From an uncultured Actinomycetes bacterium (GTDB lineage: Bacteria; Actinomycetota; Acidimicrobiia; IMCC26256; PALSA-610), in contig CAWIVQ010000003.1 of NCBI GenBank assembly GCA_963839575.1, positions 3,506,579-3,570,578 of the forward strand: 64,000 bases of DNA, given 5' to 3'. A program made the translations under genes and the position numbers. Numbering within the stretch: the first letter of the stretch is position 1; every line of letters begins with the position of its first letter. The notes below the pieces were generated by a model. That model searched no databases. It was not told where the DNA came from and saw only the letters and a program-made list of their open reading frames with translations. Shown here piece by piece: positions 1-64,000 of the stretch.

Positions 1-385
1 CAAGGAAGACCGTGCTGCCGCGCCGGCCGCTGACCTCCTCGTTGGCGAGCAGCGCCGCCGGCTCGATGTCGACGGCGCGCAGTGACGGCGGGAGCGGGAA
101 GTTGGGGAGATCGGCGATCGCGCCCGAAGGAGTGATCAGAACGGCCTGCATGTCCGAGGCCCGGAGCCCGAGGCGGAATTTCTGCGCGGGCCGGGCACTG
201 AAGTCGGTCGACTTGATGAACGCCGCGAGATCCGCCGACCGCGACCGCATGTCCGCGAGCGCGTGCTGTTGCAGCGAACGGCGGACGAGGCCGTAGGTGG
301 CGACGCCCGACAACACGAGAACCACGAACGCGACGCCCGTGAACGCCACGATCAGCCGCGTGCCGAGGGAGATGCGGGTGCGCGC
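1..385 (-). CDS. sensor histidine kinase, N-terminal part only (gene continues past the left window edge)
   Basis: Not in the ORF track because it has no stop inside the window. My reverse-strand translation reads RTRISLGTRLIVAFTGVAFVVLVLSGVATYGLVRRSLQQHALADMRSRSADLAAFIKSTDF...AALLANEEVSGRRGSTVFL: one TM helix, then a sensor-like segment. It lies directly downstream of the response-regulator stop (403-405). The start is unresolved: a TGA (386-388) sits immediately upstream in this frame, and the nearby GTG (387-389) is in another frame. Confidence 0.45.
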
Positions 386-402
386 TCACGGGGTCACCGC
401 GA

Positions 403-1077
403 TCACTTCGAGTCGAGCCGGTATCCAACGCCGCGCACCGTGTTGATCCGGACTGCATCGGCCAGCTTCTTTCGCACCTGCGCGATGTGCACGTCGACGG
501 TGCGAGCGTCTCCGTACCAGTCGTAGCCCCACACGCCGTCGAGGATCTGTTGGCGCGAGAGCGCGAGGCCGGGGCGTTCGGCGAGAAACTTCAAGAGGTC
601 GAATTCCTTGGCGGTGAACGCGACCGGGACGTCGTCGATGCGGACCTCTCGACGTCCGAGGTCGATGGTGACGCCGCCGACCTGGATGATCTGGGCGGAC
701 GCGGTCGCGCCTTCGGTCCGGCGCAGCACCGCCTTGACCCGGGCGACCAGTTCGGGCGGCGAGAACGGCTTGGTGACGTAGTCGTCGGCGCCGAGCTCGA
801 GGCCGAGAACGCGGTCGATCTCGGTGTCGCGAGCGGTGAGGAAGATCACGGGGATGGCGGAGGTCTGGCGGAGACGGCGGCAGACCTCGAGGCCGTCGAT
901 GTCGGGGAGGCCGACGTCGAGCACGACGAGGCGGGGCCGGTGGGTGGCGACCGCGGCGACGCCTTCCTCGCCCGTTGCCGCCTTCACGACCCGGTAGCCG
1001 TCGCGCCGAAGGTAGAGGTCGACGAGATCCGCAATGTTCGCCTCGTCGTCTACGACGAGAATCGTGCCGCGCTCCAT
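403..1077 (-). CDS. OmpR/PhoB-family response regulator (receiver plus winged-helix)
   Basis: 224-aa ORF. Receiver motifs MERGTILVVDDE, LVVLDVGLPDIDG and ADDYVTKPF. C-terminal winged helix LTAKEFDLLKFLAERPG...TVRGVGYRL. Confidence 0.9.
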   Translation of the reverse strand: MERGTILVVDDEANIADLVDLYLRRDGYRVVKAATGEEGVAAVATHRPRLVVLDVGLPDIDGLEVCRRLRQTSAIPVIFLTARDTEIDRVLGLELGADDYVTKPFSPPELVARVKAVLRRTEGATASAQIIQVGGVTIDLGRREVRIDDVPVAFTAKEFDLLKFLAERPGLALSRQQILDGVWGYDWYGDARTVDVHIAQVRKKLADAVRINTVRGVGYRLDSK

Positions 1078-1220
1078 AGGTTCTCCATCGTCGCATCCAG
1101 CGTCGGTGAAAAGTGTGAAGGGAGTGTGAGCCCCGGATCAGGGCTTCGACCGGCACTCCGGTATCGCCGCATTTCACCGTGGTGGCGACGATCACGGCAC
1201 GGCCCCGGCTGGCGTCGACC

Positions 1221-2397
1221 TCAGTCGAGGCGGTTCGCCCGGGCGACACCTCCGAGCCAGGCCGCCGAGGGCTTCGGCGTGCGGACGAACGAGTCCCTCG
1301 TGACCGAGACGAGTCCGAACCGGGGTCCGTAGCCCAGCGCCCACTCGAAGTTGTCGAGCAGCGACCAGTAGAAGTACCCGCGTACGTCGATCCCGTCCGC
1401 CAGGCACCGCCCGACTCCCTCGAGCGCGGCGCGCACGTAGTCGATGCGGCGGGTGTCGTCGTCGTGACCCAACCCGTTCTCGGTCACATAGAGCGGCGTC
1501 CGAGCAGTCTCGGCCGCGAACCGGATCGCCACCTCGAGCGCGTCGGGCCAGTACTCGTAGCCCATCGAAGGAACGATCTCGACGCCCGCTTCGGGTCCGA
1601 GGATGCCCGTCGTGTCGATACGCGGTCCGCGAGTACGCCTGCACGCCGACGAAGTCGTCGCCACGTGCGGCTTCGAGGAACTGCGCCTCGTGCGAGTGCC
1701 GGGCCCGCTCCAGCGTCTGCTCGGCACCGGGCGGGCTCCACCAGTCGCCCATCGCCACGCAGAGCCCGAGCGGGAAATCGCCGCGCCCCGCCTTGATCAC
1801 GTCGTACGCGCTGCGGTGCGCCCGGATGAGGTTGTCGTTCACCGTGACGTAGGCGCCGATGTCGTGTTCGCGGCCCGGCGGGAACGCACCGACGACGTAA
1901 CCCATGAGCGAGAGGATGTTCGGCTCGTTGATCGTGCAGCCGATCGAGATCAGGTCGCCGAGGTGGGCGACGGTCCGCTCGCAGTAGCGGCTGAAGCGGT
2001 CGACGATCTCGGGTGCCTCCCAGCCACCCAGCGCCGCGACCCAACGCGGGTTCGAGAAGTGGTGGAACGTCACGACGGGCTGCACGCCCTGTGCGTGACA
2101 CTCGGCGAGGACGCGCCGGTAGTAGTCGAGCGCGGCGATCGAGAACTCCCCGTCCTCGGGTTCGATCCGTGACCACTCAATGGAGAACCGGTACGCACCG
2201 AAGCCGTGGTCGCGCACGAGCGCGATGTCGTCGCCGTAGAGGTGGAAGCTGTTGGTGCAGTCGCCGGAGGGCTCGACGCAGGGCGTTCCCGCCGCATGCT
2301 CGAAGTCCCACCAGTCGTTGTTCCAGTTGCCGCCTTCGATCTGATGCGCGGCCGCCGCCACGCCCCACACGAACCCGTCGGGGAAAGTCACGCTCAT
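1221..2397 (-). pseudogene. GH1 beta-glucosidase, one frame break near 1620
   Basis: N-terminal and middle part in the frame of ORF 1192..3333 (MSVTFPDGFVWGVAAAAHQIEGG..., TFHHFSNPRW, CTINEP). C-terminal part in the frame of ORF 1221..1727 (YVTENGLGHDD, YFYWSLLDNFEWALGY). The junction reads ...VGVQAYSRT / RIDTTGILGPEAG and needs a 1-nt shift around 1618-1626. Confidence 0.85.
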
Positions 2398-2424
2398 GGG
2401 GCCGGAGCGTAGACTGCGGGCCGC

Positions 2425-3234
2425 TTGACCATCCTCGACGACATCCTCGCGACCAAGCGCGACGAGGTCACGGTGCTGCGCTATCCGCAGACGCGCGACC
2501 TGCTCCGCAAGACCGCGCTCGACGCCCCGCCCACCCGTGACTTCGCCGGCGCCCTCCGCCGGGCCGACGGCCGGGTCGCGGTGATCGGCGAGTTGAAGCG
2601 CCGGTCGCCGTCGAAGGGCGACCTCGCGCCCGACCTCGATCCGGGCCCCACCGCGAAGGCATACGAAGCCGGTGGCGCCGTCGCGCTCTCGGTCCTCACC
2701 GACCAGCCGTATTTCGGAGGGATGGTCGCCGATCTCCAGGCCGCCCGCGACGCGACCACGCTGCCGTGTCTGCGCAAGGACTTCACGATCGACGAGGTGC
2801 AGGTCTACGAAGCGCGCGCGATCGGCGCCGACGCGATTCTTCTCATCGTCGCCGCGCTTCCCGACGACGCGCATCTCCGCGACCTGCACGCGCTCGCGTG
2901 CGACCTCGGCCTCGGCGTGCTCGTCGAGGCGCACGACGGCCACGAGGTCGAGCGAGCCCTCGCCGCGGGCGCGCACGTCGTCGGCGTCAACAACCGCGAC
3001 CTTGCGACCTTCGCCGAAGACCTCGGCGTCGCGACGAGCCTCTCGGCGCTCCTGGCCCCGGAGGTCATCGCGGTCGCGGAGTCGGCGATCCGCACTCCGG
3101 CCGACGCCCGGCGCGTCGCCGCGGCCGGCTTCGACGCGATTCTCGTCGGTGAGGCACTCGTACGTTCCGACGATCCCACCGCGCTCGTACGCGAGCTCGC
3201 GACGGCACCCGTGTCCCGAAGGAGTCAGATATGA
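2425..3234 (+). CDS. trpC: indole-3-glycerol-phosphate synthase
   Basis: 269-aa ORF with TTG start. [56 protein letters not shown]. First gene of the trp block. Confidence 0.9.
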
Positions 3235-4499
3235 CCGCAACTGCACCGACCCGCTTCGTGCTCCCGCAGGATCGCATCCCGTCGGCGTGGTACAACGCGC
3301 TGCCCGACCTTCCGGCGCCGTTGCAGCCGCCATTGCATCCCGGTACGAAGGAGCCGGCCGGGCCCGCCGACCTCGCTCCGCTCTTCCCGATGGCGCTCAT
3401 CGAGCAGGAGATGACGCAGGCCGCGACCGTCGAGATCCCCGGCGAGGTCATCGACATCCTGCGGCTGTGGCGGCCGACGCCGCTGATGCGCGCCCGCCGG
3501 CTCGAGGCCGCGCTCGGCACTCCGGCGCGCATCTACTACAAGGACGAGTCGGTCTCGCCATCCGGTTCGCACAAGACGAACACCGCGGTCGCGCAGGCGT
3601 TCTACAACCGTGAGGACGGCACGAAGCGCATCGCGACCGAGACGGGCGCCGGGCAGTGGGGGAGCGCGCTCGCGTTCGCGTGCGCGCAGTTCGACATCGA
3701 GTGCAAGGTCTACATGGTGCGCGCCTCGTACGAGCAAAAGCCGTACCGGCGGGTGCTGATGGAGACCTGGGGCGCGAGCGTGGTGCCGTCACCCGTCGAC
3801 GAGCCCGGTAGCCCCGGTTCGCTCGGCTCGGCGATCAGCGACGCGGTACGCGACGCGGCGGGCCGCGCCGACTCGCACTACGCGCTCGGCTCGGTGTTGA
3901 ACCATGTGCTGTTGCACCAGACGATCATCGGGCTCGAGGCCAAGGAGCAGCTGCAGCTCGCGGGCGAGGACCGGCCCGACGTGGTGATCGGCTCGTGTGG
4001 CGGCGGATCGAACCTCGGCGGCATCGCCCTGCCCTTCATGACCGACGAGAAGGTCCGGCTGCTCGCGGTCGAACCCACGTCGTGCCCGACGCTCACCAGT
4101 GGCAAGTTCGAGTACGACTTCGGCGACACCGCGGGCATGACGCCGCTCCTGCCCATGTACACGCTCGGTCACGCGTTCGTACCTCCCTCGATCCACGCCG
4201 GCGGCCTGCGCTATCACGGCGATTCGCCGGTGATCTCACTGCTCGTGCGGGAGGGGCGCATGGAAGCGGTCGCGTACCCGCAGGGCAAGACCTTCGAGGC
4301 TGCGGTGCAGTTCGCCTGCACCGAGGGCAAGATTCCCGCGCCGGAGACCGGCCACGCGATCCGCGCCGCGATCGACGAGGCGCTGGCGGCAAAAGAGACC
4401 GGTGAGGAACGGGTGATCCTCTTCAACTACTCCGGTCACGGATTCCTCGACCTCCAGGCGTACGACGACTTCAATCACGGCCGTTTGATCGAAGGCTGA
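3231..4499 (+). CDS. trpB2: tryptophan synthase beta-like protein, long TrpB2-type paralogue
   Basis: 422 aa, overlaps the trpC stop by 4 nt. PLP-lysine motif [41 protein letters not shown]-terminal extension and overall length fit the TrpB2 class rather than TrpB1. Confidence 0.75.
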
Positions 4500-4512
4500 C
4501 CGGGTTGTTCCG

Positions 4513-5217
4513 ATGTTCGTAAAGATCTGCGGGATCACCAACGAGGACGACGCGCTGCTCGCCACCGCGCTCGACGCAGATGCGGTCGGGTTCGTTTTCG
4601 CGCCGAGTCCGCGTCAGGTCGACGTCGAGACCGTGCGTGACATCGTGCGCCGCTTGCCGCGTGAGGTCCACACCATCGGCGTGTTCCGCGACGAGCGTCC
4701 CGAGCGGATCATCGAGATCGCCGGCCGCGCCGGGTTGCGCGGCGTGCAGTTGCACGGAAACGAGCCCGCGTCGGAGGTCACCTGGATCCGGGAGCGGGTG
4801 CAGTTCGTGATCCAAGCGTTCGCCGCGGGCGACCCGGCGCTCGCCGGCGCCGCCAAGAGCGCGGCCGACATCATCCTCGTCGATTCCCCGCATCCCGGAT
4901 CGGGCAAGGTCTTCGACTGGCGACTCGCCGAGGGCGCGCCGCGCGGCAAGCGCATTTTGCTGGCCGGCGGGCTCACCCCCGAAAACGTCGGTGACGCGAT
5001 CAGGCTCGTGCGGCCCTGGGGGGTCGACGTCGCGAGTGGTGTGGAACAGCGGCCGGGGCGCAAGGACCCGGGCCGACTCCGGCGCTTCGTCGTCGCGGCG
5101 CGCGAGGCCGCGGCGGACATCGCCGACGGTGCCGGTCCGGGCGGCGCCGACGCGATCGACCTGCGAGTCGACGAGGTCGCCGGCGTTACCCGGCCCTGGG
5201 ACTGGCAGGTCGATTAG
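4513..5217 (+). CDS. trpF: phosphoribosylanthranilate isomerase
   Basis: MFVKICGITNEDDALLATALDADAVGFVFAPSPRQV..., GVQLHGNE, LLAGGLTPENV, WGVDVASGVE. 234 aa with a short extra C-terminal tail. Confidence 0.85.
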   Translation: MFVKICGITNEDDALLATALDADAVGFVFAPSPRQVDVETVRDIVRRLPREVHTIGVFRDERPERIIEIAGRAGLRGVQLHGNEPASEVTWIRERVQFVIQAFAAGDPALAGAAKSAADIILVDSPHPGSGKVFDWRLAEGAPRGKRILLAGGLTPENVGDAIRLVRPWGVDVASGVEQRPGRKDPGRLRRFVVAAREAAADIADGAGPGGADAIDLRVDEVAGVTRPWDWQVD

Positions 5218-5262
5218 GAAAGCCCGACCGCGCCCGCAGATCGGCGCCGTACAATCCGCCGG

Positions 5263-6498
5263 ATGTCTGTTCCTCAGCGGGGCGCGCCCGTGCACCTCGA
5301 ATCGCCGGGTCCCGAGCCCGTCGGGCTCGGTCGGTTCGGCGAATTCGGGGGGCGGTACGCCCCCGAGACGCTGGTACCCGCACTCGTGCAGCTGGAGGCG
5401 GAGTTCCGCGACGCCTGGTCGGACGACGACTTTCGCTCCGAGTACGCGTCGCTCCTGTCGAGCTACGCGGGCCGGCCGACCCCGGTGACCGAATGCCGCC
5501 GCCTCTCCGACCGCCTCGGCGTACGCGTGCTGTTGAAGCGCGAAGACCTGACCCACACGGGATCGCACAAGATCAACAATGTGCTCGGGCAGGCATTGCT
5601 CGCCCGCCGAATGGGCAAGCACCGCGTGATCGCGGAGACGGGCGCGGGCCAGCACGGGGTTGCGACCGCCACCGCGGCCGCGTTGTTCGGGCTGGGCTGC
5701 ATCGTCTACATGGGTGCGGTCGACGTCGAACGCCAGGCCCTCAACGTGTGGCGCATGAAGCTCCTCGGCGCCGAGGTCGTGCCGGTGCAGTCGGGGAGCG
5801 CGACCTTGAAGGACGCGGTCAACGAGGCCATGCGGGCATGGGTCGCGAGCGTCGAGACCACGCACTACTGCCTCGGGTCGGCGATGGGTCCGCACCCGTT
5901 CCCGTGGATGGTGCGCGAGTTCCAGCGGGTCGTCGGTGACGAGGCGTACCGGCAGTGCCGGGAGATCCTCGGCGATACCGACCCCGATCTCGTGGTCGCG
6001 TGCGTCGGCGGCGGATCGAACGCGATCGGCACGTTCGCGGGATTCCTCGACACGAAGGCGCGCCTGGTGGGCGTCGAGGCCGGGGGCCAAGGCCTCGAAT
6101 CCGGCCACCACGGCGCGGCCGTCGCCCGCGGTGTTCCCGGTGTGGTGCACGGAATGCGATCACTGTTCCTGCAAGACGAGTACGGCCAGATCCGTGAGGC
6201 GTCGTCGATCAGTGCCGGGCTCGACTATCCCGGCGTCGGCCCGGAGCACGCGATGCTCGCAGCGTCCGGTCGCGCCGAGTACTACGCGGCCACCGACGAC
6301 GAAGCGCTCGCCGGATTCCAGCTCCTCTCGGCGACCGAGGGCATCGTTCCCGCGCTCGAACCCGCGCACGCGATCGCGTGGGTCGCGCGCGAAGCCGGCC
6401 ACGCGATTCCCCTCGGGTCGACAGTGCTGATCACGCTGTCGGGACGCGGCGACAAGGACGCGGCCCAGGTCGCGGAGATGTTGGGCGAGCTCGAATGA
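5263..6498 (+). CDS. trpB: tryptophan synthase beta chain (TrpB1 type)
   Basis: 411 aa. [67 protein letters not shown]. Confidence 0.95.
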
Positions 6499-7265
6499 AC
6501 CTCGAGTCGCACCTGCGCGCCCGCCGCGCCGAAGGCGCCAAGTTGCTCGTGCCCTACGTGACCGGCGGCCTCGGCCGCGAGTGGCACGAGGTCGTGCGCG
6601 CGGTCGTCGACGCGGGCGCGGACGCGGTCGAGGTCGGCATACCGTTCTCGGACCCGATCATGGACGGTCGCACCATCCAAGAAGCCAGCCAGCGCGCGCT
6701 CGATCTCGGAGCGACGCCGATCGGCGTGATGGACGCGATGGCGACGATCGACGTTCCCGCGCCCTTGGTCGTGATGACCTACTACAACCTCGTGGCGCGC
6801 ATGGGTCACGAGCGCTGCGCCCAGCATCTGCGCCAATGCGGCGTCGACGGCGCGATCGTCCCCGACCTCCCGCTCGACGAGCTGAACGGTTGGGGGGATG
6901 CCGCCGACGCGGCCGGGGTCGAGACCGTCTTGCTCGCCGCGCCCACGACTCCCGACGAGCGGCTCGACCAGATCTGTGCACGCTCGCACGGTTTCGTCTA
7001 CGGCGTCTCGCTGATGGGCGTGACCGGCGAGCGCAACGAGCTGGCCGCCCACGCCGGGGAGATGGGCCGGCGCTGCAAGGCGGCGACCGACAAGCCGGTC
7101 CTGCTCGGGGTCGGGATCTCCACCCCGGCACAAGCCGCCCAGGCGGCGGCGAGCGCCGACGGCGTGATCGTGGGCAGCGCGCTCGTGCGCCGCCTCCTCG
7201 ACGGTGGGGGGCCGGAAGAGGCCGCGACCTTCGTCCGCTCACTCCGCGTGGCGCTCGACTCCTGA
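6495..7265 (+). CDS. trpA: tryptophan synthase alpha chain
   Basis: ATG at 6495 overlaps the trpB TGA (ATGA). [44 protein letters not shown]. In frame with ORF 6378..7265. Confidence 0.9.
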
Positions 7266-7390
7266 GGGGGCGGTGAAGACCGCTCTCCGCGGTGAAACTG
7301 CTGGTCGGGGTGTGACATACGTCCTACAGCGATTCCCGACCACCGTCGATATCACCCTCCTAGGGACGGCGCTCGACCCAGGGAGGGACG

Positions 7391-8215
7391 ATGGAAAAGG
7401 GCTCGATGATCGGGCTCGGCCTGTGCGTGGCCGGCGTCTTCATTAGCGCGACCCTCCACGGGATCAACATCGCCTTCTTGTTCATGGAATTCGGCTCGAT
7501 CATCATCGTGGTGTTCGGTCACCTCGGCGCGACGATCGCGTCGTACCCCTGGGAAGCCACCCAGAACGTCGGCAAGTACGTCGGCAAGGCGATGAAGGGC
7601 AAAGAGGCGCACTCGGCGAGCGAGACGATCGCGCAGATCGTCGTCCTCACCAACCGGGCACGCGCCGAGGGTCTCCTCGCGCTGGAGGAGGAAGCCAAGG
7701 GCATCGAAGACCCCTTCTTCCGCAAGGGCATCGAGCTCGCCGTCGACGGTACCGACCCCGACGCGTTGAAGAAGACGCTCAACTCCGAGATCAGCGCAAT
7801 GAAGGAACGGCACAAGATCGGCATGGGGTGGTTCACCTCGGCGGGCATCTTCGCCCCCACCTTCGGCATCATCGGCGCGGTCTTCGGGCTCATGGCGACC
7901 ATGGCCCAGCTGAACCAGCCGGCGAAGGTCGGCGAAGGTATTGCCGGCGCGTTCGTCGCGACGTTCTGGGGAGTGTTCCTCGCGAACGGCGTATGGCTGC
8001 CGTGGGCGAACAAGCTCAAGCAACTCTCGCTGACCGAGGTCGCGCACAAGCAGCTGATCGTCGAGGGGATCATGGCGATCCAAGCCGGCGTGTCGCCCCG
8101 GGTCGTCGAGGAGCTCTTGAAGTCGCACATCCCGCCGTCGGAGCGTGACAAGCCGGTTCCGGGCGCGGCATCCGACAGCGGAGGCGGCGGCGCTCAGGCC
8201 GCGGCCGCCGCATAG
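7391..8215 (+). CDS. motA: MotA/PomA-type stator proton-channel protein
   Basis: 274 aa. Two N-terminal TM helices, a cytoplasmic loop (GLLALEEEAKGIEDPFFRKGIELAVDG) and C-terminal helices FAPTFGIIGAVFGLM...GIAGAFVATFWGVFLANGVWLPWANKL, typical of MotA/TolQ/ExbB. GGGAGGGA Shine-Dalgarno before the ATG. Confidence 0.8.
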   Translation: MEKGSMIGLGLCVAGVFISATLHGINIAFLFMEFGSIIIVVFGHLGATIASYPWEATQNVGKYVGKAMKGKEAHSASETIAQIVVLTNRARAEGLLALEEEAKGIEDPFFRKGIELAVDGTDPDALKKTLNSEISAMKERHKIGMGWFTSAGIFAPTFGIIGAVFGLMATMAQLNQPAKVGEGIAGAFVATFWGVFLANGVWLPWANKLKQLSLTEVAHKQLIVEGIMAIQAGVSPRVVEELLKSHIPPSERDKPVPGAASDSGGGGAQAAAAA

Positions 8216-8227
8216 CGGGAGCGTCCC

Positions 8228-9202
8228 ATGTCGCACGGAGGCGACGACGAGATCCCCGAGGAACACGAAGAGCACGTGAACCACGAGGCGTGGGTCATCC
8301 CGTACGCCGACCTGCTCACCCTCCTCATGGCGATGTTCATCGCGTTGTTCGCGATGTCGACCGTCGACGTCACGAAGTTCAAGGCCTTCGCGGTCGGCTT
8401 CAACGAGGCCCTCGGCGGCGGCAAGCTCGATTCGGGCATCGGCGGCACCGCGAACGCGACCTCGACACAGATCGGCTCCGGCAGCGGGAACGGCCCGCTC
8501 AGCGGCGGCTCGCTCATCCCGCAGGACGCCACGGCCAACGGGAACCAGCTGCAGCAGATCCTCGCCGGCATCGCGAGCAGCAAGGCCCAAGCCGCGGCGC
8601 AGCGCCAGACCCTCGACGAGGTCCAAAAGGAGATCAACCAGGCTGCGAACCAGCTCGGCCTGGGCGGCAAGGTCCGCACCAAGGAGTTGAACAACGGCCT
8701 GCAGGTCACGCTGCTCACCGACCAGGTGCTCTTCCGCAGTGGCGAGGCGAAGCTCCAACCCCAGGGTCTGCAGCTGCTCGAGGTGATCGGTGCGGTGTTG
8801 AAGTCGATCGACAACACGATCGACGTCAACGGCTTCACCGACAACGTGCCCATCGGTCCGGGCGGGCAGTTCCCGTCCAACCTCTATCTGTCGTCGTTCC
8901 GGGCCGACGCGGTCGCCGACTACTTCGCGTCACTCGGGATCGATCGGTCGCGCCTGTTCCCGGCCGGTCGTGGTGATCAGGATTTCGTCGCCACGAACGC
9001 GACCGCGGCGGGCCGAGCGCAGAACCGGCGCGTCGAGATCGTCGTCGAGTCCAAGCTCGTGAAACAGACGCTCTCCCAGGCCGGTCTGAACGACCAGCCG
9101 GTCACGCCGAACACACTTCCGATCGCTCCGATCGGCGGGAAATCGGCCGACGGCTCCACGGTTGCGACGCCGAATATCCAACCGAATCTCGCGGGCAACT
9201 AA
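8228..9202 (+). CDS. motB: MotB-type stator protein with OmpA-like peptidoglycan-binding domain
   Basis: 324 aa. N-terminal [23 protein letters not shown] (conserved Asp in the single TM). Long G/S/Q-rich linker. OmpA-like C-terminus [10 protein letters not shown]...GFTDNVP...[13 protein letters not shown]...NRRVEIVV. Confidence 0.8.
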
Positions 9203-9212
9203 CGTCGGACCC

Positions 9213-10409
9213 ATGCCCGACAAGATCACGATGAATGCCGACGGCGCGCTGTCGGTCTCGGACGAGCCCATCATCCCCTTCGTCGAGGGCGACGGGACCG
9301 GCGTCGACATCTGGCCGGCCGCGCAGCTGGTGATGGACGCGGCCGCGGCCAAGTACGCCAAGAAGATCTCGTGGAAGGAAGTGCTGGCCGGCGAGAAGGC
9401 GTTCAAGGCGACCGGCTCGTGGCTGCCCGACGAGACCGTCGACACGTTCCGTGAGTACCTGATCGGCATCAAGGGTCCGTTGACCACACCGATCGGCGGC
9501 GGCATCCGTTCGCTCAACGTGGCACTGCGCCAACTGCTCGACCTCTACGTGTGCCTGCGACCGGTGCGGTGGTTCGAGGGAGTCCCGTCGCCGGTCAAGC
9601 GCCCCGAAGCGGTCGACATGGTGATCTTCCGGGAGAACACCGAGGACATCTACGCGGGGCTCGAGGTCGAAGAGGGGACGCCCGAAGCGCACGAGCTCAT
9701 CGCCGTGTTGAAAGCGAAGTTCGGGTGGGACATCCGCACCGACTCGGGCGTCGGCATCAAGCCCATCTCGATGACCGGTTCGAAGCGGCTGATCCGCGCC
9801 GCGATCAAGTACGCGGTCGAGAACGATCGCAAGAGCGTCACACTCGTGCACAAGGGCAACATCCAGAAGTTCACCGAAGGCGCGTTCATGAAATGGGGTT
9901 ACGACCTTGTCCGCGAAGAGTTCTCCGACGTCGCGGTCGGCTGGGACGACTGCAACGGCAAGCCCGGCGACAAGGTTCTCGTCAAGGACAGCATCGCCGA
10001 CATCACGTTGCAGCAGGTGCTCACGCGCCCCGAGGACTTCGACGTCATCGCGACGACGAACCTGAACGGTGACTACCTGTCGGACGCGCTCGCGGCCCAG
10101 GTCGGCGGCATCGGCATCGCGCCGGGCGGCAACATCAACTACGTGACCGGCCACGGGATCTTCGAGGCAACGCACGGCACGGCGCCGAAGTACGCGGGCC
10201 AGGACAAGGTCAACCCGAGCTCGGTGCTCCTGTCGGGCGTGATGATGTTCGATCACCTCGGCTGGACCGACGCGGCCCGCGACATCGAGCGCGCCATCGA
10301 GGCCACGATTGCCGACAAGGTCGTGACCTACGACTTCGCGCGCCTCATGGAGGGCGCGACCGAGGTCAAGACCAGCGAGTTCGCACAGGCCATCGTCGAT
10401 CGGCTCTGA
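9213..10409 (+). CDS. icd: NADP-dependent isocitrate dehydrogenase (homodimeric type)
   Basis: [102 protein letters not shown] at 9213 chosen inside ORF 9162..10409. Confidence 0.93.
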
Positions 10410-10478
10410 TCCGGGCCCGGGCTCGGGCCCGGGGCCGGGGTCACGGCGTCGGCCGGGCGGCGGCCGTAACGTGCACGG

Positions 10479-13183
10479 GTGTTCGAATACCCGGCCGAGT
10501 GGGAGAGCGACGTCGTCCTCGCCGACGGTGGCACCGCGACGGTGCGACCGGCCCGGCCCGACGACGAGCCGGGACTCTTGGCGCTCTACGAACGACTGAG
10601 CGACGAGTCGATCTATCTCCGGTTCTTCTCGCCGGTGCCGCGCCCGACCGCGGTGCAGCTCGAGCGCATCACGTCGATCGACTACGTCGACCACATGGTG
10701 CTCGTCGCGCTGCTCGGCTCCGACATCGTCGCGGTCGCCCGGTACGACCGGGTCGGACCCGACGAGGCGGAGGTCGCGTTCGCGGTTGCCGACGACCAGC
10801 AGCGCCGGGGTCTGGCCACCTTGCTGCTCGAGCACCTCGCGGCGATCGCGCGGGCGCACGGCATCAGTAAGTTCTCGGCCGACACGCTCCCGGGGAACGC
10901 GAAGATGCTGAACGTGTTCGCCGACGCGGGTTGGGAGGCCAGCCGCCGTTTCGACGAGGGGACGGTCCGCGTCGAGTTCGCGATCGCGCCGACGCCGACC
11001 TCGGTGGGTGTCGTCGCGGCGCGTGAGACGCATGCCGAGTCGGCGTCGATCGCGCGACTCCTCGCCCCGCGGTCGATCGCAGTCATCGGCGCCAGCCGCC
11101 AGCCCGGCAAGATCGGCCACGAGCTCTTCCGCAACCTTCTCGAGTACGGATTCGACGGGCCGGTGTACCCGGTACACCCGACCGCGACCTCGGTCGGCGG
11201 GGTGCGCGCCTACCCGCGCGTCGTCGACGTGCCCGACGCGGTCGACGTCGCGGTCGTGGTCGTACCGGCATCCGATGTCCCGGCCGTCGTCGACGAGTGC
11301 GCGGAGAAGGGCGTCCGGGGCCTGTTGGTGATCACGGCCGGCTTCGCCGAGACCGGGCCCGAGGGCAAGGCGGCCGAGCGCGAGCTCGTCGCGTCGGCCC
11401 GGCGCAACGGGATGCGCATCATCGGCCCGAACTGCTTCGGGGTGTTGAACACCGCGCCCGGAGTTCGTATGAACGCGACGTTCGCGCCGGCCCAACCCGT
11501 CGCGGGGAACGTGGCATTCCTGTCGCAGTCGGGCGGGCTCGGCATCGAGCTGATGAGCCGGGCCGCCGATCTCGGTATCGGGATCTCCCAGTTCGTGTCG
11601 GTCGGCAACAAAGCCGACGTCAGCGCGAACGACCTCCTGCAGTACTGGGCCGACGACGCGCAGACCGAGGTCATCCTCTTGTACCTCGAGTCGTTCGGTA
11701 ATCCCGGGAAGTTCGTGCGCCTCGCGCGCAACCTCGCGCGTTCGAAGCCGATCGTCGCGGTCAAGAGCGGGCGAACCGCGGCCGGGAGCCGTGCCGCGTC
11801 ATCGCACACGGCCGCGCTCGCGGCGCCCGACCTCGCCGTCGACGCGCTGTTCCGCCAGGCCGGGGTCATCCGCGTCGACACGCTCGACGAGCTGCTGTCG
11901 ACCGCGATGGTCCTGGCGCACCAGCCGCTGCCCGCCGGGCGGCGCGTCGCGATCGTCAGCAACGCCGGCGGTCCCGGAATCCTCGCGGCCGACGCGTGCG
12001 CCGGGGCACGCCTCGAGGTTCCCGAGCTCGACGGCGCGACGCAGGACGCACTGCGAGCCATCGTGCTGTCCGGTGCCTCGGTGCACAACCCCGTCGACCT
12101 CGTCGCGGGCGCGTCGGCCCGCCAATACGAGGACGTGCTGCGCGTCGTGATGGCCGACGCGTCGATCGACGCGGTCCTCGTCATCTTCGTCCCGCCGCTC
12201 GTCACTCGCGCCGAGGACGTTGCCCGGGCGATCGGGAGCGCGGCCGAGTCGGCCGGCGGCAAACCGATTCTCTCGTGCTTCCTCGGCCAGACCGGCGTGC
12301 CGAGCGAGCTGCGCGGCGACGAGAAGCGCCAGACGATCCCTTCGTTCGCGTTCCCGGAGTCGGCCGCGCACGCGCTGGGTCGGGTCGCGGACCTGGCCGA
12401 TTGGCGCAAGCGCCCACCGGGAGTCGTCCCGCGAGCTGACCGGCATCGATCTCGACGGCGCGCGTGCGCTCGTCGCGGGCGCCCTCGCGGCGCAGCCCGA
12501 AGGCGCGTGGCTGGACCCGGGTACGGCCGCGCGGCTCCTGTCGTGTTTCGGGATCCCGGTGGTCGCGACACGCGAGGTCACCGACGCCGCCGGGGCACGC
12601 GCCGCTGGCGCGCGAGGTCGGGTTCCCCGTCGCGCTGAAGGCCTCCGCTCCGGGGCTCGTGCACAAGAGCGACGTCGGCGGTGTCGCGCTCGACCTGCGT
12701 GACGAGGACAGTGTGGCGGACGCGTACACGACGATGGCAGGCGCGCTCGGAACCGCGATGACGGGCGCGGTCGTGCAGCCGATGGTCGCCGCCGGGGTCG
12801 AGGTGATTCTCGGTATCACGCACGACGTCACGTTCGGCCCGATCGTCCTGTTCGGCCTCGGAGGCGTCACGGCGGAGCTGCTCGCCGATCGCGCCCTGCG
12901 CCTGGTGCCCGTCACCGACGACGACGCGCACCAGCTGGTGCGGTCGCTGCGGGGCTCGCAGCTGTTCTTCGGCTACCGCGGCCGCCCCGCAGTCGACGTG
13001 GACGCGCTCGAAGACGTGATCCTGCGCGTCGGAGCGCTCGCCGACGAAATCGCCGAGATCGCCGAGATGGATCTCAATCCGGTCGTTGCGTCGGCGAACG
13101 GCGTGGTGGCGATCGACGTCAAGATCCGGATCACACCGGCGGTCGTCGGCGTGCCGAGTGATGTCCGCCGTATGCGCACGTAG
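10479..13183 (+). pseudogene. GNAT acetyltransferase fused to an NDP-forming acyl-CoA synthetase-like module (PatA-like domain order), two frame breaks
   Basis: N-terminal GNAT (VAVARYDRV...AFAVADDQQRRGLATLLLEHL). CoA-binding and ligase part (IAVIGASRQPGKIGHELFRNL, VITAGFAETG, IIGPNCFG, FLSQSGGLG, YLESFGNPGKF) in the frame of ORF 10479..12638. Next segment RELTGIDLDGARALVAGAL...GIPVVATREV lies in the frame of 12220..12702. The ATP-grasp end LAREVGFPVALKASAPGLVHKSDVGGV...MDLNPV lies in the frame of 12464..13183. Breaks near 12420 and 12600. Confidence 0.8.
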
Positions 13184-13274
13184 CGGGCGATATCGCCCTC
13201 GGCGTTCGTCGGACTCGCGTCGCGACCGTGCTGTCACGCGGTCGCGACGCGACGGTGACGCCCCTGCTTGCACG

Positions 13275-14464
13275 TTGTGCGAGTGTCCGACGCTCGCACA
13301 ACGCGCGTTCGCCCGGGTCGCACGGGCGTGGTCCATTCGGCGGTCGCCGGGGTTCGCGCGCGAGGAAGAAAGTCCTCTGCTCGCCTCGGCGCTCTCCAAC
13401 GGTTACCAACTCGTCGCCGCGATCGCATTCGTGTCCGTCGCGGGTACGGCGATCGCCGTCGCGCTCGTTCCGGATACGACCGCGCACCGGCTCGGATTCG
13501 CGGCCGAGCTCGCGGTTGTCGGCGTCGGCGTCGTGGTACTCGCGCTGGTACTCGACCGCCGTACCGCGAAAGTCGTCGCCCGTCCGTTCCGCGCGCTCGA
13601 AGAGACGCTCGCCACGATCGCCGCCGGCAATTACGACGTTCGCTCCGACCTGCCGCTCGCCGCGACAGAGATTCGGGCGATGGGCGCGCTGGTGAACGGC
13701 TTGGCCGACGAGGTCGTGAGAGCACGCGAAGCCGAGGCCGAAGCACTCGGGCGACTCCGCTCACTCGACGAAGCTCAGCACCGCTTTCTCTCGTACGTCG
13801 CGAGCGAACTTCGCAGCCCGCTGGTCAGCATGGTCGGCCAAGTCGAGTTCCTGCGCGCGACCCACGCCGACGCGCTGACCCCCGAGGGGCGCAATGTCAC
13901 CTCGGCAATTCAGTACGACGGCCGGACCATCCTCGCGCTGCTCGAGGACCTGCTGCCGGTCGTACCGGCCGAACCACGACGGCCACGCCTCGAACACGCG
14001 CTCATCGATCTCGCGGGTGTCCTGAAACGCGTCGAGCACGACGTCGGTCCGGCGGCGGAATGGCTGGCGCTGCAGCTCGAGTTCAGTCTCGAAGAGGGCG
14101 TCAGGTTGTTCGGCGACGAGCAACAGGTCGAGCGAGCACTCCTGAACCTGGTATCGAACGCCGTGCTGTCCTCCTCCCGGGAGGTCGCGTCACGGTGTCT
14201 GCTCGCTCGCAACGCGACTCGACCATCATCGAAGTGAGCGACTCCGGCTTCGGTACACCTCCGGACGAGCACGACGGGTTCGTCGCGATGTTCCGCCTGA
14301 ACGTGCCGCCGAAACGGGAAGCGACCGCATCCGGGCTCGGTCTCTATGTCGTGAAGGAGATCCTCGACGCCCACGGTGGCAGCTTCAGCATGATCTCCGA
14401 TCCGGGAGTCGAGACCGTGTTCACGCTGCGCTTTCCGAACACGCTCGGCGATCAGACGCCCTAG
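13275..14464 (+). pseudogene. membrane sensor histidine kinase (TM-HAMP-HisKA-HATPase), one frame break near 14170
   Basis: Frame of 13086..14237 carries the TM helices, a HAMP-like segment (FRALEETLATIAAGNYDVRSDL) and the H-box FLSYVASELRSPL up to LLNLVSNAV. The ATP-binding end PGGRVTVSA...IEVSDSGFG...ASGLGLYVVKEILDAHGGSF is in the frame of 13268..14464. Start uncertain (TTG at 13275 is a guess). Confidence 0.7.
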
Positions 14465-15312
14465 GGAGCGGTGATCGCCCGTACGAGCGTGGGCAGCGAT
14501 TCGCGAAAGTCGGGGAGGAGCGGGCGTCCGGCGAGGCGTAGAGCCCGGTTGTCGAGCACCGAGTTCGCGGGGCGGGGCGCCGGGCGGGGTGGATCGAGGT
14601 CGGCGGTGGTGATCGGCACGACGCGCCCGGCATCGGCGCCGGCGGCCTGCAGCACCTCGCCCGCGAACTCGAACCAGCTCACCGGTCCTTGGTTGGTGAC
14701 GTGCCACGTCCCGGGCAGCCGCTCGACCACGAAGCTGCGCAGCATCGTGGCGAGGTCGGCGGCGACGGTGGGACAGCCCCGCTGGTCGTCGACGAATCGC
14801 AGCGGCGCGTCGCCGGCCGCGAGGCGCAAGATGGTCTTGGCCATGTTCGAGCCGTAGCGGCCGATCACCCACGATGTGCGGACGACCGCGCACTCGAGGT
14901 CGCTCTCGAACTCGCCACCGAGCTTCGATTGTCCGTAGACCGACTGCGGATTGGGCGTGTCCCACTCGTGGTAAGGCTCGGGTTGGGCGCCGTCGAAGAC
15001 GTAGTCGGTCGACAACGAGACGACGTACGCGCCGGCCTGGCGCGCCCCCTCCATGACGAAGCGGACCCCGAGCGCATTCACCAAGAAGGCGCGGTCGCGC
15101 TCGGTCTCGCACGCGTCGACCGCGGTCATGGCCGCGGAGTGGACGATCGCGTCGGGCCGGACGCTGCCGATCGCTCCGAGCACGGCATCGCGATCGCCGA
15201 CGTCGAGGCTCGCGTGGTCGAGGCCCACGACCTCGTAGCCGCTTCGTCCGGCGAACGCTTCGACGACCTCGCGACCGACCATTCCGCCCGCGCCGGTGAC
15301 CAGGACGCGCAA
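14461..15312 (-). CDS. rmlD: dTDP-4-dehydrorhamnose reductase
   Basis: 283 aa. MRVLVTGAGGMVG, IVHSAAMTAVD, STDYVFDG...Y.E.D.PNPQSVYGQSKLGGE. Last gene of the rml operon. Confidence 0.9.
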   Translation of the reverse strand: MRVLVTGAGGMVGREVVEAFAGRSGYEVVGLDHASLDVGDRDAVLGAIGSVRPDAIVHSAAMTAVDACETERDRAFLVNALGVRFVMEGARQAGAYVVSLSTDYVFDGAQPEPYHEWDTPNPQSVYGQSKLGGEFESDLECAVVRTSWVIGRYGSNMAKTILRLAAGDAPLRFVDDQRGCPTVAADLATMLRSFVVERLPGTWHVTNQGPVSWFEFAGEVLQAAGADAGRVVPITTADLDPPRPAPRPANSVLDNRALRLAGRPLLPDFRESLPTLVRAITAP

Positions 15313-15320
15313 CGCTCAGG

Positions 15321-16325
15321 TCACTTCCACGCCGCGGTCTCGTCGACCGGTGCCCGCTCGAGGAGCGGCTCCCACCAGGCACGGTTCGCGCTGTACCACT
15401 GCACGGTCTCCCGGATCCCGGCCTCGAACGCGACCTTTGGTTCCCAGCCGAGCTCCGCGCGGATCTTCGACGCGTCGAGCAGGTATCGACGGTCGTGACC
15501 GGGACGGTCGGGGACGATCGTCTTGAGCGACTCGGGCTTGCCCAGCACGGCGAGCACCGCGTCGGCGATCTCCGCGATGCTGCGCTCCTCGCCGGTACCC
15601 ACGTGGTAGGTCTCCCCGACGCGGCCGTCGTCGAGGATGCGGGCGATCGCGCTGCAGTGGTCGTCGGCGTGGATCCACTCCCGCCGATTCTCGGTCGATG
15701 CGTAGAGCGGGATCGGTTGGTCGTCGAGCGCCCGGGTGCTGAAGAGCGGGATCACCTTTTCCGGGAACTGGTACGGGCCGTAGTTGTTGGCGCAGTTCGT
15801 GATCGAGATCGGGAGCCCGAACGTCTCGTAGTACGCACGTACCGCGTGGTCGCCGCCCGCCTTCGACGCGTTGTACGGCGTTCTCGGTGCGTACGGCGAG
15901 GACTCGTTGAACGGCTCCGTCGCGTCGAGCGCGAGATCGCCGTAGACCTCGCACGTGGAGACATGATGGAAACGCCGGAAGCGTTCGACGCCGATCCGGC
16001 GCACCGCTTCGCACAACGTTTGCGTGCCGACGACGTTCGTGCGGAAGAACACGCCCGGGTTCGTGATCGCGTAGGAGTTGTGCGACTCCGCGGCGAAGTT
16101 GACGATGACGTCGATCTCGTGGTCGCGCAGCGTTCGCTCCGCGGCGGCGAGGTCGCCGATGTCGCCGTGGACGAACTCGTGAGGCACACCGGCGAGGCTC
16201 TCGCGATTTCCGGCGTAGGTCAGCGCGTCGTACACCACGACGGTGTCGGCCGGGCGCTCGCGTGCCCACCAGCGCACGAAGTTCGATCCGATGAATCCGG
16301 CCCCGCCGGTGACGAGCAGGTTCAT
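15321..16325 (-). CDS. rmlB: dTDP-glucose 4,6-dehydratase
   Basis: MNLLVTGGAGFIGSNFV, NFAAESH, HVSTCEVYG, SPYAPRTPYNASKAGGDH, NNYGPYQFPEKVIPL. ATG at 16325 inside ORF 15321..16451, overlapping the rmlC stop. Confidence 0.93.
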   Translation of the reverse strand: MNLLVTGGAGFIGSNFVRWWARERPADTVVVYDALTYAGNRESLAGVPHEFVHGDIGDLAAAERTLRDHEIDVIVNFAAESHNSYAITNPGVFFRTNVVGTQTLCEAVRRIGVERFRRFHHVSTCEVYGDLALDATEPFNESSPYAPRTPYNASKAGGDHAVRAYYETFGLPISITNCANNYGPYQFPEKVIPLFSTRALDDQPIPLYASTENRREWIHADDHCSAIARILDDGRVGETYHVGTGEERSIAEIADAVLAVLGKPESLKTIVPDRPGHDRRYLLDASKIRAELGWEPKVAFEAGIRETVQWYSANRAWWEPLLERAPVDETAAWK

Positions 16326-16888
16326 GTGCGCATCGGCCAGACCGGGCGGGTGCGCTCGGGGATCTCGGCGCGTTTGGGGTTGGCCGCATCGCGATCCGAG
16401 AGCGCCGGGTTGGTCAGGCCCCAGTCGGCTGCGATCTCGGGATCGTCCCACGCCACGCCGAGCTCGTCGGCCGCGTTGTAGTACCCGTCGACGAGGTAGG
16501 TGATGGTCATGTCGGTCAGGGAGCCGAACCCGTGGGCGACGCCGGGCGGTATGAAGACCCCTTGGTGGAGGTTCGTTCCGTCGTCGGCCTCGCCCAGGTC
16601 GAACACCTCGGTGGCACCTTCGCTCGCACTGCCGGCGCGCAGGTCATGGAGCACGACGCGGGCCCGACCGAACGGGACGTACCAATAGTCGGCCTGGTGG
16701 AGGTGGTAGTGCAGCCCGACGACGCAACCGGCCGAGCGGTCGGCGCGGTTCGCCTGGATCATCTCGCGCCCTGCGGGAATCCACTCGCGCCGGAAGGTCT
16801 CGACGAACAGCCCGCGACCGTCGTGGTGCAAGGTCGGGTGCACGTGAAACACGCCGGCGATCAGGGAGCTTTCCTCGACGGATGCCAT
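16322..16888 (-). CDS. rmlC: dTDP-4-dehydrorhamnose 3,5-epimerase
   Basis: Last 188 aa of the long ORF 16322..18106: MASVEESSLIAGVFHVHPTLHHDGRGLFVETFR...GLHYH...QADYWYVPFGRARVVLHDLR...PPGVAHGF (cupin). The upstream part of that ORF is Arg/Pro-rich antisense of rmlA. Confidence 0.88.
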   Translation of the reverse strand: MASVEESSLIAGVFHVHPTLHHDGRGLFVETFRREWIPAGREMIQANRADRSAGCVVGLHYHLHQADYWYVPFGRARVVLHDLRAGSASEGATEVFDLGEADDGTNLHQGVFIPPGVAHGFGSLTDMTITYLVDGYYNAADELGVAWDDPEIAADWGLTNPALSDRDAANPKRAEIPERTRPVWPMRT

Positions 16889-16890
16889 GA

Positions 16891-17997
16891 CTACTCCAGG
16901 TCGGCCCGGCAGTGGTCGCCGAGCAGGAGACGGGTCGCCTTCGGGCGTTCGCCGGTGCGCATGACCTCGACGTCGCGCCCGAGGAGGGAATCGTGAATGC
17001 GGTGCACTCCGGTGATGCGGCTCCGTTCGAGCACGACCGAGTGTTCGATCTCCGCGTCTCGCAGCTCGCAGTCGGCGCCGATGGCGGTGTACGGGCCGAC
17101 GTAGGTGTCGACGAGGAGCGTTCCGGAGCCGATGATCGCCGGCCCCCGGACCACCGACGCCTCGAGTCGTGCGCCGGCTTCGATGACGACCCGCCCCTCG
17201 ACACGCGACGCGCCGTCGACCCGACCGTCGATACGCGGCACGATGGTGTCGAGGACCAGACGGTTGCAGTGCAGCAGTGGGTCCTTCTTCCCCGTGTCGA
17301 TCCACCATCCCTCGAGCACCTCGTGCATCACGGGGTAGCCGCGGTCGATGAGCCACTGGATGGCGTCGGTGATCTCGAGCTCGCCGCGTGCCGACGGCGA
17401 GATCGCGTTGATCGCGTCGTGCACGCGCTCGTCGAAGATGTAGACGCCGGCGAGCGCCAGGTCCGACGGCGGATCGGTGGGCTTTTCGACCAGCCGGACC
17501 ACGCGGCCGTGCGCGTCGATCTCGGCCACGCCGAACTGCCGGGGATCGTCGACATGGGCCAGGAGGATCTGAGCGGCTGCGGGCTGGGCGGCCGGCTCGT
17601 GCAGCTCGAGGGGGCGGCTCCGATCCGCGAGGAACCGGTCGACGAGGGGCCGCAATTCCTGCTGCAGCATGTTGTCGCCCAGGTACATCACGAAATCGTC
17701 GTCGCCGAGGAAGTCGGCGGCCACGAGGACGCAGTGTGCGAGCCCGAGCGGCTCGGTCTGGAGGATGAAGGTCAGCTCGACGCCGAACTGCGAGCCGTCG
17801 CCGAGTGCGCTTTCGATCTCGGCCGCGCTCTCGGGCGACACGACGACGCCGATGCTCTTGATGCCGGCCGCGGCGATGTCCTCGACGACGTAGAACAAGA
17901 TGGGCTTGTTCGCGATCGGTACCAGTTGCTTGGCGCTCGTGTGGGTGATGGGCCGTAGCCGGGTTCCGGCGCCGCCCGCCAGGATCAGACCCTTCAT
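16891..17997 (-). CDS. rmlA: glucose-1-phosphate thymidylyltransferase, long form with C-terminal left-handed beta-helix
   Basis: MKGLILAGGAGTRLRPITHTSAKQLVPIANKPIL, YLGDN, EKP, LALAGVYIF. The C-terminal ~120 aa have hexapeptide-repeat character. ATG at 17997 inside ORF 16891..18042. Confidence 0.85.
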   Translation of the reverse strand: MKGLILAGGAGTRLRPITHTSAKQLVPIANKPILFYVVEDIAAAGIKSIGVVVSPESAAEIESALGDGSQFGVELTFILQTEPLGLAHCVLVAADFLGDDDFVMYLGDNMLQQELRPLVDRFLADRSRPLELHEPAAQPAAAQILLAHVDDPRQFGVAEIDAHGRVVRLVEKPTDPPSDLALAGVYIFDERVHDAINAISPSARGELEITDAIQWLIDRGYPVMHEVLEGWWIDTGKKDPLLHCNRLVLDTIVPRIDGRVDGASRVEGRVVIEAGARLEASVVRGPAIIGSGTLLVDTYVGPYTAIGADCELRDAEIEHSVVLERSRITGVHRIHDSLLGRDVEVMRTGERPKATRLLLGDHCRADLE

Positions 17998-18087
17998 TCC
18001 CTGCCGCCCTCTGCCCCACGCGTGTCGGATCAAAAGTATCACCGGCTATGGCGTCCACGCCCGGGGCGCCTGTCCTAACGTTCGGGT

Positions 18088-18429
18088 ATGGCCGACGACC
18101 CCGCATCCGGCGCTACCTTCGACCCGAACTGCGATTTGTGCGAAGCCGCGCGTATCACCGAATGGTTCCACGAGGACGACATCTGCTGGATCGCGGAGTG
18201 CGAGATCTGTGCCGTCCCGATGGTCGTGTGGCGCAGCCACGGCGTGACGCCGCCCGGAGATCAGCTCGCCCACATGCACGAACGGCTGGCGATCGTGGTG
18301 GGGGAGCGCTTCACGTTCGAGCACTACGTCGACGACAACATGCGCAACATCCCGGACCACTACCACGCACACGCGCGGCCACAGGGCGGCTTCTTCGGTC
18401 ACGGTCTCCAACGCCGCCCGCAGAACTGA
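18088..18429 (+). CDS. small Cys-rich HIT-like (histidine-triad) protein
   Basis: 113 aa. CDLCE near the N-terminus as in HINT-type proteins, a second CEIC, and a C-terminal DHYHAHARP matching the His-x-His-x-His-x-x triad pattern. Divergent from rmlA across a 90-nt lower-GC spacer. Confidence 0.5.
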   Translation: MADDPASGATFDPNCDLCEAARITEWFHEDDICWIAECEICAVPMVVWRSHGVTPPGDQLAHMHERLAIVVGERFTFEHYVDDNMRNIPDHYHAHARPQGGFFGHGLQRRPQN

Positions 18430-18442
18430 GTCGACCCACCTC

Positions 18443-19990
18443 GTGACCGATCACGTGCTCACGATCGACCTCGGCACCTCGGGGCCGAAGGTCGCGCTCT
18501 TCACCTTCGACGGAGCATTCGTCGACGGCGACTTCACGCCGGTCGCGTTGAACGTGCTGCCCGATGGCGGCGCCGAGCAGTCGCCGAGCGCGTGGTGGGA
18601 CGGGATCGCGAGCGCCGCACACCGACTCCTGGAACGAGCGACCGTGCCGGTCGACGACATCGTCGCCGTGGCGGTGACGTCGCAATGGTCGGGTACGGTC
18701 CCGATCGATCGCCACGGCGCGGTGTTGCACGACGCGATCATCTGGATGGACGCGCGTGGCGCGGCGGAGACGAGGCGCGTCGTCGGCGGCGCGTTGCGGC
18801 TGCAGGGCTACGAGCCGCGCAAGCTCCGCACCTGGATCAGCCACAGCGGCGGTGCGCCCGCGCTCTCGGGCAAGGATTCGATCTCGCACATCCTCTGGCT
18901 GCAGCGCGAGCGCCCCGACATCGCGCGCGGCGACGTGGAAGTACCTCGAGCCGAAGGACTGGCTCAACTACCAGCTCACGGGCCGGTGCGCGGCCACGTT
19001 CGACTCCATCGTGTTGCACTGGGTCACCGACAACCGGGATCCCGCCCGCGTCGACTACGACCCCGAGCTCCTCCGCATCGCCGGGCTCGACCGGGCTCAG
19101 CTTCCCGACCTGGTTCCGGCCACGTCGATCGTGGGATCGCTGACCGAGCAGGCCGCGTCGGCGCTCGGGGTGCGGGCCGGCATCGCGGTCGTGGGCGGTA
19201 CCCCCGACCTGCAGTCGGCCGCGATCGGTTCGGGTGCCGTTCGCGATTTCGAAGGCCACCTCTACGTGGGAACGTCGTCGTGGCTGACGTGCCACGTACC
19301 GTTCAAGAAGACCGACCTCTTCCACGGCATCGCGTCGCTGCCGTCGCCGTTGCCCGGCAAGTACTACGTGGCCGACGAGCAGGAGGTCGCGGGCGGGTGT
19401 CTGGAATGGCTGCGGGAGCACGCGCTGGAGACGGGTGACGACTTCCGCACGCTCGACGCCGTTGCGGGCGCGTCGGCCCCGGGGAGCAACGGCGTGATCT
19501 TCACGCCCTGGTTGAACGGCGAGCGCACTCCGGTCGACGATCACACCTTGCGAGCCGGCTGGCACAACCTCTCACTGGCGACGACGCGAAGCGACCTGGT
19601 CCGGTCGGTGCTCGAAGGCGTCGCGTACAACAGCCGTTGGCTCCTGGCCACGGTGGAGAAGTTCGTGGGCCGGCCGTTTCCCTGGTTGCACTTCATCGGC
19701 GGTGGTGCGCAATCGGAGCTCTGGTGCCGGATCATGGCCGACGTGCTCGAGCGCGAGATCCGCCAGGTCGAACATCCCATCCGGGCCAACGCACGCGGCG
19801 CCGCGCTGCTGGCGGGGATCGCGCTCGGAGCGGATCACGGTCGCCGACCTTGCCCGCAACGTCCGGGTCGTCGCGACCTACACGCCCGAGCGCGCGAACC
19901 GCGCGACGTACGAAGATCGCTATGCGGAATTCCCGCGTGTTGCACAAGCAGACGAGCCGGAGAACCAAACGCCATGTCCACGGCAGCTGA
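18443..19990 (+). pseudogene. FGGY-family carbohydrate kinase (xylulokinase-like), two or three frame breaks
   Basis: N-terminus LTIDLGTSGPKVALF...WMDARG in the frame of 18443..19438. Middle part WKYLEPKDWLNYQLTG...GTPDLQSAAIGSGA...FIGGGAQSELWCRIMADVL...ANARGAALLAG in the frame of 18756..20240. ITVADLARNVRVVATYTPE...YEDRYAEF in the frame of 19702..20484. Breaks near 18930 and 19830. The end is ambiguous: a further shift near 19930 would give ...RVLHKQTSRRTKRHVHGS with a stop at 19990. Confidence 0.75.
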
Positions 19991-20073
19991 GCGCGGGAGC
20001 CCGCGCTGCGTCCGCGACGACGCCTTCCCGATGCGCGGCGTGGGGCCTGGCCGAACCCGGCGAGCTCGATCGC

Positions 20074-20794
20074 ATGGTGATCATCTCGCCCCATCTCGAC
20101 GACGCGGTCTTGAGTTGCGGGCGGTTCATGGCCGCCCATCCCGGCGTCACGGTCGTCACCGTGTTCGCCGGCAACCCCGCCTCGTATCCCGAACCCATGC
20201 GGCTCTGGGACGTGCAGAGCGGCTTCGGACCGGGCGATGACGTGATGGAAGTGCGCCGCGGCGAAGATCGGGCCGCGCTCGCGCTCCTCGACGCCGTCGC
20301 CCGTGCATCTCGACTACGTCGAGCACTCCTACAACCCGGGCGATCGGCCCGTGGCGCCCGAGGTCGTGGCGGCCGGTCTCGTCGCCGTGCTCGGCGAACT
20401 CCGACCGACGCTGGTCCTGGCGCCGTTCGGGCTCGCGAATCCCGATCACGACGTGACCCACCGCGGCTGCATGCTCGCCCGTGAACAGCTGGCCGGCACG
20501 GAGGCGCCGCCGTCATGGTGGTGTTACGAGGACAACGGTTACAAGCACATCCCGGGAATGCTCGCGTGGCGCGTGTCGGCGCTGTTTCGGCGCGGGCTCT
20601 GGCCGACGCCGGTTTGTCCGAACGTCGACGATCACGGCGAGCGCAAGGCGGCCGCGGTCGATTGCTACCCGTCACAGTTGCTGGCGCTCGAGGACGACTG
20701 GCAGATCCGGACGAAGCTCGCCGCACCCGCGCCCGAGCAGTACTGGCGCCTCGCGCCGCCCCCACCGGGGTGGGAAGGTCTCGCGTCGCGGTGA
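20074..20794 (+). pseudogene. PIG-L/LmbE-family deacetylase, one frame break near 20300
   Basis: MVIISPHLDDAVLSCGRFMA...VTVFAG...RRGEDRAALALLDAV in the frame of 19702..20484. It continues VHLDYVEHSY...LAPFGLANPDHDVTH...CYPSQL in the frame of 20303..20794. Confidence 0.75.
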
Positions 20795-20833
20795 ACCGGC
20801 GATGATCTGCCGGTGCCCCGAGCGCTCGGCCCG

Positions 20834-22836
20834 CTACGCGACGAGCACCGACGTGAAATCCTTGACGCCACCCAGCACCGTGGCGTCTCCGAACGCCGCG
20901 ACCGTTCCGTCGGCGCCGGCGATCCAGTAGCCGTTGCCCGAGTTCGAGCAGGCGAACCCGACGGCCTTCGCCGTCGTCGGGAGCATCGCGCCGCGGAATT
21001 TCGCGTCGCCGTAGGCGAAGATGCCGCCGTCGCTCGCGGAGAGCCAGTAGCCCTTGCCCGTGACGGTCGCGCCCATGGCGACGATCGGTTGATTGAGGCG
21101 GATCGCGCCGGTCGAGCCGTAGAACTTCGCGTCGCCGTAGGCGAAGATGCCGCCGTCGCTCGCGCAGAGCCAGTACCCCTTGCCGGTCGGTGTCGTGGCC
21201 ATCGCGACGATCGGTTTGTTCAGCCTCATGGCGCCGGTCGAGCCGTAGAACTTCGCGTCGCCGTAGGCGAAGATGCCGCCGTCGCTCGCGCAGAGCCAGT
21301 ACCCCTTGCCGGTGGTCGTCGCGGCCATCGCGACGATGGGTTTGTTGAGGCGCATGCCACCGGTCGAACCGTGGAAGGCGGCGTCACCGAAGCTGAAGAT
21401 GCCGCCGTCGGAACCGGCGAGCCACAACCCCTTTCGGGTCGGGGTGCGTGCGCCGGCGACGAGCGGGAACGCGACGTGCGCGAGCGAGCTGAACTTGGTG
21501 GCGGACCGAGCCCGTAGATGTGGCCGGTGGGCCCGGCGATCCAGTAGCCGACGCTCGAGGTCGACGGCGGTTTCACCGCCGCCGGAAGGCCCGGACCGGC
21601 TTTGAAGAGGCCGAGCGGCGTGTACGACTTGCCGAGCACGGAGCGATCGTCGACGCCGAGCCACGTCTTGAGGATGGGCGCGTACATCTGGTGGAAGTCG
21701 ACGCTCGGGACGAAGTTCCCGTCGCGATCCAGATTGGTCAAGCTGGGCTGCGTCCCGTGCAGGCCGCCGCGCACGTGGTCGCCGATGACGAAGTGCGGTG
21801 CGGCCGTGCCGTGGTCGGTCCCGCCGTCGCCGTTCTCCTCGGGTCGGCGCCCGAACTCCGAGAACGTCATCATCGCCACGTTCGGGAGCCACTTCGGCGC
21901 CAGCGTGGCGAAGAACGCCGCGACGGCGTTGTCGATGCGGCCCAGCAGCGTTGCGTGCCAGTCGCGCTCGTCGGAGTGCGTGTCGAATCCGTCGATCTCG
22001 GTGTCGAACACCCGGATGCCGAGGTTCGCGTTGATCAGGTGGGCCGCGAGCACGAGTTGCTGTTGGAGGTCGTTGGGCTGATCGGGGAATCCGTACGCCG
22101 GACGGATCCGTTGGGTCAGCATCATCAGATCGGACTCGGTCTGGTCGTAGAGGTCGCCGAGACCGTCGAGGCCGGACGCCCCGGTGCCGAGGCCGGCCAG
22201 CGCGTCGAACATGCGCGCGTCCGACGGGTCGGTGCGGTTGATCCCGAAGGCCCCACCGATGTTGAGCGGGAGTGACGACGGGTGTGCAACGTCGCCCTGC
22301 AGGTGCTCGCTCACGTTGCCGTGGAGCGACACGCCGTACAACGACTCGTGGGCGGCGTTGGGGAGCCGGTCGAGGAATCGGCCCGCCCATCCCGACGTCA
22401 CCGCGCCGGAACCGCCCCACCCGTGCATCCAGATGTCGCCCGAACTGAAGTGGCTCAGGTCGGGTGGCTGGTACCCGACCCCGCGGACGACCGCGACCTT
22501 GCCTTGGTCGAAGCGTGCCTTCAGCTTCGGCATCGCCGGGTGCAACCCGAGCCCGCCGCCGATCGGGAGCGAGTTCGTGACCCGCAGCGACGAGCGCAGA
22601 TGCGCGTACTGGGGGTCGGCGTAGGGAATGACCATGTTCAAGCCGTCGTTGCCGCCCGCGAGGTTGATCGTGACGAGGATGCCCTCGTTGTCGGCCACGG
22701 GCGGCGCCGCGAACGCCCGCAGCTTCGTGAGGTACGGGCTCACGGCGACCACCCCCGTGCCCACCGCTCCGTACTGCATGAATCGGCGGCGGGAGAAGCG
22801 GTTCCGTTCGAAGATGTTGGGTCCGGATGTCGTCAC
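20834..22836 (-). pseudogene. Tat-signal DUF1501 (sulfatase/phosphatase-like) protein fused to a C-terminal six-repeat GYW/SDGG.F.FGDA domain, one frame break near 21503
   Basis: ORF 21226..22836: twin-arginine signal RNRFSRRRFMQYGAVG, then DUF1501-like blocks (NLAGGNDGLNMVIPY, DGFDTHSDE, FSEFGRRPEENGDGGTDHG). After a PAAVKPPSTSS linker the first repeat VGYWIAGPTGHIYGLG runs into the frame of ORF 20834..22420, which holds five more ~42-aa repeats (GYWLCASDGGIFAYGDAKFYGSTGAMRLNKPIVAMA...). Confidence 0.75.
20979..21482. repeat. tandem 126-nt (42-codon) coding repeats inside the DUF1501 fusion gene
   Basis: Copies starting at 21105 and 21231 share an identical first 83 nt (gcgccggtcgagccgtagaacttcgcgtcgccgtaggcgaagatgccgccgtcgctcgcgcagagccagtaccccttgccggt). 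Flanking copies at about 20979 and 21357 are more diverged. Confidence 0.85.
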
Positions 22837-22846
22837 GATCGCGCTC

Positions 22847-24159
22847 CTAGGCGAGGTTGAATTCCGGGCTGAGCATCAGCAGCGTCAACAGGTTGATGAA
22901 CGTCCAGTTGACCCACGCGTGGGTATCGGTGCGCTGCTTCGTCAACCACGCTTCGAGTGCCGACCGCGTGTGCGCGGACGGGGCGTCGATGCCGAAGAAG
23001 TCGAAGCCGTACTGGATCGCGTCGTGGACGCTCATCGTGGTAATCGCGCTCGAGTCGGTTCTGCACGTCGTTGTTCTTCCAGACCAGGCCGCGGCCCCAG
23101 TTCGCGCGCGCCCAGAGCCGCGACGTCGTGAGCCAGTACTCGTTGGGCCGCCAACCCGACACGTTCGGCGGCTCGAAGAGTTGCTGGCCCATGTCGTCCA
23201 TGTACCACTGCGGGTTTGCGTCCTCCGCGGTGATCCCGGCCACGCGCATGCACGCCGCGACCCATTCCGCCGGGGTCCGTACGAGGCCGTTCATCGCCTT
23301 CGGGGAGACGAAGTTCGGGTGCATGAAGATCGCCCGCACGAGATCGTGGATCGAGAGGTCGTTGCCCAAGAAGGAATTGGCGAGGCTCGTCACGACATCG
23401 GGTTCGGGGTCGGGGTAGGCGAAGAACGACCACATCTTGGCGGCGATGAACTTCGCGGCGATCGTCTTGTGGGTCGTGTCGGACCCGAGGATGAAGTCGA
23501 TGATGTCGGGACCGTCCCAGTTCTGGGTGACGCCCATGAAGGTCTTCAGCCCGGTGTCGTGGCGGTCGGGATAGAAGTGGTACTGCTCCCGATCGCCGTC
23601 GAGCGTGTTGTGGCCGGTCCATGCCCGGGCCGACGACACCACGTCGGCCTGGCTGTACTGGTCGACGCCGAGCGTGAAGAGTTCCATGAGCTCGCGCGGC
23701 GAAATTCTCGTTCGGGCTGCCCTTGACGTTGGGATCGTTGTCGAGCCAGATGAGCATCGCGGGTTGCAGCGACATCGAGTGCACGAGATCGCGGAAGTTC
23801 GCGGTGGCGTTGGCGCGGAACAAGGAGTTCTGCTGGTACATGAGGAGCATGTCGCCGACCTTGTAGTTCGCGGTCGCGAAGTGCCCGTGCCAGAACAGCG
23901 TGAGCTTCTCCTGCAGTGGCGAGGTGGAGGTCGCCATACGGTCGAGCCACCACTGCTGGAGCATGTACTCCTTTTGCCAGTCGCCCGTGCCCGAATCGGT
24001 GAGGTATGCGGGCTGCGTGTCGACCGGCGCACTCGAGAAGTCGAGGAGCTGGTCGACGGTCGTATCCCACGGTTGGGCGGCGAGGGTGTTGACCTGCGTG
24101 ATGGTTCCGCCGAAGCCGGCGCGACGAAGTAGATGTGCGACGTTCGCGGGAAGCGGCAC
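22847..24159 (-). pseudogene. DUF1800-family protein, two frame breaks
   Basis: N-terminus VAHLLRRAGFGG...FWHGHFAT...NDPNVKGSPNENFA in the frame of 23032..24159. RELMELFTLGV...GPDIIDFIL...PPNVSGW in the frame of 22833..24032. The end ...INLLTLLMLSPEFNLA is in the frame of 22847..23035. Breaks near 23697 and about 23040-23080. Lies 10 nt upstream of the DUF1501 gene, the usual pairing. Confidence 0.75.
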
Positions 24160-24255
24160 GTCGTTCCCCCTAATCGATGGTCTCCCCAGACCGCCGTTCC
24201 CTCATCGACGGGAATCGGGTCGGTTCTTGAGCGATCAGGGCCCCTTCATGGGGAA

Positions 24256-25110
24256 TCAGGGCCATCCCGCGCCGGGTACCTCGACCGCGACGGCTTCGAT
24301 GCGACCACCATGCGCAACACGTGCCTCGTCGGGCACGTGGGTCGGTGCTGTGCACACGTACAGGGTGCTGCGGTCGTCGCCGCCGAGCATGCACGCGAAC
24401 GCGCCGGGATGCGTTCCCTTCACCTCGTCGACGATCGCGCCGCCCTCACGGACGCGCAGCACGCGCCCGCTGAACGGGCACGCGGCCCAGATCGCGCCCT
24501 CGGCGTCGAGGCACATTCCGTCGACGGTCGCGCCCTCGAGTTGGGCCCAGACGCGCGGGTTCGACAGCGACCCGTCCGAAGCGATGTCGAACGCGCGGAC
24601 GCGGCCGGCCATGCTCTCGCCGACGAGCAACGTCGAGCCGTCGGCGGTGACTACCGAGCCGTTCGGGAACGCGAGGCCGTCAGCCGCGACGCGGGCCTCG
24701 CCGTCGGGCTCGACCGCGACGACGCACGTCGTCTCGGCCTTCGCGCCCGCGTACATGTCGAAGCCGAAGTTCCCCACGTAGGCGCGGCCGCGCCCGTCGA
24801 CCACCATGTCGTTGCACGGCGCCGGCGCCAGCCCGGAGAGGTCGGCATGCAACGCCAGCGCGCCCCCTGCTTCGAGGCGCATGACGGCTCGGTCGAGCAT
24901 CGACACGACGAGCAGGGTTCCGTCGGGCAGCCAACCGAGACCGGACGGCTGCCCGGGGACCTCGACGACGGTCTCGGCAGTTCCGTCGGGCCGCATCGCG
25001 ACGACGCGCTTGTCGTGCTGGTCGGAGAACCACAGCCGACCGTCGTGCCAGCGGGGACCTTCGGGAAACGCGAGCCCGTCGAGCACCACCGTTGTCGTGC
25101 GTGCAGTCAT
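24256..25110 (-). CDS. SMP-30/gluconolactonase/LRE-family beta-propeller hydrolase
   Basis: Last 284 aa of ORF 24256..26724: MTARTTTVVLDGLAFPEGPRWHDGRLWFSD...PNGSVVTADGSTLLVGES...DGMCLDAEGAIW. ATG at 25110. Confidence 0.8.
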   Translation of the reverse strand: MTARTTTVVLDGLAFPEGPRWHDGRLWFSDQHDKRVVAMRPDGTAETVVEVPGQPSGLGWLPDGTLLVVSMLDRAVMRLEAGGALALHADLSGLAPAPCNDMVVDGRGRAYVGNFGFDMYAGAKAETTCVVAVEPDGEARVAADGLAFPNGSVVTADGSTLLVGESMAGRVRAFDIASDGSLSNPRVWAQLEGATVDGMCLDAEGAIWAACPFSGRVLRVREGGAIVDEVKGTHPGAFACMLGGDDRSTLYVCTAPTHVPDEARVAHGGRIEAVAVEVPGAGWP

Positions 25111-26724
25111 GGATCCGGACGGTACTCGTCGGGCTCGGTCGTGTGGACGGGGCTGATCTCGTCGAGCGTGCGGGCCGCGGATTCCGGCAAGAGGGGAATG
25201 ACGAGGAGCGCGACGAGGAACGACCCCACACCGGTGAGCGCAACCGACTTGCCGATGCCGCCGAGATGGTGGGACAGGTCGCCCGCGAGGAGCAGTCCCG
25301 TTGCCGAGCCGATCACCCCGACGACGTAGAGCATCGCGTTCGAGGTGGAGCGCACTTCGGTCGGGAAGAGCTCGGCGTCGAGTGTCCCCAACGCGATCCC
25401 GCCCGCGCCGGCCATGAAGATCGACACGGCCGACATCAGCCACAGGGACACACCGCCGGTGAGGAAGAAGATCATCTGGGTGCCGGTGGCGACGGCGAGC
25501 GCGATGCCCGCGACCGGGCGGCGCCCGCGGATCTCGGCGAGGCGCCCGCCGACGAGCACGCCGACGAGTCCGGGAAGCGGCGGTGGTCACGGTGCGGAAG
25601 GCCGCGATATCGGTGTTCGTGAACCCGCGGATGTCGGTCAGGTACTTGTTCATGAACGACGATGACGGTCCGCTGAAGAAGCTCGTGAGGAACGCGACGA
25701 CCGCGAGCAGCAGGAACCGGTGGCCGTTCTGCCGGAACACGTCCCGGGCCCGGCCGCGCACCACGTCGGCACGCGCGGCGAGCGCGGTGTAACGGGCGGT
25801 CTCACCGAGCGAGCGCGCGACCGCCGGCGCGAGGAGGATCGTCGCGCCGCCGAGCGCGAACGGGATGCGCCAACCCCACGACGCGATGTCGCCCAGGGGC
25901 AGGGTCACGACGGAGAAGGAGAACCCGAACCCGCCCGCGAGCGCGAGCATCGACGCGGCGTAGGCGCGCGCGCCCTCGGGGGCTTCCTCGACGACCGCGA
26001 GGAACGCCACGGTGGCGGTGGTGCCGACGAGCCCACGTTGCAGTATCTGCGCGGTCGTGAACGCGGCGAGGTTCGGCGCGGCGGCCGACGCGGCGCAGAC
26101 GATCGCGGAGCCCACGACGCCGATGAGGATCGACCGCCGCCGACCGCGGCGATCGGCGATCGCGATCGCGAACAGGGCGAACAACGCGCCGAGGCGGGTG
26201 AGCGCGAACGCGACGCCGATCGTCGCGTCGGAGGCGCCGAAGCTGCGGCTGATCGGGCTCGACAGCTGACCGAACAGCGCCGCCGCGAAGGAGACGATCG
26301 CCGTCGCCGCGGCCGCGGTCGCGATGAAGGCGGACTGCTCCGGGGTGAACGCGACCGGCGGGAGACCGACGACGGTCCGCGGCCGGACCGGACCGGGCCG
26401 GCCGTCGAGCGCGGTCCGGATCGTCTCGAGCGCGAAGCCACGTGACCTCCGGTGCGCGATCGCGACGAGGGGTCGGAAGAACCACCCGAAGAAGGGGATC
26501 TCGATATCGCCCACCGACGTGACCGTCAGATCGGTTCCGGTGCCGCCCGCCGCCTCGGCCAGTACGAGGGTCAGTCCGATCGCGGGCTGCTGGTCGAGCG
26601 GCGCGGCGACCGCGAGGGCATCGGCCCGCAGAGGTGTGGCGCCGAGTCTTCCGACCGCCGCCTCGCGCACCGCGTCGACCGGGGCCGCGAGCCGAACGAG
26701 CGAAGACCGCGGCACGCGCGGCAT
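25107..26724 (-). pseudogene. MFS transporter with an extra ~125-aa N-terminal domain, one frame break near 25580
   Basis: Frame of 24256..26724 gives the N-terminal soluble-looking domain, then TM helices and the MFS loop motif IADRRGRRRS, up to ...DIAAFRTVTT. The last TM helices LPGLVGVLVGGRLAEIRGRRP...LLPESAART are in the frame of 25107..25559. Confidence 0.7.
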
Positions 26725-26761
26725 GCTACGGGCGCAGCCCAGATGTCTCTCGGAGGGTCAG

Positions 26762-27232
26762 ATGACGACATTGTCCGTCGGCGACAAAGCCCCGGCGATC
26801 ACCTTGAAGGACCAGCACGGCAAGACCGTGAAGCTTTCCGACGCGAAGGGCAAGCGGGTCGTCGTGTACTTCTACCCGAAGGCCGACACACCCGGCTGCA
26901 CCCAGCAGTCGTGCAACCTGCGCGACGCCTTCTCGCGACTGAAGAAGCTGAACGCAGTCGTCTACGGAATCAGCCCCGACGCCGTCGAGAAGCAGAAGAA
27001 GTTCGACGACAAGTACGGGCTCGGCTTCCCCCTGCTCGCCGACACCGAGCACAAGGTGGCGGAGGCATTCGGGGTGTGGGGCGAGAAGTCGCTGTACGGC
27101 CGCAAGTACATGGGGATCGTCCGGTCGGCGTTCGTCGTCGACGAAAAGGGCAAGCTCGCCGGCGTGTTCTACAAGGTGTCCCCGAAGGACACCGTGCCCA
27201 AGACGCAGAAGGTCCTGGAGGAGCTCGGATAA
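26762..27232 (+). CDS. bcp: thiol peroxidase / peroxiredoxin Bcp
   Basis: MTTLSVGDKAPAITLKDQHGKTVKLSD...VVVYFYPKADTPGCTQQSCNLRD...GISPD. ATG at 26762 inside ORF 26324..27232. Confidence 0.9.
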   Translation: MTTLSVGDKAPAITLKDQHGKTVKLSDAKGKRVVVYFYPKADTPGCTQQSCNLRDAFSRLKKLNAVVYGISPDAVEKQKKFDDKYGLGFPLLADTEHKVAEAFGVWGEKSLYGRKYMGIVRSAFVVDEKGKLAGVFYKVSPKDTVPKTQKVLEELG

Positions 27233-27423
27233 GCGCCCTTTCGCGTCGAGCGTCCCCGGGTCGTGTCAGATTCATGAAGGGTGCGCTTCACGGAGACGAC
27301 ACGCAGCCGAGACGGTCGCGAAAGGTTCCGAGAGTGAAGTAACCCCGGGACGAACGAGCGCACTGCGCGTCAGCACCATCGAAACGGCCACGCTCCGGCG
27401 TCGGCCGCTCACGGGGAGGCGAC

Positions 27424-29531
<2,108 letters not shown>

Positions 29532-29617
29532 GGAGCCTTGTTTTTCGGGGTTTCCAGCGCGCAGCCTGGGGGGAGCCGTGCCGTGTAGGTAGTGATCATC
29601 CTGGCGGACCCGGCCAA

Positions 29618-29681
29618 GGTCGACCCCGCGGATCAGCTCGTTCGTCCCAAGCGAATGCGCGCTGTGCCCGCGGGGTCGACC
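29618..29681 (+). promoter_or_regulatory. perfect 14-bp inverted repeat (stem-loop) in the kdp leader
   Basis: ggtcgaccccgcgg (29618-29631) and ccgcggggtcgacc (29668-29681) are exact reverse complements separated by 36 nt. They lie in the ~570-nt non-coding stretch between glnK and the first kdp-associated ORF. Confidence 0.6.
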
Positions 29682-29949
29682 GCGTCCGGGACGGTATCGC
29701 TAAGGACGCGCAAAGAACGCCGCCGTCGCCGCAAGGAAGCCGTCAAGTCGTCTGTTCCTCACCGGGGAACGGCGCATCATCGAGTCATGACGCATGCCAC
29801 GTGCAGCCGGCACCGGGCCGGTGGGACCTTTGTCGGCAGGAACGGGCCGGTTGGCGCTACTTCCTCGTCGCCAAGGGTCCTAGGACTGTGATCTTGATGG
29901 GCGCTCTCGCGATGACGCGGGCCGTCCGGTCCAACGAAGGGGTTGTCCC

Positions 29950-30105
29950 GTGCAAGATGTGATCTTCCTCGCGATCCTCATGGCGTTCTTCGCGCTCGCG
30001 GTCGTGTTCGTGAAGGCCTGCGAGCTCATCATCGGGCCCGACGTCGAAGCCGCACGCGCGGATGCGGGCGCGACCGGGCCCGGCGACGAGAAGGTCGCGG
30101 CATGA
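29950..30105 (+). CDS. candidate 51-aa single-TM small protein upstream of kdpF (below the ORF-track size cutoff)
   Basis: GTG at 29950 preceded by GAAGGGG. My translation: [51 protein letters not shown]. Its TGA (30103-30105) overlaps the ATG of kdpF (ATGA coupling). Confidence 0.45.
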
Positions 30106-30195
30106 CCGGTCTCGAAAGCGTGATCGGGCTCGCCCTCGAGCGCGCTCGCGGCCGCATACCTCGTCTACGCCCTCGTCTTTCCGGAGAAGCTCTGA
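30102..30195 (+). pseudogene. kdpF: K+-transporting ATPase subunit F, apparent frame break near 30140
   Basis: ATG at 30102 gives [12 protein letters not shown]. The characteristic KdpF end [15 protein letters not shown]-stop (TGA 30193-30195, overlapping the kdpA ATG) is in another frame that has no start codon of its own. Confidence 0.5.
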
Positions 30196-31911
30196 TGACC
30201 ATGGCCGCCTGGGCCGAGCTCGGGGCGTTGATCGCGATGTTGGCGGTCAGCACGCCGTTGCTCGGCAACTACATGGCAAAGGTGTACGGCGCGAAGCGTG
30301 CGCCGGGCGACCGCGTCTTCCTCCCGGTCGAGCGCGCGATCTATCGCCTCACCGGCGTCGACCCCGACAGCGAGCAGCGCTGGCAGACCTACGCGCTCTC
30401 GTTGCTCGCGTTCAGCTTCGCCTCGGTGCTCATCCTTTACGCCCAACTGCGGTTGCAGGGCCATCTGCCCTTCAACCCCGACGCGCAAAAGGGCGTGAAG
30501 CCGACCCTGTCGTTCAACACGGCCGTCAGCTTCCTCACGAATACGAACTGGCAGAACTATTCGGGCGAGACGACGATGTCGCACCTCACCCAGATGGCCG
30601 GCCTCGCGGTGCACAACTTCGTGTCGGCCGCGGCGGGCGCGGCGGTCGCAGTTGCTCTGATCCGGGGTCTCGTGCGCCGGCGTACGCACACGGTCGGCAA
30701 CTTCTGGGTCGATCTCGTGCGCACCACGACCCGCATCCTCTTGCCGCTCTCGTTCGTGTTCGCGCTGGTGCTCGTGAGCCAGGGCGTCGTGCAGAACTTC
30801 CACGCCGCCAAGACCGTGACGACCGTTGCCGGTCAGACAGCAGACACTTCCGGGCGGGCCGATCGCCAGCCAGGAAGCGATCAAGGAGATCGGTCAGAAC
30901 GGCGGCGGCCCCTACAACGCGAACTCGTCGCACCCGTTCGAGAACCCGAACGCCATCACGAACCTTCTCGAGATCTGGATGTTGCTCGCCATCCCGTTCG
31001 CGTTCCCGTGGATGTTCGGGAAGATGGCGGGTTCGACGAAGCAGGGCCTGGCCGTGCTCAGCGCGATGCTCGCGCTCTGGCTCACCATCTCGATCGTCGC
31101 GATGGTGTTCGAGGCGAACGGCAACTCCAAGCTCGACAAGCTGGGAGTGACGCAGAGCGCCACGTCGACCCAGGTCGGCGGCAACATGGAAGGAAAGGAA
31201 ACCCGGTTCGGGCCCGCGACCTCGGGCCTGTTCGCGTCGTCGACCACCGGGACGTCGACCGGTTCGGTCGACTCGATGCACGACAGCTTCACGCCCATCG
31301 GCGGCGCCGCACCGCTGGTCAACATCATGCTGGGCGAAGTCGATCCCGGCGGAACCGGTTCGGGCCTCTACGGCATGTTGCTGTTCGCACTGTTGTCGGT
31401 GTTCATCGCGGGCCTCATGGTCGGCCGAACTCCCGAGTACCTCGGGAAGAAGATCCAGGGCGCCGAGATGAAGCTCGTGGTGCTCTACATCTTGTTCGTC
31501 CCGCTCGTGATCCTCGCATTCACCGCGGCGTCACTCGTGATGAAGCATCCGCTGGGCTCGCTCGAGAACTCCGGGCCCCACGGGCTGACCGAGATGACGT
31601 ACACGTTCACGTCGCAGGCCAACAACAACGGCTCGGCGTTCGCCGGTCTTTCGGGCAACACCGACTGGTTCAACGTGACGGGTGGTCTGGCGATGCTCAT
31701 CGGCCGGTTCATGTTGATGATCCCGGTTCTCGCGATCGCCGGGTCGCTCGGCCGCAAGCAGCCCACACCCGCGTCGGCGGGCACCTTCCCCACCGATACC
31801 GGGTTGTTCGCAGCGTTGTTGACGGGTGTCGTCGTGATCGTCGTCGGCCTCACCTACTTCCCGGTCGTCGCGCTCGGCCCCGTGGTCGAGCACCTCGTGG
31901 GCAAGTTCTAG
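30195..31911 (+). pseudogene. kdpA: K+-transporting ATPase subunit A, one frame break near 30840
   Basis: [16 protein letters not shown]...[19 protein letters not shown]...[16 protein letters not shown] in the frame of 29943..31928. It continues [36 protein letters not shown]... to the stop at 31911 in the frame of 30826..31911. Confidence 0.85.
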
Positions 31912-31924
31912 GAGCGAACGCAGC

Positions 31925-34029
31925 ATGACTATGACCTCCACAGAGTCCGGCGAACCGGCCGGCCCGCCCGCCGTGAAGCCGGCCAAGGTACGGACGCGGC
32001 CGGCCGGGACGCGCTCCCTGTTCGATCCCGCGATCATGAAGCGCGCGACATGGGACTCCGTCGTCAAGCTCGACCCGCGCCAGATGATGCGTAACCCGGT
32101 GATGTTCATCGTCGAGGTGGGCAGCGTGCTCACGACGGTCCTCTTCTTTCAGAAGCTGCCGTCGGCGAAGTCGTCCGACAGCGTGTTCACCGGCCTCGTC
32201 TCCGCGTGGTTGTGGTTCACGGTGTTGTTCGCGAACTTCGCCGAGGCGGTCGCCGAAGGGCGGGGTAAGGCCCAGGCCGACACGCTGCGCAAGACCAGGT
32301 CGGAAACGGTCGCGCGCATCCGCCAGCCCGACGGTTCGATCGCCGAGAAGTCGTCGAACGACCTCCAGGTCGGCGACGAGTGCGTCGTGGTCGCGGGCGA
32401 GCTGATCCCCGGCGACGGCGAGATCATCGAGGGCATCGCATCCGTCGACGAGTCGGCCATCACCGGCGAGTCCGCCCCCGTGATCCGCGAGTCGGGTGGC
32501 GACCGCTCCGCGGTCACCGGCGGCACGCGTGTCCTTTCGGATCAGATCGTCGTGCGCATCACGTCGAAGCCGGGCGAGACGTTCCTCGACCGGATGATCG
32601 CGCTCGTCGAGGGCGCCTCCCGCCAGAAGACGCCGAACGAGATCGCGCTCAACATCCTGCTCGCCGGTCTGACGATCATCTTCTTGCTCGCCGTCGTGAC
32701 GCTGCAGCCGTTCGCGATCTACTCCAAGGCCAGCCAGTCGCTGACGGTGCTGGTCGCGCTGCTCGTATGCCTGATCCCGACGACGATCGGCGCCCTGCTG
32801 TCGGCCATCGGGATCGCGGGCATGGACCGGCTCGTCCAGCGCAACGTGCTCGCGATGAGCGGGCGCGCCGTCGAGGCGGCGGGCGACTGCTCCACACTCC
32901 TGCTCGACAAGACGGGCACGATCACCTACGGCAACCGTCAGGCCGCGCAGTTCCTGCCGGTGCCCGGGGTCGACGAGCACACGCTGGCCGATGCCGCGAT
33001 GCTCTCGAGCCTCGCGGACGAGACGCCGGAAGGGCGCTCGATCGTGACGTTCGCGCAGGAGCACCACGGACTCGTGCCGAGAGAGATCCCGCACGCCGAG
33101 CTCGTCGCGTTCACCGCTCAAACCCGCATGAGCGGGGTCGACTTCGACGGCAACTCGATCCGCAAGGGTGCGGCCGACTCGGTTCGGCGGTGGGTCGTCG
33201 AACAAGGAGGTGTCGCGCCCGACGAGCTCGAGACGATCGTCGACGGTATCGCCACCCAGGGCGGAACGCCGCTCGTCGTGGCGAACGGAACGCGTGTCCT
33301 CGGGGTGATCTACCTCAAAGACGTCGTGAAACAGGGCATGCGGGAACGCTTCGATCAGATGCGGGCCATGGGCATCCGCACGGTGATGATCACCGGCGAC
33401 AACCCGCGCACTGCGGCGGCGATCGCGGCCGAGGCCGGTGTCGACGACTTCTTGGCCGAGGCGACCCCCGAAGACAAGATGGCGTTGATCAAGCGCGAGC
33501 AGCTCGGCGGCTCGATGGTGGCGATGACGGGCGACGGGACCAATGACGCGCCACGCTCGCCGTTGCCGACGTCGGCGTGGCCATGAACACGGGCACGCAA
33601 GCCGCCAAAGAGGCCGGCAACATGGTCGACCTCGATTCCAATCCGACGAAGCTCATCGAGATCGTCGAAATCGGCAAGCAGTTGCTGATCACACGCGGCT
33701 CGCTCACGACGTTCTCGATCGCGAACGACATCGCGAAGTACTTCGCGATCATCCCCGCGATGTTCGCCGGGGTGTTCCCGCAACTCGACTCGCTGAACAT
33801 CATGCGTCTCGACAACCCGCACTCGGCGATCCTCTCGGCGGTCATCTTCAACGCGCTCGTGATCGTCGCACTCATCCCGCTCGCGCTGCGCGGCGTGAAA
33901 TTCCGGGCGATGGGTGCTGCCGCGATCCTGCGCCGCAACCTCTTGATCTACGGGCTCGGCGGCATCATCGCCCCGTTCATCGGTATCAAGCTCATCGACA
34001 TCGTCGTCACCGCGCTGGGAGTGCACTGA
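31925..34029 (+). pseudogene. kdpB: K+-transporting P-type ATPase subunit B, 1-nt deletion near 33553
   Basis: ORF 31925..33586 has [12 protein letters not shown] (phosphorylation site) and [10 protein letters not shown], then goes out of frame. The expected [29 protein letters not shown] continues in ORF 33577..34029. gcgccacgctcgcc lacks one base relative to gcgcca-g-cgctcgcc. Confidence 0.9.
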
Positions 34030-34634
34030 TGTTGCGACGCCAGTTCGTCACCGGATTGCTCATGACCGTCGTGTTGACGGTGTTGCTGGGCTTCGTCTAC
34101 CCCCTCGTCGTCACGGGCATCTCGCAGCTCACGATGTCGAACCGGGCAAACGGTTCCCTCGTGACCGACAAGGGCAAGGTCGTCGGTTCGTCGTTGATCG
34201 GTCAGAGCTTCACCGACAAAGACGGCAACCCGCTCGTGCAGTACTTCCAGCCCCGACCGTCGGCGGCGGGGACCAAGGGGTACGACGCGATGGCCAGCGG
34301 GGGTTCGAATCTCGGCCCGTCGAATCCGGTGTTGCTCGACGCGGTGAAGCAGCGGGTCGCGGCCTACCGCAAGCTCAACGGGCTCGGGGCGGGCGTCTTG
34401 GTTCCGTCCGACGCGGTGACCGCGTCGGCCTCGGGGCTCGACCCACAGATCTCCGTGGCCAATGCCCGCCTGCAGGCGGCGCGGGTCGCCGACGCGCGCC
34501 ACCTCACGGTCGCGCAGGTCATGACCGCCATCGGGGCGCACACGCAGGGGCGCCCGTTCGGCATCTTGGGAGAGCAGACTGTGAACGTGCTCGACCTCAA
34601 CCTCGCCCTCGACCACCTCGTTCCGTCGGCATGA
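34029..34634 (+). CDS. kdpC: K+-transporting ATPase subunit C
   Basis: MLRRQFVTGLLMTVVLTVLLGFVYPLVVTGISQ...GSSLIGQ.F...SGGSNLGPSNP...ASGLDPQIS. The ATG overlaps the kdpB TGA. Confidence 0.88.
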   Translation: MLRRQFVTGLLMTVVLTVLLGFVYPLVVTGISQLTMSNRANGSLVTDKGKVVGSSLIGQSFTDKDGNPLVQYFQPRPSAAGTKGYDAMASGGSNLGPSNPVLLDAVKQRVAAYRKLNGLGAGVLVPSDAVTASASGLDPQISVANARLQAARVADARHLTVAQVMTAIGAHTQGRPFGILGEQTVNVLDLNLALDHLVPSA

Positions 34635-34643
34635 GGTAGCGGC

Positions 34644-37156
34644 GTGGCTCGGGGTGATCTGCGGGTCTATCTCGGCGCTGCGCCGGGCGTCGGCAAGACG
34701 TTCGCGATGCTGAACGAGGGCCGGCGGCGGCACGACCGCGGCGCCGACGTGGTGGTCGGCTACGTGGAGACGCACGGCCGCGCCCGCACGATCGAACAGG
34801 TCGGCGACCTCGAGATCGTCCCGCGCAAGCTGGTGACGTATCGAGGTGTCGAGTTCGAGGAGATGGACCTCGACGCGGTGTTGGCCCGGCGCCCGGAGAT
34901 CGCGCTGGTCGACGAGCTCGCGCACACGAACATCCCGGGATCGCGCCACGAGAAGCGTTGGCAAGACGTCGAGGAGCTGCTCGACGCGGGCATCGCGGTC
35001 GTGTCGACCGTCAACGTGCAGCACCTCGAGTCGGTGAACGACGTCGTCGAACGCATCACCGGCGTCGAGCAACGCGAGACCCTGCCCGACGAGGTCGTTC
35101 GCCGCGCCAACCAGGTCGAGCTCGTCGACAGCACTCCGGAAGCGCTCCGGCGGCGTATGGCGCACGGCAACATCTACAAGCCGGAGAAGGTCGATGCCGC
35201 ACTGGCGAACTACTTCCGTCCCGGCAACCTCGCCGCGCTGCGCGAGCTCGCGCTGCTCTGGGTCGCCGACAAGGTTGACGAAAGCCTCCAGCGCTATATG
35301 GAGGACCACGGCATCACGGCGGCCTGGGAGACGCGCGAACGCGTCGTCGTGGCCCTCACCGGGGCCCCCGGGGGCGAACATCTCGTGCGCCGGGCCTCGC
35401 GTATCGCGACCCGGGCCAAGGGCGATCTCCTCGGCGTGCACGTGCGGGCGGGGGAGGGACTTTCGGGTCCCGAGCCGGGCGCCATCGAACGCCACCGCGT
35501 GCTGCTCGAGGATCTCGGGGGGTCGTACCACGAGGTCGTGGGCGCCGACCCGTCAATGGCACTGGTCGACTTCTCTAGGGCGGAACGGGCGACCCAACTC
35601 GTGCTGGGCTCGAGCCGGCGGTCGCGCTGGAGTCATCTCGTCCGGGGTTCGGTGATCAATCGGGTCGTTCGTGCTGCAGGCGATATCGACGTGCACATCA
35701 TCTCGACGAAGTTCGAGGGCGAAGCACCCGTCCGGACATGGAATCCCCGCGCCTTCTCACTCGGAGTTTCCGCGCAACGCCAACTCGCGGCGGCACTGTT
35801 CGCCGCGTTCTCATTACCGCTGCTCACGTTCGTATTGACGCAGGAACGCGATCGTGTGTCGCTCGGCAGCGACCTTCTCCTGTTCTTGGCGCTCGTCGTC
35901 ATCATCGCCACCATCGGGGGAGCGTGGGTCGCCGGAGCGGCTGCGGTCGCGGCGTTCCTCCTGGTCAACTGGTTCCTGACGCCGCCGATCCACACGTTCA
36001 CGATCGGTGACGGCCAGAACGTCTTGGCCCTCGTGGTCTTCCTCGTGGTGGCCGCGGTCGTCAGCGGGCTGGTGTCCGCCGCCGCGCGGCGCGCTCTCGA
36101 GGCGGCCCGCTCCCGCAGCGAGGCGACCTCACTCGTGCGCCTGGCCGGCGCGCTGCTGGCCGAGGACGATCCGCTCCCGAGCATCATGGCGCAGCTCCTG
36201 AGCACCTTCTCGCTGCGGTCGGTGGCGGTGTTGCGGCCCGCCGGGCCGAACGCGTGGATCGTCGAGGCGCACGCGGGCGAGGCCGTGCTGGAACGGCCCG
36301 ACGACGCCACCGCCACCTCTTCGTTGCCCGACGACGCGGTGTTCGCTTATGTCGGTCCGGACCTCACCGGCGACGACCGCCGTGTGCTCAACGCGTTCGT
36401 CGCCCAGCTCGCAGTGGCGCTCGCGGGGCGCGAGCTGCGCGCAGAGGCTTCGGCCGCCGTGGCCGTAGCCGAGGCCGACGCGCTCCGCACCGCGCTGCTC
36501 CCGCGGTGTCGCACGATCTGCGCACCCCGCTCGCTTCCATCAAGGCGTCGTCGTCGACCTTGCTCGCCGACGACCTGCACCTCGACGACGACACGGTGCA
36601 TCAGTTGCACCAGACGATCGACGAAGAGGTCGATCGGCTCAACGAGATCGTGAGCAATCTCCTGGCCATGAGCCGGCTCCAGGTCGGGGCGCTGCAGCTC
36701 GTGTACTCCGAGGTCGGTATCGACGAGATCGTGGGCCGCGCGCTGGTGAGCCTCGGCGATCGCGCCGGGGGAGTCGTGGTCGACGTCCCGGATTCGTTGC
36801 CGAGGGTCCGCGTCGATCCGGCGCTCGCGGAGCGGGCGCTCGCCAATGTGCTCGACAACGCGCTCGCATGGTCGCCGCCGGAGCAGGCGGTACGGGTCGA
36901 GGCCGCGGTGGTGGGCGATCGCGTCATGCTGCGCGTCATCGATCGCGGTCCGGGCATTCCGCCGCTCGACCGCGACCGGGTGTTCCAACCCTTCCAGCGG
37001 CTCGGTGACACGCGCACGCGCGTCGGCGCCGGTGTCGGACTCGGGCTCGCCGTCGCCCGCGGTTTCACCGAGGCGATCGGCGGCGAGCTCCACCTCGAGG
37101 ACACGCCCGGCGGTGGAACGACCATGACCTTCGGATTCCGGGTGTCGTCGTCATGA
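34644..37156 (+). pseudogene. kdpD: sensor kinase KdpD, one frame break near 36501
   Basis: The KdpD N-terminal domain (LRVYLGAAPGVGKTFAMLNEG, LVDELAHTN), Usp-like region, four TM helices (DUF4118-type) and a GAF-like part are in ORF 34644..36653. The H-box AVSHDLRTPLASI and the HATPase domain (DRGPGIP, GVGLGLAV) are in ORF 36254..37156. Confidence 0.88.
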
Positions 37157-37836
37157 GCAAGATCCTCGTGATCGAGGACGAAGCACCGCTGCGGCGCGCG
37201 CTGCGCATCTTCCTCGAAGCCCACGACTACGTCGTGGTCCTCGCGGCGTCGGGACGCGAAGGCCTCGACCTGGCCGCGCACGAGCATCCCGACGTCGTCA
37301 TCCTCGATCTCGGTCTTCCCGACATGGACGGCGTCGCCGTCGCGACGGCGCTGCGCGGGTGGAGCACGGTGCCGATCGTGGTGCTCTCGGCGCGCGACGC
37401 CGAGCCGGTGAAGGTCGCCGCGCTCGATGCCGGCGCCGACGACTACGTGACGAAACCATTCGCGATGAACGAGTTCCTGGCGCGTCTGCGCGCGGCGTTG
37501 CGTCGCGCCGCGCCGACCGAGCAGGAACGCGTGATCACGACCGCCGACTTCACGATCGATCTCGGCGCGAAGCAGATCCATCACGATGGCGCCGAGCTGC
37601 ACCTGACTCCGACGGAGTGGCAGATCGTCGAAGTGCTCGCCCGCCAGCGCGGCAAACTCGTCACCCAGCAACAGCTGCTGCAGCAAGTGTGGGGGCCGCA
37701 GTACCAACGAGAGACCCACTACCTGCGCATCTACATGAGCCAGATTCGGCGGAAGCTCGAACCCGACCCGTCGCGGCCGCGCTACTTCATCACCGAGCCT
37801 GGTATGGGCTATCGATTCGTCATGGAGGAGCCATGA
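37153..37836 (+). CDS. kdpE: response regulator KdpE
   Basis: 227 aa. MSKILVIEDE, VILDLGLPDMDG, ADDYVTKPF, winged helix LTPTEWQIVEVLARQRGKLVTQQQLL...EPGMGYRF. Overlaps the kdpD stop. Confidence 0.9.
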   Translation: MSKILVIEDEAPLRRALRIFLEAHDYVVVLAASGREGLDLAAHEHPDVVILDLGLPDMDGVAVATALRGWSTVPIVVLSARDAEPVKVAALDAGADDYVTKPFAMNEFLARLRAALRRAAPTEQERVITTADFTIDLGAKQIHHDGAELHLTPTEWQIVEVLARQRGKLVTQQQLLQQVWGPQYQRETHYLRIYMSQIRRKLEPDPSRPRYFITEPGMGYRFVMEEP

Positions 37837-38616
37837 ACTCAGCTCAGGAACTCCTGCGGCGCCGTCCGCCCGATCCCGGCGACGGGCGGGTCTCGTGGGG
37901 AATGGGGGCCGGCGCGCTCGGGGTGCTCGTCATCGCGGGCGCCCTCGTGCCGTTCCGTGACCACCTGCCCAACGCCGACATGGCCCTCGCGCTCGTCCTG
38001 CCGGTGTTGCTCGCCGCGATCGTGGGCGGGCGCATCGCCGGCGCCGCCGCGGCAGTGGTCTCGGCGCTCACCTTCGACTTCGTGTTCACCCAGCCCTACC
38101 TGTCGTTGCGGATCGCGAGCAAGGATGACGTCGCCACGTTCGTGGTGTTCTTCATCGTCGCCATGGTCGCGGCCGAGGTCGGCATCCGGGCCCGCCAAGG
38201 CGGGGCGGCCGCGCGTGAGCTGCGTTCCGAGCTCGACCGGTTGTTACGCGTGGGCGAGCTCTCCACGCGGTGCCGACGCCGACGATGTCGTGCTCTCGGC
38301 GCGGGCCGAGCTGATCGGGTTGTTCGGACTCGACGAGTGCGTCTTCCAGGCCGAGCGCTCCGGGCCCGAACTGCCGCGGCTCGGAAACCGGGGCGCGTTG
38401 GAAGGCGCGCGCCTCGTCGCCTGGGGTGAGTTCCTGCTGCCGACCGGGGGCGTGGAGGTACCGGTGATGGGGCGCGGTCGCGAGCTCGGGCGCCTCGTGC
38501 TCTACGCGGCGGAAGCGACGCGTGCGTCGCTCGAGCAGCGGCTGGTCGCGGTGGCGATCGCCGACGAGGTGGGCCTGACGCTGGCGTCGAGCGCGCCGGG
38601 CGACAAGATGGCGTAA
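37833..38616 (+). pseudogene. KdpD-like membrane sensor stub (DUF4118-type TM bundle plus GAF-like domain, no kinase core), one frame break near 38265
   Basis: The ATG overlaps the kdpE TGA. TM region LALVLPVLLAAIVGG...LTFDFVFTQPYLSLRI...VVFFIVAMVAAEV resembles the KdpD membrane domain. The C-terminal part DADDVVLSARAELIGLFGLDECVF...GRLVLYA continues in the frame of 37957..38616. Confidence 0.6.
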
Positions 38617-38655
38617 AGGAGTTCGACCCGCGGTCGCCCGAGCCGCGATGCTGCC

Positions 38656-38725
38656 TAGGCACGACCCCCGTGACGGTTCGCCGCTGTCCCAAAGCCCCGC
38701 GCCTCCGGCGCGGGGGTCGTGCCTA
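38656..38725. terminator. 15-bp perfect inverted repeat between convergent genes
   Basis: taggcacgacccccg (38656-38670) and cgggggtcgtgccta (38711-38725). An inner 9-bp hairpin ccccgcgcc/ggcgcgggg overlaps the right arm. No U-tract. Confidence 0.45.
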
Positions 38726-38741
38726 CATCGCGCGCTGCGGG

Positions 38742-39500
38742 TTACGCGCCGATCACGTGATAGCCGCCGTCGACGTGGATGACCTCGCCGGTGGTTGCCG
38801 GGAACAGGTCGGAGAACAGGGCGACGCAGGCGGCCGCGACGGGCGCCGCGTCCTTCACGTCCCACCCGAGGGGTGCGCGCGCGTCCCACGCGGCCTCGAA
38901 CTGCTCGAAGCCCGGAATGCTGCGCGCCGCGATGGTGCGGATCGGCCCGGCCGCGACGAGGTTCACGCGGATCCCTTCGGGTCCGAGATCACGTGCGAGA
39001 TAGCGCGCCGTCGACTCGAACGCGGCCTTGGCCACGCCCATCCAGTCGTAGACCGGCCAGGCCACGCGACTGTTGTCGAAGTCGAGCCCGACGATGCTCC
39101 CGCCTCTCGTCATCATCGGCCGGCAGGCGACCGCGAGTGCCTTCAGCGAGTACACGCTCACCTGGAGCGCGACGGCGACGTCGTCCCACGGAGCGGTCAG
39201 GAAGCCTCCGCCCAGGCAGGACTCCGGGGCGAACCCGATCGCGTGGAGGACGCCGTCGAGGTGCCCACCGACCCGATCCGCGAGCGCGTCGAGGTGCGCC
39301 GGATCGGTGACGTCGAGCTCCACGATCACCGGTTCGCTCGGGAGCCGCCGCGCGGCGCGCTGGGTGAGGCTCATCGCCCGTCCGAACGAGGTCAACAACA
39401 CCTCGGCGCCTTCGTCCTGCGCCCGACGCGCGACGTGGAACGCCATCGAGGCGTCGTTGAGCACGCCTGTTACCAAAACCCGTTTGTCGGCGAGCAACAT
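38742..39500 (-). CDS. fabI: enoyl-ACP reductase (NADH), FabI/InhA type
   Basis: 252 aa. KRVLVTGV.NDASMAFHVAR, HAIGFAP, YDWMGVAKAALES, RVNLVAAGPIRT. Confidence 0.9.
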   Translation of the reverse strand: MLLADKRVLVTGVLNDASMAFHVARRAQDEGAEVLLTSFGRAMSLTQRAARRLPSEPVIVELDVTDPAHLDALADRVGGHLDGVLHAIGFAPESCLGGGFLTAPWDDVAVALQVSVYSLKALAVACRPMMTRGGSIVGLDFDNSRVAWPVYDWMGVAKAAFESTARYLARDLGPEGIRVNLVAAGPIRTIAARSIPGFEQFEAAWDARAPLGWDVKDAAPVAAACVALFSDLFPATTGEVIHVDGGYHVIGA

Positions 39501-39516
39501 CGTCTTGGTCTCTCCC

Positions 39517-40851
39517 TCAAAGTGGTGTGTTCGAGTGCCGGCGCGCCGGCTGGCCGTCGTGCTTCTCGCCGAGTACCCGAAGCGCGTCGACGAGTACCCG
39601 GCGAGTGCTCGCCGGTTCGATCACTGCGTCGACCAGCCCCCGTTCCGCGGCGCGGTACGGGTTCTCGAACGCGTCGCGGTACTCGTCGACCAGTCCGGGA
39701 TCGCTGCGACCCTTGTTGAGGATCGCGACCGCCCCTGCCGCGCCCATGACCGCGATCTCCGCGCTCGGCCACGCGACGCACAGGTCGTTGCCGATGCCGC
39801 GGGAGTCCATGACGATGTATGCGCCGCCGTACGCCTTGCGCAGGACCACGCACATCCGCGGCACGGTCGCGGCCGAGTACGCGTGGACGAGCTCGGCGCC
39901 GTGACGGATCATTCCGCGCCATTCGAGGTCGCGGCCGGGCTCGAAGCCGGGCGTGTCGACGAACGTGATGATCGCCATGTTGAAGGCATCGCACGTGGCG
40001 ACGAAGCGCGCGGCCTTGCGCGAAGCCTCGATGTCGAGCGTGCCGGCGCGCTGCGCGGGCTGGTTCGCGACGATCCCGACCGCTCGTCCGCCGAGTGATC
40101 CGCAGCCGGTCACGAGGTTCGGTGCGTACTGCGGGCGCACCTCGAGGAACGAGCCCGCGTCGAGTATGTCCTCGACCACGATCCGCACGTCGTAGGAGGC
40201 CGTCGAACGCTCCGGGACGACCGCGGCGGCCCGGTCACAGGACCGGTCGGTTCCGTCGTCGGTCGCCAGCCGCGGGGGATCGGCGAGATGATGGTCGGGG
40301 AGATACCACAGCAGCGCGGCGAGTGCCTCGCGTGCGGCGAGATCGTCGCGGACGACGAGTGAGGCGACGCCGGTTCGTTGCGCGTGCACGGCCGCACCGC
40401 CGAGCTCCGATCGCGACACCCGCACCCCGGTGAAGTCCTCGACCGAATCGGGTCCGGTGACGTAGGCGAACGCGTCTTCGGTCATCACCACGTGGTCGAA
40501 GAGACCGAGCGCGAGCGCCGGGCCCGACACGCACGCGCCCGTGACGGCGAGGAGGGTCGGTACCACCCCGGAGACCTTGACGAGTTCCCGGGCCAGCCGG
40601 CCCCAGGCGTGCAGCGCGGCCACCCCGTCTCGGAGTTCGGCCCCCGAGGTGTCGAGCTCACCGACGAGCGGGATCCGGAGCTCGCCCGCGAGGCGCACGG
40701 CGCGCTCGACGGTCGCGCTCCCGTTGATGCCGATCGCACCGTGGTGCTTCCCCCCGGCCACACGGAACGCGACCACGCGCCGCCCGTTGATCTCGGTGAT
40801 CTCGGCCGAGGCGGCGGCGTCGGCCCACGCGTGGAGCGGCGTGGACCTCAC
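39517..40851 (-). CDS. acyl-CoA carboxylase carboxyltransferase (beta) subunit, AccD6-like position in the fab operon
   Basis: GTG at 40851 overlaps the fabF stop (GTGA). GACVSGPALALGLFDHVVM, LGGAAVH, GIVANQPAQRAGTLDIEASRKAARFV, VDTPGFEPG...HGAELV, LRKAYGGAYIVM. About 444 aa, short at the N-terminus for this family. Confidence 0.8.
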   Translation of the reverse strand: MRSTPLHAWADAAASAEITEINGRRVVAFRVAGGKHHGAIGINGSATVERAVRLAGELRIPLVGELDTSGAELRDGVAALHAWGRLARELVKVSGVVPTLLAVTGACVSGPALALGLFDHVVMTEDAFAYVTGPDSVEDFTGVRVSRSELGGAAVHAQRTGVASLVVRDDLAAREALAALLWYLPDHHLADPPRLATDDGTDRSCDRAAAVVPERSTASYDVRIVVEDILDAGSFLEVRPQYAPNLVTGCGSLGGRAVGIVANQPAQRAGTLDIEASRKAARFVATCDAFNMAIITFVDTPGFEPGRDLEWRGMIRHGAELVHAYSAATVPRMCVVLRKAYGGAYIVMDSRGIGNDLCVAWPSAEIAVMGAAGAVAILNKGRSDPGLVDEYRDAFENPYRAAERGLVDAVIEPASTRRVLVDALRVLGEKHDGQPARRHSNTPL

Positions 40852-42113
40852 GAAGGCGGTGCCAGCACCAACGTCGCGTTGTGACCGCCGAAACCGAACG
40901 AGTTCGAGACGGCCGGAGCGGGGGCGAGTGGGCGCGCCCCGCCCGAGACCACGTCGAGCGCGATCTCCTCGCCGATGCGCTCGAGGTTGGCCGTGGGGGG
41001 TACTGCACCGTTCGCGAACGCGAGCAGGCATGCGATGGCCTCGGTCGCGCCGGCCGCGCCGATGAGGTGACCCGTCACGCCCTTGGTCGACGTGACCGGA
41101 GGCGGGACCTCACCGAAGACCTTCCGGATCGCTTCGGCCTCGGCCGCGTCGTTCAACGGCGTCGAGGTGCCGTGCGCGTTCACGTGCCCGATCGCGCCGG
41201 CGGCGAGACCGGCGTCGTCGAGCGCCAGCTGCATGCACGCCGCTGCGCCTTCGCCCCCCGGTGAGGGTGCGGTGATGTGGTACGCGTCGGCGTTGCGGCC
41301 GTAGCCGACGACCTCGCCGTAGATGTGTGCGCCGCGATTCACGGCCCGGTCCCAACGTTCGAGGACCAGCGCGCCGGCGCCTTCACCCATGACGAACCCG
41401 TCGCGGTCGGCGTCGAACGGACGCGACGCGTGCTCGGGGTCGTCGTTGCGCGAGCTCAGTGCCGTCATGCGTGCGAACGCGGAAATCGCGGTCGGGGTCA
41501 TACACGACTCGGACCCGCCCGTCATCACGATGTCGGCGCTCTCGTCGCGGATGAGCCGCGCCGCCTCGCCGATCGCGTTTGCACTCGCCGCGCACGCGGT
41601 GGCCACGCAGAAGTTCGGGCCCTTCCAGCCGAACTGCATCGCGATCGTGCCGGCCGTGGCGTTCGCCATCATCATCGGCACGAGGAACGGGCTGACTCGC
41701 GCCGCGCCCTTCTCGTTGTAGATCCCGACCTGCTCTTCGAGCGTGATAAGGCCGCCGACACCGGTTCCGACTATGACCGCGCTCCGTGCCGGGTCGCAGC
41801 GATGGTCACCGGCCGCGGCGAGCGCGTCGGCCGCGGCCGCAAAGCCGAGTTGGGTGACCCGGTCGACGCGGCGCGCTTCCTTCGCACCGAGATAGTCGGT
41901 CGGGTCGAAGTCGCGGACCTCGCATCCGAATCGGACCGGGAGCGCGGCCGGGTCGTACCGCGTGATCCCGGCGGCCATCGAACGGCCCGCAGCCAGGGTG
42001 GACCAGAACGTGTCGAGATCCGTGCCCGCAGCCGTCTTGACCCCGAGCCCGGTCACCGCCACCCGGACCCGGCCGCGGTGGTCCCGGTGCCCGGCCGCGT
42101 GTTCGCCCGCCAT
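40848..42113 (-). CDS. fabF: 3-oxoacyl-ACP synthase II
   Basis: 421 aa. ATACAASANAIG (active-site Cys), NAHGTSTPLND, SFGFGGHNATLVL. Confidence 0.92.
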   Translation of the reverse strand: MAGEHAAGHRDHRGRVRVAVTGLGVKTAAGTDLDTFWSTLAAGRSMAAGITRYDPAALPVRFGCEVRDFDPTDYLGAKEARRVDRVTQLGFAAAADALAAAGDHRCDPARSAVIVGTGVGGLITLEEQVGIYNEKGAARVSPFLVPMMMANATAGTIAMQFGWKGPNFCVATACAASANAIGEAARLIRDESADIVMTGGSESCMTPTAISAFARMTALSSRNDDPEHASRPFDADRDGFVMGEGAGALVLERWDRAVNRGAHIYGEVVGYGRNADAYHITAPSPGGEGAAACMQLALDDAGLAAGAIGHVNAHGTSTPLNDAAEAEAIRKVFGEVPPPVTSTKGVTGHLIGAAGATEAIACLLAFANGAVPPTANLERIGEEIALDVVSGGARPLAPAPAVSNSFGFGGHNATLVLAPPS

Positions 42114-42116
42114 TGG

Positions 42117-42362
42117 TTACGCGTCGACCTTCGCGAGCACGAGGTCGACCGCGTGGCCGATCGTGGTGACGCCTTCGAGGTCGTCTTCGGGAACTTCGAT
42201 GTCGAATCGCTCCTCGAGCCCCATGACCAGTTCGACCAAGTCGAGGCTGTCGGCGTCGAGGTCCTCCTTGAAGCGCGCGTTCTCGGTAACCAGGTCGGGG
42301 TCGACGCTCAAGACCTCGGCCGCGACTTCTTTGATCGTGACGAGCGCTTCGGCACGTTCCAT
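42117..42362 (-). CDS. acpP: acyl carrier protein
   Basis: 81 aa from the ATG at 42362: MERAEALVTIKEVAAEVLSVDPDLVTENARFKEDLDADSLDLVELVMGLEERF (DSL phosphopantetheine site). Confidence 0.9.
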   Translation of the reverse strand: MERAEALVTIKEVAAEVLSVDPDLVTENARFKEDLDADSLDLVELVMGLEERFDIEVPEDDLEGVTTIGHAVDLVLAKVDA

Positions 42363-42388
42363 TGCAATGTCCTCCTCGTAGGGTTCGA

Positions 42389-43141
42389 TCAGTGGCCCAT
42401 GGCCAGACCGCCGTCGACCGGCACAACCGCTCCGGTCACGTACGCGGCGGGTTCCGAGCACAGGAAGGCGATGACGGCCGCACATTCCGCGGCGGTACCG
42501 AAGCGGCCCAGTGGTACGGCCGTTTCGACCTGGGTGCGCCACTCGTCGGTCAGCTCGTCGGTCATCGAGGTCACGATAGGGCCGGGCGCGACGACATTGC
42601 AGGTGATGTTGCGCCGGGCCAGCTCGCGAGCGACGCTGCGCGTGAGCCCGACCAGGCCGGCCTTCGCGGCTGCGTAGTTGGCCTGCCCGGCCTGCCCGAT
42701 GTGCGCGCTCGCGGAGGAGACGTTCACGATCCGGCCGAAGCGCGCTTTCATCATCGCGGGCGTGGCCCGCCGGATGGTGTGGAACGCGCCGGTGAGGTTC
42801 GTGTCGATCACCGCGCGCCAGTGTTCGTCGGTCATCCGTACGACGAGCCCGTCATGGGTGATGCCGGCGTTGTTCACGAGCACGGTGACCGGACCGAACG
42901 AGCTCTCGATCTCGCCGAAGGCCGCGTCGACCGCGTCGGCGTCGGCGACGTCGGCGCGCACTGCCAGCGCCTTGCCGCCGGCGTGCTCGACCATCTCACG
43001 TGTCTCGCTCGCACCGGCGGCGTCGGACGAGTAACAAAACGCCACCGGATGGCCCGCGCGCGCGAGCGCGAGAACCGTCTCGCGTCCGATCCCTCGGGAT
43101 CCACCGGTGACGAACGCGACGCGGTCCTGCGGGCCGCTCAA
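42389..43141 (-). CDS. fabG: 3-oxoacyl-ACP reductase
   Basis: TTG at 43141 overlaps the fabH TGA. VAFVTGGSRGIG, LVNNAGI, NVSSASAHIGQAGQANYAAAKAG, SDR catalytic pattern. Confidence 0.88.
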   Translation of the reverse strand: MSGPQDRVAFVTGGSRGIGRETVLALARAGHPVAFCYSSDAAGASETREMVEHAGGKALAVRADVADADAVDAAFGEIESSFGPVTVLVNNAGITHDGLVVRMTDEHWRAVIDTNLTGAFHTIRRATPAMMKARFGRIVNVSSASAHIGQAGQANYAAAKAGLVGLTRSVARELARRNITCNVVAPGPIVTSMTDELTDEWRTQVETAVPLGRFGTAAECAAVIAFLCSEPAAYVTGAVVPVDGGLAMGH

Positions 43142-44124
43142 CGCGCGCCCCAGCGCAACAGCGCACTCGCCCAGGTCATGCCTGCGCCGAACCCGGAACA
43201 CAACACGAGGTCGCCTTCGTGCACGCGCCCGTCGTCGACGGCCTCGAACAGGGCGAGTGGGATCGAGGCCGAGGAGGTATTGCCGTAGCGGTCGATGTTC
43301 ATCAGCGTACGCTCCGCCGCGAAGCCGAGACGGTTGCCTGCGGCCTCGATGATGCGGGCATTGGCCTGATGCGGCACGAACCACGCAACCTGAGCGGCGT
43401 CGACCCCGGCGCGTTCCAGCGTGAGCTGGGCCGAGTCGACGACCGCGCGGACGGCCCGCCGGAACACCTCTTGTCCTTGCATCTTCAGGTAGTGCTCACC
43501 GTCGGCCACGGTTGCGGCGCTCGCCGGTAGCCGGCTGCCGCCGGCGCGGATCTCGAGCAACGCCGTCGCGGAGCCGTCGCACCCGAGATCCCACGCGAGC
43601 ACGCCCGGCGTCTCACGGGTCGGGGCGAGCACCGCCGCGCCCGCGCCGTCGCCGAACAGGACGGTCGTGGTGCGATCCAACGGGTCGACGATGCGGCTCA
43701 GGGTCTCGGCGCCGACGAGCAGGACGTGGTCGTAGCCCATGTTGATCATGGACGCGCCGATCACGAGCTCGTACACGAAGCCGGCGCAGGCCGCGCTGAT
43801 GTCGAACGAACCGCACTGCAGCCCGAGCATCTCGCCGACGAACGCGCCGGTATGCGGCATCGGCTGCTCCGGCGTCGCGGTGGCGACGATCAGGAGGTCG
43901 ATGTCGGTCGGAACGAGGCCGGCGCGTTTGATCGCGTTCGTCGCGGCCTCGGCGCCGAGTGTCGCGGTGGTCTCACCCACTCCGGCGACGCGCCGTTCGC
44001 GGATCCCGGTGCGCTCGACGATCCACGAGTCGTTCGTGTCGAGCCTGGCTTCGAGGTCGGCGTTGGTGACGCGTCCTTCGGGAAGCGCGGTTCCCCAGCC
44101 GACGATCCCGGCCGAGACGGTCAC
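43138..44124 (-). CDS. fabH: 3-oxoacyl-ACP synthase III
   Basis: 328 aa. DTNDSWIVERTGIRERR, DISAACAGFVY, VPHQANARI, YGNTSSASIPLAL. Confidence 0.92.
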   Translation of the reverse strand: MTVSAGIVGWGTALPEGRVTNADLEARLDTNDSWIVERTGIRERRVAGVGETTATLGAEAATNAIKRAGLVPTDIDLLIVATATPEQPMPHTGAFVGEMLGLQCGSFDISAACAGFVYELVIGASMINMGYDHVLLVGAETLSRIVDPLDRTTTVLFGDGAGAAVLAPTRETPGVLAWDLGCDGSATALLEIRAGGSRLPASAATVADGEHYLKMQGQEVFRRAVRAVVDSAQLTLERAGVDAAQVAWFVPHQANARIIEAAGNRLGFAAERTLMNIDRYGNTSSASIPLALFEAVDDGRVHEGDLVLCSGFGAGMTWASALLRWGAR

Positions 44125-44384
44125 GCGACGCGCATCCAGGCGACCGCTTGCCCCTCGCGCAGCCGTTCGCCCGCGTGGGCCATGAAGCCCATGACGACCC
44201 CGCTGAAGGCGCTCCGGACCGGCTCGCGCGTACCGGGGCCCTCGACCACTCCGACGATCTCACCGACGCTCACCGTGGCGCCGGCTTCGAGGCCGAGGGG
44301 TTGGAAGACCCCGACGGCCGGGGCAACGATCATGCGTTCGACCATCGCGACCCGCTCGCCCTCGAGATCGAGTTGGCGACTCAT
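44121..44384 (-). CDS. biotinyl/lipoyl-domain-like small protein with no lysine at all
   Basis: 87 aa: MSRQLDLEGERVAMVERMIVAPAVGVFQPLGLEAGATVSVGEIVGVVEGPGTREPVRSAFSGVVMGFMAHAGERLREGQAVAWMRVA. It follows the BCCP-domain pattern (V.AP..G.F....G..V..G...G..E....V.S...G.V......G..L..GQ.V), but the E-A-M-K-M position reads EGPGTR. ATGA overlap with fabD and overlap with the fabH start. Confidence 0.6.
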   Translation of the reverse strand: MSRQLDLEGERVAMVERMIVAPAVGVFQPLGLEAGATVSVGEIVGVVEGPGTREPVRSAFSGVVMGFMAHAGERLREGQAVAWMRVA

Positions 44385-45313
44385 GAGCTCTCCTCGGTGA
44401 ACAGTCGCTCGCACTCGGCGGGGGTGCCGCACGCGAGGACGGGGATGTCGGGGACGGTGCGCTTGGCGACGCCGGCGATCATCGAGCCGGCGCCGACCTC
44501 GACGAAGGCCGCGGCGCCGAGACCGGCGAGCGTCTCCATCGATGCGCGCCATCGCACGGGAACCGTGACGTGATCCGCCAGGCGGGCGCGCCAGCCGTCG
44601 GTGTCGTCGCCGGAATACGCCACGCCGTCGTGATTCGAGACGACGGGCGCGCTCGGCGCCGTGAACGGAACCGTCGCGAGGGCGGTGACGAGACCATCGC
44701 GCGCCGAGCTCATGAGGGGTGTGTGGAACGCGCCACCGACGTTGAGCTTGGTCGCGCGGCGCACGCCGATCGCTTTGGCGCGCGCGAGCGCGAGCTCGAG
44801 ACCTTCGGGTGTTCCCGCGATGACGACCTGGCCGGGTGCATTGTCGTTCGCGACCCACGCGCCGCCCGGCGCGGCGGCGCACGCGTCGTCGGCCTGGTCG
44901 GTCGTGGCGCCGAGGAGCGCAGCCATACGTCCCGGATGCGCGTCGGCCGCGGCCTGGGTGAGCTCGGCGCGCCGCGCGGCGAAACGCACGCCGTCTTCGA
45001 GATCGAGGGCGCCCGCGGCGATGAGCGCCGTCACCTGCCCGAGCGAGTGGCCGGCGAATGCGACGACGTCGTCGAGCATCGGGCGGGCCGCTTCCCAGGC
45101 GACGAGCGACGTACACAGCACGGCCAGTTGGGCTTCACGTGTGCGACCGAGCTGTTCGGCCGTCGCGTCGAGGAGGAGCGGAGCGAGCGGTTCGCCCAGC
45201 GCGGCCTCGGCCTGCTCCACGATCTTCCACGCGGGATGGTCGCGCCACGGCGCGCCCATCCCGGGGGTTTGTGTTCCCTGCCCGGGGAACACGACCGCGA
45301 CGCGGACGAGCAA
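44381..45313 (-). CDS. fabD: malonyl-CoA:ACP transacylase
   Basis: VAVVFPGQGTQTPGMG, FAGHSLGQVTAL (active-site Ser), GAFHTPLM. TTG at 45313 chosen as start inside ORF 44381..45532. Confidence 0.88.
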   Translation of the reverse strand: MLVRVAVVFPGQGTQTPGMGAPWRDHPAWKIVEQAEAALGEPLAPLLLDATAEQLGRTREAQLAVLCTSLVAWEAARPMLDDVVAFAGHSLGQVTALIAAGALDLEDGVRFAARRAELTQAAADAHPGRMAALLGATTDQADDACAAAPGGAWVANDNAPGQVVIAGTPEGLELALARAKAIGVRRATKLNVGGAFHTPLMSSARDGLVTALATVPFTAPSAPVVSNHDGVAYSGDDTDGWRARLADHVTVPVRWRASMETLAGLGAAAFVEVGAGSMIAGVAKRTVPDIPVLACGTPAECERLFTEESS

Positions 45314-45498
45314 ACCTCCGGGGAACGAATTGCGAGCTGGGCCGAGACACACAGGAGCGGGACCGAAGCAGTTCGACCCCGGTGCTCCACGCAGGGTTAC
45401 ACGCGTGTGTGACCGGTCGATACATGATGCATGAACGAGGCGTTTCGTACGGGACGGTAACCGGCCGTACCCGCGGGTAATCGCGCTACTGCGCGGTA

Positions 45499-45936
45499 AT
45501 GTCGGTCGCAATGGACGACGCCCCGAGCGCACTCGTCGCGCTGTTGCCTCATCGCGCGCCGTTCCTCTTCGTCGACGACGTCGACGCGTGCGAGCCGGCG
45601 GTGAGCGTGCGGGCGCACTACCGGGTCACGGGCGACGAGCCGTTCCTCGCCGGCCATTTCCCGGGGAACCCGATCTTCCCCGGGGTCCTCCAGCTCGAAG
45701 CCCTCGCGCAGACCGGCGCGATCGCGGTGCTCGCCGACGCGCGTTTCGCGGGCAAGCTGGCGCTCTTCGGCGGAGTCGAAGACGTCCGGTTCCGCCGCAT
45801 CGTGCGTCCGGGTGAGGTGCTCGATCTCGCCGTCGACATCGAACGCCTCAGCGGGCGCGGCGGCTGGGGCAAGGGTGTCGCGTCGGTCGGGGGCGCGGAG
45901 TGCTGCCGGGCCCGCTTGCTGTTCGCCCTGGCCTGA
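45499..45936 (+). CDS. fabZ: 3-hydroxyacyl-ACP dehydratase FabZ
   Basis: 145 aa. LPHRAPFLFVD, FLAGHFPGNPIFPGVLQLEALAQ. Divergent from the fabD operon. Confidence 0.85.
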   Translation: MSVAMDDAPSALVALLPHRAPFLFVDDVDACEPAVSVRAHYRVTGDEPFLAGHFPGNPIFPGVLQLEALAQTGAIAVLADARFAGKLALFGGVEDVRFRRIVRPGEVLDLAVDIERLSGRGGWGKGVASVGGAECCRARLLFALA

Positions 45937-45990
45937 CCGCCGTGGCCTGATCGCCCTGGCCTGATCGCCGTGGCCGGGTACGGCGATCAG
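45929..45990. repeat. 3.4 copies of a 14-nt tandem repeat (TGGCCTGAYCGCCS) ending in a perfect 11-bp hairpin
   Basis: Units at 45929, 45943, 45957 and a partial one at 45971; the first contains the fabZ stop. ctgatcgccgt (45961-71) pairs with acggcgatcag (45980-90) across an 8-nt loop, between convergent ORFs. Confidence 0.7.
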
Positions 45991-46292
45991 CGCTTGCGGC
46001 GGCGCTGCTGTTCTTGGCCGAGCCGCTGGAGCGCGGCGAGCTCGCCCGCCGTGTACTGGCGAGGGTGCTCGACCCGGGGTGCAGGCGGGATCGTCGGCTG
46101 CTCCGGGTCCTGGCCGAGCAGCAGCCTCGTCTCGGCCTCACGCGAAAGCGGCGGCTCGGCCCGGACGCGGCGCGACGGTGCGATCAAGATCATGAGCAGC
46201 GCCGCTGCCGAGGCACCCACGATGATGCCCACCACGAACTCCACCACGCTTGCGATGGTACCGAAATGGCATGATGGGAGAGCCCGTTTCAC
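45987..46292 (-). CDS. hypothetical small membrane protein
   Basis: 101-aa ORF. One hydrophobic helix ([24 protein letters not shown]) followed by a charged tail. No recognisable family. Confidence 0.35.
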
Positions 46293-46314
46293 GCGCTTTG
46301 TGGGAAACGACCGC

Positions 46315-46397
46315 GCCCGAGTGGTGGAATGGCAGACACGACGGACTCAAAATCCGTTGCCCGCAAGGGCGTGAGGGTTCAAGTCCCTCCTCGGGTA
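46315..46397 (+). tRNA. tRNA-Leu (anticodon CAA)
   Basis: GCCCGAG acceptor pairing with CTCGGGT. Anticodon stem-loop ACGGA-CTCAAAA-TCCGT. Long variable arm TGCCCGCAAGGGCGT. T-arm GAGGG-TTCAAGT-CCCTC. Discriminator A. CCA not encoded exactly. Confidence 0.85.
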
Positions 46398-46408
46398 CCC
46401 ACTGACGA

Positions 46409-49382
46409 TCAGGAGACACCTCGCCGACTCGCCGGCGGTCTCGCCAACGCGTGTATCTGCTCACGCACGAATTCGATGATCTCGCCGTCGCTCAGCGTCG
46501 TCCCCCGTCGAACCGCGGAGGCGAAGGCGCTCGCTCCGAGTTGGCGGCGGAGGTCGTCGACGAGAGCGCTGAGGCGCTGGGCGTCGGCCGCCTCGAACGG
46601 TAGGGCGTACGCGGCCCCGGCGGCGGTAAGCGCGCCGTGGAGTGTCGCGGCACCGAGGTGTGCCCGGAGCTGCACGAGGATGCCGAAGACGTGGCGTAGC
46701 GACAGCCACTGGTTGGCCCAGTCGCCGCCGCGGTACCAGAGCTCGACGACGTCCGCGTAGCGGTGCAGGGCCTCGCGCGGCTCGCCCTCGCGGCGCGGAG
46801 CCACAACACCTCGGTGAGGGCGAAGGCCTCGATCCAACGGTTACCGGCATCGCGGGCGAGGTCCACCGCGCGACGCAGGTGCTCGGTTGCCTCCGTCGGA
46901 TTCGTCGACTCGAGCGCCAGTCCGAGCGCGTAGCTCGCCTGCGCGTGGGCGGTGGGTGAATCGGAGGCCATGGCGGCGGCGCGCGCTTCGCCGGCGAGCT
47001 GCGCACCTTTCACGTACTCGCCGACGCTCGTATGCGCGACCGATCGCATGTAGAGCGCATGGGTGAGCCGTGCGGGCGATCCGTCCCCGCGGACTCGATC
47101 ATCCGGTCCATCCATCCGGTGCCTCCCACCGTGTCGCCGCGGTAGAAGCGCGCGTTGGCCAGCGCCCGTTCCGCCAGGCCGGAGCAGTCGACGTTCAGTC
47201 GCTCGGCCTCGGCGACCGCGAGTTCGCCGAGCTCGATCGCTGCTTCGAGGTCGCCGCGCACGAACCGGCCGTAGGCCGTGACCGCGACCAGCACCGCAAA
47301 GCGCGGGTGCGCCGCGGCGCCGGGGAGTGCGCTGACGGCTTCGGCCCAGTTGGTGATCTCCGCGTGCATGCACCGGAACCCGTACTCCCGTAGCCCGACC
47401 ACCAGCCGCAGCCCGAGATCGACGTCAGCGTGTTCGAGCGACCAGATGTGCGCGGATCGGAGGTTGTCGTAGTCACGGTCGAGCGCGGCGACCGCCGCGG
47501 CTTCGTCGGCGCCGGACAAGGCCTGGGCACTTCGTTCCACGAGGTCGAGGTACCAGTGCGCATGTCGGTTCCGCACCGCCTCGCGCTCGTCTCGGCCTAT
47601 TCGATCTCGGCCGAATTCGCGGAGTGTCTCCAAGAGGCGGTAACGGGGGAGGTGCTCGTCGACCAGTTGCACCATGGACTTGTCGACGAGGTTCGCGAGG
47701 AGTGTCGAGACTCTGGCCGGGCTGAGATCCTCACCCGCGCACACTCCTTCGGCGGCATCGAGCCCGAAGGTGCCGGCGAACACGCCGAGGCGCCCGAAGA
47801 GTCGTTGCTCATCGGGATCCAGCAGGTCGTGCGACCAAGCGACGAGATCGTGCAGGGTCCGGTGCCGGGCGATCATCGACGTCTGGGAACCGGCGAGGAT
47901 CTCGAACTCCCCGTCGAGCCGCTCGGCGAGTGCGGCCGGGCTCATCGCTCGGATGCGAGCCGCGGCGAGCTCGATCGCGAGCGGCAGTCCGTCGAGACGT
48001 CGAACGATCTCCGCGATCACACTGACGTCGTCGGGCTCGGGGGCGTATCCCGGCCGCGCGGCCCGCGCTCGCTCGAAGAACAGCTGCATCGCCGGCGCGT
48101 CGGAGGCCAACGTGGCGCTGGAACCTTCCGACGCGACGTCGAGCGGGCCGACGCGCCACACCTGCTCGCTCGGAAGCCCCAACACCTCCCGACTGGTCGC
48201 GAGCACCGTGACCTCGGAGCACAAGCTCAGTAGCCGGTCGGCCAGTGGGGCGACGGCAGCCCGGAGGTGCTCGCAATTATCGAGCACGAGCAAGGCTTTT
48301 CGGGCTCGCAGGTACTCGACGAGCGTCTCCTCGACGGAGAGGTGCTGGCGCTGTTGTACATCGAGCACCGTTGCGATGGCGGCGACGGTCGAAGCGGGAT
48401 CATGGAGCGGCGCCAGCTCCGCGACGAAGACCTCACCTCCGAACTCGTCCCACAGGTCGTGCGCGAGCCGCATGGCGAGCCGGGTCTTGCCGACACCCCC
48501 CGGCCCGGTCAGTGTCAACAGGCGAACGTGGTGCAGCCGGTCGATGAGCCGGTCGAGCTCCTCGTCCCGACCGATCAGCTGCGTGGTATCGACGGGGAGG
48601 TGTCGTGGCTTCGAAGGCCGAGATGCCGCGTTCGTCTGCAGCAAGGTCTGGTCGTCGTTGAGTACACGAGCCTCGAGCTCCCGGAGCGCCGACGAGGGTT
48701 CGAGCCCGAGCTCATCGCGCAGGAGTCTTCGGTAGGCGTCTGCTTGGCGCAACGCTTCCGCCGCCCGTCCGCTGCGGTACAAGGCGACGATCAGTTGATG
48801 CCGGAGCCGCTCACGCAGCGGGCTCTCGGCGACGAGCGCCTCGAGCTGGCCGACGCACGCGCCGTGTTCCCCGAGCGCGAGGCGCGCCTCTAACAGGTCC
48901 TCTCGCGCGTTCGTGCGCAACTCGTTCAGTCGCATCTCTTCGAGGCGGGCCCAGTCGAACTCGGCGAATTCCGCGAACGCGGACCCTCGCCAACACGACA
49001 GTGCGGCACCGAGGTGCTCGATCGCCACCGCCGGGTCCGGCTCACCGTTGGCAAGCGAACACAAGCGTTCGAAACGTCCGGCGTCGAGCGTGTCGCGGTC
49101 GACCTCGAGCACATAGCCCGGTGGCCGGGCAACGATGTCGGCCTCGGGCCGGAGCAACTTGCGCAACCGCGAGATATTGCTTTGCAGCACGCCGGGAGGA
49201 TCGACCGGGGGGTTGTCGCTCCACAGCTCCTCGCAGAGCCGGTCGGTCGACACGATCTCGCCGTGGCGCGCGGCCAGGAGGGCGAGCACCAGACGCGGCT
49301 TCGGCCCACCGATCGGTACCGGTTGTCCGCCGCGAACCAGCGCGATGCCGCCGAGCACCCGGATCTCGAGACCGCCGTCCAC
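46409..49382 (-). pseudogene. large SARP/AfsR-type regulator (winged-helix DNA-binding, BTAD, NB-ARC ATPase, TPR-like C-terminus), two frame breaks
   Basis: ORF 47010..49382: LEIRVLGGIALVRGGQPVPIGGPKPRLVLALLA, BTAD region (DAGRFERL...LIVALYRSGRAAEALRQ), Walker A LTGPGGVGKTRLA, LVLDNCEH, GLPLAIELAA. The C-terminus continues DGSPARLTHALYMRSVAH...DAGNRWIEAFALTEV in the frame of 46492..47373, then REGEPREALHRYADVVELWYRGGDW... in the frame of 46409..46837. Breaks near 47083 (in a CCCC run) and about 46795. Confidence 0.8.
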
Positions 49383-49550
49383 GACCGCATTCTCGCAAGC
49401 GCGCTTGCAGAAGACCTGCCGACCCTTGCAAGCGCCCGGCAGCCGTTCCGCAGCCGGCTCCCGAGACTCTGCCTCCGGACGAACCCAATGCGGATCTCGA
49501 AACCGGAGGCGACGTTGTCTCGCGAGGTCCTCTACCAGGAGGCATCACCG

Positions 49551-50363
49551 ATGAATCCCAACCAGGCACTGTGGGAAAAGGGCGACTTCACTCGGATCGC
49601 GGCGAGCATGCGACGGAGCGGCGAAGACCTGGTCCGGCGGATCGGGATCGTCGCGGGCGCGAAGGTCCTGGATCTCGGCTGCGGCGACGGCACGACCGCG
49701 GTTCCGGCGGCGGAGCTCGGAGCCGACGTCGTAGGGGTCGACATCGCCCGGAACCTCGTCGAGGCGGGGAGCAAGCGGGCCGCGGACAAAGGGCTCACGA
49801 ACCTGAGATTCCAAGCAGGTGACGCGACCGACCTCGCAGGCTTGGCCGACGGCTCGTTCGATCTCACGATGAGCATCTTCGGGGCGATGTTTGCTCCCCG
49901 GCCGTTCGACGTGGCCAAGGAGATGGTGCGTGTGACGCGACCCGGCGGTCGGGTCGTGATGGGGAACTGGATCCCGGGCGACCCGACGCTCGTCGCGCAG
50001 ATCCTCGCGATCAGCTCCGCGTACTCGCCACCGCCGCCCGCAGGATTCGTGAGCCCGATGACGTGGGGACTCGTGGGCGACGCGGTCGAGCGCTTCGCCG
50101 CCGCCGGAGTTCCGCAGGACAAGATCTCGTGCGAGCGCGACACGTTTGTCTTCGACCTTGCCGTGTCGCCGACGGAATACCTCTCCGTGTTCCGGACGTA
50201 CTACGGCCCGACGATGAACGCGTTCGACGCAGCCGAGGCAAACGGTCGCGCCGACGAGCTGTTCGACGAGCTCGACTCTTTGTTCAACGAGCAGAACCAG
50301 AGCTCGAATCCTCACACGACCTGCATCCCCGCGACGTTCCTGCGGGTGACGGTCGACCTGTGA
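49551..50363 (+). CDS. class I SAM-dependent methyltransferase
   Basis: ATG at 49551 with an AGGAGG Shine-Dalgarno. VLDLGCGDGT motif I, DLTMSIFGAMF, RPGGRVVMGNW. Confidence 0.8.
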   Translation: MNPNQALWEKGDFTRIAASMRRSGEDLVRRIGIVAGAKVLDLGCGDGTTAVPAAELGADVVGVDIARNLVEAGSKRAADKGLTNLRFQAGDATDLAGLADGSFDLTMSIFGAMFAPRPFDVAKEMVRVTRPGGRVVMGNWIPGDPTLVAQILAISSAYSPPPPAGFVSPMTWGLVGDAVERFAAAGVPQDKISCERDTFVFDLAVSPTEYLSVFRTYYGPTMNAFDAAEANGRADELFDELDSLFNEQNQSSNPHTTCIPATFLRVTVDL

Positions 50364-50480
50364 GGTTGTGATGCGAGGCCGCGCTCTCGGACGGTGGCGC
50401 GGGCCGCAGCCCGACCATTGCCGTCGTTCGTCGACGCGAACGTGCGACCGGCGACTCGCGGGACGCGACGCAGACGCGAT

Positions 50481-50518
50481 GAGGCCCCCGGGGCCGTGAC
50501 AGCCGGATCGGGGGCCTC
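50481..50518. terminator. 10-bp perfect hairpin between convergent genes
   Basis: gaggcccccg (50481-90) and cgggggcctc (50509-18) with an 18-nt loop, followed by tt. Confidence 0.4.
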
Positions 50519-50586
50519 TTCGAGTACGCGAACCGCCAGATCGTCACTCCCGACGAAACGGTCGAGCGCGCGAGGGTTGCGGTTGG

Positions 50587-50700
50587 TTAGAGCGGGACAC
50601 CCGGCGGCGTGTAGCTGCCGTTCTGGGGGGCGAGCAGGCCCTCGACGTCTTCGCGACGCTCGATTGCCGGCGGGACGTATTTCGCCTCGTGTTCTTGCAT
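50587..50700 (-). CDS. candidate 37-aa small protein or peptide
   Basis: ATG at 50700 preceded by GGGAGGAAG at a spacing of 7 nt. MQEHEAKYVPPAIERREDVEGLLAPQNGSYTPPGVPL, stop TAA. Below the ORF-track size cutoff as an independent ORF (it is the tail of ORF 50587..51735). Confidence 0.4.
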   Translation of the reverse strand: MQEHEAKYVPPAIERREDVEGLLAPQNGSYTPPGVPL

Positions 50701-50867
50701 GCTGGTACTTCCTCCCTGTGAGGTGTCGTGCGCCGTGCGCACCACACCGGGTCTCCGCTCCTGGAGACCGAAACATAGCCAACGATCTGCCATCACGCTC
50801 GCCGTCCGGTGGCGCCCTGTCTGACGGTTCGCCCGCCCGCGCGCCGCGGGCCGAGGCCCCACACCCG

Positions 50868-51725
50868 CTACGGCGTCGGCGTGGGCTCGCTCTCGATGAG
50901 CTTCGCGGTCTCGGTGTACCGCGCCAACATGAGCGACGCGCCGACCGTCAGGGCAAAGCCGATGATCGCCACGGGCTCGAAATGCGGGCGGGTGTGGTCG
51001 CCGAGCACGGCGATTCCGACGATCGAGGGAACGACGGTCTCGACCCCGAACATCACGGCCGAGGTCGCGGTCACGGATCCGCGCTGCAGTGCGCTTGCGA
51101 ACATCAGCATCCCGCACGCGCCATAGAGCACGAGCGCGACCGCGACGGGCTCGATCGCGAGGTGCCACAGGTGGTGGGGGATGTGCAACGTCCGCGCCGC
51201 GACCGCGGTGCCCGTGAAGCCGAGCCCCGCGCACGCGGCCAGCGCGATCGCGCCCTTGGGATCCGCCAGGCGCGCCGCGCCGATCCCGGCCAGCGCGACG
51301 ACGGCCACGCCCGCGAGCAGCAAGGCGCGACCCGTGTGCGAGAGATGCTGGGCGTGCTCCGCTCCGGCCGACAGACCGAGGAGCGCGAGTCCCGCGATGA
51401 GCACGGCGATGGCAACGGTGTCGACGGTCCGGAGCCGAAATCCGAACACGAACACGGCCGCCAGCGCCGTCACCCCGATGCTGCCCGCGACCGCCGACTG
51501 CACCACGAAGAGCGGCAGCGTCCGCAACGCGACGACCGACGCGACGAATCCAATGGCGTCGAGTGCGAGCCCCGCGAGATACGGCAGCTGCCGTCCGAGG
51601 CGGGCGAACAGCATGAGGTCGAGGTGCCCCGCCGTCGCCGCGCGTCGCGCGCCCGCCGCTTGCAGGATCGTGCCGAACCCGTAGCTCACGTTGGCGACGA
51701 GCGCGCAGATCAATGCGAGAAGCAT
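50868..51725 (-). CDS. EamA/DMT-family membrane transporter
   Basis: 285 aa, about 9-10 hydrophobic helices with two-fold internal repeat character. No other motif recognised. Confidence 0.65.
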   Translation of the reverse strand: MLLALICALVANVSYGFGTILQAAGARRAATAGHLDLMLFARLGRQLPYLAGLALDAIGFVASVVALRTLPLFVVQSAVAGSIGVTALAAVFVFGFRLRTVDTVAIAVLIAGLALLGLSAGAEHAQHLSHTGRALLLAGVAVVALAGIGAARLADPKGAIALAACAGLGFTGTAVAARTLHIPHHLWHLAIEPVAVALVLYGACGMLMFASALQRGSVTATSAVMFGVETVVPSIVGIAVLGDHTRPHFEPVAIIGFALTVGASLMLARYTETAKLIESEPTPTP

Positions 51726-52008
51726 CTGCGCACAAGACTACGAGCCCACCGGCCCGGTGCCCGGCCGGGACGGTCGATCGCTCGTGCTCGGGGGAGCCTC
51801 CGATGCTCCTCGTCGATGCCGGCGATCAACGTCACTACCGGCGATCGAGCCAACCCGGTGCCCGCGGCGCGGGGCCGCGGGCACCGGGTTCGGTCGACCG
51901 GCGGAGGGTCTCTCGCAGCTCGTCGTGGTCGGGCCGCGACGATCGGACGGCGGCATCGCACCGCGAACGCCGCCATGGCGCGGCGAGCGCCGTAGACTGG
52001 CTGGTTCC

Positions 52009-52329
52009 ATGTCCAAGTCCCTGCTGGAGCGCCGGCTCATCGACGTGAGCGACCGACTCAAGCGGCTGCGGGCCGAGCTCGCGGTCGCCGAAGAGCAGTG
52101 CGCGGTCCTGGTCGGCGAGGCCGAGGATGCACGGCTGCGTTCCCTCGTCTCGGAGACCCCGCTCGCTCAAGCCGAGGCGCACGAGATGCGCCGGCATGCG
52201 GATGCCCAATCGCGCAACCGCGACGCGCTGCGTCGCGCTATCGAAGAGCTCGAACGCGACCAAGACGCGCTGCTCGATCGCATGGCGAACGAGCTCGCCA
52301 CTCCGCGGGCGCCTACCTCTTCGTCGTAG
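52009..52329 (+). CDS. hypothetical coiled-coil protein
   Basis: 106 aa from the ATG at 52009: MSKSLLERRLIDVSDRLKRLRAELAVAEEQ...RRAIEELERDQDALLDRM. Heptad-like, charged. Ends 7 nt before the ANTAR regulator gene. Confidence 0.5.
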   Translation: MSKSLLERRLIDVSDRLKRLRAELAVAEEQCAVLVGEAEDARLRSLVSETPLAQAEAHEMRRHADAQSRNRDALRRAIEELERDQDALLDRMANELATPRAPTSSS

Positions 52330-52335
52330 CAGAAG

Positions 52336-52935
52336 GTGAGAGGTTCAGAACCGGTGAGCAAATCCGTGCGCGTCGTGATCGCCGAGGACGAGGCGATCAT
52401 CCGTCTCGACCTGAAGGAGATCCTCGAAGAAGAGGGCTACGAAGTGGTCGGCGAGACCGGTCGCGGCGATACGGCGATCGAGCTCGTGCGCGAGCTCGAG
52501 CCCGATCTGGCGATCCTCGACATCAAGATGCCCGGCATGGACGGTCTCACCGCGGCGCGCACCATCGCCGGTGAGCGCCTCGCCGCAGTGCTCATCCTGA
52601 CTGCGTTCTCGCAGCACGACCTGGTCGAGCAGGCGCGCGACGCCGGCGCGCTCGCGTATCTCGTCAAGCCGTTCCAGACGAGCGACCTGTTGCCCGCGAT
52701 CGTGACGGCACTCGGTCGCTTCGAGCAGATCGTCGCGCTCGAACGCGAGAACGCCGATCTCGCCGAGCGACTGGAAGCCCGCAAGGTGATCGACCGGGCC
52801 AAGGGTCGTCTGATGGACGAGCACGGCCTCAGCGAGGCGGATTCCTGGCGCTTCTTGCAAAAGAACGCGATGAACTCCCGCCGCAAGATCCACGAGGTCG
52901 CGCACGACGTCGTGAGCGGCACCCTCGCCCCGTAG
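52336..52935 (+). CDS. pdtaR: ANTAR-domain response regulator (PdtaR-like)
   Basis: Receiver (VRVVIAEDEAIIRLDLKEIL, AILDIKMPGMDG, AYLVKPF) plus ANTAR (LEARKVIDRAKGRLMDEHGLSEADSWRFLQKNAMNSRRKIHEVA). An alternative GTG start at 52354 is possible. Confidence 0.85.
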   Translation: MRGSEPVSKSVRVVIAEDEAIIRLDLKEILEEEGYEVVGETGRGDTAIELVRELEPDLAILDIKMPGMDGLTAARTIAGERLAAVLILTAFSQHDLVEQARDAGALAYLVKPFQTSDLLPAIVTALGRFEQIVALERENADLAERLEARKVIDRAKGRLMDEHGLSEADSWRFLQKNAMNSRRKIHEVAHDVVSGTLAP

Positions 52936-52983
52936 GGGTCCCGGCGCCGCCACCTCCGGAGACTGTCGTCGGGCCGTCGTAGC

Positions 52984-55644
52984 ATGACGGCGATGGCGAA
53001 ATTGCTCCTGCTCGACGGCCATTCGCTGGCGTACCGGGCGTTCTTCGCGCTGCCCACCGATCTGGCCACGAAGTCCGGGACCGTGACCAACGCGGTGTAC
53101 GGGTTCACGTCGATGCTCACCAAGGTGATGGCCGACGAACAGCCCGATCACATCGCGGTCGCCTTCGACGCGCCGGGTGGGAGCACGTACCGCTACGAGC
53201 TCGACCCCGAGTACAAAGCCGGCCGCAAGGAGACCCCCGATCTCTTCCGTTCGCAGCTCCCGTTGATCCACGAGGTGCTCCAGGCGCTCGAGATCATGCA
53301 GTTGGAGATTCCCGGCGTCGAGGCCGACGACGTCATCGCGACGCTGGCGACGCAGGCCGCCGCGGCCGGAACCGACGTGGTGATCGTCACCGGCGATCGC
53401 GACTCGTACCAGCTCGTGCGCGACCCGCACGTGAAGGTGCTCTACAACAAGCGCGGCGTCTCCGACTACGCGCTCTACGACGAGGCGGGAATCGCCGAAC
53501 GGTGTGGTGGCGTCACGCCCGCGCAATACCTCGACTACGCGAGCTTGCGCGGTGATACGAGCGACAACCTCCCGGGTGTGCCCGGCGTCGGCGAGAAGAC
53601 GGCCGCCAAGCTGATCACGACCTACGGCGGGCTCGAAGGCATCTACGAGCACCTGAACGACCTGCCGCCGAAGCAGCGCGCGAATCTGGCCGAGGCCAAA
53701 GAACGCGTCTTCAAGAACCGCGAGATGTCGCGGCTCATCCTCGACGTCGACCTCGGCGGCATCACACCCGCCGATCTGCACCAGGGCGCGTTCGACCGCG
53801 AACGCGTACGGGTGTTGTTCAACCAGCTCGAGTTCCGGTTGTTGTTGCCGCGCATCCTCGACGCGGTCGGCGACGTGGCCGACACTCCCGACTCCGACAC
53901 GCTCGACGTCGAGGTCGCGATCGCCCGTGACGCGAAGAGCGCGGTCGAGGCGCTCACCCGGGCCGGTACGGGTGAGCGGGTCGCGATCGAAGCGCGCTGG
54001 GCGGGCGTGGTCGGCCGCAGCGCCGTCGTCGGGCTCGCGATCTCCACGGGTGACGACGCGACCTTCATCGACGGGGATCTCCTCGCGGGTCGCGGGGTAC
54101 GCGACACGTTACGCGCCATCGACGGGCCGACGAGCCCGCCCCTCGTGGCGCACCGCGCCAAGGAGTTGATGCACGGTCTGGGCCGGGAGCTTCGGTCACT
54201 CGATCGCGACACCGCGGTCATGGCGTACCTTCTCGACCCGGGTGAAGGGAAGTACCTCCTCGAAGATCTCGCCCTGCGCTACCTCTCACTCGAGCTGACC
54301 TCGCCCGACCAGGTGGAGGGCACGCTCGACTTCGACGGCGAGGCCAACGCGCGGGAGACCGGCCGGCGCGTCGCGGTGCTCGTGCGGCTCGCGGATGCGC
54401 TGGCCGAGTCGCTCGAGGCCCGCGAGCTCGTCGAGTTGTACGAGAACATCGAGCGCCCCCTCGTCGCCGTGCTCGCGAAGATGGAAGACGCAGGCGTGCG
54501 GATCGACGTCGGGTTCCTCGAGGAGCTGGGCAAGGAGCTCGGCGACGACTGCCGGCGCCTCGAAGCCGAGATCCACACTCACGCCGGTGAGCAGTTCAAC
54601 GTCAACTCCACGCCGCAGCTCCGGCGCATCTTGTTCGAGAAGCTCGGGCTGACTCCGGTCAAAAAGACGAAGACGGGCCCGTCCACCGACGCCGATTCGT
54701 TGCAGAAGCTGGCGGAGGAGCACCCGATCGTCGAGGCGCTGTTGCGCTACCGCGAGGTCGAGAAACTGCGGAACACCTACGCCGATGCGCTCCCGCCGCT
54801 CGTGCATGCCGACGGTCGTATCCACGCGACGTTCAACCAGCTCGCCACGACCACCGGCCGCATCTCGAGCGAGGCGCCCAACCTCCAGAACGTGCCCGTG
54901 CGCACGTCGGCCGGCCGCGAGCTGCGCAAGGCGTTCATTGCCGACGAAGGTTGCGGACTCCTCACCGCCGACTACTCACAGATCGAGTTGCGGGTGCTGG
55001 CGCATCTCGCGCAGGACCCGGGGCTGATCGAGGCTTTCGAGCGCGGCGCCGACGTGCACACCACGACGGCCGCGGCCGTCTTCCATGTCGACGAGCGTCA
55101 GGTCGACGAGTTCCAGCGGCGCTTCGCCAAGGTCGTCAACTACGGGCTCGCCTACGGCATGGAGGCGTACGGGCTCGGCACGCGGCTCGACATCCCCACC
55201 GATCAGGCCCGCGAGATCCTCGATGCGTACTTCGCCGCCTTCCCGAACATCGCCACCTACATGACCGAGACGATCCGGGAGGCAAAGGCCACGGGTTTCA
55301 CGACGACGTTGTTCGGCCGGCGCCGCCAACTTCCCGAGCTCTCCTCGGACAACTTCCGGATCCGGCAGATGGGCGAGCGCATGGCGCAGAACGCGCCGGT
55401 GCAGGGGAGCGCGGCCGACATCTTCAAGCTGGCGATGGTCGATCTCGACCGCGCGCTCGCGGCCGGTGGCTTCACGAGCCGCATGGTGCTCACCGTGCAC
55501 GACGAGCTCGTGTTGGAGGTGCCGCTCGGCGAGCGCGAGCGGGTGACCGAGGTCGTGCGCGACACGATGGAGCACGTCACCGAGTTGCGCGTCCCACTCG
55601 TGGTCGACATCGGCTTCGGGGCCACCTGGGCCGACGCGAAATAG
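52984..55644 (+). CDS. polA: DNA polymerase I
   Basis: 886 aa. 5-prime nuclease LLLLDGHSLAYRAFFA, VTGDRDSYQL. Polymerase motifs LLTADYSQIELRVLAH, RRFAKVVNYGLAYG, LTVHDELVLEV. Confidence 0.95.
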   Translation: MTAMAKLLLLDGHSLAYRAFFALPTDLATKSGTVTNAVYGFTSMLTKVMADEQPDHIAVAFDAPGGSTYRYELDPEYKAGRKETPDLFRSQLPLIHEVLQALEIMQLEIPGVEADDVIATLATQAAAAGTDVVIVTGDRDSYQLVRDPHVKVLYNKRGVSDYALYDEAGIAERCGGVTPAQYLDYASLRGDTSDNLPGVPGVGEKTAAKLITTYGGLEGIYEHLNDLPPKQRANLAEAKERVFKNREMSRLILDVDLGGITPADLHQGAFDRERVRVLFNQLEFRLLLPRILDAVGDVADTPDSDTLDVEVAIARDAKSAVEALTRAGTGERVAIEARWAGVVGRSAVVGLAISTGDDATFIDGDLLAGRGVRDTLRAIDGPTSPPLVAHRAKELMHGLGRELRSLDRDTAVMAYLLDPGEGKYLLEDLALRYLSLELTSPDQVEGTLDFDGEANARETGRRVAVLVRLADALAESLEARELVELYENIERPLVAVLAKMEDAGVRIDVGFLEELGKELGDDCRRLEAEIHTHAGEQFNVNSTPQLRRILFEKLGLTPVKKTKTGPSTDADSLQKLAEEHPIVEALLRYREVEKLRNTYADALPPLVHADGRIHATFNQLATTTGRISSEAPNLQNVPVRTSAGRELRKAFIADEGCGLLTADYSQIELRVLAHLAQDPGLIEAFERGADVHTTTAAAVFHVDERQVDEFQRRFAKVVNYGLAYGMEAYGLGTRLDIPTDQAREILDAYFAAFPNIATYMTETIREAKATGFTTTLFGRRRQLPELSSDNFRIRQMGERMAQNAPVQGSAADIFKLAMVDLDRALAAGGFTSRMVLTVHDELVLEVPLGERERVTEVVRDTMEHVTELRVPLVVDIGFGATWADAK

Positions 55645-55680
55645 CTCGGCGACCAGCCCGTCGCGACGACCGAGCACCGC

Positions 55681-58600
55681 TCAGCGATCGAAGGCGGCGA
55701 GTCCCACGATGGGTGCCGGTGGCACGCGGTTGCCGAGCGAGCCGAGGAAGGGCGAGCTGGAGAAGTCGAACACCCCGCCGTCGGACGCGGCGAGCAGGTA
55801 GCCGTTGCCGAAGCGCACCATGCCGACGATCGCCCGGTTGAGACGGATCGCCCCGAGCGAGCCGCGGAAGGGTGCGTCGCCGAATGCGAACACCCCACCG
55901 TCTGCCGCGTCGAGCCAGTAGCCCCTGCCACTCGACGTCGGAACGAGCCCGATGATCGGTTGGTTGAGGCGCGTCGACCCGAGCGACCCCCGGAAGCGCG
56001 CGTCGCCGAACGCGAACACCCCGCCATCCGATGCGACCATGAAGTAGCCGCGGCCCGAGGCGGTCGGGACGGAGTCGATCACGCTGCCGTTCAGGTGCAC
56101 ACCGCGCATGTCGCCGTAGAACTTGGCATCGCCGAGGGCGAAGACGCGCCCTTCCGTCGTGAACAACCAGTAGCCCTTGTGCGTCTGCGTCTCGCTGATC
56201 GCCCGCACCTCTTCGCCGGGGTCGAGCGGGCCGCCGTCGCCGTACCATCGCGCGTCGCCGAACGTGTACACATGGCCGGCGCGATTGACGATCCAGTAGC
56301 CCTGCGCGGTGTCCGTCGGTGTGAGATGCGCGACCGTCGGGTCGGCCGGGTTCCCGTATGGGTGCGCGTTGCCGAACGCGTACACGGCGCCGTCCGCGCC
56401 GAGCATCCAGTATCCGTGCTGCGGCTTGGCGACGACGTGCGCGGTGAAGGTGACGTTGCGCACCCCCAGGCCGTCGGCGGGGTTGATCGACCACGTGTCG
56501 GTGAACGTCCCCGTCTTCGTCGCGGAGAACCGGACCCGCTCGGTGAGGGTGCCGCCGGGCGGCAGGTTCGTACCTTCGGGCAACAACGTGCGCGCGGTAA
56601 ACCCGAGGTTCCTCGCGGGTGGCTTCGAACGCACGATCGACGCGGCCAGGCCCCCCGTGTTGCGGAGCACGAACTGCGAGTCGACCGTCGTTCCCACGGT
56701 CACGTTGGCGAGATCGAACGACGTCGGCGTGATGGTGACGTGCGCGGGATCGGCGACGACCCCCGTCAGCTTGACGGTCTGGTCGCCACCGTCGGAGTGC
56801 ACGGTGAACTGGTCGTCGTGTTCGCCTTTGGTGACGCCCACGGCAGGCGCGAACGTGACGGTCACGGTGATGGACGCGCCCGGGGCGATCGTGCTTCCCG
56901 GGGCCGGGACGTTCGCGAGGGTGAACGGTGAGCCGGTCGCCGGCGGATCGGTGGCGCCGAGGTTCGCGACGGTCGCGCCCTGGTTCGAGAGGGTGACGAC
57001 TCCCGACAGCGGGTTGCCGCCCGCTGTTGTTCCGCCCAGGCTGAGCAGTGCCGGCGACGCGACGAGATCGGCCGAGGCGGTCGCTCCGACGGCGGTGAGC
57101 GCGATGTCGACGGGGCCGTCGGTGGTCGCGGCTTCCAGCGTCGTCGACGCAAGCCCCACCTTGGTCGGGGTGAACGTGATCGGCACCGTGATCGTGTCGT
57201 TGACGGCGAGTGACGCGGATGTCGCCGGAGTCGCGTTGCCGATGCCGAACGTGGCGGCGCTCGAACTGAACCCCGTGACCGTGGTCGGGCGTTGGGCCGT
57301 GAAGGTCACCGTCGCGGTGGCCGATTGCCCGACGACGGTGGTCGGGAACGAGGCCGGCGACACCTGCAAGGGCGCCATCACCGGTGACCCGAATGCGAGT
57401 ACGTGGCCGTCGCGCGCGCCGACGTAGACGCGTGCGCCGTCAACCGCCGGAACCGAGTACTTCGACGCGGTGCCGATGGGAGCGCTCCACAGCAGCGTGA
57501 ACTGGCCGTTCACCGGGACTGGGTCGTAGGCGCGGAGTTGCGCGTTCGCGCCCGTGCCGTCTGCTTCCCACACGACCCAGAGCACGGGGCTCCCGGACGC
57601 GACCCCGTTCGAGGTCACCACCGGGCCACCGGAGCCGTACCCGAACGTGTCGGTCGTCGAAGCTGCGAGGCTCAGCGTGGGGTTCCCGGTTCCGTCGACG
57701 CCGTACTTGTACGCCCGCAAGTACCCCGACGAGCCGGCGCCCACCCCGCCGGAACCGTTCGCGGTCACGACGTACACGTACCCGCCGTCGCCCGGCCAGA
57801 CTGCCGGACGGCTCCACACGCCCCCATACGGCCCGACCCGCGCGACGACGCTGTCGCCGCCGCCCGCGCCCTGCTGGTAGCCGCCGAGGTGGTCGCGATC
57901 GAGGAGGTAGACGTAGCCCTGCTTTCCCTCGGTCACGAGGAGGTGCGGGTGGCTCGGCGTCCCGAAATATGCATCGGGCAGACCGACCGGGCCGCCGGAG
58001 CCGAAGTCGAGGTCGTTCTGTTCGAGCGTCGCGCCGTCGTAGGGGGCGAAGAAGTCGACCGGCTTCAACGTGCCGTCGGGTTGCACCACGACCCGCGCGA
58101 CCGCCTCGGAGAGGTCGTTCGGCGGCTGATTGCCCGGGCGGGGCCCGCTGAGGTCCCAGCCGCCGTTGCCGGTCGAGAACAGGATCTGGCCGTCACCGTC
58201 GGATACGAGACCCGACCCCGCCTGCCAGATGCCCGCGCCCGAGACGTCGTCGCGCACCGCGGTGAACATCGTCGTGATGGCGTGCGTCGTCGTCGACAGA
58301 CCGACGATCCACCCTGCCCACGGGTATCCGTCGCAGCTCGATCCGAATGCGGCGTACACGACGCCGTTCATCAACAGCAGTCCCGGCCGCTGCAATTGCA
58401 TCAGGGGATTGAACTGGTGCGCCGCGTTGTGGGTCGCGTTGTCGGCGTAACCCGCGATCGTGATCGGCCACCCCGGTGCCTCGGTCCCGGTCGCGACGTT
58501 GACTGCGTGGGCAAGGTATTGCGGTGTGCCGGAGCTGCCGGACACGTACTGCTTGTCGAGGAAGTAGGCCGTGTTCGTCGCCGGATCGACGACCGGAGTG

Positions 58601-59031
58601 CCCGTCACGCCGATGTGGGGCGCCAGGTCGGCGCAGCCGATGTCCGACGCGTTGAAGGGCACGCCCAGCGTCCGCTTCCAGCGCTGTGTGCCGGTGATCG
58701 GGTCGAGCCCGTAGACGTTGTCGTTCTCGGTGGCGACCAGCAGCGTCCCCTGCGACACGATCGGCTGCGCGTACACCTGGCCGTCGACCGTCGCGCTGAA
58801 GAGGCGCCCGAACTGACCGCCGGTCACGGTGTTCGGAGACAACGCGGACTGGTCGGGGTACCAACCGTTGCGCAGGGGGTTGTTCGAGTACGTGAGCACG
58901 TCGGCCCGGCCGCTCGAAGCGGGCGCGACCGCGGCGAGCGGAGCCGCGACCAGTGTGAGCAGCGCAAACCGCGCGAGGCGATGCTTCGCCGCAGTTCCCA
59001 AAGCGTCGCCTCCCCAGCACGGCGGAACCAC
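55681..59031 (-). CDS. 1116-aa secreted multidomain protein: signal peptide, PQQ/BamB-like beta-propeller, three Ig-like (ASH/choice-of-anchor-D-like) domains, C-terminal GYW/SDGG.F.FGDA repeat domain
   Basis: Uninterrupted ORF. N-terminus HRLARFALLTLVAAPLAAVAPASSGRA; a TTG at 59001 with a GGGAGG Shine-Dalgarno is an alternative start. Propeller-like GQVYAQPIV...NDNVYGLDPITGTQRW. Repeated ...ATVTFTA.../...ITVTVTFAP... beta-sandwich segments. The last ~270 aa hold seven repeats such as GYWLDAADGGVFAFGDAPFRGSLGAIRLNRAIVGM. Confidence 0.8.
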   Translation of the reverse strand: MVPPCWGGDALGTAAKHRLARFALLTLVAAPLAAVAPASSGRADVLTYSNNPLRNGWYPDQSALSPNTVTGGQFGRLFSATVDGQVYAQPIVSQGTLLVATENDNVYGLDPITGTQRWKRTLGVPFNASDIGCADLAPHIGVTGTPVVDPATNTAYFLDKQYVSGSSGTPQYLAHAVNVATGTEAPGWPITIAGYADNATHNAAHQFNPLMQLQRPGLLLMNGVVYAAFGSSCDGYPWAGWIVGLSTTTHAITTMFTAVRDDVSGAGIWQAGSGLVSDGDGQILFSTGNGGWDLSGPRPGNQPPNDLSEAVARVVVQPDGTLKPVDFFAPYDGATLEQNDLDFGSGGPVGLPDAYFGTPSHPHLLVTEGKQGYVYLLDRDHLGGYQQGAGGGDSVVARVGPYGGVWSRPAVWPGDGGYVYVVTANGSGGVGAGSSGYLRAYKYGVDGTGNPTLSLAASTTDTFGYGSGGPVVTSNGVASGSPVLWVVWEADGTGANAQLRAYDPVPVNGQFTLLWSAPIGTASKYSVPAVDGARVYVGARDGHVLAFGSPVMAPLQVSPASFPTTVVGQSATATVTFTAQRPTTVTGFSSSAATFGIGNATPATSASLAVNDTITVPITFTPTKVGLASTTLEAATTDGPVDIALTAVGATASADLVASPALLSLGGTTAGGNPLSGVVTLSNQGATVANLGATDPPATGSPFTLANVPAPGSTIAPGASITVTVTFAPAVGVTKGEHDDQFTVHSDGGDQTVKLTGVVADPAHVTITPTSFDLANVTVGTTVDSQFVLRNTGGLAASIVRSKPPARNLGFTARTLLPEGTNLPPGGTLTERVRFSATKTGTFTDTWSINPADGLGVRNVTFTAHVVAKPQHGYWMLGADGAVYAFGNAHPYGNPADPTVAHLTPTDTAQGYWIVNRAGHVYTFGDARWYGDGGPLDPGEEVRAISETQTHKGYWLFTTEGRVFALGDAKFYGDMRGVHLNGSVIDSVPTASGRGYFMVASDGGVFAFGDARFRGSLGSTRLNQPIIGLVPTSSGRGYWLDAADGGVFAFGDAPFRGSLGAIRLNRAIVGMVRFGNGYLLAASDGGVFDFSSSPFLGSLGNRVPPAPIVGLAAFDR

Positions 59032-59099
59032 CGATCCCGACTACGGATGGTAGTCGCCAGGCTTCGATCTGTGGCAGCCGGGCTGCGCGAAGCTCGGGT

Positions 59100-59861
59100 A
59101 TGCCCGGTACGCCCACTCCCGACCCGGGCCATTGGTTCAATCCGCTCGCCGCGTTCGTCGGGCCGGCCTACCTGCGCAACGCCTTCGCGATGGGCAGCGT
59201 GCAGGAGGTCGATTTCCTCGTCGACGAATTGCGGTTGCATCCGGGGATGCGGGTCCTCGACGCCGGCTGCGGTCCGGGGCGCCACGCGCTCGAGCTCGCA
59301 CGGCGGGGGATCGAGGTCGTCGGTGTCGACGTGTCGCCCGAGTTCTTGGCGTTGGCCCGGGCCGAAGCAGGTGCACTCCCCGTCGAGTTCTTGCAGATCG
59401 ACGTTCGGTCGCTGCCGTTCGTCGACGCTTTCGATGCGGTCATCTGTCTGTGCCAAGGCGGATTCGGACTCCTCGGCGGTGGCGACGACGAGCTCGACGT
59501 CGTGTCGCGGTTCGCGGCCGCGCTCAGACCCGGCGGTGCGCTCGCACTGAGCGCGTTCTCCTCGTACTTCGTCGTACGTCATCTGGAGCCGGACGAGTCG
59601 TTCGATGCCGACTCCGGTGTGGAGCACGAGGTGGCGGTCGTACGCGATCCCGACGGTCGCGAGCGCACCTTCGACCTCTGGACGACCTGCTACACGCCCC
59701 GGGAGCTCCGCCTTCTCGCGACACGTGCCGGCCTCGTGGTCGACGGCGTCTACGGCGTGGCGCCGGGTCGCTACTCGCGCGCCGACGCATCGATCGACGT
59801 ACCGGAGCATCTCTTGGTGGCGCACCGCCCGGACGACGAAGAGTTTCCCTCGGGGCAATAG
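59100..59861 (+). CDS. class I SAM-dependent methyltransferase
   Basis: 253 aa. RVLDAGCGPGRHALELARRG, VVGVDVS, ALRPGGALAL. Confidence 0.75.
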   Translation: MPGTPTPDPGHWFNPLAAFVGPAYLRNAFAMGSVQEVDFLVDELRLHPGMRVLDAGCGPGRHALELARRGIEVVGVDVSPEFLALARAEAGALPVEFLQIDVRSLPFVDAFDAVICLCQGGFGLLGGGDDELDVVSRFAAALRPGGALALSAFSSYFVVRHLEPDESFDADSGVEHEVAVVRDPDGRERTFDLWTTCYTPRELRLLATRAGLVVDGVYGVAPGRYSRADASIDVPEHLLVAHRPDDEEFPSGQ

Positions 59862-59963
59862 GCCTGTAGCCTTGCCGAGCCGCTCCACCGGAGCGGCGAT
59901 GGGCGCGCGCGCAGCCCACGTTTCGATGCGCCGCTCGTCGACCCCGAACAAAGCAGGAATCAA

Positions 59964-61389
59964 GTGTTGGACCAGGAACCGGACGCGACTGCGCCGCCCA
60001 CCGCCGCAGCCGCCGAGACCACCGCCGCCGAGCCCGTCGCGGGTACGGATGTCACGGCGGCGGAAGATGCCGAATCCGAGATGGAGCAGAACATCGTCGA
60101 GAACGATCTCGGCGAGATGTCGCTGGAAGACGCGATCGACGCCACCATCGTCGCGTTCGACGACGGTGATCTCGTGCACGGCAAGGTCGTGAAGATCGAC
60201 GCGGACGAGGTGCTCCTCGACATCGGCTACAAGTCCGAGGGCGTCATCCCGAGCAAGGAGCTGTCGATCCGCAACGACGTCGACCCGCACGAGGTCGTCT
60301 CGCTCGGCGAGGAGATCGAAGCACTCGTCCTCCAAAAAGAGGACAAGGACGGTCGCCTGATCCTGTCGAAGAAGCGCGCGCAGTACGAGCGCGCGTGGGG
60401 CACGATCGAACAGAAGAAGGAGAACGAGGAAGTCGTCTCCGGACCGGTCATCGAGGTCGTCAAGGGCGGACTCATCATCGACATCGGACTTCGCGGCTTC
60501 CTGCCCGCGTCGCTCGTCGACCTCCGCCGGGTGCGCGACCTGCACCCGTATGTCGGGCGAGTGCTCGAGTGCAAGATCATCGAGCTCGACAAGAACCGCA
60601 ACAACGTCGTCTTGTCGCGTCGCGCCTATCTCGAAGAGACCCAGCGCGAACAGCGCGACGAGTTCCTCACGAACTTGAAGCCGGGCGAGATCCGTCAGGG
60701 TGTCGTGTCGTCGGTGGTCAACTTCGGTGCGTTCGTCGATCTCGGCGGCATGGACGGTCTCGTCCACGTGTCCGAGCTGTCGTGGAAGCACGTCGATCAC
60801 CCGTCGTCGGTGGTGCAAGTCGGTGACGAGGTCACCGTGCAGGTCCTCGACGTCGACCTTTCCCGTGAGCGGATCTCGTTGTCGTTGAAGGCCACCCAGC
60901 AGGACCCGTGGCAGGAGTTCGCGACGGGCCACCAGGTGGGCGAGCTCGTCTACGGCCGGGTCACCAAGCTCGTGCCGTTCGGCGCGTTCGTGCAGGTCGG
61001 CGAGGGCATCGAGGGCCTGGTGCACATCTCCGAGATGGCCGCGCACCACGTCGAGGCGCCCGAGCAGGTGGTCACTCCCGGCGAGGAGCTGTGGGTGAAG
61101 ATCATCGACATCGACCTCGAACGCCGGCGGATCTCGCTGTCGATCAAGCAAGCCGCCGAAGGCGGCGAGGTCGCGGCCGAGTACCGCGAGTTCTACGGTG
61201 AGCACGCCTACGACGCGCAAGGCAACTACATCGGTCCCGACTACACCGAGGGCGAAGCAGGTGCCGAAGGTGCGGCCGCGCCCGAGGCGTCCGACGCGCC
61301 GACGCGCGCCCGAGACGTCCGACACGTCCGACGCGGACGCTGCGCCCGTCGAGGCCGCCCTCGCCGACCCCGAATCCCCGGCGAGCTGA
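59964..61389 (+). CDS. rpsA: 30S ribosomal protein S1; acidic tail appears to change frame near 61305
   Basis: Four S1 domains (GDLVHGKVVKIDADEVLLDIGYKSEGVIP, VIEVVKGGLIIDIG.RGFLPAS, GVVSSVVNFGAFVDLGGMDGLVHVSE, GRVTKLVPFGAFVQVGEGIEGLVHISE). The open frame runs to 61565 through the palindromic repeats as Arg-rich junk. The frame of ORF 61198..61389 gives APETSDTSDADAAPVEAALADPESPAS-stop just before the repeats. The N-terminal start is uncertain (GTG at 59964 or ATG at 60081). Confidence 0.85.
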
Positions 61390-61406
61390 ACCAACACTCC
61401 CTCCAA

Positions 61407-61538
61407 CAGTTGGCAGGAAAACGCGTGCGTGGCACCGTTTTCCTTGCCATCTGTTGGTGGGGAAACGCGTGTGTGGAACCGTTTTCCCCACCAACTGTTG
61501 GTGGGGAAACGCGTGCGTGGTGCCGTTTTTCTTGCCAA
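61407..61538. repeat. three tandem 44-nt repeats, each internally self-complementary (hairpin-forming)
   Basis: 61407 cagttggcaggaaaacgcgtgcgtggcaccgttttccttgccat. 61451 ctgttggtggggaaacgcgtgtgtggaaccgttttccccaccaa. 61495 ctgttggtggggaaacgcgtgcgtggtgccgtttttcttgccaa. Arms such as ttggcaggaaaacg/cgttttccttgcca flank a ~12-nt centre. Located between the rpsA stop and the coaE start. Confidence 0.85.
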
Positions 61539-61576
61539 CAGTCGAGGATTGATCCGGCTTCGTAGACTCCCCGCCC

Positions 61577-62233
61577 ATGCTGATGGTGGGGTTGACGGGC
61601 GGGATCGGTGCGGGGAAGTCGACCGTCGCGGGGTTGCTCGCGGCGCGCGGCGCCGTCGTCATCGACGCCGACGCGATCGCGCGGGAGGTCGTGGAGCCGG
61701 GTACGCCGACGCTCACGAAGCTCGTGGAGCGGTTCGGCCCGGAGATTCTCCGGACCGACGGGTCACTCGACCGGCCGGCGCTCGCCGCGGTCGCGTTCGT
61801 CGACGACGCGACCCGCAAGGAGCTCGAAGCGATCACGCACCCCGCGATCGGCGAGGAATTCCTGCGGCGCGTCGCCGCGGCGGAGCCGGGCCAGGTGGTG
61901 GTCCACGATGTCCCGCTGCTGGTGGAGTCGAAGCGCGGCTTCGACTACGCGTGCGTGATCGTGGTGGAGGCCCCGATCGAGACGCGGCTCGACCGCCTCG
62001 AGGCGCGCGGGATTCCCCGTGACGATGCGCGCCGGCGCATCGAGCTGCAGGCGAGCGACGAGGAGCGCCGCAAAGTGGCCACCTGGGTGGTCGACAACGC
62101 CGGTGACCTCACCCACCTGCAGCGACAGATCGACGGTATCTGGACAGATTTGGAGCGGCGCGCCGCGGCGGCTCCCGTGCCGGATCCCGCGGCTGCGCCG
62201 GGACCGGATGCGTCGCCTGATTCGGCGACGTAA
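61577..62233 (+). CDS. coaE: dephospho-CoA kinase
   Basis: 218 aa. [32 protein letters not shown]. Confidence 0.88.
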
Positions 62234-62262
62234 CCGTCTCACTCCACCAGTACGCTCGCCGG

Positions 62263-64000
62263 ATGCCGCTCTTCGAACTCGTCACCGATCTCGAGCCGGC
62301 CGGCGACCAGCCGGAAGCGATCGCGGCGCTCGGTCGGGGGCTCGAGAACGGCGACCGATTCCAGACGCTTCTCGGCATCACGGGCTCGGGGAAGAGCTTC
62401 ACGATCGCCAACGTGATCGCGAACGCGCAGCGGCCGACGCTCGTGCTCGCTCCGAACAAATCGCTGGCCGCGCAGCTCGCGGCCGAGTTCCGGGAGATGT
62501 TCCCGAAGAACCGCGTCGAGTATTTCGTCAGCTATTACGACTACTACCAACCCGAGGCGTACCTTCCCACCACAGACACGTACATCGAAAAGGACAGCTC
62601 GATCAACGACGAGATCGACCGTCTCCGCCACTCGGCCACGAGCGCGTTGCTGACCCGGCGAGACGTGATCATCGTGGCGTCGGTGTCGGCGATCTACGGC
62701 CTCGGCTCACCCGAGCAGTACGGCAAACAACTCCTGATGCTCGGCCCGGGCGACGAGCGTGATCAGCGCGACATCCTGCGCCGTTTGGTCGAGCTGCAAT
62801 ACGAGCGCAACGACTTCGGATTCACGCGCAACAAGTTCCGGGTGCGGGGTGACACGATCGAGGTGTTCCCCGCGTACGAGGAGCGGGCCGTTCGCATCCA
62901 GCTCTTCGGCGACGAGGTGGAGCGGATCTGCAGCGTCGATCCCTTGACCGGTGAGATCGTCGAGGAACTCGACGGGCTCGCGCTGTTCCCGGCGTCGCAC
63001 TACGTCACCGACGAGGAGCGCCTCGTTCAGGCGATCGAGGGGATCGAGGCCGAGCTCGCAGAACGCCTGGCCGAGCTCGAGGGCCAGAGCAAGCTGTTGG
63101 AGGCGCAACGGCTGCGCATGCGCACGAGCTACGACCTCGAGATGCTGCGCGAGGTCGGGAGCTGTTCGGGTGTCGAGAACTACTCGATGCATCTCGACGG
63201 TCGCCAGCGTCACCAACCGCCCTACACGCTGCTCGACTACTTCCCCGAAGACTGGCTGTGTGTCGTCGACGAGTCGCACGTTGCCATTCCGCAGTTGCAC
63301 GGCCAGTTCGAGGGCGACCGCTCGCGAAAGGACACGCTCGTCGACCACGGCTTCCGGTTGCCGTCGGCGATGGACAACCGGCCTCTGCGGTTCGAGGAAT
63401 TCACCGAGCGGGTGAACCAGGTCGTGTTCATGTCGGCCACCCCGAGCGCATACGAGCGGGAGACCTCCACGCAGATCGTCGAACAGGTCGTGCGCCCGAC
63501 CGGCCTGATCGATCCCGAGATCATCGTCAAGCCCACGAAAGGTCAGATCGACGACCTCGTCGCCGAGATCAATGCGCGTACCGAGGCCGATGCCCGCGTG
63601 CTCGTCACGACACTCACGAAGAAGATGTCGGAGGACCTCACCGACTATCTGCTCGAGCTCGGCATCCGGGTGCGGTACCTCCACTCCGAGATCGACACGC
63701 TCGAACGGATCGAGATCCTCCGGTCGCTGCGCCTCGGCGAGTTCGACGTCCTGGTCGGCATCAACCTGCTCCGGGAGGGCCTCGACCTCCCGGAAGTGTC
63801 GCTCGTCGCGATCCTCGATGCCGACAAGGAAGGGTTCCTGCGCTCGTCGACGTCGCTCATCCAGACGATCGGCCGGGCCGCGCGCAACGTCGACGGCCAG
63901 GTGATCATGTACGCCGATCAGATGACGGACTCGATGCGGCACGCGATCTCGGAGACGATGCGTCGGCGCCAAAAGCAGCTCGCCTACAACGAAGAGCACG
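62263..64000 (+). CDS. uvrB: excinuclease ABC subunit B (partial, runs off the right edge)
   Basis: Absent from the ORF track (no stop in the window). My translation from the ATG at 62263: [23 protein letters not shown]...[17 protein letters not shown]...[12 protein letters not shown]...DESHV..PQL...FMSATP...[15 protein letters not shown]...[53 protein letters not shown]...QTIGRAARN. Confidence 0.93.

Follow-up and report, generated by a model that had tools for sequence, protein, structure and literature searches.

The window, that is, the whole stretch of 64,000 nucleotides of an uncultured Actinomycetes genome that was analyzed, contains 21 frame-disrupting indels private to it, namely 14 insertions of one nucleotide, six deletions of one nucleotide and one deletion of two nucleotides. 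Nearly all of them are considered, with a probability of about 0.86, to be consensus indel errors of a long-read metagenome-assembled genome (MAG) and not mutations in the organism. It is established that the lesions exist, that they are private to one assembly, that sister assemblies contain the same class of artefact and that selection is not relaxed; as a finding the frame breaks are ordinary.

A frame change at each of the sites listed in an earlier note on this DNA was seen in codon-score segments and confirmed by Pfam domain continuity and orthologue alignments. Pfam domains of KdpA and DUF1800 run on across the frame switches, and so does HisKA, which is split at the H-box. The sister genome L082 and short-read MAGs provided orthologues that match the window in two or three frames, and all fragments in the window are open as far as the next break. 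Exact lesion positions were taken from multi-genome alignments. Neither the sister MAG nor the outgroups carry any of the polarizable lesions (0/19), which are thus private to the window. The break rate is 0.33 per kb. To the list of the earlier note a break at 20036, which it had missed, was added. The apparent indels at 26632 and 49651 were assigned by alignment to relatives, not to the window. The frame changes are as follows:

1624, minus strand: GH1 beta-glucosidase, private +1 (extra G), found neither in the sister L082 nor in L083; the sister's 391-aa protein matches residues 1–258 in frame -2 and then frame -3, and Pfam GH1 is split.
12432, plus strand: GNAT/acyl-CoA synthetase (ADP-forming, ACS), first break, private +1 (C), alignment of four sequences; the sister's 900-aa protein P0268 matches as 1–651, 652–709 and 705–900 in three frames.
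12606, plus strand: the same gene, second break, private +1 (T); ATP-grasp_5 in the third frame begins at profile position 41.
14175..14178 (~14177), plus strand: orphan histidine kinase of the island 13192–14456, putative -1 (a C missing from TCCTCCTCCC-GGGAGG); the distant homologues P0389, P0391, P0393 and P0396 match in frame 3 as far as 14165 and in frame 2 from 14180 onwards, HisKA and HATPase_c are both split, and the polarity is presumed because a close orthologue is absent.
18929, plus strand: FGGY kinase, private +1 (G).
19826, plus strand: FGGY kinase, private +1 (C), alignment with L082 and L038.
19932, plus strand: FGGY kinase, 3' end, private +1 (C, CC to CCC), alignment with L082, L038 and L003.
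20036, plus strand: PIG-L deacetylase, 5' part, private +1 (C), alignment with the same three sequences.
20299, plus strand: PIG-L deacetylase, private +1 (G), alignment with the same three sequences; the sister's protein matches 3–89 in frame 1 and 90–253 in frame 2.
21505..21506, minus strand: DUF1501 protein, private -1 (C); the L037 orthologue matches 5–447 in frame -2 and 449–669 in frame -1.
23060..23063, minus strand: DUF1800 protein, 4-nt insertion common to the window and the sister L082, absent in L038, L037, L010 and L001; the L037 orthologue goes from frame -3 to -1.
23697, minus strand: DUF1800 protein, private +1 (C), alignment of six sequences; Pfam DUF1800 6–159, then 160–371.
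25577, minus strand: MFS transporter, private +1 (G), alignment of seven sequences; the L003 orthologue matches 15–408 in frame -2 and 421–567 in frame -3.
29361..29363, plus strand: glnK (PII), last five codons, private +1 (GG to GGG), alignment with L040 and L002; a 23-sequence alignment puts the position at 29365.
30137, plus strand: kdpF, codon ~12, private +1 (C), absent from six relatives and from 14 sequences in a separate alignment.
30839, plus strand: kdpA, private +1 (A), 16 sequences; Pfam KdpA 3–201, then 214–548.
33550..33551, plus strand: kdpB, private -1 (C), alignment of 16 sequences; L037 KdpB matches 11–544 in frame 2 and 538–702 in frame 1.
36501..36502, plus strand: kdpD, within the H-box codons, private -1 (G in CTCC-CGCGG), the base being present in 9/9 relatives; HisKA of the second fragment begins at profile position 9.
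38263..38264, plus strand: small DUF4118 'KdpD-like' gene, private -2 (CG), alignment of 11 sequences.
46792..46793, minus strand: SARP/BTAD-NB-ARC regulator, private -1, alignment with L077 and L078; the full-length orthologues P0002, P0004 and P0012 match in three frames.
47085..47086, minus strand: SARP regulator, private -1; the deposited gene call P0001 is a 790-aa fragment versus ~985 aa in orthologues.
61303..61306 (~61305), plus strand: rpsA, acidic C-terminal tail, putative +1 (extra C in ACG[C]GCGCCC); the ORF has 533 aa versus 477–496 aa in relatives, its tail becomes Arg-rich, and the next frame gives back the acidic tail with a stop at ~61387.

The rpsA lesion corresponds to a break that the earlier note had mentioned as possible. 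The change at 23060–23063 had been described there as one of one or two nucleotides; the frame change is real, but its size is 4 nt and it is common to the sister. It was the only coding indel common to both genomes in a scan over 511–39038, and its sharing suggests that it is probably a real inherited change, the sole one of the frame changes that appears inherited.

The sister genome has ~95% nucleotide identity to the window, and each window-broken gene present there is intact; in particular, GH1 (391 aa), ACS (900 aa), FGGY kinase (544 aa), PIG-L (253 aa), DUF1501 (722 aa) and DUF1800 (441 aa) are full-length. The sister carries 48 private 1–2-nt indels of its own at other sites, including trpB, trpA, icd, amt and kdpB, and no private break is common to the two. 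The sister has breaks of its own, at sites where the window is intact, in trpB (302+114), trpA (130), icd (166+252), amt, kdpA and kdpB. The ancestral branch has one shared coding frameshift versus 21 and 48 on the two short terminal branches. Private indels with lengths not divisible by three occur at 0.7–3.8 per kb in the long-read MAGs L040/L082, L070, L068 and L036, more than 90% of them being single-base insertions. Few private indels were found in short-read MAGs such as L084, L003 and L014; those of L084, which was examined in detail, are mostly multi-nucleotide and intergenic. A second assembly of the window's strain was not found, the broken fragments cluster as singletons or near-singletons, and an exact-pattern scan of JGI metagenomes gave no match.

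In the trp operon, icd, the rml and FAS-II genes, amt, polA and coaE, the ORFs are as long as those of orthologues or the Pfam domains are completely covered; the gene of the 3.3-kb secreted protein forms one unbroken ORF, and uvrB is open up to the window end, where the gene runs off. The earlier statement that housekeeping genes are untouched holds for trp, icd, rml, FAS-II, amt, polA, coaE and the secreted-protein gene, but was overstated, because glnK and rpsA are broken; the accompanying comparison of 23 kb of broken with 37 kb of unbroken genes was circular, because the 23 kb had been defined by having breaks. Clustering of the breaks along the window is not significant (index of dispersion 1.1–1.5, P = 0.09–0.32); the longest stretch without a break measures 16.9 kb (P = 0.045). 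Genes labelled as housekeeping make up 38% of the window and have 2/21 breaks (binomial P = 0.004; circular-shift P = 0.02), a nominal depletion, with labels chosen post hoc after the list of the earlier note. Both of these breaks sit at the very 3' end of the gene, where a shift of frame would be tolerated, and breaks lie on average at 0.66 of the gene length (z = 2.5). Neither the depletion, nor the 3'-end placement, nor the 3' skew is predicted by purely random error; selection on real mutations would yield all three.

The earlier note leaned towards genuine, very recent pseudogenization, in which relaxed selection allows accessory, transport and regulatory genes to be lost through real, fixed frameshifts. 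The nominal housekeeping depletion, the location of both housekeeping breaks in dispensable C-terminal tails, the 3' bias and the five breaks taken by one conditionally dispensable operon, kdp, are in its favor, and nevertheless it is very improbable. Substitutions on the window branch, polarized by outgroup, comprise 216 synonymous and 32 non-synonymous changes in broken genes, with an omega (dN/dS) of 0.052, versus 186 and 32 in intact genes, with an omega of 0.058. Relaxed selection is thereby contradicted directly, broken genes being as constrained as intact ones. Beside the five frameshifts of the operon, kdpA, kdpB and kdpD together have 100 synonymous and nine non-synonymous changes, with synonymous to non-synonymous counts of 34:1 in kdpB and 32:1 in kdpD. 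In bacterial pseudogenes the neutral ratio of indels to substitutions is roughly 1:5 to 1:20; 20 real indels should bring more than 100 extra non-synonymous changes, whereas ~32 in total were observed. About 22% of window genes are broken, several of them repeatedly (five breaks within 1.4 kb in FGGY/PIG-L and several each in ACS, SARP and kdp, with no substitutions alongside), yet other signs of decay are absent: all private lesions are of 1–2 nt, and neither nonsense mutations nor IS elements nor larger deletions are among the lesions of the window.

The spectrum of the lesions is likewise unlike that of decay. Real bacterial pseudogenes show deletional bias, and the excess of insertions over deletions in the window (14 versus 7) runs against it. 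Real spontaneous indels of one nucleotide concentrate in homopolymer runs, whereas 12/18 scored sites of the window lie outside any homopolymer and none of its 77 runs of five or more is affected. The earlier note had taken non-homopolymer sites as a sign of real mutation; however, artefacts of related long-read MAGs are also mostly of this kind (67/97 insertions, with 67, 21, 8 and 1 at run lengths 1, 2, 3 and 4), and the homopolymer profile of the window matches theirs. The indel mix, in contrast, speaks against the error reading, the ratio of insertions to deletions being ~2:1 in the window, versus more than 90% insertions in the worst relatives. Finally, lesions of the same kind in icd, trpA, trpB and amt of the sister cannot be real in a free-living organism, and sharing by descent is limited to the DUF1800 4-nt insertion. 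The errors of the sister also bear on the expectation that errors arising uniformly would strike the intact blocks: they are strongly clumped (index of dispersion 2.9–3.7, P <= 0.001), a clean stretch of 9.6 kb adjoining four breaks in icd and ~15 in kdpB, so the process is not uniform.

Consensus errors could also be mixed with a minority of real strain variants, their unevenness coming from the biology of the sampled population, in particular from flexible or strain-variable regions where read support would be reduced or mixed. Variable regions contain or adjoin several of the broken genes: the histidine kinase island 13192–14456 is absent from the sister and L084, the SARP gene is located in a non-syntenic island, and GH1 is absent from L084. 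The demonstrably inherited DUF1800 insertion fits such a mixture, and the housekeeping depletion and 3' skew call for some non-random factor. However, every relative that was examined has kdp, ACS, DUF1501/1800 and MFS conserved, these genes are constrained like core genes, and the errors of the sister show no avoidance of housekeeping genes (12/48 versus 31% expected), which leaves the mixture unlikely. Programmed or tolerated frameshifting, with ribosomal or transcriptional slippage keeping the genes expressed, would account for the coding signal resuming in a new frame after each break, which is nothing specific to it; the 21 sites belong to genes unrelated to each other and have no slippery motif in common, and the orthologues and the ~95% sister are single-frame at each private site. 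As no break is conserved, this explanation is effectively refuted.

Thus, consensus indel errors, which the earlier note had named as its alternative, are the supported reading. The gene calls of the window belong to a single contig of 3,712,325 bp, present in NCBI and ENA. The closest relatives of the window with the same source signature are long-read MAGs of the Microflora Danica (MFD) catalogue, which are Nanopore-only and were assembled with Flye --meta --nano-hq and one Medaka round (PMC12313526). The MFD authors checked the catalogue for Nanopore-associated errors, and some lower-coverage MAGs had low coding density (PMC12313526). By analogy with these relatives, the window assembly is most likely Nanopore-only, without accurate short-read polishing. 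The consensus caller would have added or lost single bases at spots of poor local read support; such errors would be patchy, possibly owing to low or heterogeneous local coverage, and the genes affected would be those located in error patches. In the living cell, GH1, ACS, FGGY, PIG-L, DUF1501, MFS, kdpFABCD, SARP and the others are most likely undamaged, functional genes.

In comparison with known systems, the window resembles reductive evolution, as in Mycobacterium leprae and recently host-restricted pathogens or symbionts, in having many interrupted genes beside an intact core, with transport and regulatory genes prominent among the broken ones. It differs in the lack of relaxed dN/dS, nonsense mutations, IS expansion and larger deletions, in being insertion-biased and not deletion-biased, in breaks that are not common to a 95%-identity relative, and in that lesions of this type also strike essential metabolic genes of the sister assembly. 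A few sites, 29363 (GG to GGG), 19932 (CC to CCC), ~14177 (CCCC to CCC), and 21505 and 33550 (CCC to CC), are like homopolymer errors of older Nanopore or 454 data, unlike the 12/18 sites without a homopolymer and the 0/77 affected long runs. From MFD-type errors the window differs in a weaker insertion excess (~2:1 versus more than 10:1 in the worst relatives) and in the nominal scarcity of breaks in labelled housekeeping genes, and its platform is a deduced one. Like these Nanopore-only metagenome assemblies (Flye + Medaka, PMC12313526), it contains single-base indels splitting ORFs, mostly in non-homopolymer contexts, private to one assembly and set in otherwise pristine coding sequence, and its rate falls inside their measured 0.14–3.8 per kb.

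The frame breaks genuinely exist in the deposited sequence, and almost certainly not in the organism; with a probability of about 0.86, nearly all of them are consensus errors. The window DNA is actinobacterial, with a G+C content of 69%. A coding-frame score based on codon usage, trained on the window's own long ORFs, revealed an abrupt switch of frame, within an otherwise continuous coding signal, at each of the positions listed in the earlier note. The Pfam domains GH1, FGGY_N/FGGY_C and PIG-L are split across the switches; the DUF1800 match covers profile positions 6-159 and continues with 160-371 beyond the switch, that of KdpA extends over 3-201 and resumes at 214-548, the HisKA domain of KdpD is interrupted at the H-box, and HATPase_c of an orphan histidine kinase and ATP-grasp_5 of the GNAT/acyl-CoA synthetase (ACS) begin at profile positions 38 and 41, respectively. 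Orthologues from short-read MAGs and from the sister genome need two or three frames to match the window, their protein coordinates being contiguous, and therefore the observation of frame breaks is real.

The lesions were placed by aligning syntenic loci of relatives (designated L with a number; the sister MAG is represented by L040 and L082) to the window in chunks. The private breaks total 21, namely, 14 insertions and 7 deletions, each of 1-2 nt.

Frame breaks private to the window (coordinates from the window start)
1624: GH1 beta-glucosidase, +1 nt
12432 and 12606: ACS, +1 nt each
~14177: orphan histidine kinase, missing C, inferred without a close orthologue; distant homologues change frame between 14165 and 14180
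18929, 19826 and 19932: FGGY kinase, +1 nt each
20036 and 20299: PIG-L deacetylase, +1 nt each
21505: DUF1501 protein, -1 nt
23697: DUF1800 protein, +1 nt
25577: MFS transporter, +1 nt
29363: glnK, +1 nt
30137: kdpF, +1 nt
30839: kdpA, +1 nt
33550: kdpB, -1 nt
36501: kdpD, -1 nt
38263: DUF4118 gene, -2 nt
46792 and 47085: SARP/BTAD-NB-ARC regulator (SARP), -1 nt each
~61305: rpsA acidic tail, extra C, inferred without a close orthologue from ORF length and tail composition

The rpsA ORF encodes 533 aa versus 477-496 aa in relatives, being ~40-55 aa longer; at its 3' end (61303-61565) an Arg-rich read-through replaces the acidic tail, and the next frame gives back the acidic tail and a stop. 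Thus, an essential gene is among those broken.

A number of other candidates were rejected. Breaks at 26632 and 49651 proved to be lesions of L040 and L077, respectively, and those at the fabD/fabH junction (44124-44390) and the accD N-terminus were discarded because the Pfam domains are complete. The stretch of the GH1 profile that Pfam leaves uncovered (238-331) reflects an alignment edge, and the alignment of the sister's protein gives one break. SARP homologues were rejected for synteny, their neighbourhoods being unrelated; their use was limited to locating the two breaks in SARP and to a comparison with L077, another long-read contig, in which SARP is split at a site other than the window's.

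The fabD-fabH spacer of 257 nt (44124-44390, minus strand) has a moderate coding score over 89 codons and no Pfam match, and could be a small unannotated ORF or an opposite-strand shadow. At the MFS break the shifted frame is stop-free into the downstream SMP-30/gluconolactonase frame, and an artificial fused ORF of 822 aa (24256-26724, minus strand) comprises both. The orphan histidine kinase (HAMP-HisKA-HATPase), next to which no response regulator is encoded, occupies an island of 1.27 kb (13192-14456), absent from the sister and L084, where ~90-100 nt are found instead; among 1.8 billion representative proteins, its best homologue reaches an identity of only 46%. In its C-terminal part, the DUF1501-family gene contains 3.3-3.7 copies of a 126-nt (42-aa) tandem repeat (20996-21466), and a related array of 1.9 copies is present at 55836-56071 in the 3.3-kb secreted-protein gene; accordingly, the two proteins share a repeat module.

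Among the window breaks, no in-frame stop, IS element or deletion of more than 2 nt was found, and insertions outnumber deletions 2:1. The inserted or lost base is unlike either neighbour in 12 of 18 scored sites, none of which falls in the window's 77 homopolymer runs of at least 5. Artefact insertions of the relatives at run lengths 1, 2, 3 and 4 number 67, 21, 8 and 1, a profile like that of the window, and no common error motif or methylation-like context was evident at the breaks beyond general CG-richness. The argument that sites outside homopolymers look real runs in the wrong direction, since genuine +/-1 indels that arise spontaneously occur mainly in homopolymer runs, and true bacterial pseudogenes are biased toward deletions and include some nonsense mutations; the artefacts of the relatives likewise lie mostly outside homopolymers.

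The gene calls of the window, truncated fragments included, sit on one contig of 3,712,325 bp (NCBI and ENA). Most closely related to it are MAGs of uncultured soil Acidimicrobiia/Actinomycetes, and those with megabase contigs and the same NCBI and ENA signature are 'MFD' (Microflora Danica) bins with Flye-style contig names. MFD MAGs are Nanopore-only assemblies obtained with Flye --meta --nano-hq and one Medaka round (PMC12313526). The catalogue was checked for Nanopore-associated errors by its authors, who found coding density to be lower in some lower-coverage MAGs (PMC12313526). The window is probably Nanopore-only, like its MFD relatives.

The artefact rate was expressed as private indels of a length not divisible by three (non-3n) per kb, and every relative's locus tabulated is an MFD long-read MAG.

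Private non-3n indels per kb
L070: 3.8
L068: 2.7
L040: 2.0
L036: 1.5
L082: 0.7
L004: 0.4
Window, all 64 kb: 0.33
L038: 0.17

In the five loci with the highest rates (L070, L068, L040, L036 and L082), single-base insertions make up more than 90% of these indels. Short-read MAGs (e.g., L003 and L014) have few private indels, and in L084, the sole short-read MAG inspected closely, most of them span several nt and lie between genes. A kdpD frame seemingly common to the window and L002, a short-read (Illumina) palsa MAG, was rejected: L002 carries a private 52-nt deletion (window ~36416-36467), resulting in two overlapping ORFs, a non-3n lesion in an Illumina assembly unrelated to the window's kdpD break. 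A search for another assembly of this strain found broken fragments only in singleton or near-singleton clusters, and JGI metagenome contigs, scanned for exact patterns spanning the kdpD break with both alleles permitted, gave no match.

The sister genome shares ~95% nucleotide identity with the window and is colinear over 511-39038 apart from the kinase island. Full-length genes were found there for GH1 (391 aa), ACS (900 aa), FGGY (544 aa), PIG-L (253 aa), DUF1501 (722 aa) and DUF1800 (441 aa). Broken in the sister are trpB (split 302+114), trpA (reduced to 130 aa) and icd (split 166+252), while amt has 2 hits and kdpA 4. The breaks in icd, trpA, trpB and amt are artefacts, since a free-living organism cannot lose these genes with the genes otherwise pristine, and the window breaks match the sister artefacts in size, context and privacy. 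Single-base insertions of the sister cluster densely in patches (trpA, 4; icd, 4; kdpB, ~15), at window-equivalent positions 4202-10277 in L082 and 28230-33954 in L040, with clean stretches of almost 10 kb between. These patches show that consensus quality is uneven within one long-read MAG.

The earlier note had contrasted 23 kb of broken genes with 37 kb of intact ones, which is circular, because the 23 kb are the genes chosen for having breaks. Its expectation of a uniform error process is likewise the wrong null for such assemblies, since the sister artefacts are strongly clumped (index of dispersion 2.9-3.7, P <= 0.001); a clean stretch of 9.6 kb in the sister spans ACS and rml. The window breaks are not significantly clumped (index 1.1-1.5, P = 0.09-0.32, from 20 breaks, the rpsA site being added later), and its clean tail of 16.9 kb has P = 0.045.

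The statement that housekeeping genes are untouched holds in part: trp, icd, rml, FAS-II (fabD, fabH, fabG, acpP, fabF, accD and fabI), amt, polA and coaE are intact as judged from Pfam coverage and from a comparison of ORF lengths with relatives, but glnK and rpsA are hit, both at their extreme 3' ends. The secreted-protein gene is one uninterrupted ORF, and uvrB is open up to the window end. Breaks in housekeeping-labelled genes number 2 of 21, the labels covering 38% of the window (binomial P = 0.004; P = 0.02 in a spacing-preserving circular-shift test), with labels that follow the earlier list post hoc and a window itself selected for looking depleted. The mean relative position of breaks within genes is 0.66 (z = 2.5). 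Sister artefacts show no avoidance of housekeeping genes (12 of 48 versus 31% expected). The depletion, the location of both hits at extreme 3' ends and the 3' skew are not predicted by a purely random error process. Most economically, error density would track local read support, which may be lower or more mixed in strain-variable regions of the metagenome. A mixed reading, in which the structure of the population influences the location of errors, is favoured by the presence of several broken genes in or beside variable regions, and is considered unlikely; this reading, consensus error and decay are not mutually exclusive.

Genuine recent decay is very improbable. Substitutions were polarised with outgroup L083 or L038, and single-codon changes were counted per in-frame segment.

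Substitutions on the window branch
Broken genes: 216 synonymous, 32 non-synonymous, omega 0.052
Intact genes: 186 synonymous, 32 non-synonymous, omega 0.058
kdpA, kdpB and kdpD: 100 synonymous, 9 non-synonymous

Constraint is not weaker in the broken genes than in the intact ones, and relaxed selection, as decay would have it, is not seen; on the sister branch the two omega values are 0.064 and 0.052. The kdp operon contains five private frameshifts. The neutral ratio of indels to substitutions in bacterial pseudogenes is roughly 1:5 to 1:20, and a drifting kdp acquiring four further indels after its first inactivation would add tens of non-synonymous changes, which are absent. By rough estimate, real frameshifts would all have to be confined to about the final 2% or less of the branch. 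Also against decay are the insertion excess without nonsense mutations, IS elements or larger deletions, and the occurrence of only one coding frameshift on the ancestral branch of window and sister versus 21 and 48 on the two short terminal branches, which is a signature of assembly-specific noise.

That one shared frameshift lies in the DUF1800 gene. A break had been noted at 23040-23080; the frame change is present there, but it is different in kind, being a 4-nt insertion (23060-23063, minus strand) that the window has in common with the sister MAG and that four outgroups (L038, L037, L010 and L001) lack. It puts the last ~67 codons into another frame and, as the only non-3n coding indel shared within 511-39038, probably represents a true, inherited change of frame. 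In the old frame, the C-terminus has 3 synonymous versus 1 non-synonymous changes, too few to interpret.

It is highly doubtful that a substantial share of the breaks represents a real burst of single-base frameshifts in a free-living soil lineage of Acidimicrobiia. Such a burst would be confined to the last ~2% of the terminal branch and would imply an unusual indel-prone mutational process outside homopolymers, with selection barring breaks from indispensable genes and shifting the remainder toward 3' ends. It would offer a rare view of genome reduction at its first step, in a free-living actinobacterium of soil; the evidence speaks against it. The apparent decay is of value mainly as a methodological warning. 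Artefacts of this type mislead pseudogene counts, coding-density measures and the inference of lost pathways in unpolished long-read MAGs, in this case K+ uptake by Kdp, a beta-glucosidase and an acetyl-CoA synthetase. Privacy of indels against a sister assembly and branch-specific dN/dS of 'broken' genes tell decay and artefact apart with no need for reads; both tests could be adopted as routine. With dozens of apparent young pseudogenes among transport and regulatory genes, unpolished long-read MAGs can mimic incipient genome decay.

Follow-up and report, generated by a model that had tools for sequence, protein, structure and literature searches.

The window, by which we mean the whole 64,000-nucleotide stretch of DNA that was analysed, carries on its minus strand an operon of two genes, DUF1800 and DUF1501, from a monoderm member of the class Acidimicrobiia; in it DUF1800 lies upstream, and its stop codon is separated from the start of DUF1501 by 10 nt. 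The source is an uncultured soil actinobacterium. A first-pass annotation, made from the sequence alone, had described a DUF1800/DUF1501 pair in which DUF1501 is fused to six repeats, here called GYW repeats, and every item that it described is present in the sequence. When the frame pieces of each gene were stitched together, PF08811 matched DUF1800 end to end (335.9 bits, profile positions 1-419 of 419), and DUF1501 scored 83.5 bits against PF07394, for which the cut-off is 27. The features are listed in Table 1.

Table 1. Positions of the genes, domains and frame breaks within the window.
Feature	Position	Strand	Details
DUF1800 gene	22847..24159	-	three frame pieces stitched, 437 aa; PF08811
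DUF1501-GYW fusion gene	20834..22836	-	667 aa stitched; start GTG at 22836
Twin-arginine signal peptide, residues 1-43	22708..22836	-	SRRRFMQ at 22794-22774; AFA/APP cleavage-type site ends at 22708
DUF1501 catalytic domain, residues ~44-413	21598..22707	-	PF07394; pLDDT mostly 76-98 (orthologue model)
Pro/Ser-rich linker, GPGLPAAVKPPSTSS	21553..21597	-	pLDDT <50 at residues 419-426 (orthologue model)
GYW module (predicted propeller), six repeats of 40-42 residues	20837..21552	-	repeat starts 21549, 21430, 21304, 21178, 21052, 20932
Frame break in repeat 1 of the DUF1501 gene	21503..21505	-	1-base deficit against orthologue L001, GLG/SATKF
Two frame breaks in DUF1800	~23697 and ~23045-23068	-	indels against intact orthologue L001
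Second GYW module, six repeats	55684..56415	-	repeat starts 56415 to 55803; C-terminus of 1116-aa protein

The frame breaks that had been noticed in both genes do exist in the sequence, one in DUF1501 and two in DUF1800, but they are best explained as assembly noise and not as biology. We placed them by DNA alignment to the intact orthologue L001 and by tblastn, which returned residues 1-444 and 446-667 of the fusion in different frames and DUF1800 as three pieces in three frames. Three breaks within two adjacent genes could also mean that both genes were inactivated recently in this strain and now form a pseudogene pair; presence of the pair varies within the genus (no match at E≤1e-80 in four of eight genomes), and a second, unbroken pair lies elsewhere in the genome. 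However, the neighbouring kdpA, MFS, PIG-L and FGGY genes are broken at equal density (nine frame breaks in ~17 kb altogether), and past each break the protein keeps 79-89% identity to the intact orthologue, without stops or decay. Few-contig assemblies of sibling genomes are broken in other genes and not in this pair, five relatives have both genes unbroken, and completeness in the genus drops with long-read-like contiguity (54-86% in few-contig against 86-99% in many-contig assemblies). Because of this density, the breaks in other genes of the siblings and the intact pairs in the relatives, errors of long-read assembly are almost certainly the cause of all three breaks, and recent inactivation is very improbable.

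DUF1501 and the GYW repeats are one gene, and the fusion is real, because intact single-ORF orthologues span both parts. More than 80 database clusters hold intact fusion orthologues of 640-715 aa, which have 42-87% identity over 96-100% of the stitched protein and all of which contain PF07394; among them are intact proteins of 667 aa with 82-87% identity over 100% of the stitched fusion. These orthologues come from Acidimicrobiia-type metagenome bins. Comparison of synteny among same-genus genomes showed the fusion as an intact single ORF in four of them (L001, L002, G062 and G066). That the repeats might instead be a separate gene, which would have undone the first-pass proposal, is contradicted by the orthologues, which read straight through.

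The N-terminus of DUF1501 contains FSRRRFMQYGAVG; there the motif SRRRFMQ precedes a hydrophobic stretch, after which comes AFA/APP. The arginine pair R16/R17 is conserved in at least 90% of 88 orthologues, and residues 1-42 have pLDDT below 50 in the orthologue model. The profile models for such signals gave borderline scores (TIGR01409, 16.3 against a cut-off of 16.7; PF10518, E 0.11). The earlier assignment of a Tat signal is thus borne out by the motif and its conservation. Because of the twin-arginine signal, DUF1501 would be exported already folded, and the metal would probably be loaded beforehand.

Within the catalytic domain, four motifs are invariant in the 88 orthologues: GGND (residues 61-64), SHF (128-130), D285/H287 and DHG (341-343). 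The invariant D64, S128-H129, D285/H287 and D341-H342 fit the pattern of metal-binding Asp/His residues with a Ser/Thr/FGly nucleophile that marks sulfatase, NPP and AP enzymes. This conserved Asp/Ser/His set suggests that the protein would be a metal-dependent ester hydrolase or transferase, and it is the reason why we predict chemistry of the alkaline-phosphatase type. PF07394 is probably a member of the Pfam clan of the alkaline-phosphatase/sulfatase superfamily. In hhalign, sulfatases of this genome and of its relatives aligned colinearly with the catalytic domain, at E-values of 0.2 and 0.028, neither of which is significant. Search of the PDB sequences with the DUF1501 profile gave no match in the catalytic domain and only weak ones in the propeller part, and the Foldseek list for the full-length fusion model was dominated by propeller matches of the generic WD40/YVTN kind. 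The likeness of DUF1501 to the sulfatase/alkaline-phosphatase fold that the first-pass annotation had put forward found no confirmation in these searches.

The Pro/Ser-rich linker between the catalytic domain and the repeats has low pLDDT in the model, consistent with a flexible tether. This low-confidence linker and the pTM of 0.59 for the full-length orthologue model suggest that the catalytic domain and the predicted propeller are independent of each other.

The module is made of 42-residue repeats of the pattern GYW..DGG.F.FGDA. Repeats 2-4 are canonical, repeat 5 diverges in its second half, and both the first and the sixth repeat are degenerate. Tandem Repeats Finder detected a period of 126 bp at 20996-21410 (3.3 copies, 87% matches, score 600). 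AlphaFold2 modelled the module of an intact orthologue with pLDDT 89.7 and pTM 0.87, giving 18 main strands, three per repeat, and the blocks of the module in the full-length model have pLDDT of 89-97. With this pTM and six repeat units, the earlier guess of a six-bladed propeller is upheld: the GYW repeats are confidently predicted to fold in this way, with one repeat unit per blade, and the C-terminal strand TSVLVA probably closes the ring. The module had also been said to end an 1116-aa protein encoded in the same window. The six repeats were indeed found at the C-terminus of that protein (gene 55681-59031), behind a PQQ-like propeller and Ig-like domains, and they score 353.8 bits against the module profile.

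Sequence searches with the GYW module against Pfam, NCBIfam and the PDB chain sequences gave nothing above threshold, so that the repeat matches no characterised family in these collections, as had been suspected. We found no description of the repeat in the literature. The family, very large and without a name, comprises 19,030 clusters (at 50% identity) when matches are taken at E≤0.001, and 8,949 when the limit is E≤1e-30. The Pfam and NCBIfam copies that were searched contain no model for this family of ~19,000 clusters, and it is without a solved structure. Some sources label the repeat as ribosomal protein L24e (PF01246). The match to PF01246 is confined to ~20 residues at the 'DGG.F.F' turn (residues 132-152, profile positions 15-35) and was seen in 14 of 18 modules; we rejected this label as a mislabelling because the repeat occurs on exported multi-domain proteins and is predicted to form a propeller.

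When the module-only model was compared with the PDB by Foldseek, generic WD40/YVTN propellers were the best matches (E ~1e-8, query-normalised TM 0.5-0.68). The resemblance is generic to the fold: these proteins have seven blades, they superpose at an rmsd of 5-6 Å with 9-17% identity, and no WD40 Pfam model matches the GYW repeat. The nearest detectable relatives appear to be repeats of the RCC1 type, by a weak link that lies under every family cut-off. RCC1_2 occurred below threshold in 11 of 18 modules (best E 7.2e-5, with one score of 19.3 against a cut-off of 22), and WD40_RLD (E 0.053) and RCC1 (E 0.47) were likewise sub-threshold. The RCC1-like domain of HERC2 (E 0.005, 18.9 bits) aligned in register with the repeat, such that the Gly-rich RCC1 turn 'DG.V..wG.n..GqlG' falls on 'DGG.F.FGDA.F.GS', and a fold search of BFVD put RCC1 proteins of giant viruses at the top (TM 0.4-0.6).

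RCC1 and BLIP-II (Pfam RCC1, RCC1_2 and WD40_RLD; BLIP-II of Streptomyces exfoliatus) are, like the predicted GYW fold, all-beta propellers of short tandem repeats, and both they and the GYW module are secreted in actinobacteria. The published structure of BLIP-II has three main strands per repeat, as does the GYW model. However, the GYW module has six units of 42 residues and not seven of 40-60; seven blades were seen neither here nor genome-wide, where nearly all whole modules have five or six repeats, and BLIP-II was absent both from the sequence search and from the best 50 Foldseek matches. The GYW module is appended to ~40 exported proteins per genome and to phage lysins, a use that, to our knowledge, is undescribed for RCC1/BLIP-II.

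The RCC1 link raises the alternative that the propeller docks onto proteins, either on a common surface scaffold or S-layer in the cohesin-dockerin style or on specific targets, as BLIP-II does on beta-lactamases. Highly repetitive bacterial propellers of the RCC1 type are known (PMC9218822). RCC1/BLIP-II propellers are protein binders (PMC9218822), which, with the HERC2, RCC1_2 and BFVD matches given above, speaks for docking. Against it, the link itself stays under every family cut-off, and the genes beside the carriers showed no conserved partner or scaffold. In addition, the known binding domains of phage lysins recognise carbohydrate or peptidoglycan of the wall and not proteins. We consider protein docking distinctly unlikely.

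In this genome, 46 ORF pieces at ~40 loci carry the module, and nearly all whole modules have five or six repeats. It lies either at the C-terminus or behind a signal-peptide-like N-terminus. The first-pass view of a portable C-terminal domain on exported proteins therefore stands as regards portability and export, but not as regards position, since several copies directly follow the signal peptide. The partners are wall enzymes and surface proteins; in this genome they are YkuD with PG_binding_1, Amidase_2, Polysacc_deac_1, Peptidase_M23, Peptidase_S8, CAP, a borderline VanY, FG-GAP and fn3, and Ig/Fn3 arrays also occur. Among 80 diverse carriers we counted 49 partner families, including GH26 and GH25. 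Many of the partners (Ig, Fn3, cadherin-like, Kelch, PQQ) are uninformative on the ligand.

The module is also carried by viruses. IMG/VR contains 71 loci with the repeat, and 43 of 69 viral carriers are Amidase_2 proteins with two or three repeats at the C-terminus; two GH25 proteins and one VanY protein are also among the 69, and GenBank holds one phage GH25 protein with the repeat. In lysins, the wall-binding domain is usually at the C-terminal position.

The presence of the module on ~40 exported proteins and on phage lysins suggests a wall-holding role. We propose, with a probability of roughly 0.6, that GYW is a putative module for non-covalent retention in the cell wall, by which a Tat-exported metalloenzyme is tethered. 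The propeller would be portable and non-catalytic, and would bind peptidoglycan or a wall polymer; such binding, which we infer from domain context, would keep exported proteins at the cell surface and here would hold DUF1501 in the wall zone. Envelope attachment, one of the roles first suggested for the module, thus gains strong support from the partner domains and the phage lysins.

Retention by the cell's own wall has to be weighed against the possibility that the propeller is a lectin-like targeting domain for environmental or foreign polysaccharide of plant, fungal or other bacterial origin. Beta-propellers are common lectin scaffolds, glycoside hydrolases occur among the partners (GH26 and GH25 among the representatives, and a GH26-like carrier in this genome), and a secreted DUF1501 esterase could need to be targeted to a polymer. 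Yet the enzymes joined to the module in this genome have for the most part the peptidoglycan of the cell itself as substrate (L,D-transpeptidase, Amidase_2, M23, the borderline VanY and a deacetylase), and many other carriers are Ig/Fn3 arrays without an enzyme, as is typical of surface display. Phage lysins must bind the wall of the host, and 40-70 matches per genome are more in keeping with a general anchor than with a specific carbohydrate-binding module. These considerations make foreign-polysaccharide targeting unlikely.

Known wall modules (SLH, LysM, SH3b, CW_binding_1/2, PG_binding_1 and ChW) share much with the putative GYW anchor. They too are portable, stand N- or C-terminally on exported hydrolases, proteases and adhesin-like proteins, take the C-terminal place in phage amidase lysins and show lineage-specific expansion. 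In contrast to them, GYW has a six-bladed propeller as its predicted fold, its wall binding is putative, and it has no sequence relation to them: none of their models matched within the module, PG_binding_1 being a separate domain in one carrier. The match of SH3_YKFC_2nd was trivial (19.5 bits against 27.4).

Within the order, 22 of 51 genomes contain the module, with 1-70 matches each; in a phylum-wide sample it was found in only five of 101 genomes. Sortase is found in 51 of the 51 genomes of the order, with or without the module. We had considered that the module replaces sortase anchoring and rejected this, as there is no anti-correlation; the universal presence of sortase suggests that the module does not replace covalent anchoring. 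On a broader reading, which we advance tentatively and at slightly less than even odds, GYW would be an unrecognised wall-binding class, a main non-covalent display system in about half of the order's families, borrowed by the lysins and tail proteins of their phages, and DUF1800 may be an escort or piggy-back partner of the wall-tethered metalloenzyme. If it is a wall anchor, the module would define how abundant uncultured Acidimicrobiia of soil and freshwater display their secretome, help to predict which hosts uncultured phages infect, and offer a new binding module for engineering lysins or labelling these cells.

Of 20 loci sampled in the class, 18 have DUF1800 immediately upstream of DUF1501. 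No N-terminal export signal was found on DUF1800 at this locus or at the sampled loci of the class in which the start codon could be placed. At those loci the conserved domain begins within ~10-20 residues of the start codon, which argues that the protein has no signal peptide. This absence leads to a testable hypothesis for its role: DUF1800 could stay in the cytoplasm and mature or escort its Tat partner, or it could be exported piggy-back with DUF1501. DUF1800 had no match among the PDB sequences. We also looked for DUF1800-DUF1501 fusion proteins as evidence of interaction and found none; the long open frames are high-GC read-through.

The DUF1800/DUF1501 pair is widespread and uncharacterised. 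Stand-alone pairs (PF08811/PF07394), known from Proteobacteria, Planctomycetes and Actinomycetota, have the gene order, tight spacing and Tat motif seen here, and DUF1501 of the present locus differs from them by an extra C-terminal region of ~240 residues, the predicted propeller. The spacing and the Tat motif of such pairs have been noted, with their function unknown (PMC5122149), and beyond these operon and Tat notes we found no functional work on DUF1501 or DUF1800 in the literature. Fusion to a putative wall module suggests that DUF1501 would work outside the membrane, beside the wall. The second pair in this genome has a Tat signal and no GYW module, and the module is absent from all 20 other DUF1501 genes that were sampled in the class, suggesting that tethering is not required for the enzyme. 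We therefore rejected the idea that DUF1501 is generally fused to GYW across the class. Three of these 20 genes carry, instead of the GYW propeller, a different and likewise unnamed extension made of three repeats of ~125 residues.

The first-pass annotation described a DUF1800/DUF1501 pair in which DUF1501 carries a Tat-type signal and ends in six GYW repeats, and profile scores, gene spacing, a conserved arginine pair and the repeat array confirmed this. In the window (G+C ~69%), the stitched DUF1800 protein covers the whole Pfam DUF1800 profile (335.9 bits), and DUF1501 scores 83.5 bits against PF07394 (cut-off 27). The N-terminus of DUF1501, MTTSGPNIFERNRFSRRRFMQYGAVGTGVVAVSPYLTKLRAFA followed by APP, reads as a twin-arginine motif with a hydrophobic core and an AxA site. 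Tat models were borderline (TIGR01409, 16.3 versus 16.7; PF10518, E 0.11), and across 88 orthologues conservation of the RR pair is 90% or more. Downstream of a linker lie the six repeats of 40-42 residues each. Repeats 2-4 share the consensus GYWLxASDGGIFxYGDAxFxGSTGxxxLNxPIVAMAxTxTGK, repeat 5 keeps it in its first half only, and the two outermost repeats, 1 and 6, are degenerate. The array is far beyond chance, because Tandem Repeats Finder detected a 126-bp period at 20996-21410 (3.3 copies, 87% matches); such DNA identity between central repeats hints that blades were recently amplified or underwent gene conversion. The order MFS transporter, SGL (SMP-30/gluconolactonase-like), DUF1800, DUF1501-GYW on one strand was seen at 20834-26724 in the window and in all five relatives examined (L001, L002, L121-L123), with PIG-L and/or FGGY kinase genes following on the opposite strand where the flank was covered; the L123 contig ends before this flank and L002 lacks FGGY.

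The reading frame shifts within repeat 1 at 21503-21505, between GHIYGLG and SATKFSS, where the window has one base fewer than its closest intact relative in a DNA alignment. More than 80 database clusters of 640-715 aa span 96-100% of the stitched DUF1501-GYW protein at 42-87% identity, and their named sources are Acidimicrobiia or Actinomycetota metagenome bins. Orthologues are continuous across the break position, and an intact single fusion ORF with an adjoining upstream DUF1800 was found on two ENA contigs (L001, L002) and in two same-genus genomes (G062, G066). In a third (G068), likewise preceded by DUF1800, the ORF is intact to residue 608, and the contig of this short-read assembly ends exactly inside the repeats. 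Because intact full-length ORFs read through the break, the fusion is real, and the refuting condition named in the first-pass annotation, a separate gene for the repeat region, is not borne out.

Aligning the proteins of an intact relative, 87% identical, to positions 14473-31908 of the window required nine frame changes in ~17 kb. Protein identity beyond each break is 79-89%, and stops are absent. Breaks in sibling few-contig assemblies hit other genes and spare the pair; in G062 they fall in MFS (three times), PIG-L, FGGY, NTP_transferase and RmlD. Within the genus, few-contig genomes are 54-86% complete and many-contig genomes 86-99%. Given this density, the undecayed flanks, the siblings broken elsewhere and the completeness by contig count, the breaks look like assembly noise, in a pattern fitting long-read indels. 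Thus the frame breaks noted earlier in both genes are present but read as artefacts, and a real pseudogene pair, for which those breaks would speak, is highly improbable when neighbours are broken too and siblings keep the pair intact. The breaks also merge the MFS and SGL genes into one apparent 822-aa ORF.

Features of the DUF1800/DUF1501 locus and related genes
Feature	Location	Strand	Remarks
DUF1800 gene	24159-22847	minus	three frame pieces; 437 aa stitched
DUF1800 frame pieces	24159 to ~23698; ~23697 to ~23062; ~23061 to 22847	minus	
DUF1501-GYW gene	22836-20834	minus	GTG start at 22836; 10 nt past DUF1800 stop
Linker	after residue 413 of DUF1501		GPGLPAAVKPPSTSS; ahead of repeats
Frame breaks per gene	14473-31908		kdpA 1, MFS 1, DUF1800 2, DUF1501 1, PIG-L 1, FGGY 3
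Second GYW carrier	55681-59031		1116 aa, intact; signal peptide, PQQ-like propeller (weak PQQ_2), HYDIN/ASH-type Ig-like domains, complete six-repeat GYW module
Second DUF1800/DUF1501 pair, own genome	G000:C3:1650365-1653000	minus	outside window; clear Tat signal MTRRSISRREFLAGLGAAGALSAAGAYG; no GYW module, no frame break
DUF1501 with ~125-residue repeats	L105:1157-3667	minus	other genus
DUF1501 with ~125-residue repeats	L107:1595-4075	plus	other genus
DUF1501 with ~125-residue repeats	L108:1217-3706	minus	other genus

Invariant residues in DUF1501 orthologues are GGND (61-64), SHF (128-130), D285-x-H287 and DHG (341-343), a set consistent with a two-metal ester-hydrolase site like that of the alkaline-phosphatase superfamily. 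The likeness to the sulfatase/alkaline-phosphatase fold stays putative: a PDB sequence search with DUF1501 gave no match, and hhalign against sulfatases was colinear but not significant (E 0.2 and 0.028). Published accounts go no further than a co-operonic pair of uncharacterised function with a Tat motif (PMC5122149).

Of 20 DUF1501 loci taken from the class as a sample, 18 have DUF1800 as the next gene upstream. Where the start codon could be placed in these loci, the conserved aHLlRRxGFG of DUF1800 begins within ~10-20 residues of the start, so that a signal peptide would not fit; DUF1800 could therefore stay in the cytoplasm and escort its Tat partner or help it mature, or be a co-exported passenger. 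None of the 20 DUF1501 genes carries the GYW module, and by sequence the fusion is confined to one clade. Three of the 20 have a different, unnamed C-terminal extension of three ~125-residue repeats (LDTR.G.G....V.V.G..GVP..A.AV..NVT...P....L.V.P.G..RP..SNLN....) with no Pfam match, and the orthologue in a same-family genome (G052) is unfused. These fused, unfused and differently extended forms indicate that distinct non-catalytic tails were added in these monoderm bacteria and that tethering is optional.

We modelled the module of an intact orthologue with AlphaFold2, using an alignment of 18 paralogous modules. The model (mean pLDDT 89.7, pTM 0.87) has 18 main strands, three per repeat, and we read it as a six-bladed ring, which supports the earlier propeller guess. 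When the full-length protein was modelled, pLDDT was 89-97 in the blocks of the module and below 50 in linker 419-426 and signal peptide 1-42, and an overall pTM of 0.59 speaks for a freely tethered domain. Foldseek returned only generic WD40/YVTN propellers from the PDB (TM up to 0.68, identity at most 17%) and, on top in BFVD, giant-virus RCC1 proteins at low TM. In line with the first-pass annotation, which named no characterised function for the repeat, the module has no sequence match in Pfam, NCBIfam or PDB. The best PDB match of its profile was the RCC1-like domain of HERC2 (E 0.005, repeats in register). The RCC1/BLIP-II-type group includes many highly repetitive bacterial members (PMC9218822), but the GYW module showed none of the membership features tested, and any kinship of this six-bladed module to the group is distant at most.

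HMMER, run exhaustively over 1.84 billion representatives, gave 19,030 clusters with E<=0.001 and, at the stricter E<=1e-30, 8,949. Within the order, 22 of 51 genomes carry the module (1-70 matches each, patchily; families are all-or-none with one exception); in a phylum-wide sample only 5 of 101 do. In the window's own 3.9-Mb genome a single-repeat HMM matched 46 ORF pieces at ~40 loci, and nearly all whole modules there have 5-6 repeats, so that the six-repeat unit is fixed. Pfam partners there include wall enzymes (YkuD L,D-transpeptidase with PG_binding_1, Amidase_2, polysaccharide deacetylase, two M23 peptidases), subtilase, CAP, FG-GAP and Fn3 arrays, a borderline VanY, and a weak glucosaminidase and Rpf-type transglycosylase. 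In 80 diverse carriers from the global search the partner domains fall into 49 families, among them subtilase, TIG, Ig, cadherin-like, Kelch, CAP, GH25, GH26 and deacetylase. The module lies just behind a signal-peptide-like N-terminus or C-terminally; it is thus portable, as proposed, but not exclusively C-terminal. Its predicted second copy in the window, ending the 1116-aa protein, was confirmed as complete.

Endolysins carry their wall-binding domain C-terminally. Among 71 IMG/VR loci with the GYW repeat most carriers are 200-340 aa, and an N-terminal Amidase_2 was found in 43 of 69 proteins scanned, GH25 in two more and VanY in one; these carry 2-3 repeats at the C-terminus (e.g. L030:3572-4363). 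The strongest argument for a cell-wall component as the putative ligand is that lysin repeats occupy this wall-binding position. A lectin for foreign glycans is unlikely beside this argument, and a protein-docking domain is less likely still. We thus favour, at a probability of about 0.6, a Tat-exported DUF1501 metalloenzyme kept at the cell surface by a putative wall-binding GYW propeller: DUF1501 would be exported by Tat and then retained, with the propeller as its tether. The original observation is confirmed and its interpretation supported, with corrections; the module is an unnamed, very abundant, at most distantly RCC1-like propeller that probably serves as a wall anchor. Viral proteins mostly hold two (36) or three (26) repeats, so that a six-bladed ring would need trimers or dimers. 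A 1044-aa viral protein (L027:3059-6190), seemingly tail-protein-sized, has twelve repeats mid-ORF, and the one carrier among GenBank phages is a GH25 protein from a phage of mangrove soil.

Sub-threshold Pfam matches recurred among the 18 modules (Ribosomal_L24e in 14, RCC1_2 in 11, DUF5818 in 10). The L24e matches (PF01246), sub-threshold to borderline, were rejected as spurious ~20-residue hits on the DGG.F.F turn (e.g. residues 132-152 of L007; also proteins P0072 and P0090). Some carriers are named 'ribosomal protein L24E' by JGI, names that probably stem from this match, in what looks like systematic mis-annotation.
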